Assembly: GCA_964016885.1 (NCBI GenBank)
Contig: OZ024744.1
Location: 39,432,001 to 39,496,000, forward strand
Length of the DNA stretch: 64,000 bases
Source: Eledone cirrhosa
Taxonomy: Eukaryota
Direction: 5' to 3'
Below, piece after piece: positions 1-64,000 of this stretch. Both the position numbers and the translations under genes were made by a program. A model generated the notes under the pieces. It was not told where the DNA came from, ran no database searches, and worked only from the letters and a program-made list of their open reading frames with translations. Positions within the stretch are counted from its first letter, which is position 1. Every line of letters begins with the position of its first letter.

Positions 1-131
1 GTATATATATATGTATATGTATATATATGTATATATATATGTATATGTATATATATATGTATATGTATATATATATGTATATGTATATATATATGTATAT
101 GTATATATATATGTATATGTATATATATATG

Positions 132-194
<63 letters not shown>

Positions 195-378
195 GTATAT
201 ATATATGTATATGTATATGTATATATATATATGTATATGTATATATATATATATGTATATGTATATATATATGTATATATGTATATGTATATGTATATAT
301 ATATGTCTATATATATGTATATATATATGTATATATATATGTATATATATATATGTATATATATATGTATATATATAT
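1..378. repeat. (TA)n microsatellite with interspersed G (TATGTA variants)
   Basis: Directly visible; it generates the spurious YI/YM/YV ORFs. Confidence 0.98.
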
Positions 379-3300
379 GCCTATACTATCGCTTGCCCGG
401 TTGCCTTTCGATATATGATGGATGGACGGACTGCGGAATCCTGGAGAGTGGAAGGGAGAGAAAAATCTGGACGCTCAGCGAAAATGCCAAAGTTAAAGAC
501 AAATTCACCTCGTGGACGAGAATGCGAGCACTCCTCTTTGTTTCGACCGCGGACGGCTAACATAACCCCATCTCCCCCCGACCCCCACCGCCCCCACCCT
601 CCAAACGCAATCCAAAACTTCAGAGTTGGTACCATGAATGTAGGCACCCTAAAGGGTTGCGCTAACGAGGTTGTAGAAATGCTTGAACGTAAGGAGGTCG
701 ATGTTTGTTGTATTCAAGAGACCAGGTGGAGGGGTGGGTCTGCTAGATTCATTGAGGGTAAAAAACGATGTTATAAGCTTTTCTGGTTGGGAAACGACGA
801 TGGGCTGGGTGGAGTAGGAATCGTGGTAGCAGAAAAGTCGGCAGACAAGATAATAGACGTAAATAGAGTGAACGACAGAATAATTAAAATAAGACTTGTC
901 CTCAGTAGAACGACGGTGACAGTAATATCTGCGTACGCACCCCAATCCGGACTGCCCGGCACTATAAAAGACAGATTCTATGAGACACTGATGCTCACTA
1001 CCTCCCAAATATCCGACAGTGACTATATAATTATTGCAGGCGACCTGAATGGTCACGTTGGATAACATTGTGACGGCTACGACGAAATCCATGGAGGCTA
1101 TGGGTCTGGTACTAGAAATGAGGAAGGCTCCAGAACCCTGGAATTCTGTGATGCAAATAACCTAACTATCTGTAACACTAACTTCAAAATACGTGACAAT
1201 CACCTGATCACCTATAGATCCGGGGAACACACAAGCCAGGTAGATTATATCCTTACCAGAAGACGTGACAGAGTGTCTGTTGTAAACACTAAATCCCTCC
1301 CCCATGAAGAATGCACCTCCCAACATAGACTGATAATTAGCGACCTCATAGTCAGGACGAGACGTACTCGACAGCAGAAGAGGACTATCCTCAGGAGAAA
1401 AATATGGAAGCTAAAGGACCCCACAGCCAGAAATAAATTTAAAAGCATATTACTTGATGCTTTCGACAGTAAGGAAGAGCATTTAGAGTCGGACAATATA
1501 GAGGGACAGTGGGAATTTCTGAAAGCAAACCTGCTGAAGGCGACAGACGAAGTCTGTGGCTGAAGCAGGCCTGTAGGTAGGAGGAGAGTAACATGGTGGT
1601 GGAACAGTAAGGTGGAGGGGTCAATTAAGGCCAAAAAGCAGGCTTGGAAAGTATGGCGGGATGGGGGAAGTAGAGAAGACTATCAAGTGGCCAGGAGGGA
1701 AGCTAGGAGACAAGTGTACTTAGCAAGAAGGGAAGCAGAGGAAAGAAAGTTCAAGCATGTTCTACAACGCGAGGACCAAAAACGTGAGGTGTTCAGGATT
1801 GCTAGGCAATGCGTCAAGGAAAACCGTGATATTGTCGGGGAGAAGTGTGTACTTAATGATGACGGCGTACTTGCTATCACCGACGCTGATAAGAAGGTCA
1901 CTTGGAAGTGTCACTATGAAAGGCTACTAAATGAGGAGAATAAATGGGAGAAAGACAGTCTCCCCCACATCGACCCAATAGAGGGACCAGCGGTGTTAGT
2001 CGAGGGGAGTATAATAAGTAAGGCAATCAAGGATATGAAGACGGGTAAGGCGGCTGGTCACGGAAAAAGTAATAGCACAACTAATCAGAGAGAGAATTGA
2101 CCTAGATGAAATGCAGTTTGGGTTTGTGTCAGGCAAAAGTACCACAGACGCTCTTTTCATTGTACGACAACTACAGGAGAAGTACCTAGCTAAAGGTAAA
2201 CCCCTCTACTTAGCTTTTGTCGACTTGGAGAAAGCCTTCGACAGAGTCCCCAGTTCCATTATCTGGTGGGCTCTTAGAAAACTAGGCGTTGACGAATGGC
2301 TTGTGGGAGCTATACAAGCCATGTATAAAGAAACAGTCAGCAAGGTTAGAATTAACAACAAATATAGTGAAGAGTTTAACGTAAAAGTTGGCGTCCATCA
2401 GGGCTCTGTTTTCAGCCCCCTACTATTTATTATTGCCCTTCAGGCTATAACAGAGGAGTTCAAGACCGGCTGCCCATGGGAACTCCTATACGCAGACGAC
2501 CTGACACTCATAGCTGAATCAATGGCCGAGCTAGAGAAGAAATTCCAAACATGGAAGCACGGCCTAGAATCAAAAGGACTTAAAATTAACCTGGCTAAGA
2601 CTAAAGTTCTAGTTTGTAGGAAAGAAAATAAGGCGGCGGTCCCTTCTGGGAAATGGTCATGCTCAGTGTGTAGGAAAGGCGTAGGTAGAAACTCCATTTT
2701 ATGTCCTAAATGCAAAGTATGGGTGCATAAAAGATGTAGTGGGATCACAGGTAAGCTAACTAAGAACATAGATTTTACATGTGGCCGGTGTTCTGGGGCA
2801 ATAAGTAGCAGCAAGTGCCCACAAAATACTAGCTCTTTCAATTGCGCAGAGGGTTCTATAGAAATAGTGGACAGCTTCCGTTACCTGGGCGATAAAATCA
2901 GCAGTGGGGGAGGGTGCTCTGAAAGTACAGTAGCTAGAGTCAGAACTGGTTGGAAAAAGTTCAGAGAGGTTATACCACTATTAGCTGCTAAAGGGTTCTC
3001 CCTAAAAATGAAAGGCAGGTTGTACGATGCCTGCATACGAACAGCAATGTTGCATGGCAGTGAGACCTGGGCATTGTGTGCAGAGGATATACGCAGACTA
3101 GAGAGGAACGAAGCTTGCATGCTCCGCTGGATGTGTAACAGTAATATACGTGAACGGCAAAACATAAACGAACTAAGGACAAAATTAGAAATAAGAGGGA
3201 TCAGATGTTGTTTACTCGAGAGAAGGCTACGTTGGTATGGACACGTGATGCGCATGAAAGTCGATAGCTGTATAACAAAGTGCAGGGCAATAAAGATAGA

Positions 3301-3835
3301 CGGTAGCCATGGAATAGGCAGACCTAGAAAAACCTGGGACGAGCTGATAAACTCCGACCTCACACACTTACACCTCTCCAAGACAATGTCACTGGACCGA
3401 GACCTTTGGCGGTACTCAGTAACAGAGAAGACCCGCCTTACCTAAATACATAGTAAAACCTACAGCCAGTAGGCATCTCTAACAAAATACACCCCGTCCC
3501 ACCACCACCACCCCCACCCCATCCACACAACCCCGTTCTATGTAAAGTTATGTTGGTGCCGCGCCATCCAGGCCGAAACAAATGAGATCGTGTAGGTGTC
3601 ACGACAAAAAAACACACAGTCCACGCTGTAATGTGGCCGTGTAGGCAACACGGTAAAAACCTCCCAGACCCACACTGTAAATGTGGTTGGTGTTAGGAAG
3701 GGCATCCAACTGTAGAAAACCTGCCAGACAGTCCTATGCGAGCAAGACAATCACTCTTGCCTCAAGTGGGATTACCCCCGTCCAAACCCATGCAAGCGTG
3801 GAACACGGACGTTAAATGATGATGATGATGATGAT
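379..3835 (+). mobile_element. RTE-clade non-LTR retrotransposon, near full length, with (GAT)n tail, inserted in (TA)n
   Basis: APE endonuclease motifs ([37 protein letters not shown]) and RT motifs (QFGF, DLEKAFDRV, VHQGS, YADD, RLRWYGHV, GRPRKTW). The 3' UTR ends GACGTTAAAT(GAT)n; TA repeat on both sides. Confidence 0.93.
415..3445 (+). pseudogene. RTE endonuclease-reverse transcriptase ORF with PHD-like finger, disrupted
   Basis: Stops at 1063-1065 (TAA; CAA in the second copy) and 1561-1563, plus a deletion/frameshift near 2060 that joins GKAAG to VTEKVIAQLIR and removes the start of the RT. The 444-aa C-terminal part (2111-3445) is open. Confidence 0.88.
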
Positions 3836-4697
<862 letters not shown>

Positions 4698-5688
4698 TAC
4701 AAATTTTGTATTTTTGTTAATCGCTTGTTAAATGCAAGGACCCCATTCAATCATTACCTTCTATCTAGCTACCCAACACCCCTCCCTCCCGCCCCCACGC
4801 ATCACCAGTATTATTATTACGCGGACCAATCATAAGCCAGAGGCCTATACTATCGCTTGCCTGGTTGCCTTTCGATATATGATGGATGGATGGACTGCGG
4901 AATCCTGGAGAGTGGAGGAGAGAGAGAAAAATCTGGACGCTCAGCGACAATGCCAAAGATAAAGATAAAGACAAATTCACCTCGTGGACGAGAATGCGAG
5001 CACTCCTCAATGTTTCGACCGCGGTCGGCTAACATAACCCCATCGCCCCCCGCCGCCCCCAACCCCCAAACGCAATCCAAAACTTCAGAGTTGGTACCAT
5101 AAATGTAGGCACCCTAAAGGGTCGCGCTAACGAGGTTGTAGAAATGCTTGAACGTAAGGAGGTCGATGTTTGTTGTATTCAAGAGACCAGGTGGAGGGGT
5201 GGGTCTGCTAGATTCATTAAGGGTAAAAAACGATGTTATAAGCTTTTGTGGGTGGGAAACGACGATGGGCTGGGTGGAGTAGGAATCATGGTAGCAGAAA
5301 AGTGGGCAGATAAGATAATAGACGTAAATAGAGTGAACGACAGAATAATTAAAATACGACTTGTCCTCAATAGAACTACGGTGACAGTAATATCTGCGTA
5401 CGCACCCCAATCCGGACTGCCCGGCACTATAAAAGACAGATTCTATGAGACACTGATGCTAACTACCTCCCAAATATCCGACAGTGACTATATAATTATT
5501 GCAGGCGACCTAAATGGTCACGTTGGACAACATTGTGACGGCTACGACGAAATCCATGGAGGCTATGGGTTTGGTACTAGAAATGAGGAAGGCTCCAGAA
5601 TCCTGGAATTCTGTGATGCAAATAACCTAACTATCTGTAACACTAACTTCAAAAAACGTGACAATCACCTGATCACCTATAGATCCGG
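4698..5688 (+). mobile_element. Second copy of the RTE element, 5' part only (5' UTR plus endonuclease)
   Basis: 4844-5688 closely matches 379-1222 (ORF 5144-5710). It has ~145 extra bp at the 5' side directly after (TA)n and is truncated at ATCCGG. Confidence 0.88.
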
Positions 5689-6238
5689 CTTCGCCCGGGA
5701 GGACAGTTAAAAGACGGATAAAAGAGAAAATGACTGTATTGAATGTGTTGTCTGGTATGAGGTGAGACTGTAATATGTGTGTGAGGGAGAGACATAAAAA
5801 AACTATCATAAAACTTCCTTATTAGGCTGGGGGAGTAAACTGCCGATTAAATGATAGCATTGGCCTTGGATTTTAAATGCTTTGAAATAATCATAGTCAG
5901 TATGATCTTTTTCAACTATAAAAGACGTCATCTGAAACACAGCAGTATACTGCATAACATTGCTTCTGAAGTGTTGCTTCGTTAGTACGGTCTGTAAATA
6001 ATATATGGATAAAAGCTGGAGAGTAAATTAATTTCAAATAGAATCAATTTTTCTTTGTTCTGTAAAATCAAAGACTGTAAAACGACTGTATAAAAGCTAA
6101 TGCAATATTGTTAGACCTTCAACTGATACTTTTGTGGGACGCCACTCTCTCTCTCTAAATATCTAACACTTTGATAGTATCTCTCTCTCTGTCATCTCTT
6201 TCTGCCTCTCCCTCTGTGTCTCTTTAGGTGTGTGTGTG

Positions 6239-6302
<64 letters not shown>

Positions 6303-6344
6303 TTTTAACTGTCCTCCCGGGTGAAGCCGGATACCTCAGCTAGT
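5683..6344. mobile_element. Non-autonomous element with 38-bp inverted repeats (Helitron-like or MITE-like)
   Basis: 5683-5720 ATCCGGCTTCGCCCGGGAGGACAGTTAAAAGACGGATA is the reverse complement (1 mismatch) of 6295-6332. The right end continues ACCTCAGCTAGT, a GC hairpin followed by CTAG as at Helitron-type ends. Confidence 0.6.
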
Positions 6345-6347
6345 ATA

Positions 6348-6401
<54 letters not shown>

Positions 6402-6584
6402 AAATAGTGAAATAGAGTTACCGCCGTATTTTTCACTAAGCAAATTAACCTAATAGTTGGAATTATAAAAAAAAGAAAAACAGATTGGAAAATGGATGAG
6501 CATTGACGTACATGGGACACGAACCCACATCTTTAGCTATCGTGACCTCTGTGCTAACCATTACAATAGAGAAAACGTGAAAAA

Positions 6585-6682
6585 AAGTGTCTTGCTTAAG
6601 GCTACAATGCGCCACTTCGTCCGGAAATCGAACTCGCGACCTTATGACCTAACTAACCACTAGTAAGCCACCCGCCTTCACT
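6585..6682 (-). mobile_element. tRNA-derived SINE fragment (related pieces near 8560-8700 and 9050-9230)
   Basis: The minus strand has a B-box-like GGTCGCGAGTTCGATT followed by CTTAAGCAAGACACTT. Confidence 0.55.
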
Positions 6683-6961
6683 TCGGTCTTTGTAAGAAAC
6701 GTTGAAAACAGGAGTGCTCTTGCGGCATCCTTTTCTTTTCTTAGCATGTCAACGTTCTGGATGTACATAAAAGTATATATTTATTAACAAACACAGTACA
6801 TACAGTACATATAAAAGGAGTGTTATTGTATTTCTAATGTGTTTTTTTACATTATCCAGCAAATGTACTAACAAAATATAATAAAGTCTGTTTTAAGGAA
6901 GAAGAACAATTGAAAATCCGGCTATTATGAAAACTGACGAATAAACCATTCACATTTGGAA

Positions 6962-7262
6962 TAATAATTGTTTCTACTTTTGGCACAAGGCCAACAATTA
7001 CCCAGTACATTACTGGCACTTTATTTTATCGACCCGTAAGTATGAAAGGCAAAGTTAACCTCGGCGGGATTTGAACTCAGAGCGCAAAGGACCATAACTC
7101 TACGCTGCAAAGCATGGTGTCTGACAATCTTCCGATACTGCCAATTTTGGTACAAGACCAGCAATTTAAAGAGATGTGGGAAGTCGATTAAATCGACCTC
7201 AGTACGTTACTGGTACTTATTTTATCGATGCCGTAAAGATGAAAAGCAAAGCTAACCTCGTA
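6962..7262 (-). mobile_element. Two tandem octopus-type SINE copies
   Basis: Shared core TACTGGTACTTTATTTTATCGAC...GATGAAAGGCAAAGTTAACCTCGGCGGGATTTGAACTC, recurring across the window. Confidence 0.8.
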
Positions 7263-7403
7263 AAATGTTGCTACTACTTGGAATAAAACAATAATTTCGT
7301 ATATTTGTCACAACGACGTTGAATAAGAATAACCTTTTTATTGGCCACGAGGGAAAATACTTCAGAGCTTATCGAATTAAGCCTCGAAGTAGTCGCTTGA
7401 GCT

Positions 7404-7572
7404 CAGTGCCTGATTTAGAACTAATGAGGCCCTGTGCTAGTTGCGTTATGAGGTACCTTACTTGAGACCTGAAAGAGATAGGCTCACTAGGCCTACACAG
7501 GAGGATGGGTCCCGCTGGCCAACGGGACCCTGTGCTTAAGCACGCCTAAGCACAATGATTAATCTGGCATTA
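7404..7572. mobile_element. hAT-type MITE (169 bp)
   Basis: Imperfect TIR CAGTGCCTGATTTA...TTAATCTGGCATTA; 8-bp TSD CTTGAGCT (7396-7403) / CTTGGGCT (7573-7580). Confidence 0.6.
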
Positions 7573-7990
7573 CTTGGGCTGTAAGAAGTAGCAGCCAAGG
7601 TTTCCTCAAATCCAATCCTTGTCGTCTTAACCCTTTTATTTCACCATAGGCAGAAAACAATGCGAACGATCCGACAAGTTTCTTTTACTCTTGGGTTGAC
7701 GTAAAGTGTGTAAAAATCCGTCGTATGAATGACTACCTATCATAGAAAAGTCGTCCAGCTTTGATACACAGGTTCGGTTTTTTAATTAATCACATTACGG
7801 GTACACGTGTCTGTGAAATACGAGCTGGACAATTGAATGCTCATCGTCGAAACTGACGGATGATCTAACGTCCGCCTCCTCATCGTCATTATCATCATTA
7901 TTATACAAACGAGGATTCAGTTAAACTGATCTGTCTAGTTTGCATAACAGTGGATAGATAAACAGTCTGCTCGTGAAATTAACGTATAGC

Positions 7991-8552
7991 CAGAGGCGTA
8001 TCTAGGGTATGGCAAGCATGGCACGTGCCATGGGGGCCACTTGAAAGGGGGCGACACCTGCACTAGGAGCACTTTCTATTAAAGTCAGATAAGCTATCGT
8101 CAGAGAGTGGAAAAAGAAACTTTTTCAGATGTATGATCTGTCTTTTATGATCATGAGTAAGAAGCACTATGGTGGCTGGATCATTAAACCATTTATATAA
8201 ATTATTAGGTCTATAGGTAAAATACAGTGCTGGGAACTACATGATCACAGAGGTATACCTCATAGTATGACTTGTCAAATATTTTAATAAGGGTTTAATA
8301 TTTGTCAAAGATCAGTATTACACAAATTACTCCATTTAAATACACTAACACTTTTGCCAATACTTTACGTATACTTAAACGTAAAGGATACCTGTAGAAC
8401 AAATGAAAATGCAGTTTAATACCCTAAACCCTCATTTATTTAAACTGCGCTGTCAATCCCTTTGTCTAACAACTACTATATAGCTTGCTGCATGGGCAGG
8501 GGCGCAATTTCAATGTTTGCCATAGGCGCTATTTTCCCTTGTTACACCCCTG
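7991..8552. mobile_element. hAT-type MITE (562 bp)
   Basis: TIR CAGAGGCGTA...TACACCCCTG; 8-bp TSD CGTATAGC (7983-7990) / GGTATAGC (8553-8560). Confidence 0.72.
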
Positions 8553-8785
8553 GGTATAGCCCACCCAACGGGCTTCCAAGCAGTTTCCCTCAACCCAATT
8601 TCACTTACATGGCTTGGGTCGACCCGAGGTTATAGTAAATGGCAATTGTCTAAGATTCCATACAGTGGGAAGGGAACTTCTTAACCATTCGACCATGCTG
8701 CGCCCACAAACCACAAGCATAAAAGATATATTGTGCAGACAACATAAGTTGAATTCATTCATTCATAGGGTACTTACACAGCGGC

Positions 8786-8787
<2 letters not shown>

Positions 8788-8858
<71 letters not shown>
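8788..8858. repeat. (GA)n microsatellite
   Basis: Directly visible. Confidence 0.97.
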
Positions 8859-8864
<6 letters not shown>

Positions 8865-9414
8865 AATGTAAGCTATATTTTCTTTTAATAAACATACAAT
8901 TTTCGTTTTGCGGTGAAAAGTAAACAGTGGATGCACCACTCTTTAGCCGAGTCATTTTTTTTTTTTTTTTAGAGTTATCGTTTAAGGGGTTGGGCGAAAC
9001 CCGGAACTTATCGTGGTTTCATGTCCATTAAGTGACTGAGAGCACGAGATCCTGCCCTGGATATGGTATCAGTCAGTCACATGGCTAATCCCCATGCCAC
9101 TGTTGGTGATCATTCTCAGCTAAGCGAACTGGAGCAATGTGAAAATGAAGTGGTTTGCTCAAACGCTTTGAATCCAACCTACGACCTTATAGTCGTGAAC
9201 CAAGCACAGTAACCATTAAGCCATGCGCCATAATATGTATGTATGGTCATATAACTCTTGGGTGAGTCGTATGAGCCTTCAGCGTTTCTAGGGAATTTTA
9301 AAGCCTGGTGGAGTCCATCTTCTTTCCAGGTCTGAATACAGCAAATTTCTTGCAGTCAAGGATAGAGGGAGTGAGAGAATAAAAGTGAGAAAGAGGTATA
9401 GAGGGAACATTGAT

Positions 9415-9550
9415 ATCAGTACTAGACTGGTACTTTTTTTTATCGACCTCGAATGAATGAAAGGAAAAGTTAACCTCGGCGGTATTTAAACTCAGAGAAC
9501 AGAGCCGAAACGAATACCGTAAGGCATTCTAACCGACGTTCTAACGACTT
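9415..9550 (-). mobile_element. Octopus-type SINE, degenerate
   Basis: Core CTGGTACTTTTTTTTATCGACC...AAAGTTAACCTCGGCGG. Confidence 0.7.
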
Positions 9551-10702
9551 CCACAATTTGTTTGTAGTTACTGATTTCTACGTGGTCAGCAGATTGAGTA
9601 GTCTTCGATGGAGATTTAACAAGATTAGGATAGAAGCTGATCAGAGAGGGGTGTAGGGAATTCCTTTCAAAATTCGAGAGATGAGAGGTTGGTCATATTT
9701 TTTTATTTTTTAGAGGGGATGAAGCATCAGATATTCATTTTGGCTCAGCGACCCTGGACCTATGTGTACAGCTGAAGCCCACTCTCTCCTACCCCTTATA
9801 GATCCTGGTCAGATCGATCATATTTTTTCTGCTCACGAAGAAACACTACTTTTTACATTTCATAGTGAGACAATAATTTTACGCAATTACCTCATAGTAG
9901 AGTCATTTAAAGATTCAAAGCATTAAAATACACACATACACAAACTGTTAATTTCAGTTTATATTTGTCACTTGGTGTCACACGTTTTGTTGCACAGTTA
10001 TCGACCTGGTCACTGGCACGGTTCTATTGAAAATACTGACATCAACAAATAAATGATAAATGTTTTGTGCGTGCGTGTTTATGGCTAAAATGTCTCTTCT
10101 ACAATGCTTTAGCTTCAACACACGGTTTCAGATCAAGTCTCTTGCCAGGTACAACTTGCCAGGTACAACTTGCCAAGTACAACTTCGAAAAAAAAGATAT
10201 ACCTTACATTGAAGAGACAATATAATCGATTAGTTTAATCATAAGATCTCGAATTCTGTTTTACAGCCGTGTGAGTAGACGGGGACTGTTATAAAGTCCG
10301 TCCGATGGACTGTACCTTTAATTCAAAGGGGCTAACCTAATCACACACTATGGCACGGTGAATCTCCCTGAGAATTACATTAAGGTTACACGAGTCTGTA
10401 GAATTGTTAGCCACTTACACTATAATTACAAAGTGGACTGTATCTATAGTTCAAAGGACCAACATTGTCACACTGATTCTTCTTAAGAATTACGTTAAAA
10501 TTGTTTTTTTAAATGTCAGCAGAATACTCAACCACTTGAACGTTGGTTTCACGAGCAGGCTGTTCCTTTCATCAAACGATTGAAACATTCATCGTCGCAA
10601 CCAACGGAGGCCCATTTACATTTCAGACTATTCTGTTAATTAACCTCAATCTCAATAATTCGTGAAATTTATGTAAATATTATGTACAAAAACCACAACA
10701 AT

Positions 10703-10925
10703 GATAATTTCTAAATTAGGGAAAAGGCCAGCATTTGGGGGGAGGGGAAAGTCGACTATATCGACCTCAATAGCGGACTGGTACTTTATTTTATCGATCC
10801 CGGAACGATGAAAACAAAAGTTGTCCTCTCTGATCAGCTTCTATCCTAATCTTGTTAAAAAAAAATTTCTAAGCAAACAAACAAGAAATACCGCAAAGAA
10901 CTTGTCAGACGCTTTACCGATTCTG
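10703..10925 (-). mobile_element. Octopus-type SINE, degenerate, interrupted at 10825-10859
   Basis: Core GGTACTTTATTTTATCGATCCCGGAACGATGAAA. Confidence 0.65.
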
Positions 10926-11156
10926 ATAGTAATTTGAATGATAAAAATGTCAACTTGCTAGAAATAACAGTCAAATCTAACTCAATTTACACTCTATACT
11001 GAGTAATGTAATCACGTTTGAAAGAAGAAGAAAATACCGACAGGTGCCGGTCATAGCTTCACACCTTTTCATCATAGTTAGATAGGTGTATGTCGATTAG
11101 ATCAGAACGGAAATAAAATAACAACAGTATACGCTTGATTAGTACATTTATATATC

Positions 11157-11193
<37 letters not shown>

Positions 11194-11783
11194 ACTCCAG
11201 AAATTACAAAGTTGTCTTTAAGAAAATAACACTTTAAGAAATTGATGTTCATGCCGTCGAAAGCAAATAATAATTATTATTATTATTATTATTATACACT
11301 GGGTAATTGCTGGCCTTGTGCCTAACGTAGAAACAATTATTTTTATTATTTCTTTTTTATATATAATAATAATAACAACAACAACATAATCACGAAAGAA
11401 AATAATAACAAGGAAAATAATGAAATCAGTATTAAAACCAAACAAAACAAAGATTAGTCGTTAATCATTGTCAAAATATAGGCAATTCATATAATAACAA
11501 TACTTCAGATAACTACTTCCTTTCGTTTATAAATACTAACTTTCCAGTTACAAAACTTTAGTGAAGTTTCCAAACCCTTTTCTCCTCTCTTCTATTATAA
11601 TTCCAATCATATCTAGGAAATATAATAAAATCGACCGCACTACAGACATTTAATAGCAAAAAGAATACGTCCGATCGATTGAATCAAATCAATGAGTGGT
11701 GCTTACTATTATCGAGTCCAGAATGTTAAAAGAAAAGTCGTGTAAAACAAGATTTGAACGTTGTTAAATTATATATAATTTAT

Positions 11784-11840
<57 letters not shown>

Positions 11841-12307
11841 AAACATCGGTGGTTCATGGGGCAAAACTGAAGACCGACAGGTGAAAAAAAACATATACAT
11901 AATAAATACGAGCGGTACGAAAAGAACATTTTATATTTTCTGTTGTGAGAACATTCTCAAAAGTACAAAAGTCAAATAAATATGTGCCTTTCACCCATTT
12001 AAATAATATTTTACACATTTCAGAATCAGTTTAACATGTGCGACGAAACAAATGAAAAAAATAACGTCGAATATATGTTAACAAGTGGTAGCCACCTTAA
12101 TGAATAAACAATTCAATACAGATACATATATATACATAAACATATATATACATAAACATATATACATATACAGAGATGTAAGCATATTAAAACACGTACA
12201 CGCTTGAGGCTAGGATGTAAATCAATATTGTTTATTTAAAAACAAACAAACAAGGAAATATATATAATAAAGTTGCAAAAGTAAACTTAATGGAAATTAA
12301 AACTCAC

Positions 12308-12394
12308 CTTAAGTTTTGACTTTTGTGTAAGACCAGACTGTTTATCTGCCAGAACTGTGAATGCATGCCAAACCGCTTTTTCTAGTTCTTCCAT
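12308..12394 (-). CDS. SWAP70: First coding exon of a SWAP70/DEF6-family gene (N-terminal EF-hand-like region); the gene continues leftward
   Basis: ATG at 12394 translates MEELEKAVWHAFTVLADKQSGLTQKSKLK, followed by the canonical donor AAG|GTGAGT. It resembles the vertebrate SWAP70/DEF6 N-terminus as I recall it (KEELLKAIWHAFTALD..SGKVSKSQLK). No downstream exon was recognised in the window. Confidence 0.85.
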
Positions 12395-12800
12395 CTTTTT
12401 AAGTTCTTGCAATTCACTAACACACACACTCACACATTTATTATATATATTTATATAACCTATATATATGTGTGTTTACATACATATGTGTGTTCGATTC
12501 GATGGGATGGGATCGGAAGGGGTCGAAAAAAAATCAAAACTTTGGTTGTGAGAGAAAAAACACTTTACGACTGATTTTATACTTGAATGTTGGCAGTATT
12601 ATTGAACTGAGAAGAGCAAGTGGGCGGAAATAGTCAAGTGTGTACGTATATGTACGCTTCTGTGCCCGTTAATTTGTTTCTTTGTTTGTCAACGTATGTA
12701 TGTATATGTATATATGTGTAAGAGCAACTGTTTTGTTTGGTATTTTAGAGAGAGTGAATACTACATCAGTCAGTTTACAAACTAACCTAACTTTGACGTT
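12395..12800 (-). promoter_or_regulatory. Putative 5' UTR/promoter region of the SWAP70/DEF6-like gene
   Basis: Non-transposon sequence immediately upstream of the ATG, with a GGGCGGAAAT (GC-box/ETS/E2F-like) motif near 12622-12631. Positional inference only. Confidence 0.3.
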
Positions 12801-13275
12801 TTGTTAGCATTTTTTAGTTTTGTTTTGTTTTGTTTTGTTTTGTTTTGTTTCGTTATCTTTTTATTTTTTACTTTTTGTTTTGCTACCCTTATTTTATTAT
12901 TTATTATTGATATTTGTTTCCACTTTTTTTTTTATTATTTACATAAACTCGTACAAACAATCAAACACGCATATGTTCATACGTTATATGTGTGTGTGAG
13001 TGTTATACACATATTATCTCCCTCTCTCTCTCTCTGCTCTGTATGTATATTATATATATATATATTTATATATATTTCGTTTCTGAATTTGTTTAGCAAG
13101 ATTCTTTATCTGAAAACGTGTGTTGAAACCGATATTGTTATACTTTGGGAGGGTCATGTTGCCAATAAGAAACACATGCATCAGTTGCTTTCACTCCAAT
13201 TTATTATAAATTTAAGAAATTTGTAAATTTCCGGTTGGTTGGCTGGTTCCACAACCGGACGGTTGTTCATATATT

Positions 13276-13318
13276 GTCAAAGTTCTTTCGTCACACATTC
13301 TGTGACCTCTTCAGTGAT
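13276..13318 (-). ncRNA. Second hammerhead motif in the inverted pLTR
   Basis: Reverse complement of 14110-14152 with one change in stem I. Confidence 0.62.
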
Positions 13319-14109
13319 TGGGGATTCTTTTCTTTGTTTTGTGCCTCTCCTTTGTTCTGTCCTACGCTATCTTGTTTTTGTGTATTTATTGCTATAAATA
13401 CCAGAGTGTAATGTTCATCAATACAACCCCTAGAGGTGAATTAGCTTACAAATTTAGAAGGGCCCTAGATAAACTTAATATTAAGATAGTAGAAAGACCA
13501 GATACCTCCATAAAAACACTTATTAGTAATACATACCCTTTTCAAAGACCTCCCTGTGTAGATAAGAAATGCATAATCTGTAAACTAAGCCCCCATTTTA
13601 ACTGTAAAACTAGAAACATAGTATATAGCATAAGATGTACTGAAGGACAATGTAAAGATAAGAATATAGTATACATAGGTGAGACAGATCGTAGTATAGA
13701 GAGCTTCAAGATAGAAAAGAATCATCAGTACTCCACCAACATGCTAAAATAGAACATAAGCGCAAATTAGAGAACATAGAATTATAAAATAGAATCTACA
13801 CACACAAAAGTTGCAATATTTAGACAAATCACAGAGGCAATAAACATAAATGAACTCCAACCAAAATTAAATAGAAAACATGAATGGAATAGCAACATCA
13901 CAACTTACAATTAAGGACAAAATGAAAACACACACACATAGAACAAATAACCAACTAGTAACATGTAAATAAACAAATAAATAAACAAATAAAAACACAC
14001 ACAGACACCCGGATGTAACACATGCGCAAACTAAGCCCACAACACACACAAAAACAAGATGGCGTAGGACAGAACAAAGGAGAGGCACAAAACAAAGAAA
14101 AGAATCCCA

Positions 14110-14152
14110 GTCACTGAAGAGGTCACAGAATGTGTGACGAAAGAACTTTGAC
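14110..14152 (+). ncRNA. Minimal type I hammerhead ribozyme motif in the Penelope pLTR
   Basis: GTCA-CTGAAGA-G-GTCACA gaatg TGTGAC-GAAA-G-aa-C-TT-TGAC: core CUGANGA and GAAA, 6-bp stem II, very short stem III, 4-bp stem I. Confidence 0.7.
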
Positions 14153-14303
14153 AATATATGAACAACCGTCCGGTTGTGGAACCAACCAACCAACCGGAAA
14201 TTTATAAATTTAAAAAAAAAAAATTTTTATTTATAATAAATCGGAGTGAAACTAACTGGTGCGTGTGTTTCCTATTGGCAACATGACCCTCCCAAAGTAT
14301 AAC

Positions 14304-14370
<67 letters not shown>

Positions 14371-14374
<4 letters not shown>

Positions 14375-16440
14375 TCATTATCTAACGCCTGCTTTTTCCT
14401 GTTAGCAAGGGTTGTTACTGGCCCAGTCAATACTCAGCGGAGTGACTAACAAGCCGAAAGCCCGCATCTCGCTTAGATGCATTACCACGCTCTACCGAGT
14501 GAAATTTATCGTGGCACCAGCGCTAGAGATGACGTCGGCAGGTTTTTACGGCTCGATGTCCATTCTATCACCAACCTGTTTACAGAGTGTAATGGATGCG
14601 TTTATCTTCTAAATCACCAACACAAGAGATGTCGTGTCGTAACTGGAATGTTCTCTCAAACCCTTTTAAGCAATTTTTTTTTTTTTTTTTATGGCTGGAA
14701 ATCCTGGGTTCATTTTTATCATAGGCACTAGCTCTAGAGGGGTGTCCACCATAGATTTGACTGAGTAGCCCTCTCTAGGTTGGGAGGGGGGGCTTGAGGA
14801 GGTAATAAGTATGATAAATGTATCGTAGGTAAATGACAAGGAGTGGGGGAGTGACAAATTTGATGTCATGACATGTAAGGGAAGGGCAGGCTCAAGTAGT
14901 GATGTGGTGGGGGGGGGGGGGGAAGAAGAGTGAGAAAGTATGTTGTAGGTGTAAGACAGGTATAGTAGAGTTTGTGAGAGGGACGAGAGATGTGGGGTTT
15001 CAATCTGAGTAAAGTGTGGTTATACAGTGATAAGGATAGTTACTAAGAAGAGACGGTGGGAAGAAGGGTGATGTGAGGGTGGATGTTCCTGAGTAGGGAA
15101 GAGGTGTACAGTGATTATGAGAGTAGTATCTAAGGAGTGACGGTGGGTAAGGAGGGCGGGTCTTCTCCAGTATCACGCGTCGCCAATCCTTGCGGTACTT
15201 TATCGTGAGATTCAGCTTCCTAAGGACGGTCTTCACTACTTCATCTTAAGTCTTTCTAGGTTTACCTCAGTGTCCCATCCACTGAGATTTCCTTGCCTTT
15301 CTTTATACAGCTTTCATCTTCCATACACATCACATGTCCATACTATCGCAGTCACATTGTAATAGACACAATTTTTCTTTCGGCTCTCTTATTCTGTGCC
15401 GTTCATACACACGAATATTATACATCCACCGGAACATGCTAGCTTCATTTCTTTCTAACCTTCGTGTATCTTCTATAGTCAAGGCCTATGTTTCACGGTC
15501 ATGTAGCATTGAGGTTCGCACGCTGACATCATGTAGTCTACCCTTCACTAAGAGGGAGAAGCCATTTATTGAAAGCAGAGGTACTAATTCCCTAAACTCC
15601 TTTCACCCTGTTCTTATTCTGGCTACAATACTCTCAAATCATCCTCCCCTTAGGTAACAAAAAGTCGTCAACTTCTGGGGAGCTTCCCGAGCAATCATGG
15701 CAATCAATATCATGTGTGTTCTTAGTGCTTACTTCTCCTGTGCATCTGCCACATATAAAGTCTATTTTCTTTGTTAACCTTCCTGCAATCGTACTACATC
15801 ACTTATGCATCCATAGATCACACAGAGTGTATCATATGGAATTTCTGCCCACTCATTCTCGACAAATAAAACAAGGACTTTTCCCTGATGGTTTGGGGAT
15901 CCTGTTTTCTTTCCTATTTATCGGTATTTTCTATTCGTTAATTTTATTTTGAGGCCTTTCGATTCTAGGTTTCTCTTCCCTGTCAAGAATTTCGCCTTCG
16001 AATTCAGATATAATGAATAGGTCATCAGCATACAGGAGTTGACATGGATTGTTTATTTCAAACTCTTCAGTGATGGACTGAAAGACAATAATAAATAGAA
16101 GTGGACTGAGAACCGAACCTTGGTGGACGCCCACCTGTAATTCAAATTCATTAATGTATTTACTGCCATCCCTCACCTTGCTGGTTGCATTTCTATACAT
16201 AGCTTGTTAGTCCTCGTCAGCCATGCGTCAACACGGAGCTTCCTTAGTGCCCACCAGATTATAGAGCGAGAGACCCTGCCAAAGGCCTTCTCTAGATCCA
16301 TAAATGTTCGGTACAGGTCTTTACTATTAGCTAAGTACCTTTCCTAGAATTATCAAACGACAAAGAGAGCATCGGTAGTATCCCTATATGGCATAAAGCC
16401 GAACTGCATCTCATTGTGGTTAATGCTATCCTTAAGTCTA
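14371..16440 (-). mobile_element. Degenerate, 5'-truncated RTE-like LINE related to the element at 379-3835
   Basis: ORF 15931-16200 (MYRNATSKVR...GVHQGSVLSPLLF...LLYADDL) and a PHD-like remnant. Its 3' end abuts (TA)n at 14305-14370. Confidence 0.8.
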
Positions 16441-18345
16441 TCCTACACGTGACAATGGTTGTTCGACAAAACTCCACAAGTCAACAATGCCCGGACTCTA
16501 GACGAGTGCGTGTAGAACGGTTTCATCGCTTTGTGCACATCTTGGACTTTCAGCACTTCCGTGCCTGTATAATTTGTTTCGAACTGGCAGTGCTCCCCGG
16601 TAACACAGCCAAGTCAGGGATTTCTGGAAAGTATCCCTCGGCCCCGGATCAGAAGTCCTACGGAACAGACTGGCTAGTTTCTACTCCTCGACGCCCAGAC
16701 TCTGAACGTCATCGCACTTTCCCACTACTAATTCTCTATAGTACACTAACGTGAAATATGCAATGACCCCATTGCCCAATTAGTAGAGGGCTGTGAGCGC
16801 CCAACAACATTATAGGTGCCAGGTTCACAGTCTCAGTTTTTGCTTCACCCATGATTGCAGCTCAGTCAAAGAGACGGGCTGCCGAAAGACGTGAATCACA
16901 AACGGTGACGAAACTTGTTCACCATTGGAATATCTGCAAATGCCGTAACCCCAGTGCATCATCAGCCACAACATGCCCAGCTCTCCACTCAAAGGGTGTT
17001 GGCAGTAGATGAAACGCCTAGCCAATGAAACTTGTCCTTTCCATGAGAAATGAAATTGCAGGCACTGCGGTATGCAGATCGGAGCAAAGCACGACGGTCA
17101 AGTGGTAATAGTTGACGGAAGCAATTGTACGGCGTGTTCACCACCTCTGCACAACCTTTCGAGGATAGCTTCCTCTCAGCCAATTTCTGGGTAAGAGTGA
17201 CCACCTTGCTAGTTACCTCGTCCCAGTTCTTAGCCACCTGGAGTGCCGCTCTGAACCAGACCCTGAGCAACTTGATTAAGCCCTCGGTTTAGCGTCCCAC
17301 AACGATATTGAAAGGCATGAATTTGCTTCTCCAGGTGTCGAGCTGCCAACCCACTGACTTATCCGGGTTGATTTTTGTTTCCGTCAAAGTTTCATATTTT
17401 TCTAATAAGTTGCCGACCACCTCTATTTCCGAAGTGTTCGATGCCATCACGATGACGTTGTCCGCATATGCTGACACAGCTCTTCTACTCCCCGGTTTGA
17501 GCAATAATGGCTCGAGAGTCATCACATACCGAAGGGGAGAGAGGGGGGCATCATTGGCGAACCGAGCGTGTGATATGAAACGGATGCCGCTGTGCAGTGC
17601 AGCGATCCAGCCTCTGATGACGTGACAGAAGCCGAGTGCCATAAGGACAGCCTTCGTGTATCGATTGTCGATTATATCGAATTATTTCGATTGATCTAAA
17701 CTGATCAGAGAGAGCTCCACCGAAGTCAGTTTAATCCCTCTACACTTTCTATGATGTATCACACGAAGTGGGGGTTGTGCGTAGACCTGCTTGGGATTGC
17801 GCTTCCCCTACCATACTTTTGACAACAAGCGCCAGCCTCGTTTCTAGCACCTTCGCCAAAATCTTAAGTTCTGCGCTGAGCTGTTATGAACCAGAAATTA
17901 TCGACAACGTTCCCTTTGCTTTCGCCTTTCTTCATCAAGTTGTAATGATAGTGAGGGTGTGATACTTTTCAATTATGTAAAGTCAATTTCATAATTTAAT
18001 TCCGTGCTTTGTTGTTGTTGTTGCTTCGTTTGATGTCTTCCGAACTCGTTGACCTTTGGCTGTTCCATGTGTGGACAGCTGGCTGTTATTATTATTATTT
18101 TTTTTTTTTCATTGGAAAAGTTATTTTCATCGGCCATATTTTAGTTTTTAAAAAATGTGGGTGCGTTTGTACAATAAACAATAGATATTACACCTATGGG
18201 TTGCAGATCACGAAAATTCCGATTGGTATAACGACAAAACAATATAAAATGTCTTAAGAAAAATGTTAAAAGAAACAAACGTCCTAACAACAATGTAAAA
18301 AAGAAACAAACTCCGCGATCTGCAGAACCTCTTGAGACTCTACCG
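16441..18345 (-). mobile_element. Old, internally deleted Tx1-like LINE
   Basis: ORF2 remnants (VSAYADNV, INPDKSVG, KNWDEVTSKV, CQHPL.G.LGM.WLMM). The probable 5' end GACTCTACCG is followed by (TAA)n. Confidence 0.75.
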
Positions 18346-18367
18346 TAATAATAATAATAATAATAAT

Positions 18368-18680
18368 GATTTCTTTATTGGCCACAAGGGCTGACATCAA
18401 GAAAAATATCACAGACGGAACAGGACGGTACGATGTGGGTTTTGTGCGTGTAAATATTTTTATTATTTATATAAGAAAAGAAAAAAGACATAAAACATAT
18501 ATATATATATATATAAACAATAAAATGAAAATTGAAACAATGAAAAATTCCCCAATAGGGGGAAAACCTCCGAGGGTTACTCGTGGCGAAAACCACACTA
18601 AAGACCACGGCCACCCTGACTACCAGGGCAAGCGCCCTCTCTCAATTTTTCCATCTCTCAAACTACAGACGTATATTCAT
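18368..18680 (-). mobile_element. Tx1-like LINE 3' UTR stub between two (AAT)n tracts
   Basis: (AAT)n-GATTTCTTTATTGGCCACAAGGG and the conserved AAAATTCCCCAATAGGGG...ACCCTGACTACCAGGGCAAG block. Confidence 0.75.
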
Positions 18681-18688
18681 AAAAATAT

Positions 18689-18732
<44 letters not shown>

Positions 18733-18734
18733 GT

Positions 18735-21248
18735 TCATAACATACATGCCCCATGGATAGACAGACAAATGAAAGATACAGCTCACCTTGAGGAACAAAT
18801 ATGGGAAAATATAACAGTTGAACAGTTGCGCTTGGCTCTAAGAAAAACCAGCAAATGAAAATCCCCAGGAAAAGACAAAATACATAACTTTTGGATAAAT
18901 GCCTTCACAGAGTCTCATGAGCTGTTAGCCTAACTTTACAATGAAATAGTTAAGGAGCCAGAAAAGATACCATCATGGCTAGTTAACGGCATTACATTCC
19001 TGCTTCCGAAGAATGATGAGACAAACAATCCCAAAAATTACAGACCGATAACTTGCTTGACCACAATGTATAAAATTTTAACATCAGTCCTAACTGAATA
19101 CACATATGACCACCTGATAACAAATGACCTATTTCCTATTGAGCAGAAAGGGTGTAAACGAGGATCATATGACTGTAAGGATCAGCTTATGGTTAACAAA
19201 ATGATATTGGAAGATTGTCATAATAGACACAAAAATCTATCGATTGCTTGGATAGATTATAAAAAAGCATTCAATAGTTTGCCACACAGTTGGATTGAAA
19301 AATGTTTAGAGATTTTCAAAATATCCCCCGTTGTCAGGAGATTTTTGTCATTCAGTATGAAGACATGGAAAACGACACTCCTTTTGAATAGTGAAACAAA
19401 ATCACTGGAAGCTGGAGAAGTTAATATTAATTGTGGAATTTTTCAGGGTGACTCTTTATCACCGCTTTTATTCTGCATCGCACTTATACCATTAAGTAAA
19501 ATGCTCAATGAAACAAAACATGGATATAAAGTCTATGACAAAACCATTAATCACCTGTTCTACATGGATGACCTGAAACTATTTGCAAAAAATGATGAAC
19601 AATTGCAAGGGCTATTATCCACTGTGGAGCAGTTCAGTGATGACATTAAAATGGAGTTTGGACTAGATAAATGCGCCAAAGCAACGTTCACCAGAGGAAA
19701 GCTGCTGAAGAGTTCAGACATTAATCTTGATCGGGGGAACGTGATAAGAGAACTTGATCAAGAAAAAACTTACAAATATCTAGGTGTTTGTGAAGGAGAC
19801 GGAATCAAGCACTCGACAATGAGGGAAAGGATAAGGAAGGAATGTTACCGCAGAGTAAGAGCAATCTTAAGAACGGAATTGAATGCAAGGAATAGGATCG
19901 ATGCCATAAACACGCTTGCCATAACCAGTAGTAACTTACAATGTCATCAACTGGTCAAGCACAGAGATCCGTAGGCTCGATACAAAAATTCGAAAATTCT
20001 TAACCATGCACAGAATGCATCACCCTAAGGCAGATATAGATAGAATATATCTCCCTAGGAAAGAAGGAGGACGTGGGTTAATCCAGTTAGACATTGCGGT
20101 GAAAACTGCAACAATTGGATTATCTACATATCTAAGGGAATCACATGATTGGATGATCAAACTCGTTTTGAAACACGAAAGCATCAAAAGATCATATTCC
20201 ATTACAAAAGATGCACAAAGATACAGTAATGGACTACAAATTTCAGAAGTCCCATTTACTGCTGAAATGTAAAACACAGAAAAAGCAAAGCAGGTAAAAG
20301 TAACTGCAAAGAAAGAACTGCTACAGAAACTGGCTAAGAAATGGCAAGAAAAGCCTCTGTATGGAAAATACCCAGAGCGAGCTAACAATCCTGATGTTGA
20401 CAAAACTTTAACCCATCAGTGGTTGGCATCCTCTGGACTGAAATCGGAGACTGAAGGACTGATTATATCAGCACAAGATCAGTGTCTGCCAACAAAAAAT
20501 TACCAAGCCAACATAATAAAAATGGATGCAGCCCATTATGCCGTGTATGCAAAAAAGAACCAGAGACCATTGACCATATAATTTCAATGTGCAGTCCTAT
20601 AGCTCCAACCGAATACCTAAACAGGCATGACAGAGCTGCACAATACATACATTGGATAATGTGTAAGCATTTTGACCTGCCCCATCAAAAGAATTGGTGG
20701 GAGCATCAACCACCTCCCATACTTGAAAAAGATCACATCTCAATCTTGTGGAACTTTAGCATCCAAACAGACCGAAAAATAGATGCAAATAGACCTGATA
20801 TAATATTGAAGGACTTTAAAAAGAGAGTATGCCTGCTAATTGATATGTCTGTTCCAATAGACAAGAATGTATCTATAAAAACATTTGAAAAATTGAGCAA
20901 GTATAAGGACCTGGAGATAGAAATTGGAAAAATGTGGAAATTGAGAACTAAAACAATACCAGTGGTTGTAGGCGCTCTGGGAATGATACCTAAGGGGTCT
21001 AATGACTACTTATCGCAAATCCCAGGAAACCCGCGTATAGGAGAAATATAAAAGATAGTACTAATGGGAACTGCCCATATACTAAGGAAGATTCTGTCAA
21101 TATCAGTACATCACAAGTCTAAACACTAAAGATGCATGTGTGAGTATGTATGTTCTTTCTTGAACATGGCGGACCTTGTTGTCTCTTGAGGTCACTGGTT
21201 GTGACTTGGTGATAACTCGTATGAACATAAAGCAAGATAAATGCAACT

Positions 21249-21250
<2 letters not shown>
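18735..21250 (+). mobile_element. Dong/R4-clade non-LTR retrotransposon (RT plus restriction-like endonuclease), 5'-truncated, in (AAT)n
   Basis: RT motifs NYRPITCL, EQKGC, WIDYKKAF, GIFQGDSLSPLLF, HLFYMDDLKL; zinc knuckle CRVCKKEPETIDHIISMC; RHD; RLE NRPDIILKD...IDMSVP...EKLSKYKDL. Several stops/frameshifts; (AAT)n on both sides. Confidence 0.9.
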
Positions 21251-21297
<47 letters not shown>

Positions 21298-21524
21298 TTT
21301 CTTTATTAACCACAAGGTTTTACATAAAGTAGACATTAAGGACAGTGCAGGACAATACAGTACGGTACAAATGGGCATTTCTGCGTGTAAAAAACAAAGA
21401 GGATGTAACAAAAAATAACAATGAAAAATTCCCCAATAGGGACATTTGTGGAGGAAGCCCAGTAAAAGGCCACAGTGACCCTGACCACCAAGGCAAGTGC
21501 CCTCTCCCAGTTTTCCACCTTTAA

Positions 21525-24500
21525 TTTACAGCTATATACTCAGAGTAGGCCCATTCACTCGGGCCATTCTTGCTTCTCTCACCCATCTTTCAACAAAATG
21601 CTGGGAAGTCAATCAGAGCATCACCGAAGAGGTAAGTGCTCATCTTCAGCCCTTTCAAACGTGTCCACCATACTATCTCTTTCGCCATGGCCACCAGACA
21701 GATAAAAACTGCCTGCCCTTCCCGGCTAAAGGAGGAGGGCGGGGCAATCCTCACGATGGACTCAGATGATAGCCGGATCCGTCCTACACGCGACAGCAGG
21801 TGTTTGACATAAACCCACAAGTCAGCAATTTTCGGACACTGGACGAGTGCGTGCAGGACGGTTTCGTCGCCCTGCGCGCATCTCGGACATGCCCGGCTGA
21901 CGGCACCTCCATGCCTGTAGAGTTTATCCCGAACTGGCAAGGCTCCTCGGTAGCACTGCCAGGCCAGAGATTTCTGGAAGTTGTCCATAGGCCCTGGCCC
22001 GAAAGTTCTTCCGAAGAGATTGGCTAGTTGATTTTCGTCGACGCCTAGAGTTTCCCCAAGTACGTCGTCGCTCTTCCCCTCCACTAATGCTCTATAGAAC
22101 GCCGAGGTGGAGTTTCCACCGATCACATTGCCCGATTGGTCGAGGGCTGTGAGCGCCTGAAGACATTCCAGTCTCCAGGCGCTCCCTCTCGGTCTTCGCT
22201 TGACCCAGGACTGCAGCTCCGTCAAGGAAACGAGCTGGAGAAATACGTGTCTAGCAAACGGCGACCACACCTGATCACCGTCGAGGAAGAGGTGGAGATG
22301 TCGTAGCCTGAGCGCGTGCCTGCGCATCATCAGCCACGGCATTCCCAGCCCTCCACGTAGCGGGTGTTGACAACAGATGGACCGCCTGACCATCGGAGCG
22401 CGTCCCTTCCACAAAAAGCGAAAGAGCAAACGCTCCAGCGCAGTCAGGCGAGGCTTAGGACAAAGTACGACGGTCAGGCGGTAGCAGATGACAGACGCGA
22501 TGTACGCGTTAGTCACCTCCGCTCGACCTTTCAGGGATAGCTTCCTCTCTGCCCATTTCTGGGTGAGAGAAGCCACCCTGCTCGTCACCTCGTCCCAGTT
22601 TTTGTCCGTCTGGAGGTCCGGACCGAAACAGACCCCTAGCAATTTAACCGGTCCGTCCGTCCAGCGTCCGACGACGCTGTTGGACGGCATGGACCTGCCT
22701 CTCCAGGTGCCGAGCTGCAGGCCCACTGACTTTTCCTGGTTGATCATTGCTCCTGTCACCGCTTCGTATTCTCTTAGTGTAGTGCCGATCGCCTCGATGT
22801 GTTTGGCGTTCGACACCACTACGGTGACATCGTCCGCATATGCTGACACGGATCTTCCGCATCCTAGTTCGCGCGGGACGCCCCTCAACGTCTCCAGTTT
22901 GTGCAGTAATGGCTCGAGAGTCAATACGTACAAGAGGGGACATCCTTGGCGCACCGAGCGCATGATGTTGAACGGTTCCGACAGGTGACCGTTCACTCTC
23001 ACCACAGAGCAGATGTCGCTGTGCATGGCAGCGATCCAGCCTCTGAAGACGGGCCCAAAGCCAGCCGCCCTCAGGACTGCCGCTTGGTAACGATGGTCGA
23101 CCCTATCGAAAGCTTTCGACTGATCTAAATTGATCAAGGACCCACCCGTGCCAGGTTCCCTAGCTACCCTCTCTACGATGTATCGCATGAGGTGGAGGTT
23201 GTCGTGGATGGATCTGTCGGGAATGGCGCATGTCTGCGCCTCTCCCACCAGACCACCAACGACAAGCGCCAACCTCTTTTTTAGCACCTTGGCCAAAATC
23301 TTGAACTCTGTGTTTAGCAGAGTTATGGGCCGGAAATTATCTATGTTATCCCCCTTGTTCGGATCCTTTCTCAGCAGTGCCACCGCTCCTCGGCTCACAG
23401 AACTGGGAATTCTTCCGTTCTGTTGCCAGTTGCAGTAGACGTTCGCCAAGAGGCCTCCGAACAAGTCTGGCATCTGTACGTAAAGTTCATAGGGCAGACC
23501 ATCCAAACCAGGCGATTTACCCCTTGTGCAGCCAGTCATTCCCTCCCTTACTTCAGCGGCTGTTATCGGCTTTTCGCAACACTTCGCCTTAGTGGACGAG
23601 AGCCGCGGCAGTCCGTCGAGGTAGACACTAAAACCATCCCTCGACCCGGCCCACCGCTGCCCCCGAACAGCTGAGCGAAGAGTCGCTGAAAAGCTTCACA
23701 CATTTGCCGGGATCGAGTAGAATGCGCCCGTCGTGGTCCACCAAAGACCGGATCGTGGCTTTGTTGCCACGACGCGCCTCCGCCACTCGGGCCCATTGAA
23801 CGGCTTTCGTCCCCTCGTGTCTGAGAGCACGCACCCTTGCTCTGACAACGCAGCCTTCGTGCTTTGCATTGAAGAATTGGTCAAGGGCCAATTTCGCCAC
23901 AAGCACGTCGGTCGCAATGCCTTTGCTAAGCGCCTCGTCTAATTTTCTAACTAGTTCTCCCTCTGCTCTATTTTTCTCTATTGCTAAAGCCTTACTAAAC
24001 CTAATGGATTCTATTCTAATCGCTCTTTTCAGAGCAAACCACCACTTGTTGTTGACGATGGCCCCCGTCAACGCCCGCTTAACTAGTTGGCTAATCCGGT
24101 CTCTGTAGGCCTTGCGCGCTGGTAAGGACGCGTTTAGCTTCCAGTAGCCGGGTCCTCGTCTATGAAGCCTATCTAAGTCAAGCACACAGATCACGAATTT
24201 GTGGTCCGTGTAGCTGACTATCTTGAATTGTGGACAGCCTATGCTAGACCTATCTATTTCCCTACAAAATACTCTATCTAGATATGATCTGGATGACCAT
24301 ATGCGATTTGTCCAAGTCCACATTGGCACATTCGGGAAATCCAATCGGTACCTGTCAGACAGTTCAAAACACCTGAGCAGGTCGGTGAGGCTCTTGCACC
24401 CTCCACCCCTATCCGCTAATCCCACACAGTCCCAGCGTGCATCTAAGATCCCGTTCCAGTCGCCCACTAACACTAAAGAGCGGGACGTTCCAAGAAAGGT

Positions 24501-24881
24501 CTCCAGACGCCGGAAGAAATCAGGCCGCCCTGCTCCTGTCGGGGCATAGACGGCCACTAGCCTGAAAGCTTGCCCGTCTCCGCTGGTCACGTCCAGCACC
24601 ACCAACTTACCCTCTGGGTCCAGGAAGATGGCCCGTATGGCGAGATCCAAACCTCTCCGAAAAATCACAGCCACTCATCCCCCCGATCCAGGACGGCTGG
24701 GAGATGCGTACACATCGTAGCCGCCGAAGATCGGTGCGAAGGCCCGTGCTTCGGAGATTCTGGTCTCGCTGATGGCCACTACATCTATGTTTAGTGACCT
24801 GAGGTCGTTGAGCAGGTGACCCTGCTTCCATGACGACCCCAAGCCACGCGCATTTATGCTGCCTATTCTGAGTGAGGTCAT
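21525..24881 (-). pseudogene. ORF2 (APE-RT-CCHC) of copy A, frameshifted
   Basis: Broken into ORFs 24675-24881, 23628-24674 and 21590-23539, with small deletions relative to copy B. Confidence 0.88.
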
Positions 24882-25000
24882 GTTTAAAATAGAGTGGAAA
24901 AGATGGGAAAGACCACTTACCGTACTTTTGGTAGAGGAGGGATGGTTTTTCCATCCCTTTTCACTTGATCGTCTGGTAAAGGGACCGTTGAATCGTCCCT

Positions 25001-27013
25001 TCAGCTGGTCATCGGCTCTTCTATGAGTATGTCCGAATATACTCTTCGGTTGATAGTTCCTCCTAGGTCTCTGAAATCACCAACTGCGTTGGGGAATTTC
25101 GTTTTAATGTTTGTGTATTGTTTCTGTGCTATTTTTAGCAGTCTTATGTTAGTTGGCGTTTTGATTGGTGCTGGTATTATGTAGTCGTGTTGTGAAATGT
25201 CTGTGTGTTCAATTATGTAAGTCATTAGTTTCTTGTTGTGTGTATTTATTGCCGTGCATTTGTTTTTCTGGGGGTGGGGTGTGGTTCTGCTATTTTCTAG
25301 TCGTTGTTGCTGGGTGTGTGTGTTTTGTTGTTGTGTTTGCGATGTTGGTGCTTGTGGTGTTGAAGGTGATGTTGGCGGTGGGGTTGTCGCCGGTGGTGAT
25401 GGTGGTGCTAGTGTGGGTGGTGATGGTGTTGGTGGTGTTGCTGCTGTGAGTCTCTTTGCAGTAGACTTTACCCTTTTTTCATTTCTTTCCTCCCTTTTCA
25501 AAGGCGACGATGCGCTGCTTCTGCGTTTGTGCCTTCTTACGACCTTTTGCCATCCCTCTCCAACCTCACACTCCATGTCTGATTCTGTGAGGTCGGGGAG
25601 GGGTACCAGCTCCACTCTTTCACTTGTTGTTGGTGATGTTTGCACTGGAGTCTCTGTTGCAGCTGCATTTGGTATTGCTGTTGTTGTTGTTAATACTTCC
25701 ACTGCTGCTGCTGTTTTTGATTTCCGTGGCGTGTGTATGGGTGCCACGGACCTATCGTTCCTGGTTTCCGCTTGTCCTGTTGCTGCTAGCCGTGGAGCCG
25801 GTTTCGGAAGGAGGGGGGTTTTCTCCTTTCTCGGGGTCTTCTCGTTGCAGAAGGCCCTGAGGTGAATCTTCGAACCACAGCGAAAGCATTTCGGGCGTTT
25901 GCCCTCAACACTTATGGGCAGTTGAGTGCCGTTATCGAAATCTATCACATCCGGGATAGCTTCGATGCACTCCTGGTTGGTTTGGATTAACATCTCAATG
26001 GAGGTGCCAACCCAATCTTCTCTTACTTTTTTCTGTACTTGCAGTACAGTTGTTTTGTCCTCGATTCCGACGAGGGCAGACGCGGCCAGCTAAGAAGGGG
26101 CCATCCCGGGGGGGACGTGGGTCAGTTTGACCCTCACAATTTTTTGGCCGCAGTAGGAGGGCACCAACACCATTTCCTCGCTCCTTAGGGTCACTAAGGA
26201 TTGAGCCTTTGCCTCCTGGGGTGTGGCAAAAAGTACGTCTACGGTGGCATATTTCTTGCCTCGGGTGATGTGCGTTTTCCGCTGCCACACAGACCCCAAG
26301 GCTTTTTGTATTTGAGCCTCTGTGGCTCTTTCAACCCTACGGGATTTTGTACTTACTGTACGGTACGTGACCGTACAGTGCTGTTGGGTTTCGAAAAAAT
26401 TTTCGGCTGCCTTGCAGATTGCTCGGTGTCTAGTTTTTGTCACCATCTTCTTCGCTTCCTCTAATTCCTCATTTGTTATGAGGATGGTTTCCAGGTTCTT
26501 CGCGATACCTGCAAACGAGATTGGTTTTTCTTTGCTGCTGTTGTTGTTGTTGTTGTCGTCAGAGCTGCTGTTACTTTTGTTGTTGCTGCAGATACTACGA
26601 CTACTGCCGCCGCCGCTGTTGCTGTGGTTGTTGTTGTTGTTGCTGCTGCTAATGCTGTTGTTGTTTATGCTGCTGCTGATGCTGTTGCGGCTGCTACTGT
26701 TGTTTTCATTGTCACTGTTGCTGTTGTTATTACGGCTGCTACTGCTATTATTCCTGACGTCAGACGAATGAAATGGGTTTTCGTATTTCCCGCACACCTG
26801 TTTCGTCGTTGTCGTCGTCGTCGTGGAGAAATCTGGCACGCTTTGCACGAGACTTTTCTTTTCTGTCGTCGCTTGCGAAAGAGAAGGGAGAGAGAGAGAC
26901 ACATTTAAAGAAGGGAGGGAGAGAGACAATCTTCTCTCTGCTGTAGTGACGATTGAGGAAGAAGAAGACGGAATGAGTGGGAGTGACCTATGAAAATTCT
27001 AATTCGTAGCCAT
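25001..27013 (-). pseudogene. ORF1 (gag-like, Asn/Ser-rich N-terminus, CCHC zinc knuckle) of copy A
   Basis: ATG at 27013; one frame to 25001 with two in-frame TAG stops (codon 5, and 26090-26092). Copy E has AAG and TGG at these codons. Knuckle CFRCGSKIHLRAFC. Confidence 0.85.
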
Positions 27014-27228
27014 GTTGTTTTTTTGTTTAAAATAAATATTGGGCACAAAACCCCAATAAGCAGTTATTTAACCCCGAAGGGCCAAATAACGGGCAGAAAG
27101 ACCCCTCTCACGAGGAGGAGGGTGTTTTTGTCTACAAGTTGGTTAAAGTTTTAAACAATTTACAATTGTTATAGCGGTTAAAATTTACAATACCTTACAG
27201 AGCCGAGCCTCCGTCAACCATAGCATTC

Positions 27229-27285
<57 letters not shown>

Positions 27286-27431
27286 GCTTTTTGGAACGCT
27301 TCAAAAGGCATGCTTGCTGGGAACAGCAAGAACCCTCCGATACGTCCTGAATATCTGAGGCTGCAGGTAGTGGCTTGATATTCATTTCAACAAACTTTCC
27401 AGTTAACTAACATCAATGACTGAGACTCAAA
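27286..27431 (+). mobile_element. 3' stub of a second Dong/R4-like family between (AAT)n tracts (other copies 28270-28622, 34950-35095, 35934-36286)
   Basis: Translates GTLQKACLLGTARTLRYVLNI*, a typical R4/Dong C-terminus, then a short UTR and (AAT)n. Confidence 0.72.
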
Positions 27432-27466
<35 letters not shown>

Positions 27467-27468
<2 letters not shown>

Positions 27469-28115
27469 CATAATAAAAATGGATGCAGCCCATTATGCCG
27501 TGTATGCAAAAAACAACCAGAGACCATTGACCATATAATTTCAATGTGCAGTCCTATAGCTCCAACCGAATACCTAAACAGGCATGACAGAGCTGCACAA
27601 TACATACATTGGATAATGTGTAAGCATTTTGACCTGCCCCATCAAAAGAATTGGTGGGAGCATCAACCACCTCCCATACTTGAAAAAGATCACATCTCAA
27701 TCTTGTGGAACTTTAGCATCCAAACAGACCGAAAAATAGATGCAAATAGACCTGATATAATACTGAAGGACTTTAAAAAGAGGGTGTGCCTGCTAATTGA
27801 TATGTCCGTTCCAATAGACAAGAATGTATCTATAAAAACATTTGAAAAATTGATAAGTATAAGGACCTGGAGATAGAAATTGGAAAAATATGGAAATTGA
27901 GAACTAAAACAATACCAGTGGTTGTAGGCGCTCTAGGAATGATACCTAAGGGGTCTAATGATTACCTATCGCAAATCCTAGGAAACCCGCGTATAGGAGA
28001 AGTACATAAGATAGTACTAATGGGAACTGCCCGTATACTAAGGAAGATTCTGTCAATATGAGTACACAACAAGTCTAAACACCTAAAGATGCATGTGTGT
28101 GTATGTATGTTCTTT
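27467..28115 (+). mobile_element. Dong/R4-like 3' fragment (RLE domain), same family as 18735-21250; repeated at 35131-35779
   Basis: Near-identical to 20510-21160; starts directly after (AAT)n and is fused to a Tx1 ORF2 scrap at 28116-28211. Confidence 0.85.
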
Positions 28116-28393
28116 CTGTCCGGAATGGTGCATGTCTGCGCCTCTCCCACCAAACCCTTGACGACAAGCGCCAACCTCGTTGCTAACACCTTGGCCAAAA
28201 TCTTGAACTCATTTCATTTATTGGCCACAAGGGCCGACATATAGGGAACAATACTGGGATAATAATAATGATTTTGGAACACTTCAAAAGGCATGCTTGC
28301 TGGGAACAGCAAGATCCCTCCGATACGTCCTGAATATCTGAGGCTGCAGGTAGTGGCTTGATATTCATTTCAACAAACTTTCCAGTTAAATAA

Positions 28394-28582
28394 CTGTTTC
28401 TACTTTTGGCACAAGGCCAGCAATTACTCAGTGCATTACTGGTACTTTATTTTATCGACACCGTAAGGATGAAAGGCAAAGTTAACCTCGGCGGGATTTG
28501 AACTCAGAATGGCAAGGGCCGTAACTCTATACGTCAAAGCATGGCGTCCGACCCTCTACCGATACTGCCAATCCACCGCCCT
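28394..28582 (-). mobile_element. Full-length tRNA-derived SINE with 18-bp TSD (duplicate at 36058-36246)
   Basis: A box TGGCAGTATCGG and B box GAGTTCAAATCCC on the minus strand; TSD AACTTTCCAGTTAAATAA at 28376-28393 and 28583-28600. Confidence 0.88.
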
Positions 28583-28636
28583 AACTTTCCAGTTAAATAA
28601 TATCAATTACTGAGACTCAAAGAATAATAATAATAA

Positions 28637-28826
28637 TTGTTTCTACTTTTGGCACAAGGCCAGCAATTATCCCAGTGTATTACTGGTACTTTATTTTATC
28701 GACTCCGTAAGGATGAAAGGTAAAGTTAACCTCGGCGGGATTTGAACTCAGATCATAAAGGGCCGTAACTCGTTGCCTCAAAGCATGGCGTCCGACCCTC
28801 TACCGATACTGCCAATTCACCACCCT
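28637..28826 (-). mobile_element. Full-length tRNA-derived SINE inside (AAT)n (duplicate at 36301-36490)
   Basis: Same family as 28394-28582, with AAT repeats on both sides. Confidence 0.85.
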
Positions 28827-28827
28827 A

Positions 28828-28868
<41 letters not shown>

Positions 28869-29128
28869 TTTCTTTATTAACCACAAGGGTTTACATAAAG
28901 TAGACATTAAGGACAGTGCAGGACAATGCAGGACGGTACAAATGGGCATTTCTGCGTGTAAAAAAACAAAAACAGAGGATGTAACAAAAATAACAATGAA
29001 AATAACAATGAAAAATTCCCCAATAGGGGGGAGACTTCGGAGGGACATTTGTGGAGAAAGCCCAGTAAAAGGCCACAATGACCCTGACCACCAAGGCAAG
29101 TGCCCTCTCCCAGTTTTCCACCTTTAGT

Positions 29129-32100
29129 TTACAGATATATACTCAGAGTCGGCCCATTCACTCGGGCCATTCTTGCTTCTCTCACCCATCTTTCAACAAA
29201 ATGCTGGGAAGAGAGCACTTCCTTCTCTACTCTGATTTTCCTTTTCAAATGAAATTTGAAAAAGTCAATCAGAGCATCACCGAAGAGGTAAGTGCTCGTC
29301 TTCAGCCCTTTCAAACGTGTCCACCATACTATCTCTTTCGCCATGGCCACCAGACAGATAAAAACTGCCTGCCCTTCCCGGCTAAAGGAGGAGGGCGGGG
29401 CAATCCTCACGATAGACTCAGATGATAGCTGGATCCGTCCTAAACGCGACAGCAGGTGTTCGACATAAACCCACAAGTCAGCAATTTTCGGACACTGGAC
29501 GAGTGCGTGCAGGACGGTTTCGTCGCCCTGCGCGCATCTCGGACATGCCCGGCTGACGGCACCTCCATGCCTGTAGAGTTTATCCCGAACTGGCAAGGCT
29601 CCTCGGTAGCACTGCCAGGCCAGAGATTTCTGGAAGTTGTCCATAGGCCCCGGCCCGAAAGTTCTTCCGAAGAGATTGGCTAGTTGATTTTCGTCGACGC
29701 CTAGAGTTTCCCCAAGTACGTCGTCGCTCTTCCCCTCCACTAATCCTCTATAGAACGCCGAGGTGGAGTTTCCACCGATCACATTGCCCGATTGGTCGAG
29801 GGCTGTGAGCGCCTGAAGACATTCCAGTCTCCAGGCGCTCCCTCTCGGTCTTCGCTTGACCCAGGACTGCAGCTCCGTCAAGGAAACGAGCTGGGGAAAA
29901 ACGCGTCTAGCAAACGGCGACCACACCTGATCACCGTCGAGGAAGAGGTGGAGATGTCGTAGCCTGAGCGCGTGCCTGCGCATCATCAGCCACGGCATGC
30001 CCAGCCCTCCACGTAGCGGGTGTTGACAACAGATGGACCGCCTGACCATCGGAGCACGTCCCTTCCACAAAAAGCGAAAGAGCAAACGCTCCAGCGCAGT
30101 CAGGCGAGGCTTAGGACAAGGTACGACGGTTAGGCGGTAGCAGATGACAGACGCGATGTACGCGTTAGCCACCTCCGCTCGACCTTTCAGGGATAGCTTC
30201 CTCTCCGCCCATTTCTGGGTGAGAGAAGCCACCCTGCTCGTCACCTCGTCCCAGTTTTTGTCCGTCTGGAGGTCCGGACCGAACCAGACCCCTAGCAATT
30301 TAACCGGTCCGTCCGTCCAGCGCCCGACGACGCTGTTGGACGGCATGGACCTGCCTCTCCAGGTGCCGAGCTGCAGGCCCACTGATTTTTCCTGGTTGAT
30401 CATTGCTCCTGTCACCGCTTCGTATTCTCTTAGTGTAGTGCCGATCGCCTCGATGTGTTTGGCGTTCGACACCACTACGGTGACATCGTCCGCATATGCT
30501 GACACGGATCTTCCGCATCCTAGTTCGCGCGGGACTCCCCTCAACGTCTCCAGTTTGTGCAGTAATGGCTCGAGCGTCAATACGTACAAGAGGGACGAGA
30601 GGGGACATCCTTGGCGGACCGAGCGCATGATGTTGAACGGTTCCGACAGGTGACCGTTCACTCTCACCACAGAGCAGATGTCGCTGTGCATGGCAGCGAT
30701 CCAGCCTCTGAAGACGGGCCCAAAGCCAGCCGCCCTCAGGACTGCCGCTAGGTAACGATGGTCGACCCTATCGAAAGCTTTCGACTGATCTAAATTGATC
30801 AAGGACCCACCCGTGCCAGGTTCCCTAGCTACCCTCTCTACGATGTATCGCATGAGGTGGAGGTTGTCGTGGATGGATCTGTCGGGAATGGCGCATGTCT
30901 GCGCCTCTCCCACCAGACCACCAACGACAAGCGCCAACCTCTTTGCTAGCACCTTGGCCAAAATCTTAAACTCTGTGTTTAGCAGAGTTATGGGCCGGAA
31001 ATTTTCTATGTTATCCCCCTTGTTCGGATCCTTTCTCAGCAGTGCCACCGCTCCTCGGCTCACAGAACTGGGAATTCTCCCGTTCTGTTGCCAGTTGCAG
31101 TAGACGTCCGCCAAGAGGCCTCCGAACAAGTCTGGCATCTGTACGTAAAGTTCATAGGGCAGACCATCCAAACCAGGCGATTTACCCCTTGTGCAGCCAG
31201 TCATTGCCTCCCTTACTTCAGCGGCTGTTATCGGCTTTTCGCAACACTTCACCTCAGTGGCCGAGAGCCGCGGCAGTCCGTCGAGGTAGACACTAAAGTC
31301 CATCCCTCTACCCGGCCCACCGCTGCCCCCGAACAGCTGAGCGAAGTGTCGCTGAAAAGCTTCACACATTTGCCCGGGATCGAGTAGCATGCGCCCGTCG
31401 TGGTCCACCAAAGACCGGATCGTGGCTTTGTTGCCACGACGCGCCTCCGCCACTCGGGCCCATTGCACGGCTTTCGTCCCCTCGTGTCTGAGAGCACGCA
31501 CCCTTGCTCTGACAACGCAGCCTTCGTGCTTTGCATTGAAGAATTGGTCAAGGGCCAATTTCGCCGCAAGCACGTCGGTCGCAATGCCTTTGCTAAGAGC
31601 CTCGTCTAATTTTCTAACTAGTTCTCCCTCTGCTCTATTTTTCTCTATTGCTAAAGCCTTACTAAACCTAATCGATTCTATTCTAATCGCTCTTTTCAGA
31701 GCAAACCACCACTTGTTGTTGACGATGGCCCCCGTCAACGCCCGCTTAACTAGTTCGCTAATCCGGTCTCTGTAGGCCTTGCGCGCTGGTAAGGACGCGT
31801 TTAGCTTCCAGTAGCCGGGTCCTCGTCTATGAAGCCTATCTAAGTCAAGCACACAGATCACGAATTTGTGGTCCGTGTAGCTGACTATCTTGAATTGTGG
31901 ACAGCCTATGCTAGACCTATCTATTTCCCTACAAAATACTCTATCTAGATACGATCTGGATGACCCTATGCGGTTTGTCCAAGTCCACATTGGCACATTC
32001 GGGAAATCCAATCGGTACCTGTCAGACAGTTCAAAACGCCTGAGCAGGTTGGTGAGGCTCTTGCACCCTCCACCCCTATCCGCTAATCCCACACAGTCCC

Positions 32101-32548
32101 AGCGTGCATCTAAGATCCCGTTCCAGTCGCCCACTAACACTAAAGAGCGGGACGTTCCAAGAAAGGTCTCCAGACGCCGGAAGAAATCAGGCCGCCCTGC
32201 TCCTGTCGGGGCATAGACGGCCACTAGCCTGAAAGCTTGCCCGTCTCCGCTGGTCACGTCCAGCACCACCAGCTTACCCTCTGGGTCCAGGAAGATGGCC
32301 CGTATGGCGAGATCCAAACCTCTCCGAAAAAGCACAGCAACTCCTCCACCGGATCCAGGACGGCTGGGAGATGCGTACACATCGAAGCCGCCGAAGATCG
32401 GTGCGAAGGCCCGTGCTTCGGAGATTCTGGTCTCGCTGATGGCCACTACATCTATGTTTAGTGACCTGAGGTCGTTGAGCAGGTGACCCTGCTTCCATGA
32501 CGACCCCAAGCCACGCGCATTTATGCTGCCTATTCTGAGTGAGGTCAT
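29129..32548 (-). CDS. Tx1/L1-like ORF2p: APE endonuclease, reverse transcriptase, C-terminal CCHC finger (1139 aa, intact)
   Basis: GSINARGL, ISET, VYAP, GDWN, SYLDRVF, TDHK; PGLDGLP, FRPITLLNTEFKILAK, DQSKAFDRVDH, RQGCPLS, YADD; CPRC...ETVLHALVQC. Confidence 0.93.
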   Translation of the reverse strand: MTSLRIGSINARGLGSSWKQGHLLNDLRSLNIDVVAISETRISEARAFAPIFGGFDVYASPSRPGSGGGVAVLFRRGLDLAIRAIFLDPEGKLVVLDVTSGDGQAFRLVAVYAPTGAGRPDFFRRLETFLGTSRSLVLVGDWNGILDARWDCVGLADRGGGCKSLTNLLRRFELSDRYRLDFPNVPMWTWTNRIGSSRSYLDRVFCREIDRSSIGCPQFKIVSYTDHKFVICVLDLDRLHRRGPGYWKLNASLPARKAYRDRISELVKRALTGAIVNNKWWFALKRAIRIESIRFSKALAIEKNRAEGELVRKLDEALSKGIATDVLAAKLALDQFFNAKHEGCVVRARVRALRHEGTKAVQWARVAEARRGNKATIRSLVDHDGRMLLDPGQMCEAFQRHFAQLFGGSGGPGRGMDFSVYLDGLPRLSATEVKCCEKPITAAEVREAMTGCTRGKSPGLDGLPYELYVQMPDLFGGLLADVYCNWQQNGRIPSSVSRGAVALLRKDPNKGDNIENFRPITLLNTEFKILAKVLAKRLALVVGGLVGEAQTCAIPDRSIHDNLHLMRYIVERVAREPGTGGSLINLDQSKAFDRVDHRYLAAVLRAAGFGPVFRGWIAAMHSDICSVVRVNGHLSEPFNIMRSVRQGCPLSSLLYVLTLEPLLHKLETLRGVPRELGCGRSVSAYADDVTVVVSNAKHIEAIGTTLREYEAVTGAMINQEKSVGLQLGTWRGRSMPSNSVVGRWTDGPVKLLGVWFGPDLQTDKNWDEVTSRVASLTQKWAERKLSLKGRAEVANAYIASVICYRLTVVPCPKPRLTALERLLFRFLWKGRAPMVRRSICCQHPLRGGLGMPWLMMRRHALRLRHLHLFLDGDQVWSPFARRVFPQLVSLTELQSWVKRRPRGSAWRLECLQALTALDQSGNVIGGNSTSAFYRGLVEGKSDDVLGETLGVDENQLANLFGRTFGPGPMDNFQKSLAWQCYRGALPVRDKLYRHGGAVSRACPRCAQGDETVLHALVQCPKIADLWVYVEHLLSRLGRIQLSSESIVRIAPPSSFSREGQAVFICLVAMAKEIVWWTRLKGLKTSTYLFGDALIDFFKFHLKRKIRVEKEVLSSQHFVERWVREARMARVNGPTLSIYL

Positions 32549-32667
32549 GTTTAAAATAGAGTGGAAAAGATGGGAAAGACCACTTACCGTACTTTTGGTA
32601 GAGGAGGGATGGTTTTTCCATCCCTTTTCACTTGATCGTCTGGTAAAGGGACCGTTGAATCGTCCCT

Positions 32668-34680
32668 TCAGCTGGTCATCGGCTCTTCTATGAGTATGTC
32701 CGAATATACTCTTCGGTTGATAGTTCCTCCTAGGTCTCTGAAATCACCAACTGCGTTGGGGAATTTCGTTTTAATGTTTGTGTATTGTTTCTGTGCTATT
32801 TTTAGCAGTCTTATGTTAGTTGGCGTTTTGATTGGTGCTGGTATTATGTAGTCGTGTTGTGAAATGTCTGTGTGTTCAATTATGTAAGTCATTAGTTTCT
32901 TGTTGTGTGTATTTATTGCCGTGCATTTGTTTTTCTGGGGGTGGGGTGTGGTTCTGCTATTTTCTAGTCGTTGTTGCTGGGTGTGTGTGTTTTGTTGTTG
33001 TGTTTGCGATGTTGGTGCTTGTGGTGTTGAAGGTGATGTTGGCGGTGGGGTTGTCGCCGGTGGTGATGGTGGTGCTAGTGTGGGTGGTGATGGTGTTGGT
33101 GGTGTTGCTGCTGTGAGTCTCTTTGCAGTAGACTTTACCCTTTTTTCATTTCTTTCCTCCCTTTTCAAAGGCGACGATGCGCTGCTTCTGCGTTTGTGCC
33201 TTCTTACGACCTTTTGCCATCCCTCTCCAACCTCACACTCCATGTCTGATTCTGTGAGGTCGGGGAGGGGTACCAGCTCCACTCTTTCACTTGTTGTTGG
33301 TGATGTTTGCACTGGAGTCTCTGTTGCAGCTGCATTTGGTATTGCTGTTGTTGTTGTTAATACTTCCACTGCTGCTGCTGTTTTTGATTTCCGTGGCGTG
33401 TGTATGGGTGCCACGGACCTATCGTTCCTGGTTTCCGCTTGTCCTGTTGCTGCTAGCCGTGGAGCCGGTTTCGGAAGGAGGGGGGTTTTCTCCTTTCTCG
33501 GGGTCTTCTCGTTGCAGAAGGCCCTGAGGTGAATCTTCGAACCACAGCGAAAGCATTTCGGGCGTTTGCCCTCAACACTTATGGGCAGTTGAGTGCCGTT
33601 ATCGAAATCTATCACATCCGGGATAGCTTCGATGCACTCCTGGTTGGTTTGGATTAACATCTCAATGGAGGTGCCAACCCAATCTTCTCTTACTTTTTTC
33701 TGTACTTGCAGTACAGTTGTTTTGTCCTCGATTCCGACGAGGGCAGACGCGGCCAGCTAAGAAGGGGCCATCCCGGGGGGGACGTGGGTCAGTTTGACCC
33801 TCACAATTTTTTGGCCGCAGTAGGAGGGCACCAACACCATTTCCTCGCTCCTTAGGGTCACTAAGGATTGAGCCTTTGCCTCCTGGGGTGTGGCAAAAAG
33901 TACGTCTACGGTGGCATATTTCTTGCCTCGGGTGATGTGCGTTTTCCGCTGCCACACAGACCCCAAGGCTTTTTGTATTTGAGCCTCTGTGGCTCTTTCA
34001 ACCCTACGGGATTTTGTACTTACTGTACGGTACGTGACCGTACAGTGCTGTTGGGTTTCGAAAAAATTTTCGGCTGCCTTGCAGATTGCTCGGTGTCTAG
34101 TTTTTGTCACCATCTTCTTCGCTTCCTCTAATTCCTCATTTGTTATGAGGATGGTTTCCAGGTTCTTCGCGATACCTGCAAACGAGATTGGTTTTTCTTT
34201 GCTGCTGTTGTTGTTGTTGTTGTCGTCAGAGCTGCTGTTACTTTTGTTGTTGCTGCAGATACTACGACTACTGCCGCCGCCGCTGTTGCTGTGGTTGTTG
34301 TTGTTGTTGCTGCTGCTAATGCTGTTGTTGTTTATGCTGCTGCTGATGCTGTTGCGGCTGCTACTGTTGTTTTCATTGTCACTGTTGCTGTTGTTATTAC
34401 GGCTGCTACTGCTATTATTCCTGACGTCAGACGAATGAAATGGGTTTTCGTATTTCCCGCACACCTGTTTCGTCGTTGTCGTCGTCGTCGTGGAGAAATC
34501 TGGCACGCTTTGCACGAGACTTTTCTTTTCTGTCGTCGCTTGCGAAAGAGAAGGGAGAGAGAGAGACACATTTAAAGAAGGGAGGGAGAGAGACAATCTT
34601 CTCTCTGCTGTAGTGACGATTGAGGAAGAAGAAGACGGAATGAGTGGGAGTGACCTATGAAAATTCTAATTCGTAGCCAT
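32668..34680 (-). pseudogene. ORF1 of copy B, with the same two TAG stops as copy A
   Basis: ORF translations are identical to copy A (offset 7667). Confidence 0.85.
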
Positions 34681-34895
34681 GTTGTTTTTTTGTTTAAAAT
34701 AAATATTGGGCACAAAACCCCAATAAGCAGTTATTTAACCCCGAAGGGCCAAATAACGGGCAGAAAGACCCCTCTCACGAGGAGGAGGGTGTTTTTGTCT
34801 ACAAGTTGGTTAAAGTTTTAAACAATTTACAATTGTTATAGCGGTTAAAATTTACAATACCTTACAGAGCCGAGCCTCCGTCAACCATAGCATTC

Positions 34896-34949
<54 letters not shown>

Positions 34950-35095
34950 GCTTTTTGGAACGCTTCAAAAGGCATGCTTGCTGGGAACAGCAAGAACCCT
35001 CCGATACGTCCTGAATATCTGAGGCTGCAGGTAGTGGCTTGATATTCATTTCAACAAACTTTCCAGTTAACTAACATCAATGACTGAGACTCAAA

Positions 35096-35132
<37 letters not shown>

Positions 35133-36491
35133 CATAATAAAAATGGATGCAGCCCATTATGCCGTGTATGCAAAAAACAACCAGAGACCATTGACCATAT
35201 AATTTCAATGTGCAGTCCTATAGCTCCAACCGAATACCTAAACAGGCATGACAGAGCTGCACAATACATACATTGGATAATGTGTAAGCATTTTGACCTG
35301 CCCCATCAAAAGAATTGGTGGGAGCATCAACCACCTCCCATACTTGAAAAAGATCACATCTCAATCTTGTGGAACTTTAGCATCCAAACAGACCGAAAAA
35401 TAGATGCAAATAGACCTGATATAATACTGAAGGACTTTAAAAAGAGGGTGTGCCTGCTAATTGATATGTCCGTTCCAATAGACAAGAATGTATCTATAAA
35501 AACATTTGAAAAATTGATAAGTATAAGGACCTGGAGATAGAAATTGGAAAAATATGGAAATTGAGAACTAAAACAATACCAGTGGTTGTAGGCGCTCTAG
35601 GAATGATACCTAAGGGGTCTAATGATTACCTATCGCAAATCCTAGGAAACCCGCGTATAGGAGAAGTACATAAGATAGTACTAATGGGAACTGCCCGTAT
35701 ACTAAGGAAGATTCTGTCAATATGAGTACACAACAAGTCTAAACACCTAAAGATGCATGTGTGTGTATGTATGTTCTTTCTGTCCGGAATGGTGCATGTC
35801 TGCGCCTCTCCCACCAAACCCTTGACGACAAGCGCCAACCTCGTTGCTAACACCTTGGCCAAAATCTTGAACTCATTTCATTTATTGGCCACAAGGGCCG
35901 ACATATAGGGAACAATACTGGGATAATAATAATGATTTTGGAACACTTCAAAAGGCATGCTTGCTGGGAACAGCAAGATCCCTCCGATACGTCCTGAATA
36001 TCTGAGGCTGCAGGTAGTGGCTTGATATTCATTTCAACAAACTTTCCAGTTAAATAACTGTTTCTACTTTTGGCACAAGGCCAGCAATTACTCAGTGCAT
36101 TACTGGTACTTTATTTTATCGACACCGTAAGGATGAAAGGCAAAGTTAACCTCGGCGGGATTTGAACTCAGAATGGCAAGGGCCGTAACTCTATACGTCA
36201 AAGCATGGCGTCCGACCCTCTACCGATACTGCCAATCCACCGCCCTAACTTTCCAGTTAAATAATATCAATTACTGAGACTCAAAGAATAATAATAATAA
36301 TTGTTTCTACTTTTGGCACAAGGCCAGCAATTATCCCAGTGTATTACTGGTACTTTATTTTATCGACTCCGTAAGGATGAAAGGTAAAGTTAACCTCGGC
36401 GGGATTTGAACTCAGATCATAAAGGGCCGTAACTCGTTGCCTCAAAGCATGGCGTCCGACCCTCTACCGATACTGCCAATTCACCACCCTA

Positions 36492-36555
<64 letters not shown>

Positions 36556-36639
36556 CTTTCTTTATTAACCACAAGGGTTTACACAAGGTAAGACATTAAG
36601 GACAATACAGGACTCTACCGTAATAATAATAATTATAAT

Positions 36640-39600
36640 GGTTTCTTTATTGGCCACAAAGGCTAACATGAAGGAAAACATTACAGACGGCACAGGACGA
36701 TACAAAGTGGGGTTTGGCCATGTAAAAAGGTTATAGAAGACAGAAACGTGTAAAATAAATTAAAATTCAAACAACAAAAATTCCCCAGTAAGGGGGAAGC
36801 TTCCGAGGGTCACTCATAGCGAAAACCACACAAAAGACCACGGCCACCCCGACCACCAGGGCAAGCGCCCTCTCTCAGTTTTCCCACTCCTCAGTCTACA
36901 GGCGCATACTCAAAGTGATCAGATTCGCCACTTTCACCCACATTTCAACCAACTTACTAGAAAACAGCACTTGCCTTTCCATCCTGATTTTCCTCTTCAA
37001 GTGAAACTCGAAAAAGTTAATCAGGGATTGGCCGGAGAGGAAAGTGTCCGTTTTCAACCCTTTCAACCTTGTCCACCACACAATCTCTTTCGTCATGGCC
37101 ACCAGGCAGATGAAGATTGCTTGCCCTTCCTTCTCTTTAAAGGAGGATGGCGGGGCTATCTACACAATGGACTCAGTCGATAACCGGATCCGTCCTACAC
37201 GCGACAGCAACTGTTCAACATAGCTCCACAGGTCAGCAATCCTCGGGCACTGAACGACTGCGTGTAGGACGGTTTCGTCGTCCTGCGCGCATCACGGACA
37301 GGCTCGGCAGACAGCACCTCAGTGTCTGTAGAGCTTATCCTGAACCGATAACGCTCCCCGGTAGCACTGCCAGGCCAGGGATTTCTGGAAATTGTCCATA
37401 GGTCCCGGGCTGAAAGTTCTCTTGAAGAGAGGAAACTGCTGATCGTCTTCGACGCCCAGGAGTCTCCCCGAGAACGTCGTTGCTCTCCCCATCCACTAGC
37501 CCTATATAGAACACCAAGCTGGATGTTCCACCTATATCAGTGCCCAGCTGGTAGAGGGCGGTGAGCGCCTGGAGACATTCCAGCTTCCAAGCGCTATCCC
37601 TCGGTTTTTTTCTGATCCAGGACTGCAACTCCGTCAAGGAGACAAGCTGGGAAAAAGCGTGTCTGGCAAACGGTGACCACACCTGTTCACCGTCAAGGAA
37701 GCACCAGAGATGTCGCAGCCTCAGCGCATGTTTGCGCATCATTAGCCACGGCATGCCCAGTCCTCCATGCAACGGGTGCTGATAGCAGATGGATCGTTTA
37801 ACCATGGGAGCACGTCCCTTCCACAAAAAACGGAAGAGAAGGCGCTCCATTTTGGTCAGAGTTGGACGGGGGCAAGGTACGACGGTCAGGCAGTAGCAGA
37901 TGACGGACGCGATGTACGCATTCGCCACCTCCGCCCGACCTTTCAGAGACAGCCTCTTCTCAGCCCATTTCTGGGTGAGAGAAGCCACCCTGCTCGTCAC
38001 CTCGCTCCAGATTTTCTCCATCTGGAGGTCCGGACCGAACCAGAACCCGAGCAATTTAACCGGTCCTTCCGTCCAGCGCCCTACAACGCTGTTGGACGGC
38101 ATGGAATTTCCTCTCCAGGTGCCGAGTTGCAAGTCTACCGACTTTTCCTGCTTTATCTTTGCTCTTGTCACCGCTTCATATTCCTTGAGAGCAGGGCCGA
38201 GTATCTGGACCTGTTTGGTGCTCGACACCACTACGGTGACGTCGTAGGCATAAGCCGACACGGATCTCCCGCATTTCAGTTCGCCAGGTACCCCCCCCCC
38301 CCTTATGGTCTCCAATTTGTGCAGTAATGGCTCGAGAGCAAGTACGTACAAGAGGGACGAGAGGGGACAACCTTGGCGGACCGAGCGCATGATGCTGAAC
38401 GGCTGTGGCAGGTGACCATTCCCACTCACAATCGAGCAGATGTCGCTGTGCATCGCAGCGATCCAGCCTCTAAAAATGGGCCCAAATCCGGCCGTTCGAG
38501 GTACCGATGGTCGACTCTATCAAATGCTTTAGATTGAACCAAGTTGATCAGGGCCCCACCCATTCCAGGTTCCTTAACCACCCTCTCTATGATGAATCGC
38601 ATGAGATGGAGGTTGTCGTGGATGGATCTGTCCGGAATGGCGCATGTCTGCGCGTCTCCCACCAGATTACCGACGACAAGCGCCAATCTCTTTGCTAACA
38701 CCTTGGCCAAAATCTTGAACTCTGTGTTTAGCAGAGTTATAGGCCTGAAGTTGTCTATAACGTCCCCTTTGTTCGGGTCTTTTCTCAGCAGCGCCACCGC
38801 TCCCCGGCTCACAAAACTGGGAATGCTCCCGTTCTGCTGCCAGTTGCAGTAGACGTCTGCTAAGAGATCGCCGAACAAGTCTGGCATGTACGCATAAAGC
38901 TCATAGGGAAGACCATCCAAACCTGACGATTTACCTCTCGTGCAGTTAAACATCGCTTCCCGTATTTCACCTGCTCTTATCGGCCTTTCGCAGCACTGTG
39001 CTGCGGTCGCTGAGAGCCGCGGCAGTCCGTCAAGGTATGCACCGAAGTCCATACTCCGATCCTGTCCGCCGCGGCCCCCGAACAATCGAGCAAAGTGCTG
39101 TTGAAAAGCCGCACATATCTGCTCGGGTTCGAGCAATATGCGCCCATTTTGATCAGGCAAAGACCGAATTGTGGCTTTGTTGCCACGTTGCGCATCCACC
39201 ACCCGGGCCCATTGAACGGCTTTCGTCCACTCGTGTCTCAGGACACGCGCTCTAGCTCTGACAACGCATCCTTCGTGCTTTGCGTTGAAGAATTGGTCGA
39301 GTGCCAATCTCGCCGCAAGCACGTCTGTTGCGATGCCTGTTCTAAACGCCTCTTCTAGCTTTCTAATTAGCTCTCCCTCTACTCTATTTTCCTCTATCAC
39401 TACTCCTTTGCTAAACCTTATCGATTCTACTCTAATAGCGCTTTTAAGAGTAAACCACTACCTGTTGTTGACGATTGCACCCGTCAACGCACGCTTAACT
39501 AATTCACTAATCCGGTCTCCGTAAGTTTTGCGCGCCGGGAAAGACGCATTCAGTTTCCAGTAACCAGGCCCTTGCCTATCGAATATATCTAAGTCAACCT

Positions 39601-40745
39601 CACAGGTCACGAATTTGTGGTCCGTGTAGTCGACTACTTTAAATTGTAGACAACTTACACTAGCCTTATCTGTTTCCCTACAGAATACCCTATCTAAATA
39701 CGATCTGGATGACCCGATGCGGTTTGCCCATGTCCACATTGGTACATTCGGATAATCCAGTCTATACCTGTCAGACAGTTCAAAACGTCTGAGCAGGTTG
39801 TTGAGGCTTTTACACCCTCCTGTCCTGTCTACTAGCCCCACATAATCCAAGCGTGCATTTAAGATACTGTTCCAGTCACCCACTAACACTAAGGAGCGGG
39901 ACATTCCAAGAAAGGTCTCTAGACGTCTGAAGAAATCTGGCCGTCCTGCCCCTGTTGGGGCGCTGCTGGTCACGTCCAGCACCACCGACTTACCTTCTGG
40001 GTCCAGGAAGATGGCCCATATGGTGAGATCCAAGCCTCTCCGAAAAAGCACAGCAACCCCTCCCCCCAATCCTGTACGGCTGGGAGATATGTATACATCG
40101 TAGCCGCCGAAGATCGGTGCCAAGTCTCGTGCTTCGGAGATTCTGGTCTCGCTGATGGCCACCACATCTATGTTTAGTGACCTGAGGTCGATGAGCAGGT
40201 GACCCTGCTTCCAAGATGACCCCAGGCCACGTGCATTTATGCTGCCTATTCGAAGTATGGCCATGTTCGATGAGGAACGGGGCAAGTGAGAAAGGATCAC
40301 TTACCTTGATCGTGTGGAGAAGGGACAGTAGAACCGTCCCCTCGGCTTGTCATGGGTGTCTCCAAGACGATATCTTTGTATATTATTTTGGAGAGTGACC
40401 CCCTGAAATCCCCAACTGCGTTGGGGAATTTTTGTTTTAATTGTTTGTAGTTTTCGAGTTCAATTTCTACAATGTTAATGTTTTTTGGTAATGTTCTTGG
40501 TGTTGGTGGTGTGTGGTAATTTACGTCTGAAATATCGGTGTGGTGTTTTATGCGTTCCATTAGTCCTTGGTGTGCAATGTTTATTGCTGTGTACTTTTTG
40601 TGGGGAGCGGTGGTTTTGTTGCTGTTTTCTTGTTGTTGCTGTTGGGTATGTGTGGTTTGTTGTGTTTGTGATATTGGTGTTTTTGGTGATGCTGGTGTTG
40701 GTGTGCTTGTTGTTGGTGTTGATGCTTGTGGTGGTGATGGTGATA
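36640..40745 (-). mobile_element. Tx1-like LINE, diverged subfamily (copy C), ORF1 truncated by a nested copy
   Basis: ORF2 pieces 39458-40264, 38426-39400 and 37335-38453; ORF1 C-terminus KFPNAVGDFR; 3' end lies at an AAT tract. Confidence 0.88.
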
Positions 40746-40747
40746 AT

Positions 40748-41682
40748 GTTTTCTTTATTAACAACGAGGGTTGACATAAAGTTACAGGACGGTATGAATG
40801 GGCATTTCTGCGTGTAAAGTAAAAAACACAGAAAATGACAAAAGAGAAACAAAGGAAAATTCCCCAATAGGGGAGAGACTTTCAAGGGAGATTCGTGGAG
40901 AAAGACCATTAAAAAATCCACGGTGACCCTGCCCACCAGGGCAAGTGCCCTCTCCCAGTTTTCCACCTTTAATTTACAGATACGTACTCAGAGTAGGCCC
41001 ATTCACTCGGGCCATTCTTGCTTCTCTCACCCATCTTTCAACAAAATGCTGGGAAGAGATCACTTCCCTCTCTACCCTGATTTTAGTTAATCAGGGCATT
41101 TCCGAAGTTAATCAGGGCATTTCCGAAGAGGTAAGTGCTCGTCTTCAGCCCTTTCAAACGCGTCCACCACACGACCTCTTTCGCCATGGCCACCAGACAG
41201 ATAAAAACTGCCTGTCCTTCCTGGCTAAAGGAAGAGAGCGGGGAAATCCTCACGATGGACTCAGCTGATAGCCGGATCCGTCCTACACGCGACAGCAGAT
41301 GTTCGAAATAAACCCACAAGTCAGAAATACTCGGACAATGGACGAGTACGTGCAGGACAGGCCCGGTTGACGGCACTTCCATACCTGCAAAGTTTATCCC
41401 GAACTGGCAAATCTCCTAGGTAGCACTGCCAGGTCAGTGATTTCTGGAAGTTGTCCATGGGTCCCGGCCCAAAAGTTCTCTAGAAGATATTGGCTAGTTG
41501 ATTTTCGTCGACGCCCAGAGTCTCCGCAAGGACGTCGTCGCTCTTTCTCTCCACTAATCCTCTATAGAACGCCGAAGTGGAGTTTTCACCGACCGCATTG
41601 CCCGATTGGTCGAGGGCTGTGAGCGCCTGAAGACATTCCAGTTTACAAGCGCTCCCTCTCGGTCTTCACTTGACCGAGGACT
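40748..41682 (-). mobile_element. 5'-truncated Tx1-like LINE (copy D) nested in copy C
   Basis: 3' UTR plus ORF2 C-terminus; junction GGTGATAAT-GTTTTCTTTATTAAC. Confidence 0.85.
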
Positions 41683-41684
41683 AA

Positions 41685-41866
41685 TAATAAAGGTTTCTGA
41701 TTTAGGCACGTGGCCAACAATTTTGGGCGAGAGAAAAGTCGATTAAATCGGCTCTAGTGCATTACTGGTACTTTATTTATCGACCCCGTAAGGATGAAAG
41801 GCAAAGTTAACCTCGGCGGGATTTGAACTCAGAACGTAAAAGGGTATAACTTTAAGCTGCAAAGCA
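41685..41866 (-). mobile_element. Octopus-type SINE
   Basis: Family core sequence, with the 3' end at TAATAATAA. Confidence 0.8.
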
Positions 41867-42073
41867 TAAATGTAAGGACTGGAAAAATGCACCAAAGCAA
41901 CATTCAAGAAAAGCAGAATGACAAGCACAAACTCAATGGAAATAAATGTAAATACAGTAATTAGGGATCTAGAACAGGAACAAGCCTACAGTTATCTAGG
42001 GATCAATGAATGCCAGAGTATTCACCAGCCCAGTATGAAAGAGAGAATCAGGAAGGAATGCTATTGGAGAGTA
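41867..42073 (+). mobile_element. Dong/R4-like RT fragment
   Basis: GLEKCTKATFKK...DLEQEQAYSYLGINE...MKERIRKECYWRV, homologous to 19660-19860. Confidence 0.7.
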
Positions 42074-42074
42074 C

Positions 42075-45043
42075 ATGGTGTCGCTGAATAACCACACACA
42101 ACTGCTTGGGATCAAGTACCATGCTCCCGTCGTGGTCCGCCAAAGACCGGATTGTGGATTAGTTGTCACGTCGCGCCTCCGCCACTCGGGTCCATTGACC
42201 GGCTTTCGTCCCCTCGTGTCTAAGAGCATGTGCCCTAGCTATAACAATGCAGCCTACGTGCTTAGCGTTGAAAAATTAATCCAGGGCCAATCTTGCTGCA
42301 AGCACATCAACAGTGATGCCTTTACTATGTGCCTTTTCTAGCTTTCTAACTAGCTCTCCCTCTACTCTAGTTTTTCTATCGTTACAGCTTTACTTAACCT
42401 TATCGATTCTGCTCTACTCGGCCTTTTCAAGGCTTGTTGCCATTTGTTGTTGACGATTGCCTCCTTCAACGCTCGCTTAACTAATTCATTAATACGGTCT
42501 CTGTAGGCAATGTGCGCCGAGAACGGCATGTTCAGCGGCCAGTAACCGGCTCCCTGTCTATAAAGTCTATCTAGATCGACTACACAAATCACAAATTTGC
42601 GGTCTGTATAGTTGACTATTTTGAATTGCACATAACCTATACTAGACTTATCAATTTCCCTACAGAATACCCTATCTAGATGACCCGATACGGTTAGGCC
42701 ATGTCCACATTGACACATTCGGGAAATCTAGTCGGTACCTATCAGACAATTGGAAGCGTCTAAGCATGTTTGAGAGGCTTTTACACCCAACTCCCCTACC
42801 TGCAAGTCCTGCACAGTCCCATCGTGCGTCTAAGATAGTGTTCCAGTCTCCCACTAGCACACTAGCTCTAAGGAGCGGGATGTTGAAGAAATCAGGCCAC
42901 TAGCCTGAAAGCATGATCTTCGTTGCTGGTCACAATCAACACCCCCAACTTACTTTCGGGGTCCAGGATGATGGTCCTTATCATGAGATCGCAGCCTTTT
43001 CCAAATAACGCAGAAACTCCGCTCCCAGATCCACGACGACTTGAAGATGCGTACACCTCGTAACTATCGAAAATGGATGCGAAAGTTCGTGAGTCGGGAA
43101 TTCTGGCCTCGCTGATGGCCACCACATCTATGTTCAGTAACCTGAATTCGTTGAGAAGGCGACCCTGCTTCCAAGACATCCCAGGCCACGTGCATCTACA
43201 CTGCTTCTACTGAGTGAGACCTGTTCGATGGAGAGGAGGAAAGCGTGGGAAGGCCCGCTTACGTTAGTCTTTTGGAGAAAGGACGGTTGCTCCACCCCTC
43301 TGGCCAATTGAAGGTTCCTCAGTAAGAATGTCTGTATAAATTGTTTTCGAGAGAGCCCTTCGGTAGACACCAACTGCCTCGGGAAATTTTGTCATTGTTC
43401 GTATATGTTTTATGGTCTGTTTCAATGGTTTTTGTGTGGGGGCGGTTCGATTTTTTTAGTGTTATGTAATTTGTTTCCAAAATGCTGGTGTTGTGTTGTA
43501 TGTAGTTGAGTAGTTTTCTGTTGTTTGTGTTTATTAGTTTAGTGCATGAGCGTTCTATCTTTTTGTTTGTATTTGCTTTTGTTGTGGATGTGGGTTTGGT
43601 TTGGGATGTTGTTGGTATCTGCGGTTTCTGGTGGGGTTTTAATGGTGGTGGTACTGTTGTTGTTGTGGTGGTGGTGGTGGTGGTGGCGGCGGCGGCGGTG
43701 ATGGTGGTGGTGGCGGCGAGGCTTTAGCTTTTTTTCTGTTTAGGCTTTTTTAAGGGCGAAGACGGGAATAATTTTGTATTGATTTTTTTTATTAATGGCT
43801 TACCCCACCTTCGTCACAATTTATGACCAGTTGTATGACGTTGAAAAGGGGAGTCTCTTTCATGGGTGTTGGTGTTGTTGGTAGTGGTGATGGTGTTTTC
43901 TGTGGCGTCCCTCCAGTTGATGGCGCTCCTTCTGCTGTTGTTGACGCTGGTGCTGATGTTTTTGTATTTATTGTGACTATTGGTGGTTAAGTTGTTTTGA
44001 GTATGTGACTTGGCGTAGGAAAGCGAGAGGTCCTCGTCTCCTTCCTCATTCGTTGTGAACAGAAAACCCTGAGGTGCGTATTTGCGCCTCACATGGAATT
44101 TTGGTTTTCTGACCTCAACGGTCATAGGAAGGTTGGTGCCTTCCACAAGGTCTATTAGTCAGGGATGGTATCGATGTTCTCTTGATCCATTTAGACCAGT
44201 AGTTCCATCCCCGTTTCAGACCACTTCTCTCGTATAAATTGTTGGACCTCTAGAGCTTTTGTATTTTCTTTGAGGTCCGCGAGAACAGTTTACACTAGTC
44301 GAGGAATGGCTATTGCGTGTGGCACCTGGATTATATTGATTTTAACCAGCCTTGGGGTTCAATACGGTGACACCAGAGTTAATTGCTCATTCCTCAGGGG
44401 TGTTAGGGGGTGTTATCTGGCTTCCCCTGGGTTTGTAAAGATGACATCCACTACCCAAAATCTTTTATCTCCAGCTATATGAGTGTTGCACTCCCACATC
44501 CAACCCAAGGTCTTTTAAATGTGGGACTCGATGGCGCGCTCCACTCGTTCAGTAGGTGAGCGTACAACGGAGCACGCTCTCCACCATCCCGGGTGTTGTG
44601 TCGGTTTTACAACTTTTAATTTTTTTTTTCGGTGGTGACGTAGGTGTTGTCAGTTTCAGATTTTCCATTTCTTATTTTTTTTAGCTATATTGTTGTTGTT
44701 GTTGACGACGGTGGCCATGACTGAGATGTCTGTAGTCGTATTTGTAAGAGTGGTTGTGGTAGTAGTTGTGATGTTGCTACTGTTTTACTTGTTCCGTTCA
44801 GTAGACGCGGTGGATATGTTTCCCACCATTTGTAATTTTTGTTTTTAAATCTTGAGGGTGCAAATTTAAAATATAAAATTCAAATATGTGGGCCAAAAGC
44901 CCAAATATTATGGGGTCTCACTTCTTGAGGGTAAAGGGTAAAGGCCTTATGTCACTTTTGCAACAAAAGTTATAACAAAAATAAGCGTTTTAAATCGATA
45001 AAAATAAGAAACTTACGGGAACGAATCCACGACAACTCCGCCG
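42075..45043 (-). mobile_element. Older Tx1-like LINE, 5' half (ORF1 plus endonuclease)
   Basis: SWKQGRLLNE...IDVVAISE, GDWN and YTDRKFV remnants; probable 5' end ACTCCGCCG followed by TAATAATAA. Confidence 0.8.
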
Positions 45044-45516
45044 TAATAATAAGAATGATGCTGCTGATGATAATGATAATAATAATTCAAAGGAAAATGA
45101 AAAAACTCATCGCTAGAACAGCTGTTAAAATAGCCAAATGCTGTCATCCTCCGAGGCATTTTTGTACTCTCAATTAAATCGTGCGAAACCAATTTGCGGG
45201 TTTGAGAGCTGATGAGGCTGAAGATGTGTGTGTGCGTGAACTTGTCTTGTACATCGCCTTTTTTCTTCTTCCTGTCATTTCTATGCGCCAACACACTTCT
45301 CCTTGTTAATCTTTTCTATATTTCATCTGCCTGTCACCCACCTTATGGGTTCATTTTCTGCCGACCACTGGCCATTGGTCTCTGTCCTCTGAAGCATTTT
45401 GCTCTTTTAACAAATGTTCTACCGATGCGTTTTCTCATTTTTTCTATGAATTCAAATATACTCTCGCTTCATCTCGATCAGATACAACAATGTTAATTCA
45501 TATAATAATAATAATA

Positions 45517-47875
45517 GTTTCTTTTGTCGGCTACAAGGACCCCGGACATTGGGGATAATACAAGGACAAAGACAACACAACACAAAGAGGGTTTAATGAA
45601 ATTATAAAATACCGGGAATTATCGGCAAACTGTTTTCCCAGCCTGTGACTTTCGAAACGTTTGGGGCGCTGAGCCGCTGACAACGAAGTTCTTGTCATCG
45701 TTGAGGGCTCACCTTACCGAGGTTTCAGATGATATCCGTGTGATTGGTTGTTCTAGCACCATACCTGTTGTATACATTAAAAGAACAATTCAATACAATA
45801 ATAGAATGGGGTTTACATCAAGTAAAAGAAAGGAGACATAACTGAAGAGAAAACAGTAGGATAACAATTATAGACATTGCAATAAATATATATAAAAATA
45901 GAAGAAAAAAAAGATAGAGTAAAACAATAATAAATGTCAACCCTTGTTGACATTTATTATTGTTTTACTCTATCTTCCCCAATGGTGGTTAATCCCAGGG
46001 GTAAACCCTACACAAAGCTCTGGATTACTCTGTTTCTTCACGAGTATTAAAAGTACCCTCTCGCAGTTTCCTTCTGCATAATCAAACTAGGCCCGTTTAA
46101 TCACATCAGTATTGCCACACTCATCTATCTTTCATAAAACACACTAAAAGGCAGTACTTCCCTCTCTACCCTCACCTTTTTCTTGAAATGAATGAGGGCT
46201 TGGTCGGAGAAGAAAGTTTATGTCATCAATCATTTTAAACGAGTCCACCCACCACACATCTTCGTTCTATGTAGAGGAAAACTATATATATATCCGGTTG
46301 ATAGCCAGTTTTGCCTTACAGGTGATAGTAGTTGTTCGACACAAATCTATAATTCTACAAAGCACAGTGACTGAGCAATAGCATGCAAGACGGTTTTGTC
46401 ACCCTATGTGCAACTCGGACAGGTCCTGCTGTTGGCACATCCATTTATGTAGAGCTTCTGACGAAATAGTATTTCCCTTCTCTAGTTTTTCATGCCAAGG
46501 ATTTTTGGAAATTGGCCATGATCCCCGACCTGAATGTCCTCCAGACTGTCCTAGAAAACGCCCAAAGCCACTCCCATGTTATCATCGCTCATAGCTTACA
46601 CTACTCTTCTATCGAAAGCAAGTGTTGCTTTCTCGTCTCCTATCATATTGTTCAGTTGGTAAAGTGCAGTGAGCTTCTGGCAACACCTTAGATGCCAGTC
46701 ACTCAAACTTGGTTTGCACTTGACCCACGACTGGAGCACGGTCAAAGAGACGAGCTGCAGGAAGACATGTCACACAAAAGGCGTTTAACTTTCATTGTCA
46801 TTGCAGCGTTTGAGATGGTCTCACAGGGGTGTTAGCTGTAGCATATGCCTGTACATCAATAGTAATGGCACCCCGAGGCCGCCATGGAATGTATGTTGGT
46901 TACAGATATATTTTCAGACCAGTGAGATTTGTCCATTTAATAAAAAGTGGAAGAGCATGTGTTCTAACCTGGTCAGGTGTTTTGGAAGGCATGGTACAAT
47001 GGACAGATGGTAGTATACCACTGAAGTAATGTAGGTGTTTGCCACCTCTGCTCAACCTTTGAGAGACAGTTTTCTCTCTGCTCATCTCTGGGTGAGATTG
47101 GTTACCTTTGTCGAGACCTCTTCTCAGTTCTTGTCTACATGAAGGTCCAATCCAAACCAGATCCAAGCCCTTTAACCAAGCCATTGGTCCTGCAACAGAT
47201 ATTCCCTCTGCTCAGCATGCTGAGTATCAATCCCACTGATTTGTTCCGGTTAATGTAGGCTCTTGTAACCTGCTGGTATTCTTCCAGTATGGTACCCACT
47301 ACTTCTACATCTGAAGTATCTGACACCATGGTAGTGATGTCATCTGCGTGCACAGACACGGCTCTCCTGTGGTTAAGTTCGAGAAGAATTCCTCTCAATA
47401 TTTCTATCTTCCACAGCAAAGGTTCTAAAGTCAACAGAGGAGATGAGAGAGGAGACATCCCTGACGGGTCGACCGTTGTTTACGGAAAAGTTCTGATAAG
47501 TGGCTATTCAATTTCGACCACTAAACAGATGCTACTGTAGAATATGGCGATCCAGCTTCTGAAACAAGGGCGAAACCAGCTGCTTTTAGGACAGCCTCCA
47601 GGTAGTGATGGTCTATTCGGTCAAAAGCGTTTGACTGATCTAAATTGACCAGTGTTCCGCAAAAGCCGGATCTAATTCCCAATCACTCAACAATGTATCT
47701 CATGAAGTGGAGGCTACCATGGATAGATCTGTCAGGGATTGCACAGGTCTGTTCATCTCCGACTATACTACCGATGGCAATTTCCAACCCCTTGGCAAGC
47801 ACTTTTGTCAACACTTTTAGCTCTGTGTTCAGAAGGGTTGGGAGCCTCAAGTTTTTTTTATCAGATCCCCCTTGT
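45517..47875 (-). mobile_element. Highly degenerate Tx1-like LINE, 3' half
   Basis: DQSNAFDRIDH, LSSPLLTLEPLL and VHADDIT remnants; 3' end next to TAATAATAATAATA. Confidence 0.72.
45632..45760 (+). mobile_element. Possible CRE-clade RLE retrotransposon C-terminal scrap
   Basis: QPVTFETFGAL / PLTTKFLSSLRAHLTEVSDDIR resembles the CRE C-terminal pattern FxPxAxETxG.....FL..L...L....GDPR. Confidence 0.45.
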
Positions 47876-48218
47876 TCGTACCAACCAGGGTGCTTCTAAT
47901 TAAAAACGAAAAGCTATGAAACGAAACAGTGTGAAAAACAAATTAGCCACGAGTAAAAAGTGAAAAAAAAAACAGAAAAAAAAAAAAATGAATAGATTCA
48001 AATGTTAGCCGCAACAGGCCTAGCAAGACAGGGAAAGATAATAAACTTGCTAACAAAACAAACAGAACTCGTTCTGGAGAACGTTCTGAACTGACGGGCC
48101 ATAGGCCTATCTTGTATTGGATGAAGATGATTGTTCCTGAGTCGAAATAGCATCACGAAGAGGAGTGTAAGGAGGTTGGCAACAGGAGATTGAGGTTATA
48201 TGTAGGTTGAGTGCGTAC

Positions 48219-48292
<74 letters not shown>

Positions 48293-48499
48293 TAGGATTG
48301 GTGTTCTGAAATAGCGATGTATACATGAATGTATGTATAGTATATTTGGCAATATATCGTATGTTTAATTAAAAACATTTTGAAGACCTTGCGTTATCAT
48401 TTTTATTTTTAAAGTACTGACTATGTCACTTACTTCTTTTTTTTGCAAAAGAAGGGAGAGAAGCTGACAGATTCTGTTTCACTGTTGACGATCCTCAGA

Positions 48500-48865
48500 G
48501 CAACACTCATATAGCTGGAGATAAAAGACTTTGGGTAGTGGATGTCATCTTTACAAACCCAGGGGAAGCCAGATAACACCCCCTGATACCCCTGAGGAAT
48601 GAGCAATTAACTCTGGTGTCACCGTATTGAACCCCAAGGCTGGTTAAAATCAATATAATCCAGGTGCCACACGCAATAGCCATTCCTCGACTAGTGTAAA
48701 CTGTTCTCGCGGACCTCAAAGAAAATACAAAAGCTCTAGAGGTCCAACAATTTATACGAGAGAAGTGGTCTGAAACGGGGATGGAACTACTGGTCTAAAT
48801 GGATCAAGAGAACATCGATACCATCCCTGACTAATAGACCTTGTGGAAGGCACCAACCTTCCTAT
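48500..48865 (+). repeat. Inverted near-identical copy of 44124-44489
   Basis: ORFs 44270-44482 (+) and 48507-48719 (-) are nearly identical. Confidence 0.9.
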
Positions 48866-48866
48866 A

Positions 48867-49467
48867 TTTACAAATAAACCGAGTATTATAATAAATGTTC
48901 GGTAAACCCTTACGTACATATATATATATATGTGTGCATGTATGTATATATATATACATACTACTGTACGTCTGTATACATATATTTATGTACGTATACA
49001 TACTTATATTTAAGTAACAGCCGTACTAAGAGTGAGAAAGGAAATTTCCTTTTTTCCATTTATCGTTTTCGGTACGCCCGATATGCAAATTAGGCTACTC
49101 AGCCATTAATATGCATAAGGAAAGTATATACTTTCAAACGTTCAATCAACTGACAGGAAGGTATACGGTGATGATGACAGCCAATAAGTTAGAAACTAGT
49201 TCATCGTTCCTTTGTCAGTGTTGAACAAAATGGCAGCGATGGTTGCCAACACTGTACGGCTAATAATTCGGACTGTTTGTTTACAAACAAACCGAGCATT
49301 ATAATAAATGTTCGGTAAACCCATACGTACATATATATATATATGTGTGCATGTATGTATGTATATACATACTACTGTACGTCTGTATACATATATGTAT
49401 GTACATATACATACTTATATTTAAGTATCAGCCGTACTAAGAGTGAGAAATGAAATTTCATTTTTTC
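48867..49467. repeat. Direct duplication of ~190 bp (48867-49058 and 49280-49467)
   Basis: TTTACAAA.AAACCGAG.ATTATAATAAATGTTCGGTAAACCC...GAGTGAGAAA appears twice. Confidence 0.85.
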
Positions 49468-50289
49468 CAGAAAAGTTCCATGATTGATGTCACAAAAGAT
49501 TTATTTCAAACCCAAACTTCACACTAAGAGTTTTCCCCTTCAAAGTAATCCCCCTGGAGTATGTAACTGTAATCTTAGCTCTTTGCAGCGATCAAACTTT
49601 TTTCTTCATAATTTTATATACATGTCCTCTGTTTCAGGTCGTCAAGCAATGAGCACAGAGCAACGAACATTTGAAGTTTCTGGTACGGTTGGGGAAAACT
49701 CCGTCAGAAGCACTGGGGTTGCTGCAGCAAGTGTATGGAGATGAGACGATGTCACGCTCACGTGTTTTTGAGTGGTGCAAGATGAGCGCGTCAGGGAGAT
49801 GGTGCGTAGCGATCGTCGGCTGACTGTTCGACTGATAGCAAATGAGCTGGGCATGAATTGGGACAGCGTCTGAAAAATGTTCACTGAAAATTTGGACATG
49901 CGGAAAGTCTGCGCAAAGATGGTGCGAAAACTGCTGAACGATGACCAGAAGGGTCGACGCATGCAAGTGTGCCAGGACATCGTCGAACGTCTTGAAACCG
50001 AACCACACTTGCTAGGGACAGTCATCACTAGTGATGAGTCATGGATCTTCGAGTACGACCCGGAGGGGACCCGTTTTGAAGACGTGGACGACATCAAAAA
50101 GGCTGTGACGACGGAACTGTGGAGGACCCCGGAAGAATCCTTCCAGGAGTGCATGCAAGCCTGGCAGAAAAGGATGGAAAAGTGCATTAGACTCCAGGGA
50201 GATTACTTTGAAGGAAAAACTTAGTGTGAAGTTTGGGTTTGAAATAAATCTTTTGTGACATCAGTCCTGGAACTTTTCTGACACACCTC

Positions 50290-50292
<3 letters not shown>
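49468..50292 (+). mobile_element. Mariner-like DNA transposon, internally deleted
   Basis: Transposase remnants (HTH KTPSEALGLLQQVYGD..SRSRVFEW; RKVCAKMV; ITSDESWIFEYDPE joined to GTRFEDV...GDYFEG). ~95-bp inverted termini; right end CACACCTCG-TA. Confidence 0.88.
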
Positions 50293-50331
<39 letters not shown>

Positions 50332-50621
50332 TACATATATTGTGTTTTTCTCTTGCCTTCTATTAAAAATATGACGTTTTCATTACTTGTTTATACAAAA
50401 GAAATGAATAAACAACAAAAAATAAGTGAAATTTCTGCAGATAATCGAGAAAAAAATAACTTTGTTTGATGCCCATGCTTGTTTTGACATTTGTTTTCAT
50501 TTTACTGATAAAGAATTCTTAAAATTATTGTAATAAATACTTGTGAGCTGATTTACGCAGAATAACGAAATATGACAATTCGTATATTTGCATTTCGTCT
50601 ACCGCTTACGAAGGATGGTTG

Positions 50622-50624
<3 letters not shown>

Positions 50625-50718
<94 letters not shown>
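50625..50718. repeat. (TG)n microsatellite
   Basis: Directly visible. Confidence 0.97.
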
Positions 50719-50720
<2 letters not shown>

Positions 50721-50764
50721 CTTTTTGTTTTTGCTTTTGCTTTTGTTTCGTATTTTTAAGCAGT

Positions 50765-51976
50765 ATGGTGTGGTACGATGAATTTTGGCAGTTATATCTT
50801 GAAGGTCACGGGATTGCGCACAGCAGACAAATACATAGCCCACAAGACTTATGCTGTGCCAATCTTAACACCAACATTTGGCTTGCTGGACTGGTCATTG
50901 TAAGAACTAAGAGAGATGAATATAAGAACTAACAAGCTTCTCAGTGTTACTTGGAACTTTAACATCAATGGTGATGTGGATAGACTATACTTCTGCTGTG
51001 GCTGGGGTCTAAAATCCATCTTAACATCATATGTGACCCAGATAGTAACACTGAAGCAACATCTTCAACAGAAGAAAAAGGTCAGCAACTATCTTGCCTA
51101 GGTTTATGAGAGTGAAGGAAATAATACCATTAGGATAACCACTGATCTGGAGGAGAGATATGGAATAAGGCCTGATATAAATATCTCTCCCAGGGAAATT
51201 GGAAGATCCTATTCAATGCTCGAACAAGATAAAAAGCCTGGCATAGAGTTACGACAAGTTTATGACATCCCACTTTGAAGGATATCTCTATGCAATACAG
51301 GAACAAGAACTCCCTACTAAATATCTGCTACACAAAAGAGGAGGGCCATCAGTCGATAATAAATGTAGGCTATGTAAAACAGAGATCGAAGATGTTAGCC
51401 ACATTGTTGCCAACTGCGAAAGAATGTCGTCTCGTTACTACCTCCCTATGAGACACAATGCGATAGCTAGAACCATCTGGAACATACTTAGGAAAACAAA
51501 ATTAAAAACAAGGAGGAATATGTTGAGATAGATGGCACTAAAGAATACTGGTGGAACCTGAAAATAAAAACTACCATCAAATTAAAGCACAACCGGCCTG
51601 ATATTGTTGTTTGGGACCACACATTGAAAACGTGTTCTGTTGTAGAGATCAGCTGCCCACTTGATGTCAACGTTGTAAGAAAACTACCAGAGAAGGAGGA
51701 CATCTACGGACCATTGATGAGGAGTTTGCAGATCCATCATTATTAGAGCTACAGATTATATACCAGCCTGCTTGGACCAAAGTATGACTGAACTTGGATT
51801 TGTGGACAAAGAGCACAGCTCCCTAATTCATAGACTACAAATGGCTGCGATAGCTGGCACCTTCAAAATTTGCAAAACATTCTTCCGATTCAAGGGATGA
51901 CAATTTTCTTTCTATTACAACCTTGCCACCAGGAAGGTGGCCAGTCAAAAAGGTACTAGAAATTAAGAGAAAGAGA
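50765..51976 (+). mobile_element. RLE-type (R4/Dong-like) retrotransposon, 3' part, ending at (ACAT)n
   Basis: AIQEQELPT, CRLCK...EDVSHIVANC, RHN, NRPDIVVWD...VEISCPLD; ends GAAATTAAGAGAAAGAGA then ACAT repeats. The left boundary is approximate. Confidence 0.8.
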
Positions 51977-52061
51977 AGCGTGTATACATACACACATACA
52001 TACATACATACATACATACATACATACATACATACATACATACATACATACATACATACAT

Positions 52062-52210
52062 GGTGGCTGCCAACTCGTTTTCGAGTACGGCCACTACTTT
52101 ATATCCATGTAGGAGAACCCCTACCGATGCGCTGAACAAGTGTGACTTTTTAGTCCAGCCAGCGACTTGAAAACTCTGGTACAAACACTACACCTGTGAC
52201 AATTCTTGAC
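52062..52210 (-). mobile_element. RTE-like 3' stub with C2H2 finger inside (ACAT)n
   Basis: CSVCTRVFKSLAGLKSH, terminal stem-loop ACTCG-AAAA-CGAGT and an (ATGT)n tail. A related stub lies at 55371-55420. Confidence 0.65.
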
Positions 52211-52362
52211 ACACATACATACATACATACATACATACATACATACATACATACATACATACATACATACATGCATACATACATGCATACATACATACAT
52301 ACATACATACATACATACATACATACATACATACATACATACATACATACATACATACATAC

Positions 52363-52660
52363 ATGATGAGGAGCTTACAAATCCAGTATCCAAGATACAC
52401 CTTTAGCTTCATACCCATCATTATTGGTGCTACGGGTTATATACCAACCCGCTTGGACCAAAGTATGACCGAACTTGGATTTGCGGACAAAAAGCGCAGC
52501 TCCCTAATTCATAGTCTACAAATGGCTGCGATAGCTGGCACCTTCAAAATATGCAAAACATTCTTGCGATTCAAGGGATGACAATTTCTTTTCTTTTACA
52601 ACCTTGCCACCAGGAAGGTGGCCGGTCAAAAAAAATATACTCGAAATTAAGAGAAAGAGA
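52363..52660 (+). mobile_element. 3' stub of the (ACAT)n-associated RLE family
   Basis: MMRSLQIQYP...KICKTFLRFKG* plus UTR; (ACAT)n on both sides. Confidence 0.82.
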
Positions 52661-52778
52661 AAACATACATGCATACATGCATACATACATACATACATAC
52701 ATACATACATACATACATACATACATACATACATACATGCATACATACATACATACATACGTACATACATACATGCAT

Positions 52779-55244
52779 GAGGATTGTGGCGTCTTCACAG
52801 AAGATTACCGTCTTTTATTGATTCTTAATTGTCATCCCATCTGCGTCCATGACTTCGTAGATGACTTTGTAGATCAGTTGTAGATCTACATGACACAGGT
52901 GACAAAAGAGAGTTGTGCTTTCCACAGGACCGGTGGGGTCACCCTGTGGGACACAATCTTTATGCACCACCATGTGTTTTTTTTTTTAGTCCGAAACTAG
53001 TTCTACACACTTTATTGCATATCATGCACGTTGTTTCACCAGGTCTTTGTTGAGTGGTGTTGCGGGTGGTTGTCCTTTCATGTGACATCAGGTGATTAAC
53101 ATAACCAGCCTTTGAGAGGAGTACACACTGACAGAATTTGCATGTCCAACTACTGATGACTTCATCAAGACTGAGCACAACACTTCCGGAGCGGGGCTTC
53201 AGTTGATTATGTTCTAGACAACATTCCTCAAAAGTTTTGTAACTGCCCTTTATGCGCGTTCTCCACTCAGTCCTATTCAGAACTATCTCCTGCCAGTTGT
53301 CTCTATCAAATGCAAGTTCTTTGAGGATGTTCTTGATGCTGCCCCTGAACCTCATTTTCGGTTTGTGTTGAGGCCTTTTTCCAAGAACTCGCCGTAAAAC
53401 AGTTGCTTCGGGATCCTGAAGTCGATATGTGCTGTTCAGCGCATTTGAGATGTTACTTGATCCCAATGTTTGGACATTCTGCTTTGATAAGGGCATGGAT
53501 GTAAGGAGTTCTGTCTTGCCACTTGATGTTGAATATGCGCCTTAGACATTTCTGCTGAAAGCGCTCAAGCAATTTGATGTGTTTGTGGAATGGTGTCCAG
53601 GTTTCGGCAGAGTATAAAAGAGCAGACAGAACACATGATCTATACACTCACACCTTGGCATTGTTGGTAATGTTGCGATTTGCCCAAACTCCCTTTTCCA
53701 ATTTTCCGAAGGTAACAGGGGTCTTCTGGATTCGCAGATGTATTCCAGCATCCAAGGCGCCATCATTTGAGAATGTGCTACCCAAGTAGACAAAGTTATC
53801 TACTACTCCCAACCTGGTTCCATCAACCATGATATTGGGTTCAGTATATGATTCTCTAGGAGCAGGGGTAAACATTACTTTGGTCTTTTTAAGGCTGATT
53901 GTAAGCCCAAATGCTGTAGATGAGGATAAGAAACGGCCCATAAAGTGCTGCATGTCAGCTTCTGTGTGTGCTAGGAAGTCAGCGTCGTCTGCATAAAGAA
54001 GGACTCTGATCAAAGCTTGAAAGGTTTTTGTCTTGGCATTAAACCTTCTTAAGTTGAAAACCTTTCCAGTAATTCTGAACCATAAAAGAATGACTGTCAC
54101 AATCATGGAAAGCATGTGTGAACAAGGCAGCAAAAAAAGATGGAGAAAAGCGTAGGAGCAGGAATATCACCTTGCTTTACCCTGTTGTCAATTGGGATTT
54201 CCCCAGATAGTTGACCATTGAAGGTAACTTGAATTTTCATTTTACTGTGCTGCTTCTTTAGCATACACAAACTTGGGTGGACATCCCACTTCTCCAAGTA
54301 TCTCTGTTAACTGTGTCAAAAGTGATACCACGGTAGTTGCAACATCGATTTTTCACCTTTGCCTTTGTATAATGATAACAGAATACCGTTGATCCAGTCT
54401 TGCGGAACCAGAGTCCTATTCCAGCAATCAGTAATGAAGTTGCTTATTGCTTCTGTTACATTATCACCACCGACTTTCAGCAGTTTGACTGGGATACCAT
54501 CTGGACCTGGTGCCTTGCCAGAGTTAACCTGCTTGATTACCAGCTTTATTTCATCAGTAGAAAGAAGTCGATCCATACAGTGCACTGTTTCACTTTGAGG
54601 AAGGCCCTCTATCACTCCAAAATTGACTATTCATGGCTTCTCAAACAGCTCAGTAAAGGTGTTCTTCCCAACCCTGAAAGATTGTTTATGGTTCTTTGAT
54701 GATGATATTGACATCGTCTTCAGATCTCAGAGGAGTTAGTGAGGATGTTGGTTGGCCGAAGACTTGCCGTATCAATGAATAAAATGACTTCGAATCTTTG
54801 GTGTTAAAAGTCTGTTACTTCGCCACTCATTTTTCATCCTGCGCAGTTCGCTTGTAGTGCTACGAGATTCTGATTCAGGAGCTTTTCATAGAGAGTGTAC
54901 TTGGTTTTCAATAGCTGATCGATATTAGGATTGTTGTCATCAAACTAGTCCTGGTGTTTCTTGGTTCTGAAGCCAAGTATCTCAGCTACTATTGAGTAAA
55001 CTTGATCTCTAAACTTTTCCCAGGTGCCACTAAAATCAAGACCATCAAGTTTTTCAGTTAGGGTTGCACATACATCTGCTTACCTCAGTTTGGTGACATC
55101 AATGCGTTTCAGTGCTTTCATTCCACTCACTTCATGCACTGTACACACATCACTCAGATCTCGTTTATGAATGATGATGAAATCAATCATGTGTCCATGC
55201 TTGGACCTTGGATGATACCAGGTAGCTTTATATTTGAGCTTCTG
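52779..55244 (-). mobile_element. RTE-BovB-like LINE, 5'-truncated, with C-terminal C2H2 fingers
   Basis: WYHPRSKHGHMIDFII, GKAPGPDGIP, VKQGDIPAPTLFSIF, LLYADD, LLYSAETWT, CKFC...NHLMSH; (ACAT)n on both sides. Confidence 0.85.
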
Positions 55245-55265
55245 ATACATACATACATACATACA

Positions 55266-55297
<32 letters not shown>

Positions 55298-55421
55298 AAC
55301 ATACATACATACATACATACATACATACATACATACATACATACATACATACATACATACATACATACATGATAGCTTCCCCCTCGTTATCGAGTATGGC
55401 CATTGCACGAGAATAAAAAAC

Positions 55422-55468
<47 letters not shown>

Positions 55469-55469
<1 letters not shown>

Positions 55470-58207
55470 TTTTCTTTATTAACCACAAGGGTTTACATAA
55501 AGTAGACATTAAGGACAGTACAGGACAATACAGGACGGTACAAATGGGCATTTCTGCGTGTAAAAAAAACAGAGGATGTAATAAAATAACAAAGAAAAAT
55601 TCCCCAATAGGGGGGAGACTTCGGAGGGAGATTTGTGGAAGAAGCCCATTAAAAGACCAGTGACCCTGACCACCAGGGCAAGTGCCCTCTCCCAGTTTTC
55701 CACCTTTAATTTACAGACACATACTCAGAGTAGGCCCATTCACTCGGACCATTCTGGGAAGAGAGCACTTCCCTCTCTACCCTGATTTTCCTTTTCAAAT
55801 GAAATTTGTAAAAGTTAATCAGGGCATCACCGAAGAGGTAAGTGCTCGTCTTCAGCCCTTTCAAACGTGTCCACCATACTATCTCTTTCGCCATGGCCAC
55901 CAGACAGATAAAAACTGCCTGCCCTTCCCGGCTAAAGGAAGAGGGCGGGGCAATCCTCACGATGGACTCAGCTAGCTGGATCCGTCCTACACGTGACAGC
56001 AGGTGTTCGACATAAACCCAGAATTCAGCAATTTTCGGACACTGGACGAGTGCGTGCAGGACGGTTTCGTCGCCCTGCGCGCATCTCGGACATGCCCGGC
56101 TGACGGCACCTCCATGCCTGTAGAGTTTATCCCGAACTGGCAAGGCTCCTCGGTAGCACTGCCAGGCCAGAGATTTCTGGAAGTTGTCCATAGGTCCCGG
56201 CCCGAAAGTTCTTCCGAAGAGATTGGCTAGTTGATTTTCGTCGACGCCTAGAGTTTCCCCAAGTACGTCGTCGCTCTTCCCCTCCACTAATGCTCTATAG
56301 AACGCCGATGTGGAGTTTCCACTGATCACATTGCCCGATTGGTCGAGGGCTGTGAGCGCCTGAAGACATTCCAGTCTCCAGGCGCTCCCTCTCGGTCTTC
56401 GCTTGACCCAGGACTGCAGCTCTGTCAAGGAAACGAGCTGGGGAAATACGTGTCTAGAAAACGGCGACCACACCTGATCACCGTCGAGGAAGAGGTGGAG
56501 ATGTCGTAGCCTGAGCGCGTGCCTGCGCATCATCAGCCACGGCATGCCCAGCCCTCCACGTAGCGGGTGTTGACAGCAGATGGACCGCCTGACCATCGGA
56601 GCGCGTCCCTTCCACAAAAAGCGAAAGAGCAAACGCTCCAGCGCAGTCAGGCGGGGCTTAGGACAAGATACGACGGTCAGGCGGTAGCAGATGACAGACG
56701 CGATGTACGCGTTAGTCACCTCCGCTCGACCTTTCAGGGATAGCTTCCTCTCCGCCCATTTCTGGGTGAGAGAAGCCACCCTGCTCGTCACCTCGTCCCA
56801 GTTTTTATCCGTCTGGAGGTCCGGACAGAACCAGACCCCTAGCAATTTAACTGGTCCGTCCTGTTGGACGGCATGAACCTGCCTCTCCAGGTGCCGAGCT
56901 GCAGGCCCATTGACTTTTCCTGGTTGATCATTGCTCCTGTCACCGCTTCGTATTCTCTTAGTGTAGTGCCGATCGCCTCAATGTGTTTGGCGTTCGACAC
57001 CACTACGGTGACATCGTCCGCATATGCTGACACGGTTTTTTTGTCCTCGATTCCGACGAGGACAGCCAAGAAGGGGCCATCCCGGGGGGGACGTGGGTCA
57101 GTTTGACCCTCACAATTTTTTGCCCGCAGTAGGAGGGCACCAACACCATTTCCTCGCTCCTTAGGGTCACTAAGGATTGAGCCTTTGCCTCCTGGGGTGT
57201 GGCAAAAAGCACGTCTACGGTGGCATATTTCTTGCCTCGGGTGATATGCGTTTTCCGCTGCCACACAGACCCTAAGGCTTTTTGTATTTGAGCCTCTGTG
57301 GCTCTTTCAGCCCTACGGGATTTTATGCTTACTGTACGGTACGTGACCGTACAGTGCTGTTGGGTTTCGAAAAATTTTCGGCTGCCTTGCAGATTGCTCG
57401 GTGTCCGGTTTTCGTCACCATCTTCTTCGCTTCCTGTAATTCCTCATTTGTTATGAGGATGGTTTCCAGGTTCTTTGCGATACCTGCAAATGAGATTGGT
57501 TTTTCTTTGCTGCTGCTGTTGTTGTTGTTGTCGTCAGAACTGCTGTTACTTTTGTTGTTGCTGCAGGTACTACGACTACTGCCGCCGCCGCTGTTGCTGT
57601 GGTTGTTGTTGTTGTTGCTGCTGCTGCTGCTGTTGTTGTTGCTGTTGCTGCTAATGCTGTTGTTGTTTATGCTGCTGCTGCTGCTGCTGTTGCGGCTGCT
57701 ACTGTTGTTTTCCTTGTCACTGTGGCTGCTGCTGCTGTTATTATGGCTGCTACTGCTATTATTCATGACGTCAGACGAATGAAATGGGTTTTCGTATTTC
57801 CCGCACACCTGTTTCGTCGTTGTCGTCGTCGTGGAGAAATGTTGCCCGCTTTGCACGTGATTTTTCTTTACTGGCGTGGCTTGCGAAAGAGAAGGGGGAA
57901 GAGAGACACTCTTCTCTCTGCTGTAGTGACGATTGAGGAAGAAGAAGACGGAATGAGTAGGAGTGACCTATGAAAATTCTTTTTAGTAGCCATGTTTTTT
58001 TTTGTTTAAAATAAATATTGGGCACAAAACCTCAATAAGCGGTTATTTAATCCCGAGGGGCCAAATAACGGGCAGAAATACCCCTCTCACGAGGAGGGGG
58101 GTATTTTTGTCTACAATTTGGTTAAAGTTTTAAACAATTTACAATTGTTATAGCGGTCAAAATTTACAATACCTTACAGAGCCGAGCCTCCGTCAACCAT
58201 AGCATTC
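55469..58207 (-). mobile_element. Tx1-like LINE copy E with both termini and a ~3.2-kb internal deletion
   Basis: Same 5' end (GAATGCTATGG) and 3' end as copies A/B; junction near 57035 joins mid-ORF1 to VSAYADD; (AAT)n on both sides. Confidence 0.9.
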
Positions 58208-58261
<54 letters not shown>

Positions 58262-58322
58262 TAATAATAATAATAATAACAACAACAATAATAATAACGA
58301 CAACAATAACAATAATAATAGT

Positions 58323-58369
<47 letters not shown>

Positions 58370-58397
58370 TAAACATATCTACACACACACACACACG

Positions 58398-59146
58398 ATA
58401 GCAATTAACAGCGCTGCGATCGAATGTGGCTTTTTAGCCCAGCCAATGATCTTGCACAGAGTTGGGCAACCAAAACATTCACTGGGAGTAGCTGGCTGTG
58501 GTTGGTGTTTATGTACTTTTGCATGTCGTTTGAGCCCTCCTGCTGATTTACATTCTCTACCATATGCTTGACAAGCATGATGAGTAGCATCTCCAACAGC
58601 AGCCTGGTAGTCAACCACTGGTCTTACTTTATGACTGCGAAGATGACTTTCAAGTCCAGCTTCGCGGATTCAGAATTTCGCACAGACGCTGCATGTCAGC
58701 GCCATAGGAGGACCTTCGCCGTCTGGAAATGCAATAGTAATGCCCTTCCTTGCATCTCGCTTTACTTTCTGGAATGCGATTCGAGATGCCTCAAAGGCAA
58801 CTTTCCCCTCAAATACAGTCTTTCTCCATTGATTACGATCAGCAGCAACATTTTCCCATGTATCAGCAGAGATGTTAGCGTCTTTCAAAGGGGCTTTCAA
58901 GGAATCCTTATACATCTTTTTTGGTTTATGTGGAGGTCGTTTTCCTTTAACTAACTCTCCATAAAAGAGTTGTTTTAGTATTCTAGAATCCTTCATCCTG
59001 GCAAGGTGACCACTCCAACAGAGTCTTTGCTTAAGCACAAGAGCTTCTATACTGTCACACAGAGAGCTTTCCAAAATCTCGACATCACTGATGTGGTCCC
59101 TCCAGTGAACGCCATGGATCCGTCTGAGACACATCTGATGGATGGA
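58398..59146 (-). mobile_element. RTE-BovB-like 3' fragment with several C2H2 fingers
   Basis: HQMCLRRI...QRLCWSGHLARM...QLFYGEL; ECKSAGGLKRHAKVH; RSLAGLKSHIRS. Confidence 0.8.
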
Positions 59147-59190
59147 TACATACATACATACATACATACATACATACATACATACATACA

Positions 59191-59219
<29 letters not shown>

Positions 59220-59221
<2 letters not shown>

Positions 59222-60040
59222 GTAAAACACAGACCATAGAGGGGATAAACCACTCAAAAAGCCTGGCATGGAGTTCCGACAAGTTTATGACATCACACCT
59301 TGAGGGATATCTCTATGCAATACAGGAACAAGAACTCCCTACCAAATATCTGCTACATAAAAGAGGAGGGCCAGCAGCTGACAATAAATGTAGGCTATGT
59401 AAAACAAAGATCGAGGATGTAAGCCACATTGTTGCCAGCTGCGAAAGAATGTCATCTCGCTACTACCTCCCCGTGAGACACGATGGGATAGCTAGAACCA
59501 TCTGGAACGCACTTCGGAAAACAAAATTAACAACAAACGAGGAAGAATATATTGAGACAGATGGCACTAAGGAATACTGGTGGAACCTGAAAATAAAAAC
59601 TGCCACCAAATTAAAGCACAACCGGCCTGATATTGTTGTTTGGGACCACACATTGAAAACGTGCTCTGTTGTGGAGATCAGCTGCCCACTTGATGTCAAC
59701 GTTGTCAGAAAAATACAGGAGAAGTAGGACATTTACGGACCATTGATGAGGAGTTTACAAATCCAGTATCCAAGATACACCTTTAGCTTCATACCCATCA
59801 TTATTGGAGCTACGGGTTATATACCAACCCGCTTGGACCAAAGTATGACTGAACTTGGATTTGCGGACAAAAAGCGCAGCTCCCTCATTCATAGTCTACA
59901 AATGGCTGCGATAGCTGGCACCTTCAAAATTTGCAAAACATTCTTGCGATTCAAGGGATGACAATTTCTTTTCTTTTACAACCTTGCCACCAGGAAGGTG
60001 GCCGGTCAAAAAAAATATACTCGAAATTAAGAGAAAGAGA
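59220..60040 (+). mobile_element. Third copy of the (ACAT)n-associated RLE family
   Basis: ORFs 59287-59727 and 59743-59961; preceded by (ACAT)n and followed by TAATATACATACAT. Confidence 0.85.
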
Positions 60041-62039
60041 TAATATACATACATATCGTACATGACCTGTTTATCGTCTACGAAGGTGAAAATGAACGGC
60101 ATCTGGCAACTAGACCTAAGACGAAAGATCGCCTCGTGATTATATATAACAACGTTTTACGAAAAATTTGCAACATAATCTTTTGGTTGGTTTATTTGAA
60201 CACTTTCCTTTCATTCTTTCCCCACTATTTTCCCCTTTCGTGCTTTGTCTCAAACAATGTTTTTTTTTTTGTTTTTTTTTTCAGATTTGCTTAGTGTATT
60301 CTGGTGCTCTATTTCTCGTAGACGGCAGGGGTTGGGAGAACCCCCCCCCCTCCCCACATACACAACACACACTATGAGTGGGCAGGACTGTGAAGATTAG
60401 AAAATGGACGAACGAATTACTATATTTAATATAATGAAGATTTTGCTTTGTCATAGTTCTGTTATAAAATCATTCTATTACCTCTGATGTCCTCGGTCCC
60501 CGGGCTGTTTTCATCTGCCAAATTGGGAAGAGGCCATCATGCCTGAGGAAAGACCCCCGTGAGGTAGAATGGCTGATGCAGCCGGTATCGCTGGCTGTTC
60601 TCGGCGGCTATACTTTAAATATCTTGTCCGCGTAACATAACTGAGATATACCGTCCAGCTATAGGCGTAGAGTGATGTTCCTCCTCATTTACACCCACCG
60701 CCTTTTCTATTTCTCTTTTTTTTTTTTTTTGTTAATTATGATATTGTAAACATCTTTAAAATGTTACACTCTTATATCTAATAAATATTATTTAAACCCA
60801 TATATCTTCTGGGTAAGAAATAAGGAGTGTAGCTAATATTTGTTAGTTTGTGTATGCTGCTCTGTATTTACTACTTAGAAATAGGGGTGTATGTGAAGAT
60901 ATATACGATAGGTTTATGTACAATAAACATACAAGAGTCTTACTATAAATATTTTAAGCTTTAATCATGTCACAGCTATCTCAGAAGTCCTGTAAGAACG
61001 CCATACACGTGTTTCATCGAAGATGCCTTCTCATTCGGCACTGAGACAATATAAAACATCAGCTGTGGATGCTGTTTTGCATATATGGCATGTGAGCCTG
61101 ACAGCTAGGATTAATCAGTAGTAGCATTAACATAGCGGGATTTCATAATAGAAGTGAATATGAAGACATAAGATACAAGCCTTCCGGCGCTAGGGAGCTT
61201 TTGCAACGTGGAAACTTTTTGAATGATCTTTTTTCCTACACTGATATTTTCTATTGGCTCTAAATATGTTAGTATGATCCTGTTTTTAATTTCTTTCTTA
61301 GTCTCGTATTGGTGATAAAAAAAAGCATCCGCTAATAATAATAATACATATGTACAGTATATATATTTAAGTCAATCCCAAAAGTGTAACGGGAGCTTTG
61401 CAATATGTCTATATGTAATAAGAATACATAAATTTCGTTCTGAATGTTTTAAGCTATGAATCACGTATAAGCATGCCTTCATATATGTATCTAGTATGAA
61501 TCACGCTATGTTAGTATTACTACATAGTATATTTGTTAAATTATTCTTTTAGTGGTGATGCCCGATGTTATGATGTGCAATAAGGCCTGGTGCTAAAATG
61601 GTTGTCCATGTCTGGTCTGACATAGAGGTTCCCCACCCTCCCGTCCTTAACTACGTCTGATGAGAGTAGCCAATGTTGGTTTAATTGGTCGTTAATTAAA
61701 CACTTTAGTGATATACTTACAGTACAAAACATACTTGACATTTCCTATTCAACGAACGAAACTTTTCTTTCTAGCATCTAGCCGTCTCTCACCCACCTCG
61801 TTAACGCTGCGTTAGTTGCCAAGTAATAATACTTAATTACAACGGCTGTTTGTTGTTGTTTTAAACCCACAATAGCAATTAAACATTCCACACAAAAAAA
61901 ATAAATTTAAAAAAAAATGTCAATGAAAAAATTAGTAAATTTATTTGTTTAATTCTTTACATTCTTGCTGTTATTTGAACCTTTAATTTTAAATTCATCT
62001 CCCTGACAGACCCCCCCCCCCCCCCCCGGGCTGATAATC

Positions 62040-62670
62040 TTCTTCTTCTCCCACTTATTCCTGAGAGGGTTGTGGAGGCAGAGTCCTCAAACACTCCATC
62101 CAGTAGGTCCTGTCAGAAGCAACTATCTCCAACGAGAGACCAGCCAAGCTCATGGATGTTATCCAACTATCTTGCTCGGTGTCTACCCGGGGTCTCCTGC
62201 CGGTTCCTTTTGCCTGAAAAATCAGTCCAGTGATTCTTTCCTGGGACATTCTAACCGCATGCTCATAGTATCGCAGCTGTGATCTCTCAAATCGGAGAAG
62301 TAGCGGCTCTAACTGGAGTGACTCTCTGATCTTCGACCTACGCACTTTATCGAGTAACGTTACACCAAAGACCTGTTGGAGAAATAACATTTCGGTTGCT
62401 TGTATTTGCGATCGTATTCTTTTGGTCATTACCCAAAATTCATGGCCACCGAATTGTAGATAGCAAGTTTGACTTTTACACCTACCTCCCTTTTTCCGAT
62501 TACTGAATGCTGAAGCTGACGCATTACTACACCAGCTCCTGTAATTCTTGCACTTAATTTAGCCTCCTGCCTTCCATCATTCGTGAACACGGCCCCGAGA
62601 TACTTGAACTTTTCTACCTGCTTCAGTGGAACTCCATTCACGTGCAGAGTGCACTGCGAAGGCTTCCTTG
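62040..62670 (-). mobile_element. RTE/Rex3-like LINE 3' fragment
   Basis: LKQVEKFKYLG...DGR, RSQIQATEM.FL, IRESLQLEPLLL.FERSQLR. Confidence 0.8.
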
Positions 62671-62789
62671 ACTACCAAGTTTCGTACAATTAATTTGGAC
62701 TACATGCAATAAATAGGTACAGAGAAGATTTTTTCGTTAAAACGTCAGATTGACAGAATTCATTAGCTATTATATCTATCTATCTATCG

Positions 62790-62891
62790 TCGAGGCTAAC
62801 TTTGCCTTTCATCCTTACGGGGTCGATAAAATAAAGTACCAGTAATGTACTGGGTAATTGCTGGCCTTGTGCCAAAAGTAGAAACAATTAT
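62790..62891 (+). mobile_element. Octopus-type SINE 3' part
   Basis: Reverse complement of the family core, ending GGCCTTGTGCCAAAAGTAGAAACAATTA. Confidence 0.75.
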
Positions 62892-63377
62892 ATCTATCTA
62901 TTACTAAAACTCTGCGATTGCTTGTTTGCTTGTCTGTAATGTAATACAGCCAAAAGGGAGAGTAGATTGAAAGAGAGCCATAGCGAGAGAGAAAGAGAGA
63001 AAGAGAAGGAGACAGAGAAGGAAAATGGAAGAGAGGGAGAGAGGGGGCGAGAGAGATAGGTGTTGTTGAATGAAATGATAACTGGTGACTTCAAAGAAAC
63101 GAATACAGCATCCTGCTAAATAGAAAGGGTTTCTAAGTGTGTGTGTGTCTGTGACTGGTGTATATAGGTCACAGACACCGCATATACATATACACACAAA
63201 CACACATATATATATATGAATATATATATTACTTTAAAAGGAAGTTGACTCTGAAATGCGAATACAAATGGAATAAAACAAGTTTCGCGTAAATCGGTGC
63301 ACGGGTTCCCGAGATATAGGGACGTAACTGTGCTGCAAAGCATGGCGCCCGACCCTCTACCGATACTGCCAATTCAT

Positions 63378-63642
63378 ATTGCCAGAAATGATAACAGAAC
63401 ACACTCACTGTTTGGTTTGGGTTATAAATATATCTATTTTGAGTTTTTAACTCAATCTATGATATATATTTATATCTATATTTTTAACCGCTGGTCAATC
63501 AATGATAAACATTGGTTGCCAAATAAATTAACTATGGAGATATAAAAATACAGAAGCGAAAACCAACCCAAACCAAACAGTGAGTGTGTTCTGTTATTAT
63601 TTCTGGCAATACTATAACAATATGACCCTCCCCAAGTATAAC
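63378..63642. mobile_element. Penelope-like terminal remnant with inverted repeat
   Basis: 63378-63423 is inverted at 63565-63611; ATGACCCTCCCCAAGTATAAC matches the pLTR end at 14283-14304. Confidence 0.5.
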
Positions 63643-63660
63643 TATATATAACTATATATA

Positions 63661-63694
<34 letters not shown>

Positions 63695-63827
63695 AATACA
63701 TACATTTATATATACAAATACACACATTTATTTATATATACAAATACACACATTTATTTATATATACAAATACACACATTTATATATATATACAAACACA
63801 CGCATTTATATATATACATACACACAC

Positions 63828-63883
<56 letters not shown>

Positions 63884-64000
63884 ACCTTCCAGTTTCATTT
63901 GACATTATATACGTTTGTGTATATTTTAATTATTTAAAAATTATTTTTAGGCGAACATGACCCAACGGGCCACGGGTGGTCTTGTATGTATCTATTAGGG

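Follow-up and report, generated by a model that had tools for sequence, protein, structure and literature searches.

Retroelements in the window

The window, i.e. the whole 64,000-nt stretch of Eledone cirrhosa DNA analysed here (GCA_964016885.1, contig OZ024744.1, positions 39,432,001 to 39,496,000, forward strand), contains pieces of the families that we name RLE-A, RLE-B and RLE-C, Tx1-A and Tx1-B, SINE, RTE-A and RTE-B, PHD-RTE and NA608 (Table 1). The segment 28867–36554 repeats 21296–28866 (a 7.67-kb duplication with no substitutions over 25000–28866), so that its elements are not independent insertions. Two segments considered as SINEs were reassigned, 27285–27432 to the 3′ end of RLE-B on the plus strand and 52062–52208 to the 3′ part of NA608. 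When contigs of four runs were compared with 59500–61300, the unique flank was covered continuously in one run only, which may be the window's own source, and an empty allele was not observed.

Table 1 Retroelement pieces in the window, with flanking repeats.
Feature	Position	Strand	Repeats and remarks
PHD-RTE, PHD-bearing RTE-type LINE	379–3833	+	own (GAT)n tail; AT-rich arrays 2–378, 3834–4696
PHD-RTE, second example	near 14375–16414
Tx1-like, 3′ end lost	16441–18345	−	5′ end (by eye) at (AAT)7, 18346–18366
Tx1-like 3′ fragment	18367–18679	−	AAT tract either side
RLE-A, 5′-truncated (RT, CCHC, restriction-like endonuclease)	18733–21249	+	flanked by AAT tracts
Tx1-A copy 1, full length	21296–27228	−	flanked by (ATT)n
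Cassette, whole	27285–28827	mixed
Cassette: RLE-B 3′ end (another RLE family)	27285–27432	+
Cassette: RLE-A fragment	27467–28117	+
Cassette: Tx1 piece	28115–28210	−
Cassette: RLE-B 3′ piece	28272–28394	+
Cassette: two SINEs	28395–28583, 28638–28827	−
Tx1-A copy 2, full length	28867–34895	−	open ORF2 29132–32743 (APE, RT, zf-RVT)
Second copy of cassette 27285–28827	34950–36491		no substitutions; local duplication or assembly artefact
Mini Tx1-like piece	36555–36611	−	between AAT tracts
Tx1-B, 5′-truncated	36640–40749	−
Tx1 3′ fragment	40750–41682	−	head to tail after Tx1-B
Older Tx1-like, 3′ part lost	42078–45043	−	5′ end beside degenerate AAT tract
Older Tx1-like	45518–47878	−	3′ end at (AAT)5; 5′ end without repeat
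RLE-C, older, truncated	50814–51980	+	3′ end at (ACAT)n; 5′ end without ACAT
NA608 3′ part (608-bp non-autonomous RTE-type element)	52062–52208	−	flanked by (ATGT)n
RLE-C, 5′-truncated	52365–52662	+	flanked by (ACAT)n
RTE-A, 5′-truncated C2H2-bearing RTE-type LINE	52779–55244	−	flanked by (ATGT)n
RTE-B, 5′-truncated C2H2-bearing RTE-type LINE	55371–59145	−	flanked by (ATGT)n; split at 3′ UTR ATT tract
Tx1-A copy 3, internally deleted	55469–58207	−	nested in RTE-B 3′ UTR ATT tract
RLE-C, 5′-truncated	59221–60040	+	5′ (ACAT)18; 3′ short ACAT

According to the original prediction, almost every recognizable terminus abuts a specific repeat. When the 50 ends of 25 element pieces were inspected by eye, with the duplicated cassette omitted, 33 lay at the expected repeat, 5 at a short form of it, 12 at none and none at the opposite strand; thus, the association holds, but for two ends in three rather than for almost all. 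The AAT chain extends to the left of 18346, through the Tx1-like element at 16441–18345, and both PHD-RTE examples lie outside the part of the window for which an association with (TA)n had been proposed. The third Tx1-A copy, an element of the AAT guild, splits RTE-B at the latter's own 3′ UTR ATT tract and so lies inside the ACAT zone.

Domain organization of the families

In RLE-A and RLE-C, a single ORF encodes RT, a CCHC knuckle and a C-terminal restriction-like endonuclease, without an APE domain (Pfam: RVT_1 and zf-RVT matches, no Exo_endo_phos); the RPD...D..K motif in the translations is taken here as the signature of this endonuclease. A W-containing N-terminal segment is conserved in both families (profile scores 87 and 23 bits), with no Myb match in Pfam, and the C2H2 pattern is absent from both N-terminal frames. 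RLE-C is about 31% identical to RLE-A, forms a separate subclade and has R2 proteins as its closest solved relatives. The ORF layout and the absence of N-terminal C2H2 fingers suggest that both families fit the R4/Dong clade; no named R4, Dong or Rex6 member is among the 120 homologues listed, and the tree contains no named references. In the run of a second organism, RLE-C-like ends are followed by ACAT.

Tx1-A consists of ORF1 and ORF2, the latter with APE, an L1-group RT and a C-terminal CCHC (Pfam), and its closest solved relative is L1 ORF2. In a tree without Kibi and Koshi, its RT groups with one entry to which the name 'Transposon TX1 149 kDa protein' was assigned automatically (support of 91/94, which does not reach the starred level), apart from a plant L1-type row. 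The SINE and Tx1-A 3′ ends have in common a short stem-loop motif and an ATT tail, and the SINE is a putative partner of this LINE. A B-box-like motif in the SINE, seen by eye, may indicate a tRNA-like head; the SINE had no Rfam match at the gathering level, and Rfam searches of the 5′ ends of elements gave neither a ribozyme nor a tRNA head.

RTE-A, RTE-B and PHD-RTE each have a single ORF with APE followed by RT, no CCHC knuckle and a microsatellite 3′ end; we provisionally label them RTE-type from this layout and from their putative N-terminal C2H2 or PHD motifs.

Microsatellites at element junctions

A 5′ end was assigned to a repeat when a perfect run of at least 12 bp lay at most 15 nt from it. 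Each family sample comprised the 30–40 copies most like the window copy and is not a random draw. The counts leave out the copies inside the window, two local duplicates (L052, L056), partial matches (L314, L315), copies whose 5′ end was not resolved (L055; RTE-A L093, L095, L105, L116), PHD-RTE rows with a different upstream sequence (L135, L137, L140, L144) or serving as the reference (L351), Tx1 rows with a different upstream region (L320, L325), RTE-B rows interrupted at the 5′ UTR tract (L357, L359, L363, L365, L366, L368, L370, L371) and RTE-B L360, which is longer than the reference and preceded by three ATGT units. The background frequency of a 12-bp run is 0.14–0.18% genome-wide for the AAT and ACAT classes and 3.4% for AT; near the copies it is 0.6–3.5%, reaching 9% for AT near PHD-RTE.

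The junction counts are far above both backgrounds, confirming that the association between family and microsatellite is real and extends beyond the window. The enrichment foreseen at 5′ junctions was found at 26 of 32 RLE-A ends (AAT; none at ATT), 25 of 29 RLE-C ends (ACAT; none at ATGT or AAT) and all 42 full-length Tx1-A ends, which are preceded by (ATT)n. AAT also adjoins all 33 RLE-A 3′ ends, and the RLE-A and RLE-C preferences are mutually exclusive (26 AAT/0 ACAT vs. 25 ACAT/0 AAT; Fisher's test, p ~ 1 × 10−11 and ~ 3 × 10−13). A pattern search for full-length RLE-C 5′ ends, in which matches are not ordered by similarity, gave 133 matches; of the 100 listed, counted by eye, about 84 are preceded by two ACAT units and none by two ATGT units. 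Truncated copies behave similarly, with 19 of 25 RLE-A ends at AAT and 24 of 27 RLE-C ends at ACAT; because 5′ truncation points are not tails, the repeats there are not element-derived tails.

The expected placement of minus-strand Tx1-like elements and SINEs at AAT applies to full-length Tx1-A but only loosely to truncated Tx1 copies (3 of 15 at (ATT)4) and SINEs (4 of 28 at an ATT repeat); the truncated Tx1 sample is older (~93–94% like the query), which confounds its contrast with full-length copies. Both groups often lie at a short ATTAT motif without a microsatellite, and a 9–19 bp duplication starting with ATTAT occurs at the 3′ end in 11 of 28 SINEs, with a similar one in two truncated Tx1 copies.

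At truncated PHD-RTE 5′ ends, AT was found in 16 of 27 cases, in line with the proposed (TA)n association; given that the element's tail is (GAT)n (31 of 32 copies), this AT is not its tail. The C2H2-bearing RTE-type elements, predicted to share ACAT with RLE-C, are looser: 3 of 25 RTE-A 5′ ends adjoin ATGT at 12 bp (10 of 25 at 9 bp) and 6 of 20 RTE-B ends do so, whereas the 12-bp repeat is missing at 17 of 25 (RTE-A) and 11 of 19 (RTE-B) truncated 5′ ends. The 24 RTE-B 3′ ends comprise 11 at ATGT, 7 at AT and 6 at neither. For NA608, ATGT adjoins 8 of 12 5′ ends, and among 100 listed of 9,254 pattern matches, counted by eye and not ordered by similarity, about 66 are preceded by two ATGT units, 29 by AT or mixed repeats, 2 by the ACAT strand and 3 by none. 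Across the RTE group, ATGT exceeds the ACAT strand by 29 to 2 at 9 bp (p = 5 × 10−7). No target duplication was detected outside the repeat in full-length Tx1-A (0/33), RLE-C (0/29), RTE-A (0/29) or NA608 (0/12).

Thus, RLE elements are strict in their choice of repeat and APE elements looser. The anticipated opposite orientation of RLE and APE elements was borne out in both AAT and ACAT, where the strand bias is fixed. A clean partition by repeat was not, since the C2H2-bearing RTE-type elements and NA608 take ATGT and AT alike, and SINEs and truncated Tx1 copies are often free of microsatellites.

Empty sites and chains of elements

Both UTRs of RTE-B contain ATT tracts, and uninterrupted RTE-B paralogues, which keep these tracts, represent empty sites. 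In L365, both halves of the RTE-B 5′ UTR are present around an RLE-A copy, with 5 + 8 ATT units compared to 5 in the empty copies. These observations show that the ATT tract was present before insertion and, together with the truncated 5′ ends, substantiate the proposal that pre-existing repeats serve as insertion sites. Repeat runs beside full-length Tx1-A have medians of 31 and 39 bp, compared to 17 bp for empty RTE-B 3′ UTR tracts, so that insertion or later slippage adds repeat.

A flank leading to a member of the same guild in the expected direction was found in 42 of 66 cases for Tx1-A (1 in the other direction), 37 of 63 for RLE-A (1), 12 of 58 for RLE-C (2) and 2 of 53 for PHD-RTE; 50 of 400 random segments matched these families in either direction. 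Chains regenerated by insertion, as originally proposed, are thus strong for AAT, weak for ACAT and all but lacking for TA. In a DNA sample of 198 kb, these families adjoin 15 of 23 AAT tracts but 0 of 23 ACAT tracts and 2 of 91 AT tracts; with AT, the most abundant tracts, so rarely involved, the suggestion that such chains explain the repeat load of cephalopod genomes is not supported.

Interpretation

In sense orientation, RLE families lie in AAT or ACAT at both ends, Tx1-like elements and the SINE in ATT, C2H2-bearing RTE-type elements and NA608 in ATGT or AT, and PHD-RTE in AT. We consider it likely, with a probability of about 0.68, that unrelated non-LTR families sit in particular repeats in a fixed direction through a nick in one strand and reverse transcription primed there. 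Each family would nick one strand of its own repeat: by analogy with target-primed reverse transcription, and with strands deduced from orientation only, RLE enzymes would cut the T-rich strand and APE enzymes the A-rich strand just past an AT step, a position at which the tail of the RNA can pair with the primer. The opposite orientations would then reflect the cutting of opposite strands. Targeting by RLE elements is probably set by the protein, through the shared N-terminal helical segment and the nuclease, whereas APE targeting is a looser preference for a short motif (ATTAT for Tx1 and SINE) that microsatellites offer many times over. Insertion leaves two usable tracts of repeat, one on either side, as shown by filled compared to empty RTE-B tracts, so that AAT users insert repeatedly at one site and build up polarised chains, and the ATT tracts in both RTE-B UTRs seed AAT-guild insertions inside ATGT or AT sites.

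An unlikely alternative is that the nucleases are not sequence-specific and that families are sorted only by base pairing at the two junctions, between the target and the RNA tail or, in full-length copies, a repeat-containing RNA leader. In every APE family, the first bases of the terminal repeat agree with the target, leader annealing is a model for some R2 elements (PMC3774820, in part), a correlation between RTE tail and target is described in a portion of PMC6007223, and (ATT)n precedes full-length Tx1-A copies without exception but truncated ones seldom, as expected if the leader anneals, although the greater age of the latter confounds this contrast. However, truncated RLE-A (19/25) and RLE-C (24/27) copies, which have no leader, still lie at the repeat, with an overlap of mostly 0–2 bases, and PHD-RTE ends in GAT yet sits in AT. 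Passive build-up, i.e. widespread insertion or insertion at fragile repeats, survival in repeat-rich, gene-poor DNA and later deletions trimming copies to microsatellites, is considerably less probable: the partial associations of RTE-A and RTE-B and the commonness of AT tracts (3.4%, or 9% near PHD-RTE) are compatible with it, but the family-specific repeat and strand of RLE-A, RLE-C and the RTE group speak against it, and copies that are 97–100% alike show this specificity too. That the elements themselves made the repeats, by tails or slippage, is very improbable and already largely refuted for AAT, despite the long runs beside Tx1-A and the generation of microsatellites by moth RTEs (PMC2887409, in part), because copies 5′-truncated to many different lengths adjoin the repeat and empty paralogous sites contain it.

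Beyond nicking and priming in particular repeats, we tentatively propose a two-by-two rule, in which, independently in two AT-led microsatellites, the T-rich strand fell to an RLE lineage and the A-rich strand to an APE lineage, and the ATT tracts in both UTRs of RTE elements plant AAT landing sites inside ATGT or TA sites, a succession network that would build polarised retroelement piles. Opposite orientation in two repeats could be due to chance, and we do not claim niche partitioning as its cause.

Comparison with known systems

The families form matched natural pairs (RLE-A vs. RLE-C; Tx1 vs. RTE) for finding what determines the targets chosen by RLE and APE retrotransposons, a question relevant to programmable gene insertion. 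Octopod genomes contain TE hotspots and many recent Dong-R4 and L1-Tx1 copies (PMC13282606, the main text of which does not use the word 'target'), and the reading preferred here offers a concrete cause for part of these hotspots. A practical caution is that AAT microsatellite markers in the Eledone cirrhosa genome often lie between repeats.

Microsatellite targeting is already known for Dong, Kibi, Koshi and Waldo, and TRAS1/SART1 are known to use a single repeat in opposite directions; in the papers searched, we found neither the pairings of target and strand seen here nor an (ACAT)n target for the R4/Dong clade. In the available portions of PMC7998251 and PMC3812793, Dong, DongAg, DongBg and ostracod Dong (R4) are described as encoding RT and a restriction-like endonuclease in one ORF, lacking an N-terminal zinc finger and targeting (TAA)n, and the former mentions a divergent N-terminal Myb/SANT-like domain in R4/Dong. 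RLE-A resembles Dong in layout and in having (TAA)n at both junctions, whereas RLE-C differs in its (ACAT)n target, with AAT at 0 of 29 ends. Waldo (ACAY) and Mino (AC) use an ACAT-type target (PMC3812793, in part) but are insect APE elements of another lineage, whereas here this repeat is used by an RLE family and by families of RTE type. In RTE-clade LINEs and their short partners, the first base of the 3′ microsatellite tail agrees with the target duplication (part of PMC6007223), and the 3′ UTR of octopus RTE-2_OV is rich in microsatellite (part of PMC9115989); the RTE-type elements here differ in having repeats at either end of truncated copies, biased towards the ATGT strand, and UTR tracts into which elements of other clades insert. 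Tx1-type APE LINEs preferring microsatellites include Kibi (TC)n, Koshi (TTC)n and crocodilian Tx1 (TTCC)n/(TTTC)n (PMC4494074, in part), whereas Tx1-A targets (ATT)n, more loosely in truncated copies; it shares this repeat with its putative partner SINE and, in the opposite strand, with an RLE element. Finally, TRAS1 and SART1 of Bombyx mori insert in opposite directions into one tandem repeat, as set by their endonucleases (PMC7265360, in part); both are APE elements of telomeric repeats, whereas here APE and RLE elements oppose each other in dispersed microsatellites, and in two different repeats.

Element types and layout of the window

Domain scans bore out the element types originally predicted. 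Tx1-A carries APE, RT and zf-RVT domains, the LINE families with a restriction-like endonuclease (RLE-A and RLE-C) carry RT and zf-RVT without APE, and RTE-B, one of two C2H2-bearing RTE-type families (with RTE-A), carries APE and RT plus a weak C-terminal C2H2 match (E 0.075). The labels Dong-like, RTE and tRNA-type SINE are provisional, being taken from domain layout and motifs rather than from trees with named members. One element has an Argonauta protein as its nearest relative with a name, in keeping with a probable octopod genome.

When the ends of 25 pieces in the window were scored by eye, the expected repeat adjoined 33/50 and a short form of it 5/50, but 12/50 had none, so that 'almost every terminus', as first claimed, was too strong; the opposite-strand repeat was found at 0/50 ends. 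The two blocks of the tandem duplication, which were entered once in the counts, show 0 substitutions over 25000-28866 and 7-11 per 500 bp before that. The second block either arose by recent duplication or is an artefact of the assembly, and the uneven divergence could reflect unequal crossover, conversion or, again, an assembly artefact.

Features of the window
Feature	Position	Content	Remark
PHD-bearing RTE	379-3833	APE, RT and PHD (domain scan)	
PHD finger	2039-3442	within ORF2, downstream of RT core	in TA-associated RTE
Inverted repeat arms	13132-13383 / 14046-14309	~260 bp, 90%	resembles non-autonomous DNA transposon
AAT chain	16441-47878	Tx1-like LINEs and SINEs minus, RLE elements plus	AAT tracts as joints
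Tandem duplication	21296-36554	7.67 kb; 28867-36554 repeats 21296-28866	~1.7% difference in 3' half of Tx1 copy
Mini element	36555-36611	between AAT tracts	Tx1-like 5' end motif apparently fused to Tx1 3' end
Inverted copy	44124-44492 / 48497-48865	369 bp, 98.9%; part of Tx1-like ORF1	spacing 4 kb
DNA transposon remnant	49468-50280	Mariner-like, ~93-bp inverted ends; presumed transposase, by its translation	beside TA tracts
ACAT row	50814-60040	RLE-C copies plus, RTE-type copies minus	ACAT tracts as joints

Repeats at 5' junctions across the genome

Terminal sequences from eight types of element served as queries against the 3.0-Gb genome, and longer stretches were then taken for each match, the junction sample consisting of the matches most like the window copies. 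Each copy was chained to a real reference copy, and a junction was scored when a perfect run of at least 12 bp ended no more than 15 nt from it. The background rate for the AAT/ACAT classes was 0.14-0.18% (AT, 3.4%) in 20 stretches at round coordinates on three chromosomes (198 kb), and 0.6-3.5% (AT, 9%) in the sequence flanking the loci themselves.

Enrichment well above background, the check set by the original prediction, was found: AAT precedes 7/7 full-length and 19/25 truncated RLE-A copies, with no ATT, ACAT, ATGT or AT at these 12-bp junctions, and ACAT precedes 1/2 full-length and 24/27 truncated RLE-C copies, with neither ATGT nor AAT. For Tx1-A, ATT adjoins 42/42 full-length vs. 3/15 truncated copies. 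AT was scored in 16/27 copies of the PHD-bearing RTE (PHD-RTE), and ATGT in 8/12 copies of NA608 (a 608-bp non-autonomous RTE-type element), 6/20 of RTE-B (9/20 at 9 bp) and 3/25 of RTE-A (10/25 at 9 bp). Two pattern searches provided samples without likeness ranking, both counted by eye. Among 100 of 133 matches listed, two ACAT units precede ~84/100 full-length RLE-C 5' ends and two ATGT units precede 0; among 100 of 9,254 matches listed, the 5' end of NA608 is preceded by two ATGT units in ~66/100 cases, by AT or mixed repeats in 29, by the ACAT strand in 2 and by no repeat in 3. An exact 34-base RTE-B end joined to ATGT occurs 1,495 times in the genome. That the repeat-and-strand association of these families is real is well supported.

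Strictness of the association

The predicted clean partition of families by repeat holds for RLE-A (AAT) and RLE-C (ACAT), but the ATGT and TA guilds (sets of families using one microsatellite) overlap, since RTE-B 3' ends lie in ATGT (11/24) as well as AT (7/24; neither, 6/24). At the SINE 5' end, (ATT)4 adjoins only 4/28 copies; a candidate target duplication is present in 19/28, and in 11/28 it opens with ATTAT immediately beside the 3' terminus. An ATTAT-type duplication is likewise found in ordinary DNA around two truncated copies of Tx1-A. Thus, the APE elements show a preference for a short motif; the RLE elements show microsatellite specificity. SINE and Tx1-A have a short 3' stem-loop motif in common; NA608 matches RTE-B in the 3' stem-loop and also over a portion of the 5' UTR (73% over 153 bp).

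Tracts present before insertion

The repeat adjoins truncated 5' ends of many different lengths, and the PHD-RTE tail is GAT in 31/32 copies, distinct from the surrounding AT. For AAT, the predicted pre-existing tract is seen in uninterrupted RTE-B copies, whose 3' UTR contains GT, AT and ATT/GTT tracts and whose 5' UTR contains five ATT units. Outside the window, the 3' UTR is uninterrupted in 19/29 copies and holds foreign sequence in 10/29 (by eye): in five cases an AAT-guild element, oriented as expected, occupies the ATT part, in one the AT part contains GAT-tailed pieces of RTE type, and in four the sequence is of no named type. The third Tx1-A copy of the window is likewise an AAT-guild insertion in the 3' UTR ATT tract. 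In the 5' UTR, an AAT-guild element lies against the tract in 8/10 fetched copies reaching that far (upstream UTR half visible for 2/8) and 2/10 are intact, a third intact tract being found in the background sample; at one locus (L365), a truncated RLE-A is flanked by 5 ATT units and, across the element, by 8. Orientation, strand, the AAT tract before insertion and the repeat on both sides afterwards are all shown by these data.

No insertion longer than 50 bp was seen within 60 kb of chained RTE-B bodies; because chaining scores a body insertion as a 5' end, the upper bound is 11, the number of truncated 5' ends that lack a 12-bp repeat. ATT runs beside full-length Tx1-A have medians of 31 and 39 bp (n = 33), and empty tracts 17 bp (n = 19), so the repeat grows either on insertion or through slippage afterwards. 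Two full-length Tx1-A copies (L163, L335) have (ATT)n ahead, whereas a single ATT and then (CTT)n follow them; CTT is not duplicated on the 5' side, and these are insertions at a compound-repeat border. One PHD-RTE copy (L347) lies within an (AT)n run that forms the middle of a 24-bp inverted repeat, which hints at cutting of hairpin-forming DNA.

Chains and repeat load

Counts of elements past the repeat are lower bounds, the element library being incomplete. The predicted self-extending chains are evident for AAT, where 42/66 Tx1-A and 37/63 RLE-A flanks run into a guild member oriented as expected (other direction, 1 each), but weak for ACAT (RLE-C, 12/58; opposite, 2) and hardly detectable for TA (PHD-RTE, 2/53); random segments match the library in either direction in 50/400 cases. 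Chains at four loci (L173, L176, L366, L184) hold at least two further AAT-strand RLE families, RLE-B and another. In the background sample, of which library families make up ~19%, a library element touches 15/23 AAT tracts (5/5 Tx1 and 5/5 RLE neighbours in the expected direction, 2 SINE neighbours against), 0/23 ACAT tracts (0/15 with a wider margin) and 2/91 AT tracts (3/85), the tracts totalling 575, 553 and 4,496 bp, respectively. Chains therefore explain much of AAT and some local TE density, but not, as had been proposed, the overall microsatellite load.

Mechanism

In the standard TPRT model, the nick falls on the strand complementary to the sense strand of the element. From this model and the orientations, RLE-A would nick the ATT strand and RLE-C the ATGT strand, and Tx1 the AAT strand and the C2H2-RTEs the ACAT strand. 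RLE-A and RLE-C, with ~31% identity, belong to different subclades of the tree; they nevertheless have in common an N-terminal segment, a candidate target reader, N-terminal target reading having been proposed for R4/Dong (PMC7998251). That ATT adjoins full-length Tx1-A so much more often than truncated copies may reflect an annealing RNA leader, as modelled for some R2 elements (PMC3774820), or an age effect.

Comparison with known systems

In the literature searched, covered in part and including PMC4640811, PMC6007223, PMC9115989, PMC10294476, PMC2887409 and PMC13282606, we found no report of Tx1 in (ATT)n, R4-like elements in (ACAT)n, RTEs in (ATGT)n or an APE/RLE pair sharing one dispersed repeat; Repbase family notes may already record such targets. 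Microsatellite targeting as a habit is already known: it is described for Dong, with (TAA) as target (PMC7998251, PMC3812793), for Kibi, Koshi and crocodilian Tx1 (PMC4494074), for Waldo (ACAY) and Mino (PMC3812793) and for Togen, and TRAS1/SART1 use one repeat in opposite directions (PMC7265360).

What the first reader, a model, noticed from the sequence alone, without database searches (positions are those of the whole stretch)
28828..34950. (AAT)n-targeting Tx1-like LINE with an intact ORF2 and no poly(A) tail
Seen: copies A, B and E start at exactly the same base (GAATGCTATGG on the element strand) after (ATT)n and end AATAAAGAAA..-(ATT)n. Further 3' ends at 18368, 36555, 36640, 40748 and 45517, and older 5' ends at 18345 and 45043, also touch AAT. 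The preference persists across several diverged subfamilies. Repeats at the 5' side argue for a target rather than just a tail. I do not know of a described TAA-specific Tx1 family, but I cannot search. Copy B offers an intact APE endonuclease candidate with this specificity.
Basis: partly seen in the sequence, partly recalled or inferred. Interest (0 to 1): 0.7.

Follow-up and report, generated by a model that had tools for sequence, protein, structure and literature searches.

The report
Jumping gene landing in ATT repeats
In this octopus-like genome, thousands of copies of a LINE-type jumping gene sit inside ATT repeats, always facing the same way, likely because its cutting enzyme picks that repeat, a landing site I did not find described for this kind of element in the papers I could search.

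Summary
Confirmed and extended. Copy B is a 6.0-kb L1/Tx1-group LINE (APE endonuclease, RT, zinc finger) in a likely octopod genome. Genome-wide, 2308 of 2390 exact 5' ends follow (ATT)3 in one phase (background 0.04%), none in the other two phases, and 6628 of 7739 3' ends run into ATT with no poly(A). Duplications of 15-20 nt that start with ATT and contain non-repeat letters show that the repeat is a pre-existing target. Corrections: A and B are not independent. B is a chimera: a young 3' part with intact ORF2, plus a 5' part and spacer identical to dead copy A, with three ORF1 stops. Fully intact copies exist elsewhere (3 of 20 examined). Truncated copies are less strict (14 of 40). Dong/R4 elements use the same tracts in the opposite orientation; a SINE may be a passenger. 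Tx1 membership is likely but unproven without named references. Described Tx1 microsatellite targets are TC, TTC, TTCC/TTTC; TAA is described for Dong. This scan noted the same family seven times elsewhere in this genome and once in another.

The parts
28867..34895 (-). Copy B, 6029-bp L1/Tx1-group LINE; chimera of dead copy A (5' 2.3-2.5 kb) and a young subfamily (3' 3.5 kb)
   Evidence: 87 of 87 diagnostic sites match A before element position 2510; 53 of 54 match the three young copies after it
29129..32548 (-). ORF2, intact, 1139 aa: APE endonuclease (about aa 1-240), RT (aa 511-754), C-terminal zinc finger (aa 974-1026)
   Evidence: endonuclease model pLDDT 90, best fold match human L1 endonuclease, TM 0.8
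32584..34680 (-). ORF1, broken by three premature stops; one CCHC knuckle; 697-699 aa in intact copies elsewhere
34896..34946 (+). (AAT)17 tract at the 5' junction of B, read (ATT)n on the element strand
28828..28866 (+). (AAT)13 tract at the 3' junction of B; no poly(A)
21296..27228 (-). Copy A, full length, ORF2 frameshifted with a 96-bp gap, same ORF1 stops as B
24719..28866 (.). First copy of the 4.15-kb duplicated segment (5' part of A plus spacer)
32386..36530 (.). Second copy, identical except for one microsatellite length; its end, (AAT)21 at 36492-36554, is a likely empty-site paralog of B's 3' junction
   Evidence: the empty-site reading is inferred
55469..58207 (-). Copy E, both ends present, 3.2-kb internal deletion
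36555..36621 (-). 67-bp mini-element: 11 nt of an older 5' end joined to a 3' end, between two ATT tracts
36642..40749 (-). 5'-truncated copy of a sister subfamily, 78% identical to B
40750..45043 (-). Older, interrupted relative (ORF1 and ORF2 remains)
45517..47878 (-). Older relative, 63% identical, 3' end on (ATT)4-5
16441..18679 (-). Two older relatives in tandem, sharing the (ATT)7 tract at 18346-18366
18732..21249 (+). 5'-truncated Dong/R4-like LINE (RT, CCHC, PD..D restriction-like nuclease motif) between (AAT)n tracts, opposite in orientation to the Tx1-like copies
   Evidence: the Dong label rests on motifs read from the translation and on my recall of the clade
34947..35096 (+). 3' fragment of a second Dong-like family between AAT tracts (also 27283-27432)
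28638..28827 (-). 190-bp SINE-like repeat with an (ATT)n tail, same orientation as B (also 36302-36491)
   Evidence: ARAGORN and Rfam gave no tRNA match, so a tRNA origin is my recall, not tested

Best explanation
This is a recently amplified L1/Tx1-group LINE family that sits in pre-existing (ATT)n repeats in one orientation, likely because its APE endonuclease nicks the (AAT)n strand and primes reverse transcription there. Shown: element anatomy, junction sequences, orientation, and 15-20-nt duplications that begin with ATT. Inferred: (1) the nick falls just 3' of AAT, mostly at a T/A step as for human L1 endonuclease; (2) the RNA ends in AAUAAAGAAA-N-C plus at most a few AUU bases that pair with the primer, so no poly(A) is copied; (3) truncated copies close with a second break 15-20 nt away; (4) full-length copies close by pairing within the tract, probably through a few ATT bases at the RNA's 5' end, which would explain the single phase; (5) each insertion leaves a tract on both sides, so Tx1-like, Dong-like and SINE copies pile up. 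Copy B itself most likely arose when a young insertion recombined with neighbouring copy A, duplicating 4.15 kb.
For: 5' ends: 2308 of 2390 in phase; 0 in the other two phases (the gap pattern works). 3' ends: 6628 of 7739 followed by N-C-ATTAT. Background 0.04%; ends of other repeats 3 of 90. Informative duplications 7 of 110 copies, against a shuffled mean of 1.2 and maximum 5 in 300 shuffles; five are clear, 15-20 nt. Truncated copies have an ATT 7-mer at the 5' junction in 14 of 40, background 0.67%. A second subfamily with another 5' end and ORF1 but the same ORF2 follows ATTATT in 16 of 17 cases, so the preference travels with ORF2 and the 3' end. Catalytic residues N10, E39, D141, N143, D202, H227 are invariant in 41 aligned sequences. 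Xenopus Tx1L endonuclease nicks almost only its own target in vitro (PMC1950540, passages).
Against: No nicking assay. 26 of 40 truncated copies lack the 7-mer and 19 of 40 lack even a 5-mer; some lie in (CTT)n or (ACT)n, and some may be broken after insertion. Full-length copies rarely show a duplication: an interruption near the 3' junction is repeated at the 5' side in 1 of 15, against 5 of 12 truncated copies (Fisher p 0.06). Among 29 loci fetched for an imperfect 5' junction, only one shows the imperfection duplicated. Two of the seven duplications (L124, L136) are weak.
Confidence: 0.6

Rival explanations
1. The endonuclease is a loose, L1-like T/A nicker, and the specificity comes from base pairing: only nicks ending in AAT pair with AUU at the RNA's 3' end, and ATT bases at the RNA's 5' end guide second-strand joining.
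For: Single phase at the 5' junction although duplication lengths vary; several 3' junctions hold only 3-5 nt of ATT; the closest fold is the promiscuous human L1 endonuclease.
Against: Most insertions lie in long tracts, median perfect run 21 nt on both sides, more than 3-nt pairing needs. The PDB holds no Tx1 endonuclease among the hits, so the fold match says little on specificity.
Confidence: 0.25
2. The element carries its own ATT repeats at both ends, inserts at random and creates the tracts, which then grow by slippage.
For: Full-length copies have ATT at the 5' side in 70 of 70 cases but truncated ones in 14 of 40; duplications are rarely visible on full-length copies.
Against: Duplications that start with ATT and continue into non-repeat sequence; truncated copies still about 50-fold enriched; 15 of 43 5' flanks and 19 of 44 3' flanks are ends of Dong, SINE or Tx1 copies; the likely empty paralog at 36492-36554 holds (AAT)21.
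Confidence: 0.1
3. Copies insert broadly and survive or multiply only next to ATT tracts, through selection or segmental duplication.
For: A and B share a duplicated flank; L184 and L185 share one 5' flank.
Against: The 30 loci lie on six contigs with different flanks apart from A and B; an exact, phased junction in 96.6% cannot come from survival; other repeats show 3 of 90.
Confidence: 0.03

Closest known systems
Kibi (TC)n, Koshi (TTC)n and crocodilian (TTCC)n/(TTTC)n Tx1 families (PMC4494074: passages and section 15 read; PMC3812793: passages)
   Same: APE-type non-LTR elements of the Tx1 group that insert in microsatellites
   Different: Target is (ATT)n; the RT branches apart from the fish, turtle and alligator group, 35-41% identity over 320-420 aa
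Dong (R4 clade; Bombyx Dong, DongAg, DongBg, Darwinula Dong; PMC3812793 and PMC7998251, passages)
   Same: Same TAA/ATT repeat as target; Dong-like copies flank this family in the window
   Different: Dong has a restriction-like nuclease; this element has an N-terminal APE domain and a separate ORF1, and faces the other way in the tract
Human LINE-1
   Same: ORF2 layout, endonuclease fold (TM 0.8), inferred nick at a T/A step, duplications of 15-20 nt
   Different: No poly(A) tail; RT region scores 122 bits against L1 and 254 bits against an alligator protein named TX1
L1-Tx1 families of Octopus vulgaris (PMC13282606: first third and passages read) and coleoids (PMC8967140: passages)
   Same: 13 recently active L1-Tx1 families with 421 insertions are listed beside Dong-R4 in O. 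vulgaris
   Different: The word 'target' does not occur in PMC13282606 and no insertion preference appears in the passages seen; supplements and repeat libraries not seen

Membership tests
Tx1 clade (L1 group) | ORF2 with N-terminal APE endonuclease, RT and C-terminal zinc finger | tested here: met
Tx1 clade (L1 group) | Separate ORF1 with RNA-binding domain and CCHC knuckle (feature recalled) | tested here: inconclusive
   CCHC motif visible; Pfam finds no family; Atlas look-alikes are CCHC and ZCCHC3-type RNA-binding proteins, scores 0.90-0.94; single-sequence model unusable
Tx1 clade (L1 group) | RT groups with named Tx1 families, apart from L1 | tested here: inconclusive
   Closer to proteins named TX1/YTX2 than to human L1 (254 vs 122 bits). 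In two quick trees it forms its own branch with Argonauta and unnamed proteins (support 100) inside an unresolved 24-47-row group (support 98); no Tx1L, Keno, Kibi, Koshi or vertebrate L1 row was identifiable
Tx1 clade (L1 group) | Target preference (more than 20% of flanks of one type, the criterion of PMC4494074) | tested here: met
   96.6%
Kibi/Koshi lineage | (TC)n, (TTC)n or (TTCC/TTTC)n target | tested here: not met
   Target is (ATT)n; a few copies abut (CTT)n
Dong/R4 clade | Restriction-like endonuclease after the RT | tested here: not met
   APE domain before the RT
Dong/R4 clade | (TAA)n target | tested here: met
   Same repeat, opposite orientation
L1 proper (mammalian type) | Poly(A) tail | tested here: not met
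   6628 of 7739 exact 3' ends go straight into N-C-ATTAT; one of 18 ends has a short A run
Any family in Repbase or Dfam | Sequence match to a deposited consensus with a stated target | not testable with these tools
   No such library is offered

The most novel reading that the evidence does not exclude
An octopod lineage of Tx1-group LINEs has an APE endonuclease specific for (AAT)n, converging on the target of the unrelated Dong nuclease. Its full-length copies join the 5' side by pairing repeat bases carried in their own RNA, they regenerate landing sites for each other, and they mobilise a very abundant octopus SINE that shares their tail.
Probability: 0.3. Interest if true: 0.7.

Novelty: new variant of a known kind. 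Interest (0 to 1): 0.5.

Why it matters
How APE-type retrotransposons recognise microsatellites was called poorly understood in a 2013 review (PMC3812793, passage). This family supplies intact young copies (99.2-99.5% alike), thousands of junctions and a three-base target, so the endonuclease-versus-pairing question can be tested directly. It also shows two unrelated nuclease classes using one repeat in opposite orientations, and may help explain AAT tracts and stacked repeats in octopus genomes: relatives occur in 4 of 20 evenly spaced 10-kb stretches. Microsatellite-specific Tx1 elements as such are known.

Tried and rejected
Empty allele in other samples: contigs laid on L075 gave no readable joint because SINE joints filled the table. 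Conservation in other organisms: only one contig each showed the repeat beyond an end (X6, X4); too thin to count. Expression: no RNA holder listed. Metagenome relatives were distant (best-segment identity 24-48%), and none of 13 inspected showed an ATT tract; many are incomplete, so this says little. ORF1 fold: pLDDT 38, not used. The careful tree did not finish; both trees are quick ones. Imperfect 5' tracts as a duplication test: mostly uninformative, probably mutations after insertion. Rfam and ARAGORN found nothing for the SINE or the element's ends. Rejected: B as an autonomous master copy; A and B as two insertions; B as an old duplicate of A. Literature: nine searches ran; (Tx1 with TAA, ATT, AAT or TTA repeat terms) returned none. 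Kojima and Fujiwara 2004 is not held, the supplements of PMC4494074 could not be read and its figure 3, which lists targets, was not visible; either could name an ATT-targeting Tx1 family.

Full report
Observation. The element lies on the minus strand at 34895-28867 (6029 bp) between (AAT)17 and (AAT)13. A, B and E begin at the same base and end AATAAAGAAA-N-C before the repeat. ORF2 is open for 1139 aa with Exo_endo_phos, RVT_1 and zf-RVT matches. The best named relative is an Argonauta hians protein at 74%, so the host is likely an octopod; this is inferred.

Genome-wide test. The 25-nt 5' end occurs exactly 2390 times, 2308 times directly after ATTATTATT. The other two phases gave 0; a gapped control pattern gave 652 matches, the 100 listed all in phase. 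The 3' end occurs 7739 times, 6628 times followed by N-C-ATTAT. In 200 kb of evenly spaced DNA, 166 of 400000 positions follow ATTATTATT. Alignment ends of other repeats in that DNA touch an ATT or AAT 7-mer in 3 of 90 cases (a rough control). Thirty loci picked by the 5' end alone all had the tract.

Target or tail. I compared both flanks of 110 distinct copies. They are not a random sample: 20 loci were picked by the 5' end, 50 fetches by best 3' match, 40 from the first listed 3' ends on contig 1 after leaving out some with a listed 5' end upstream, and 29 for an imperfect 5' junction. Seven copies repeat a stretch that is not pure ATT on both sides; shuffled pairings give a mean of 1.2 and at most 5. 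Five are clear, 15-20 nt, all starting with ATT right after N-C (L062, L068, L083, L148, L180). So the 3' repeat is mostly target DNA, and in L083 the RNA can have supplied at most about four bases. Full-length copies have the tract at the 5' side in 70 of 70 cases, truncated ones in 14 of 40 (7-mer) or 21 of 40 (5-mer), against 0.67% and 7.5%. The truncated class includes a few copies that my chaining did not resolve. Against a plain duplication model, an interruption near the 3' junction recurs at the 5' side in 1 of 15 full-length and 5 of 12 truncated copies (p 0.06). With the fixed phase, this suggests that full-length copies close by pairing inside the tract; this is inferred.

Subfamilies. 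A second 5' end with a different ORF1 shares ORF2 at about 95% and follows ATTATT in 16 of 17 cases. Three of 20 loci have both frames open (L081, L082, L084; ORF1 697-699 aa, ORF2 1139 aa) and are 99.2-99.5% alike. None of the 20 loci had both.

Copy B. Its first 2510 nt and the 1.5-kb spacer are identical to A and its spacer, including ORF1 stops; the stop at codon 5 is absent from nine other copies. After position 2510 B is 99.4% like the young copies and 98.1% like A. The switch lies between element positions 2278 and 2548. B is thus a chimera, and its intact ORF2 comes from a young donor. Unequal crossover between a filled and an empty haplotype, copying from A during insertion, and a merged assembly would all give this layout; I could not separate them. 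In each case the second spacer's end, (AAT)21, is the empty form of B's 3' site.

Neighbours. Dong-like elements lie in the same tracts on the other strand. Fifteen of 43 5' flanks and 19 of 44 3' flanks are ends of Dong, SINE or Tx1 copies. The SINE has an ATT tail in the Tx1 orientation (28 of 35 3' ends; 19 of 30 5' ends near ATTATT). Its last 40 nt resemble three older relatives (p 0.003-0.006) but not B (p 0.11), E, the end at 40749 or Dong; eight comparisons were made. A passenger role is a lead only.

Protein. The endonuclease models well (pLDDT 90) and matches human L1 endonuclease best. It differs from L082 at one residue. The RT region scores 254 bits against an alligator protein named TX1 and 122 against human L1. 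Quick trees on 51 and 26 rows, subsets of the hits, put it on its own branch with unresolved deeper links.

Known and new. Tx1 targets named in PMC4494074 (passages, section 15) are Tx1D, U2, TC, TTC, TTCC/TTTC and several transposons; its figure legend adds satellites, U5 and 5S. TAA is given for Dong only (PMC3812793, PMC7998251, passages). L1-Tx1 families are known to be active in octopus (PMC13282606, first third and passages). PMC9115989, PMC4758252, PMC3747384, PMC4640811 and PMC8967140 were read as passages and gave no ATT-targeting Tx1. I did not find this target for Tx1 in nine searches, but Repbase, Dfam, the 2004 paper and one figure were out of reach. Earlier notes of this scan report the same family; they are unchecked and add no support. 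Verdict: real, a new variant of a known kind, interest 0.5.

Noticed in passing
window 36555-36621: 67-bp mini-element with both ends: the first 11 nt match the older 5' end at 18345, the rest is a 3' end 91% like B.
   Followed up: partly
G000 C1:55423680-55455624 (lists): Head-to-tail run of at least five copies spaced 6.0-6.9 kb, each apparently inserted in the tail tract of another.
   Followed up: no
L087, L089, L093, L097 and others: Subfamily with another 5' UTR and ORF1 joined to the same ORF2 just upstream of its start: a module exchange.
   Followed up: partly
L080:1350-1500 and L023: A further repeat family, not identified, that also ends in an (ATT)n tail and hosts truncated Tx1-like copies.
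   Followed up: no
L047, L138, L153, L174, L066: Two more distinct 5' ends that begin directly after ATT tracts; probably further families.
   Followed up: partly
L144 (G000 C1:28014900-28021600): A 283-bp truncated copy inserted at an ATTAT of a short tandem repeat and then duplicated with it.
   Followed up: partly
window 2039-3445 (+): 468-aa frame with an RT followed by a PHD finger, between TA-rich tandem arrays at 1-385 and 3834-4713.
   Followed up: no
window 44124-44492 and 48497-48865: 369-bp inverted duplicate, 98.9% identical, of an old ORF1 fragment.
   Followed up: no
Fourteen of 24 listed runs, under 11 organism labels, hold at least a fifth of B's sampled words; only some were laid.
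   Followed up: partly
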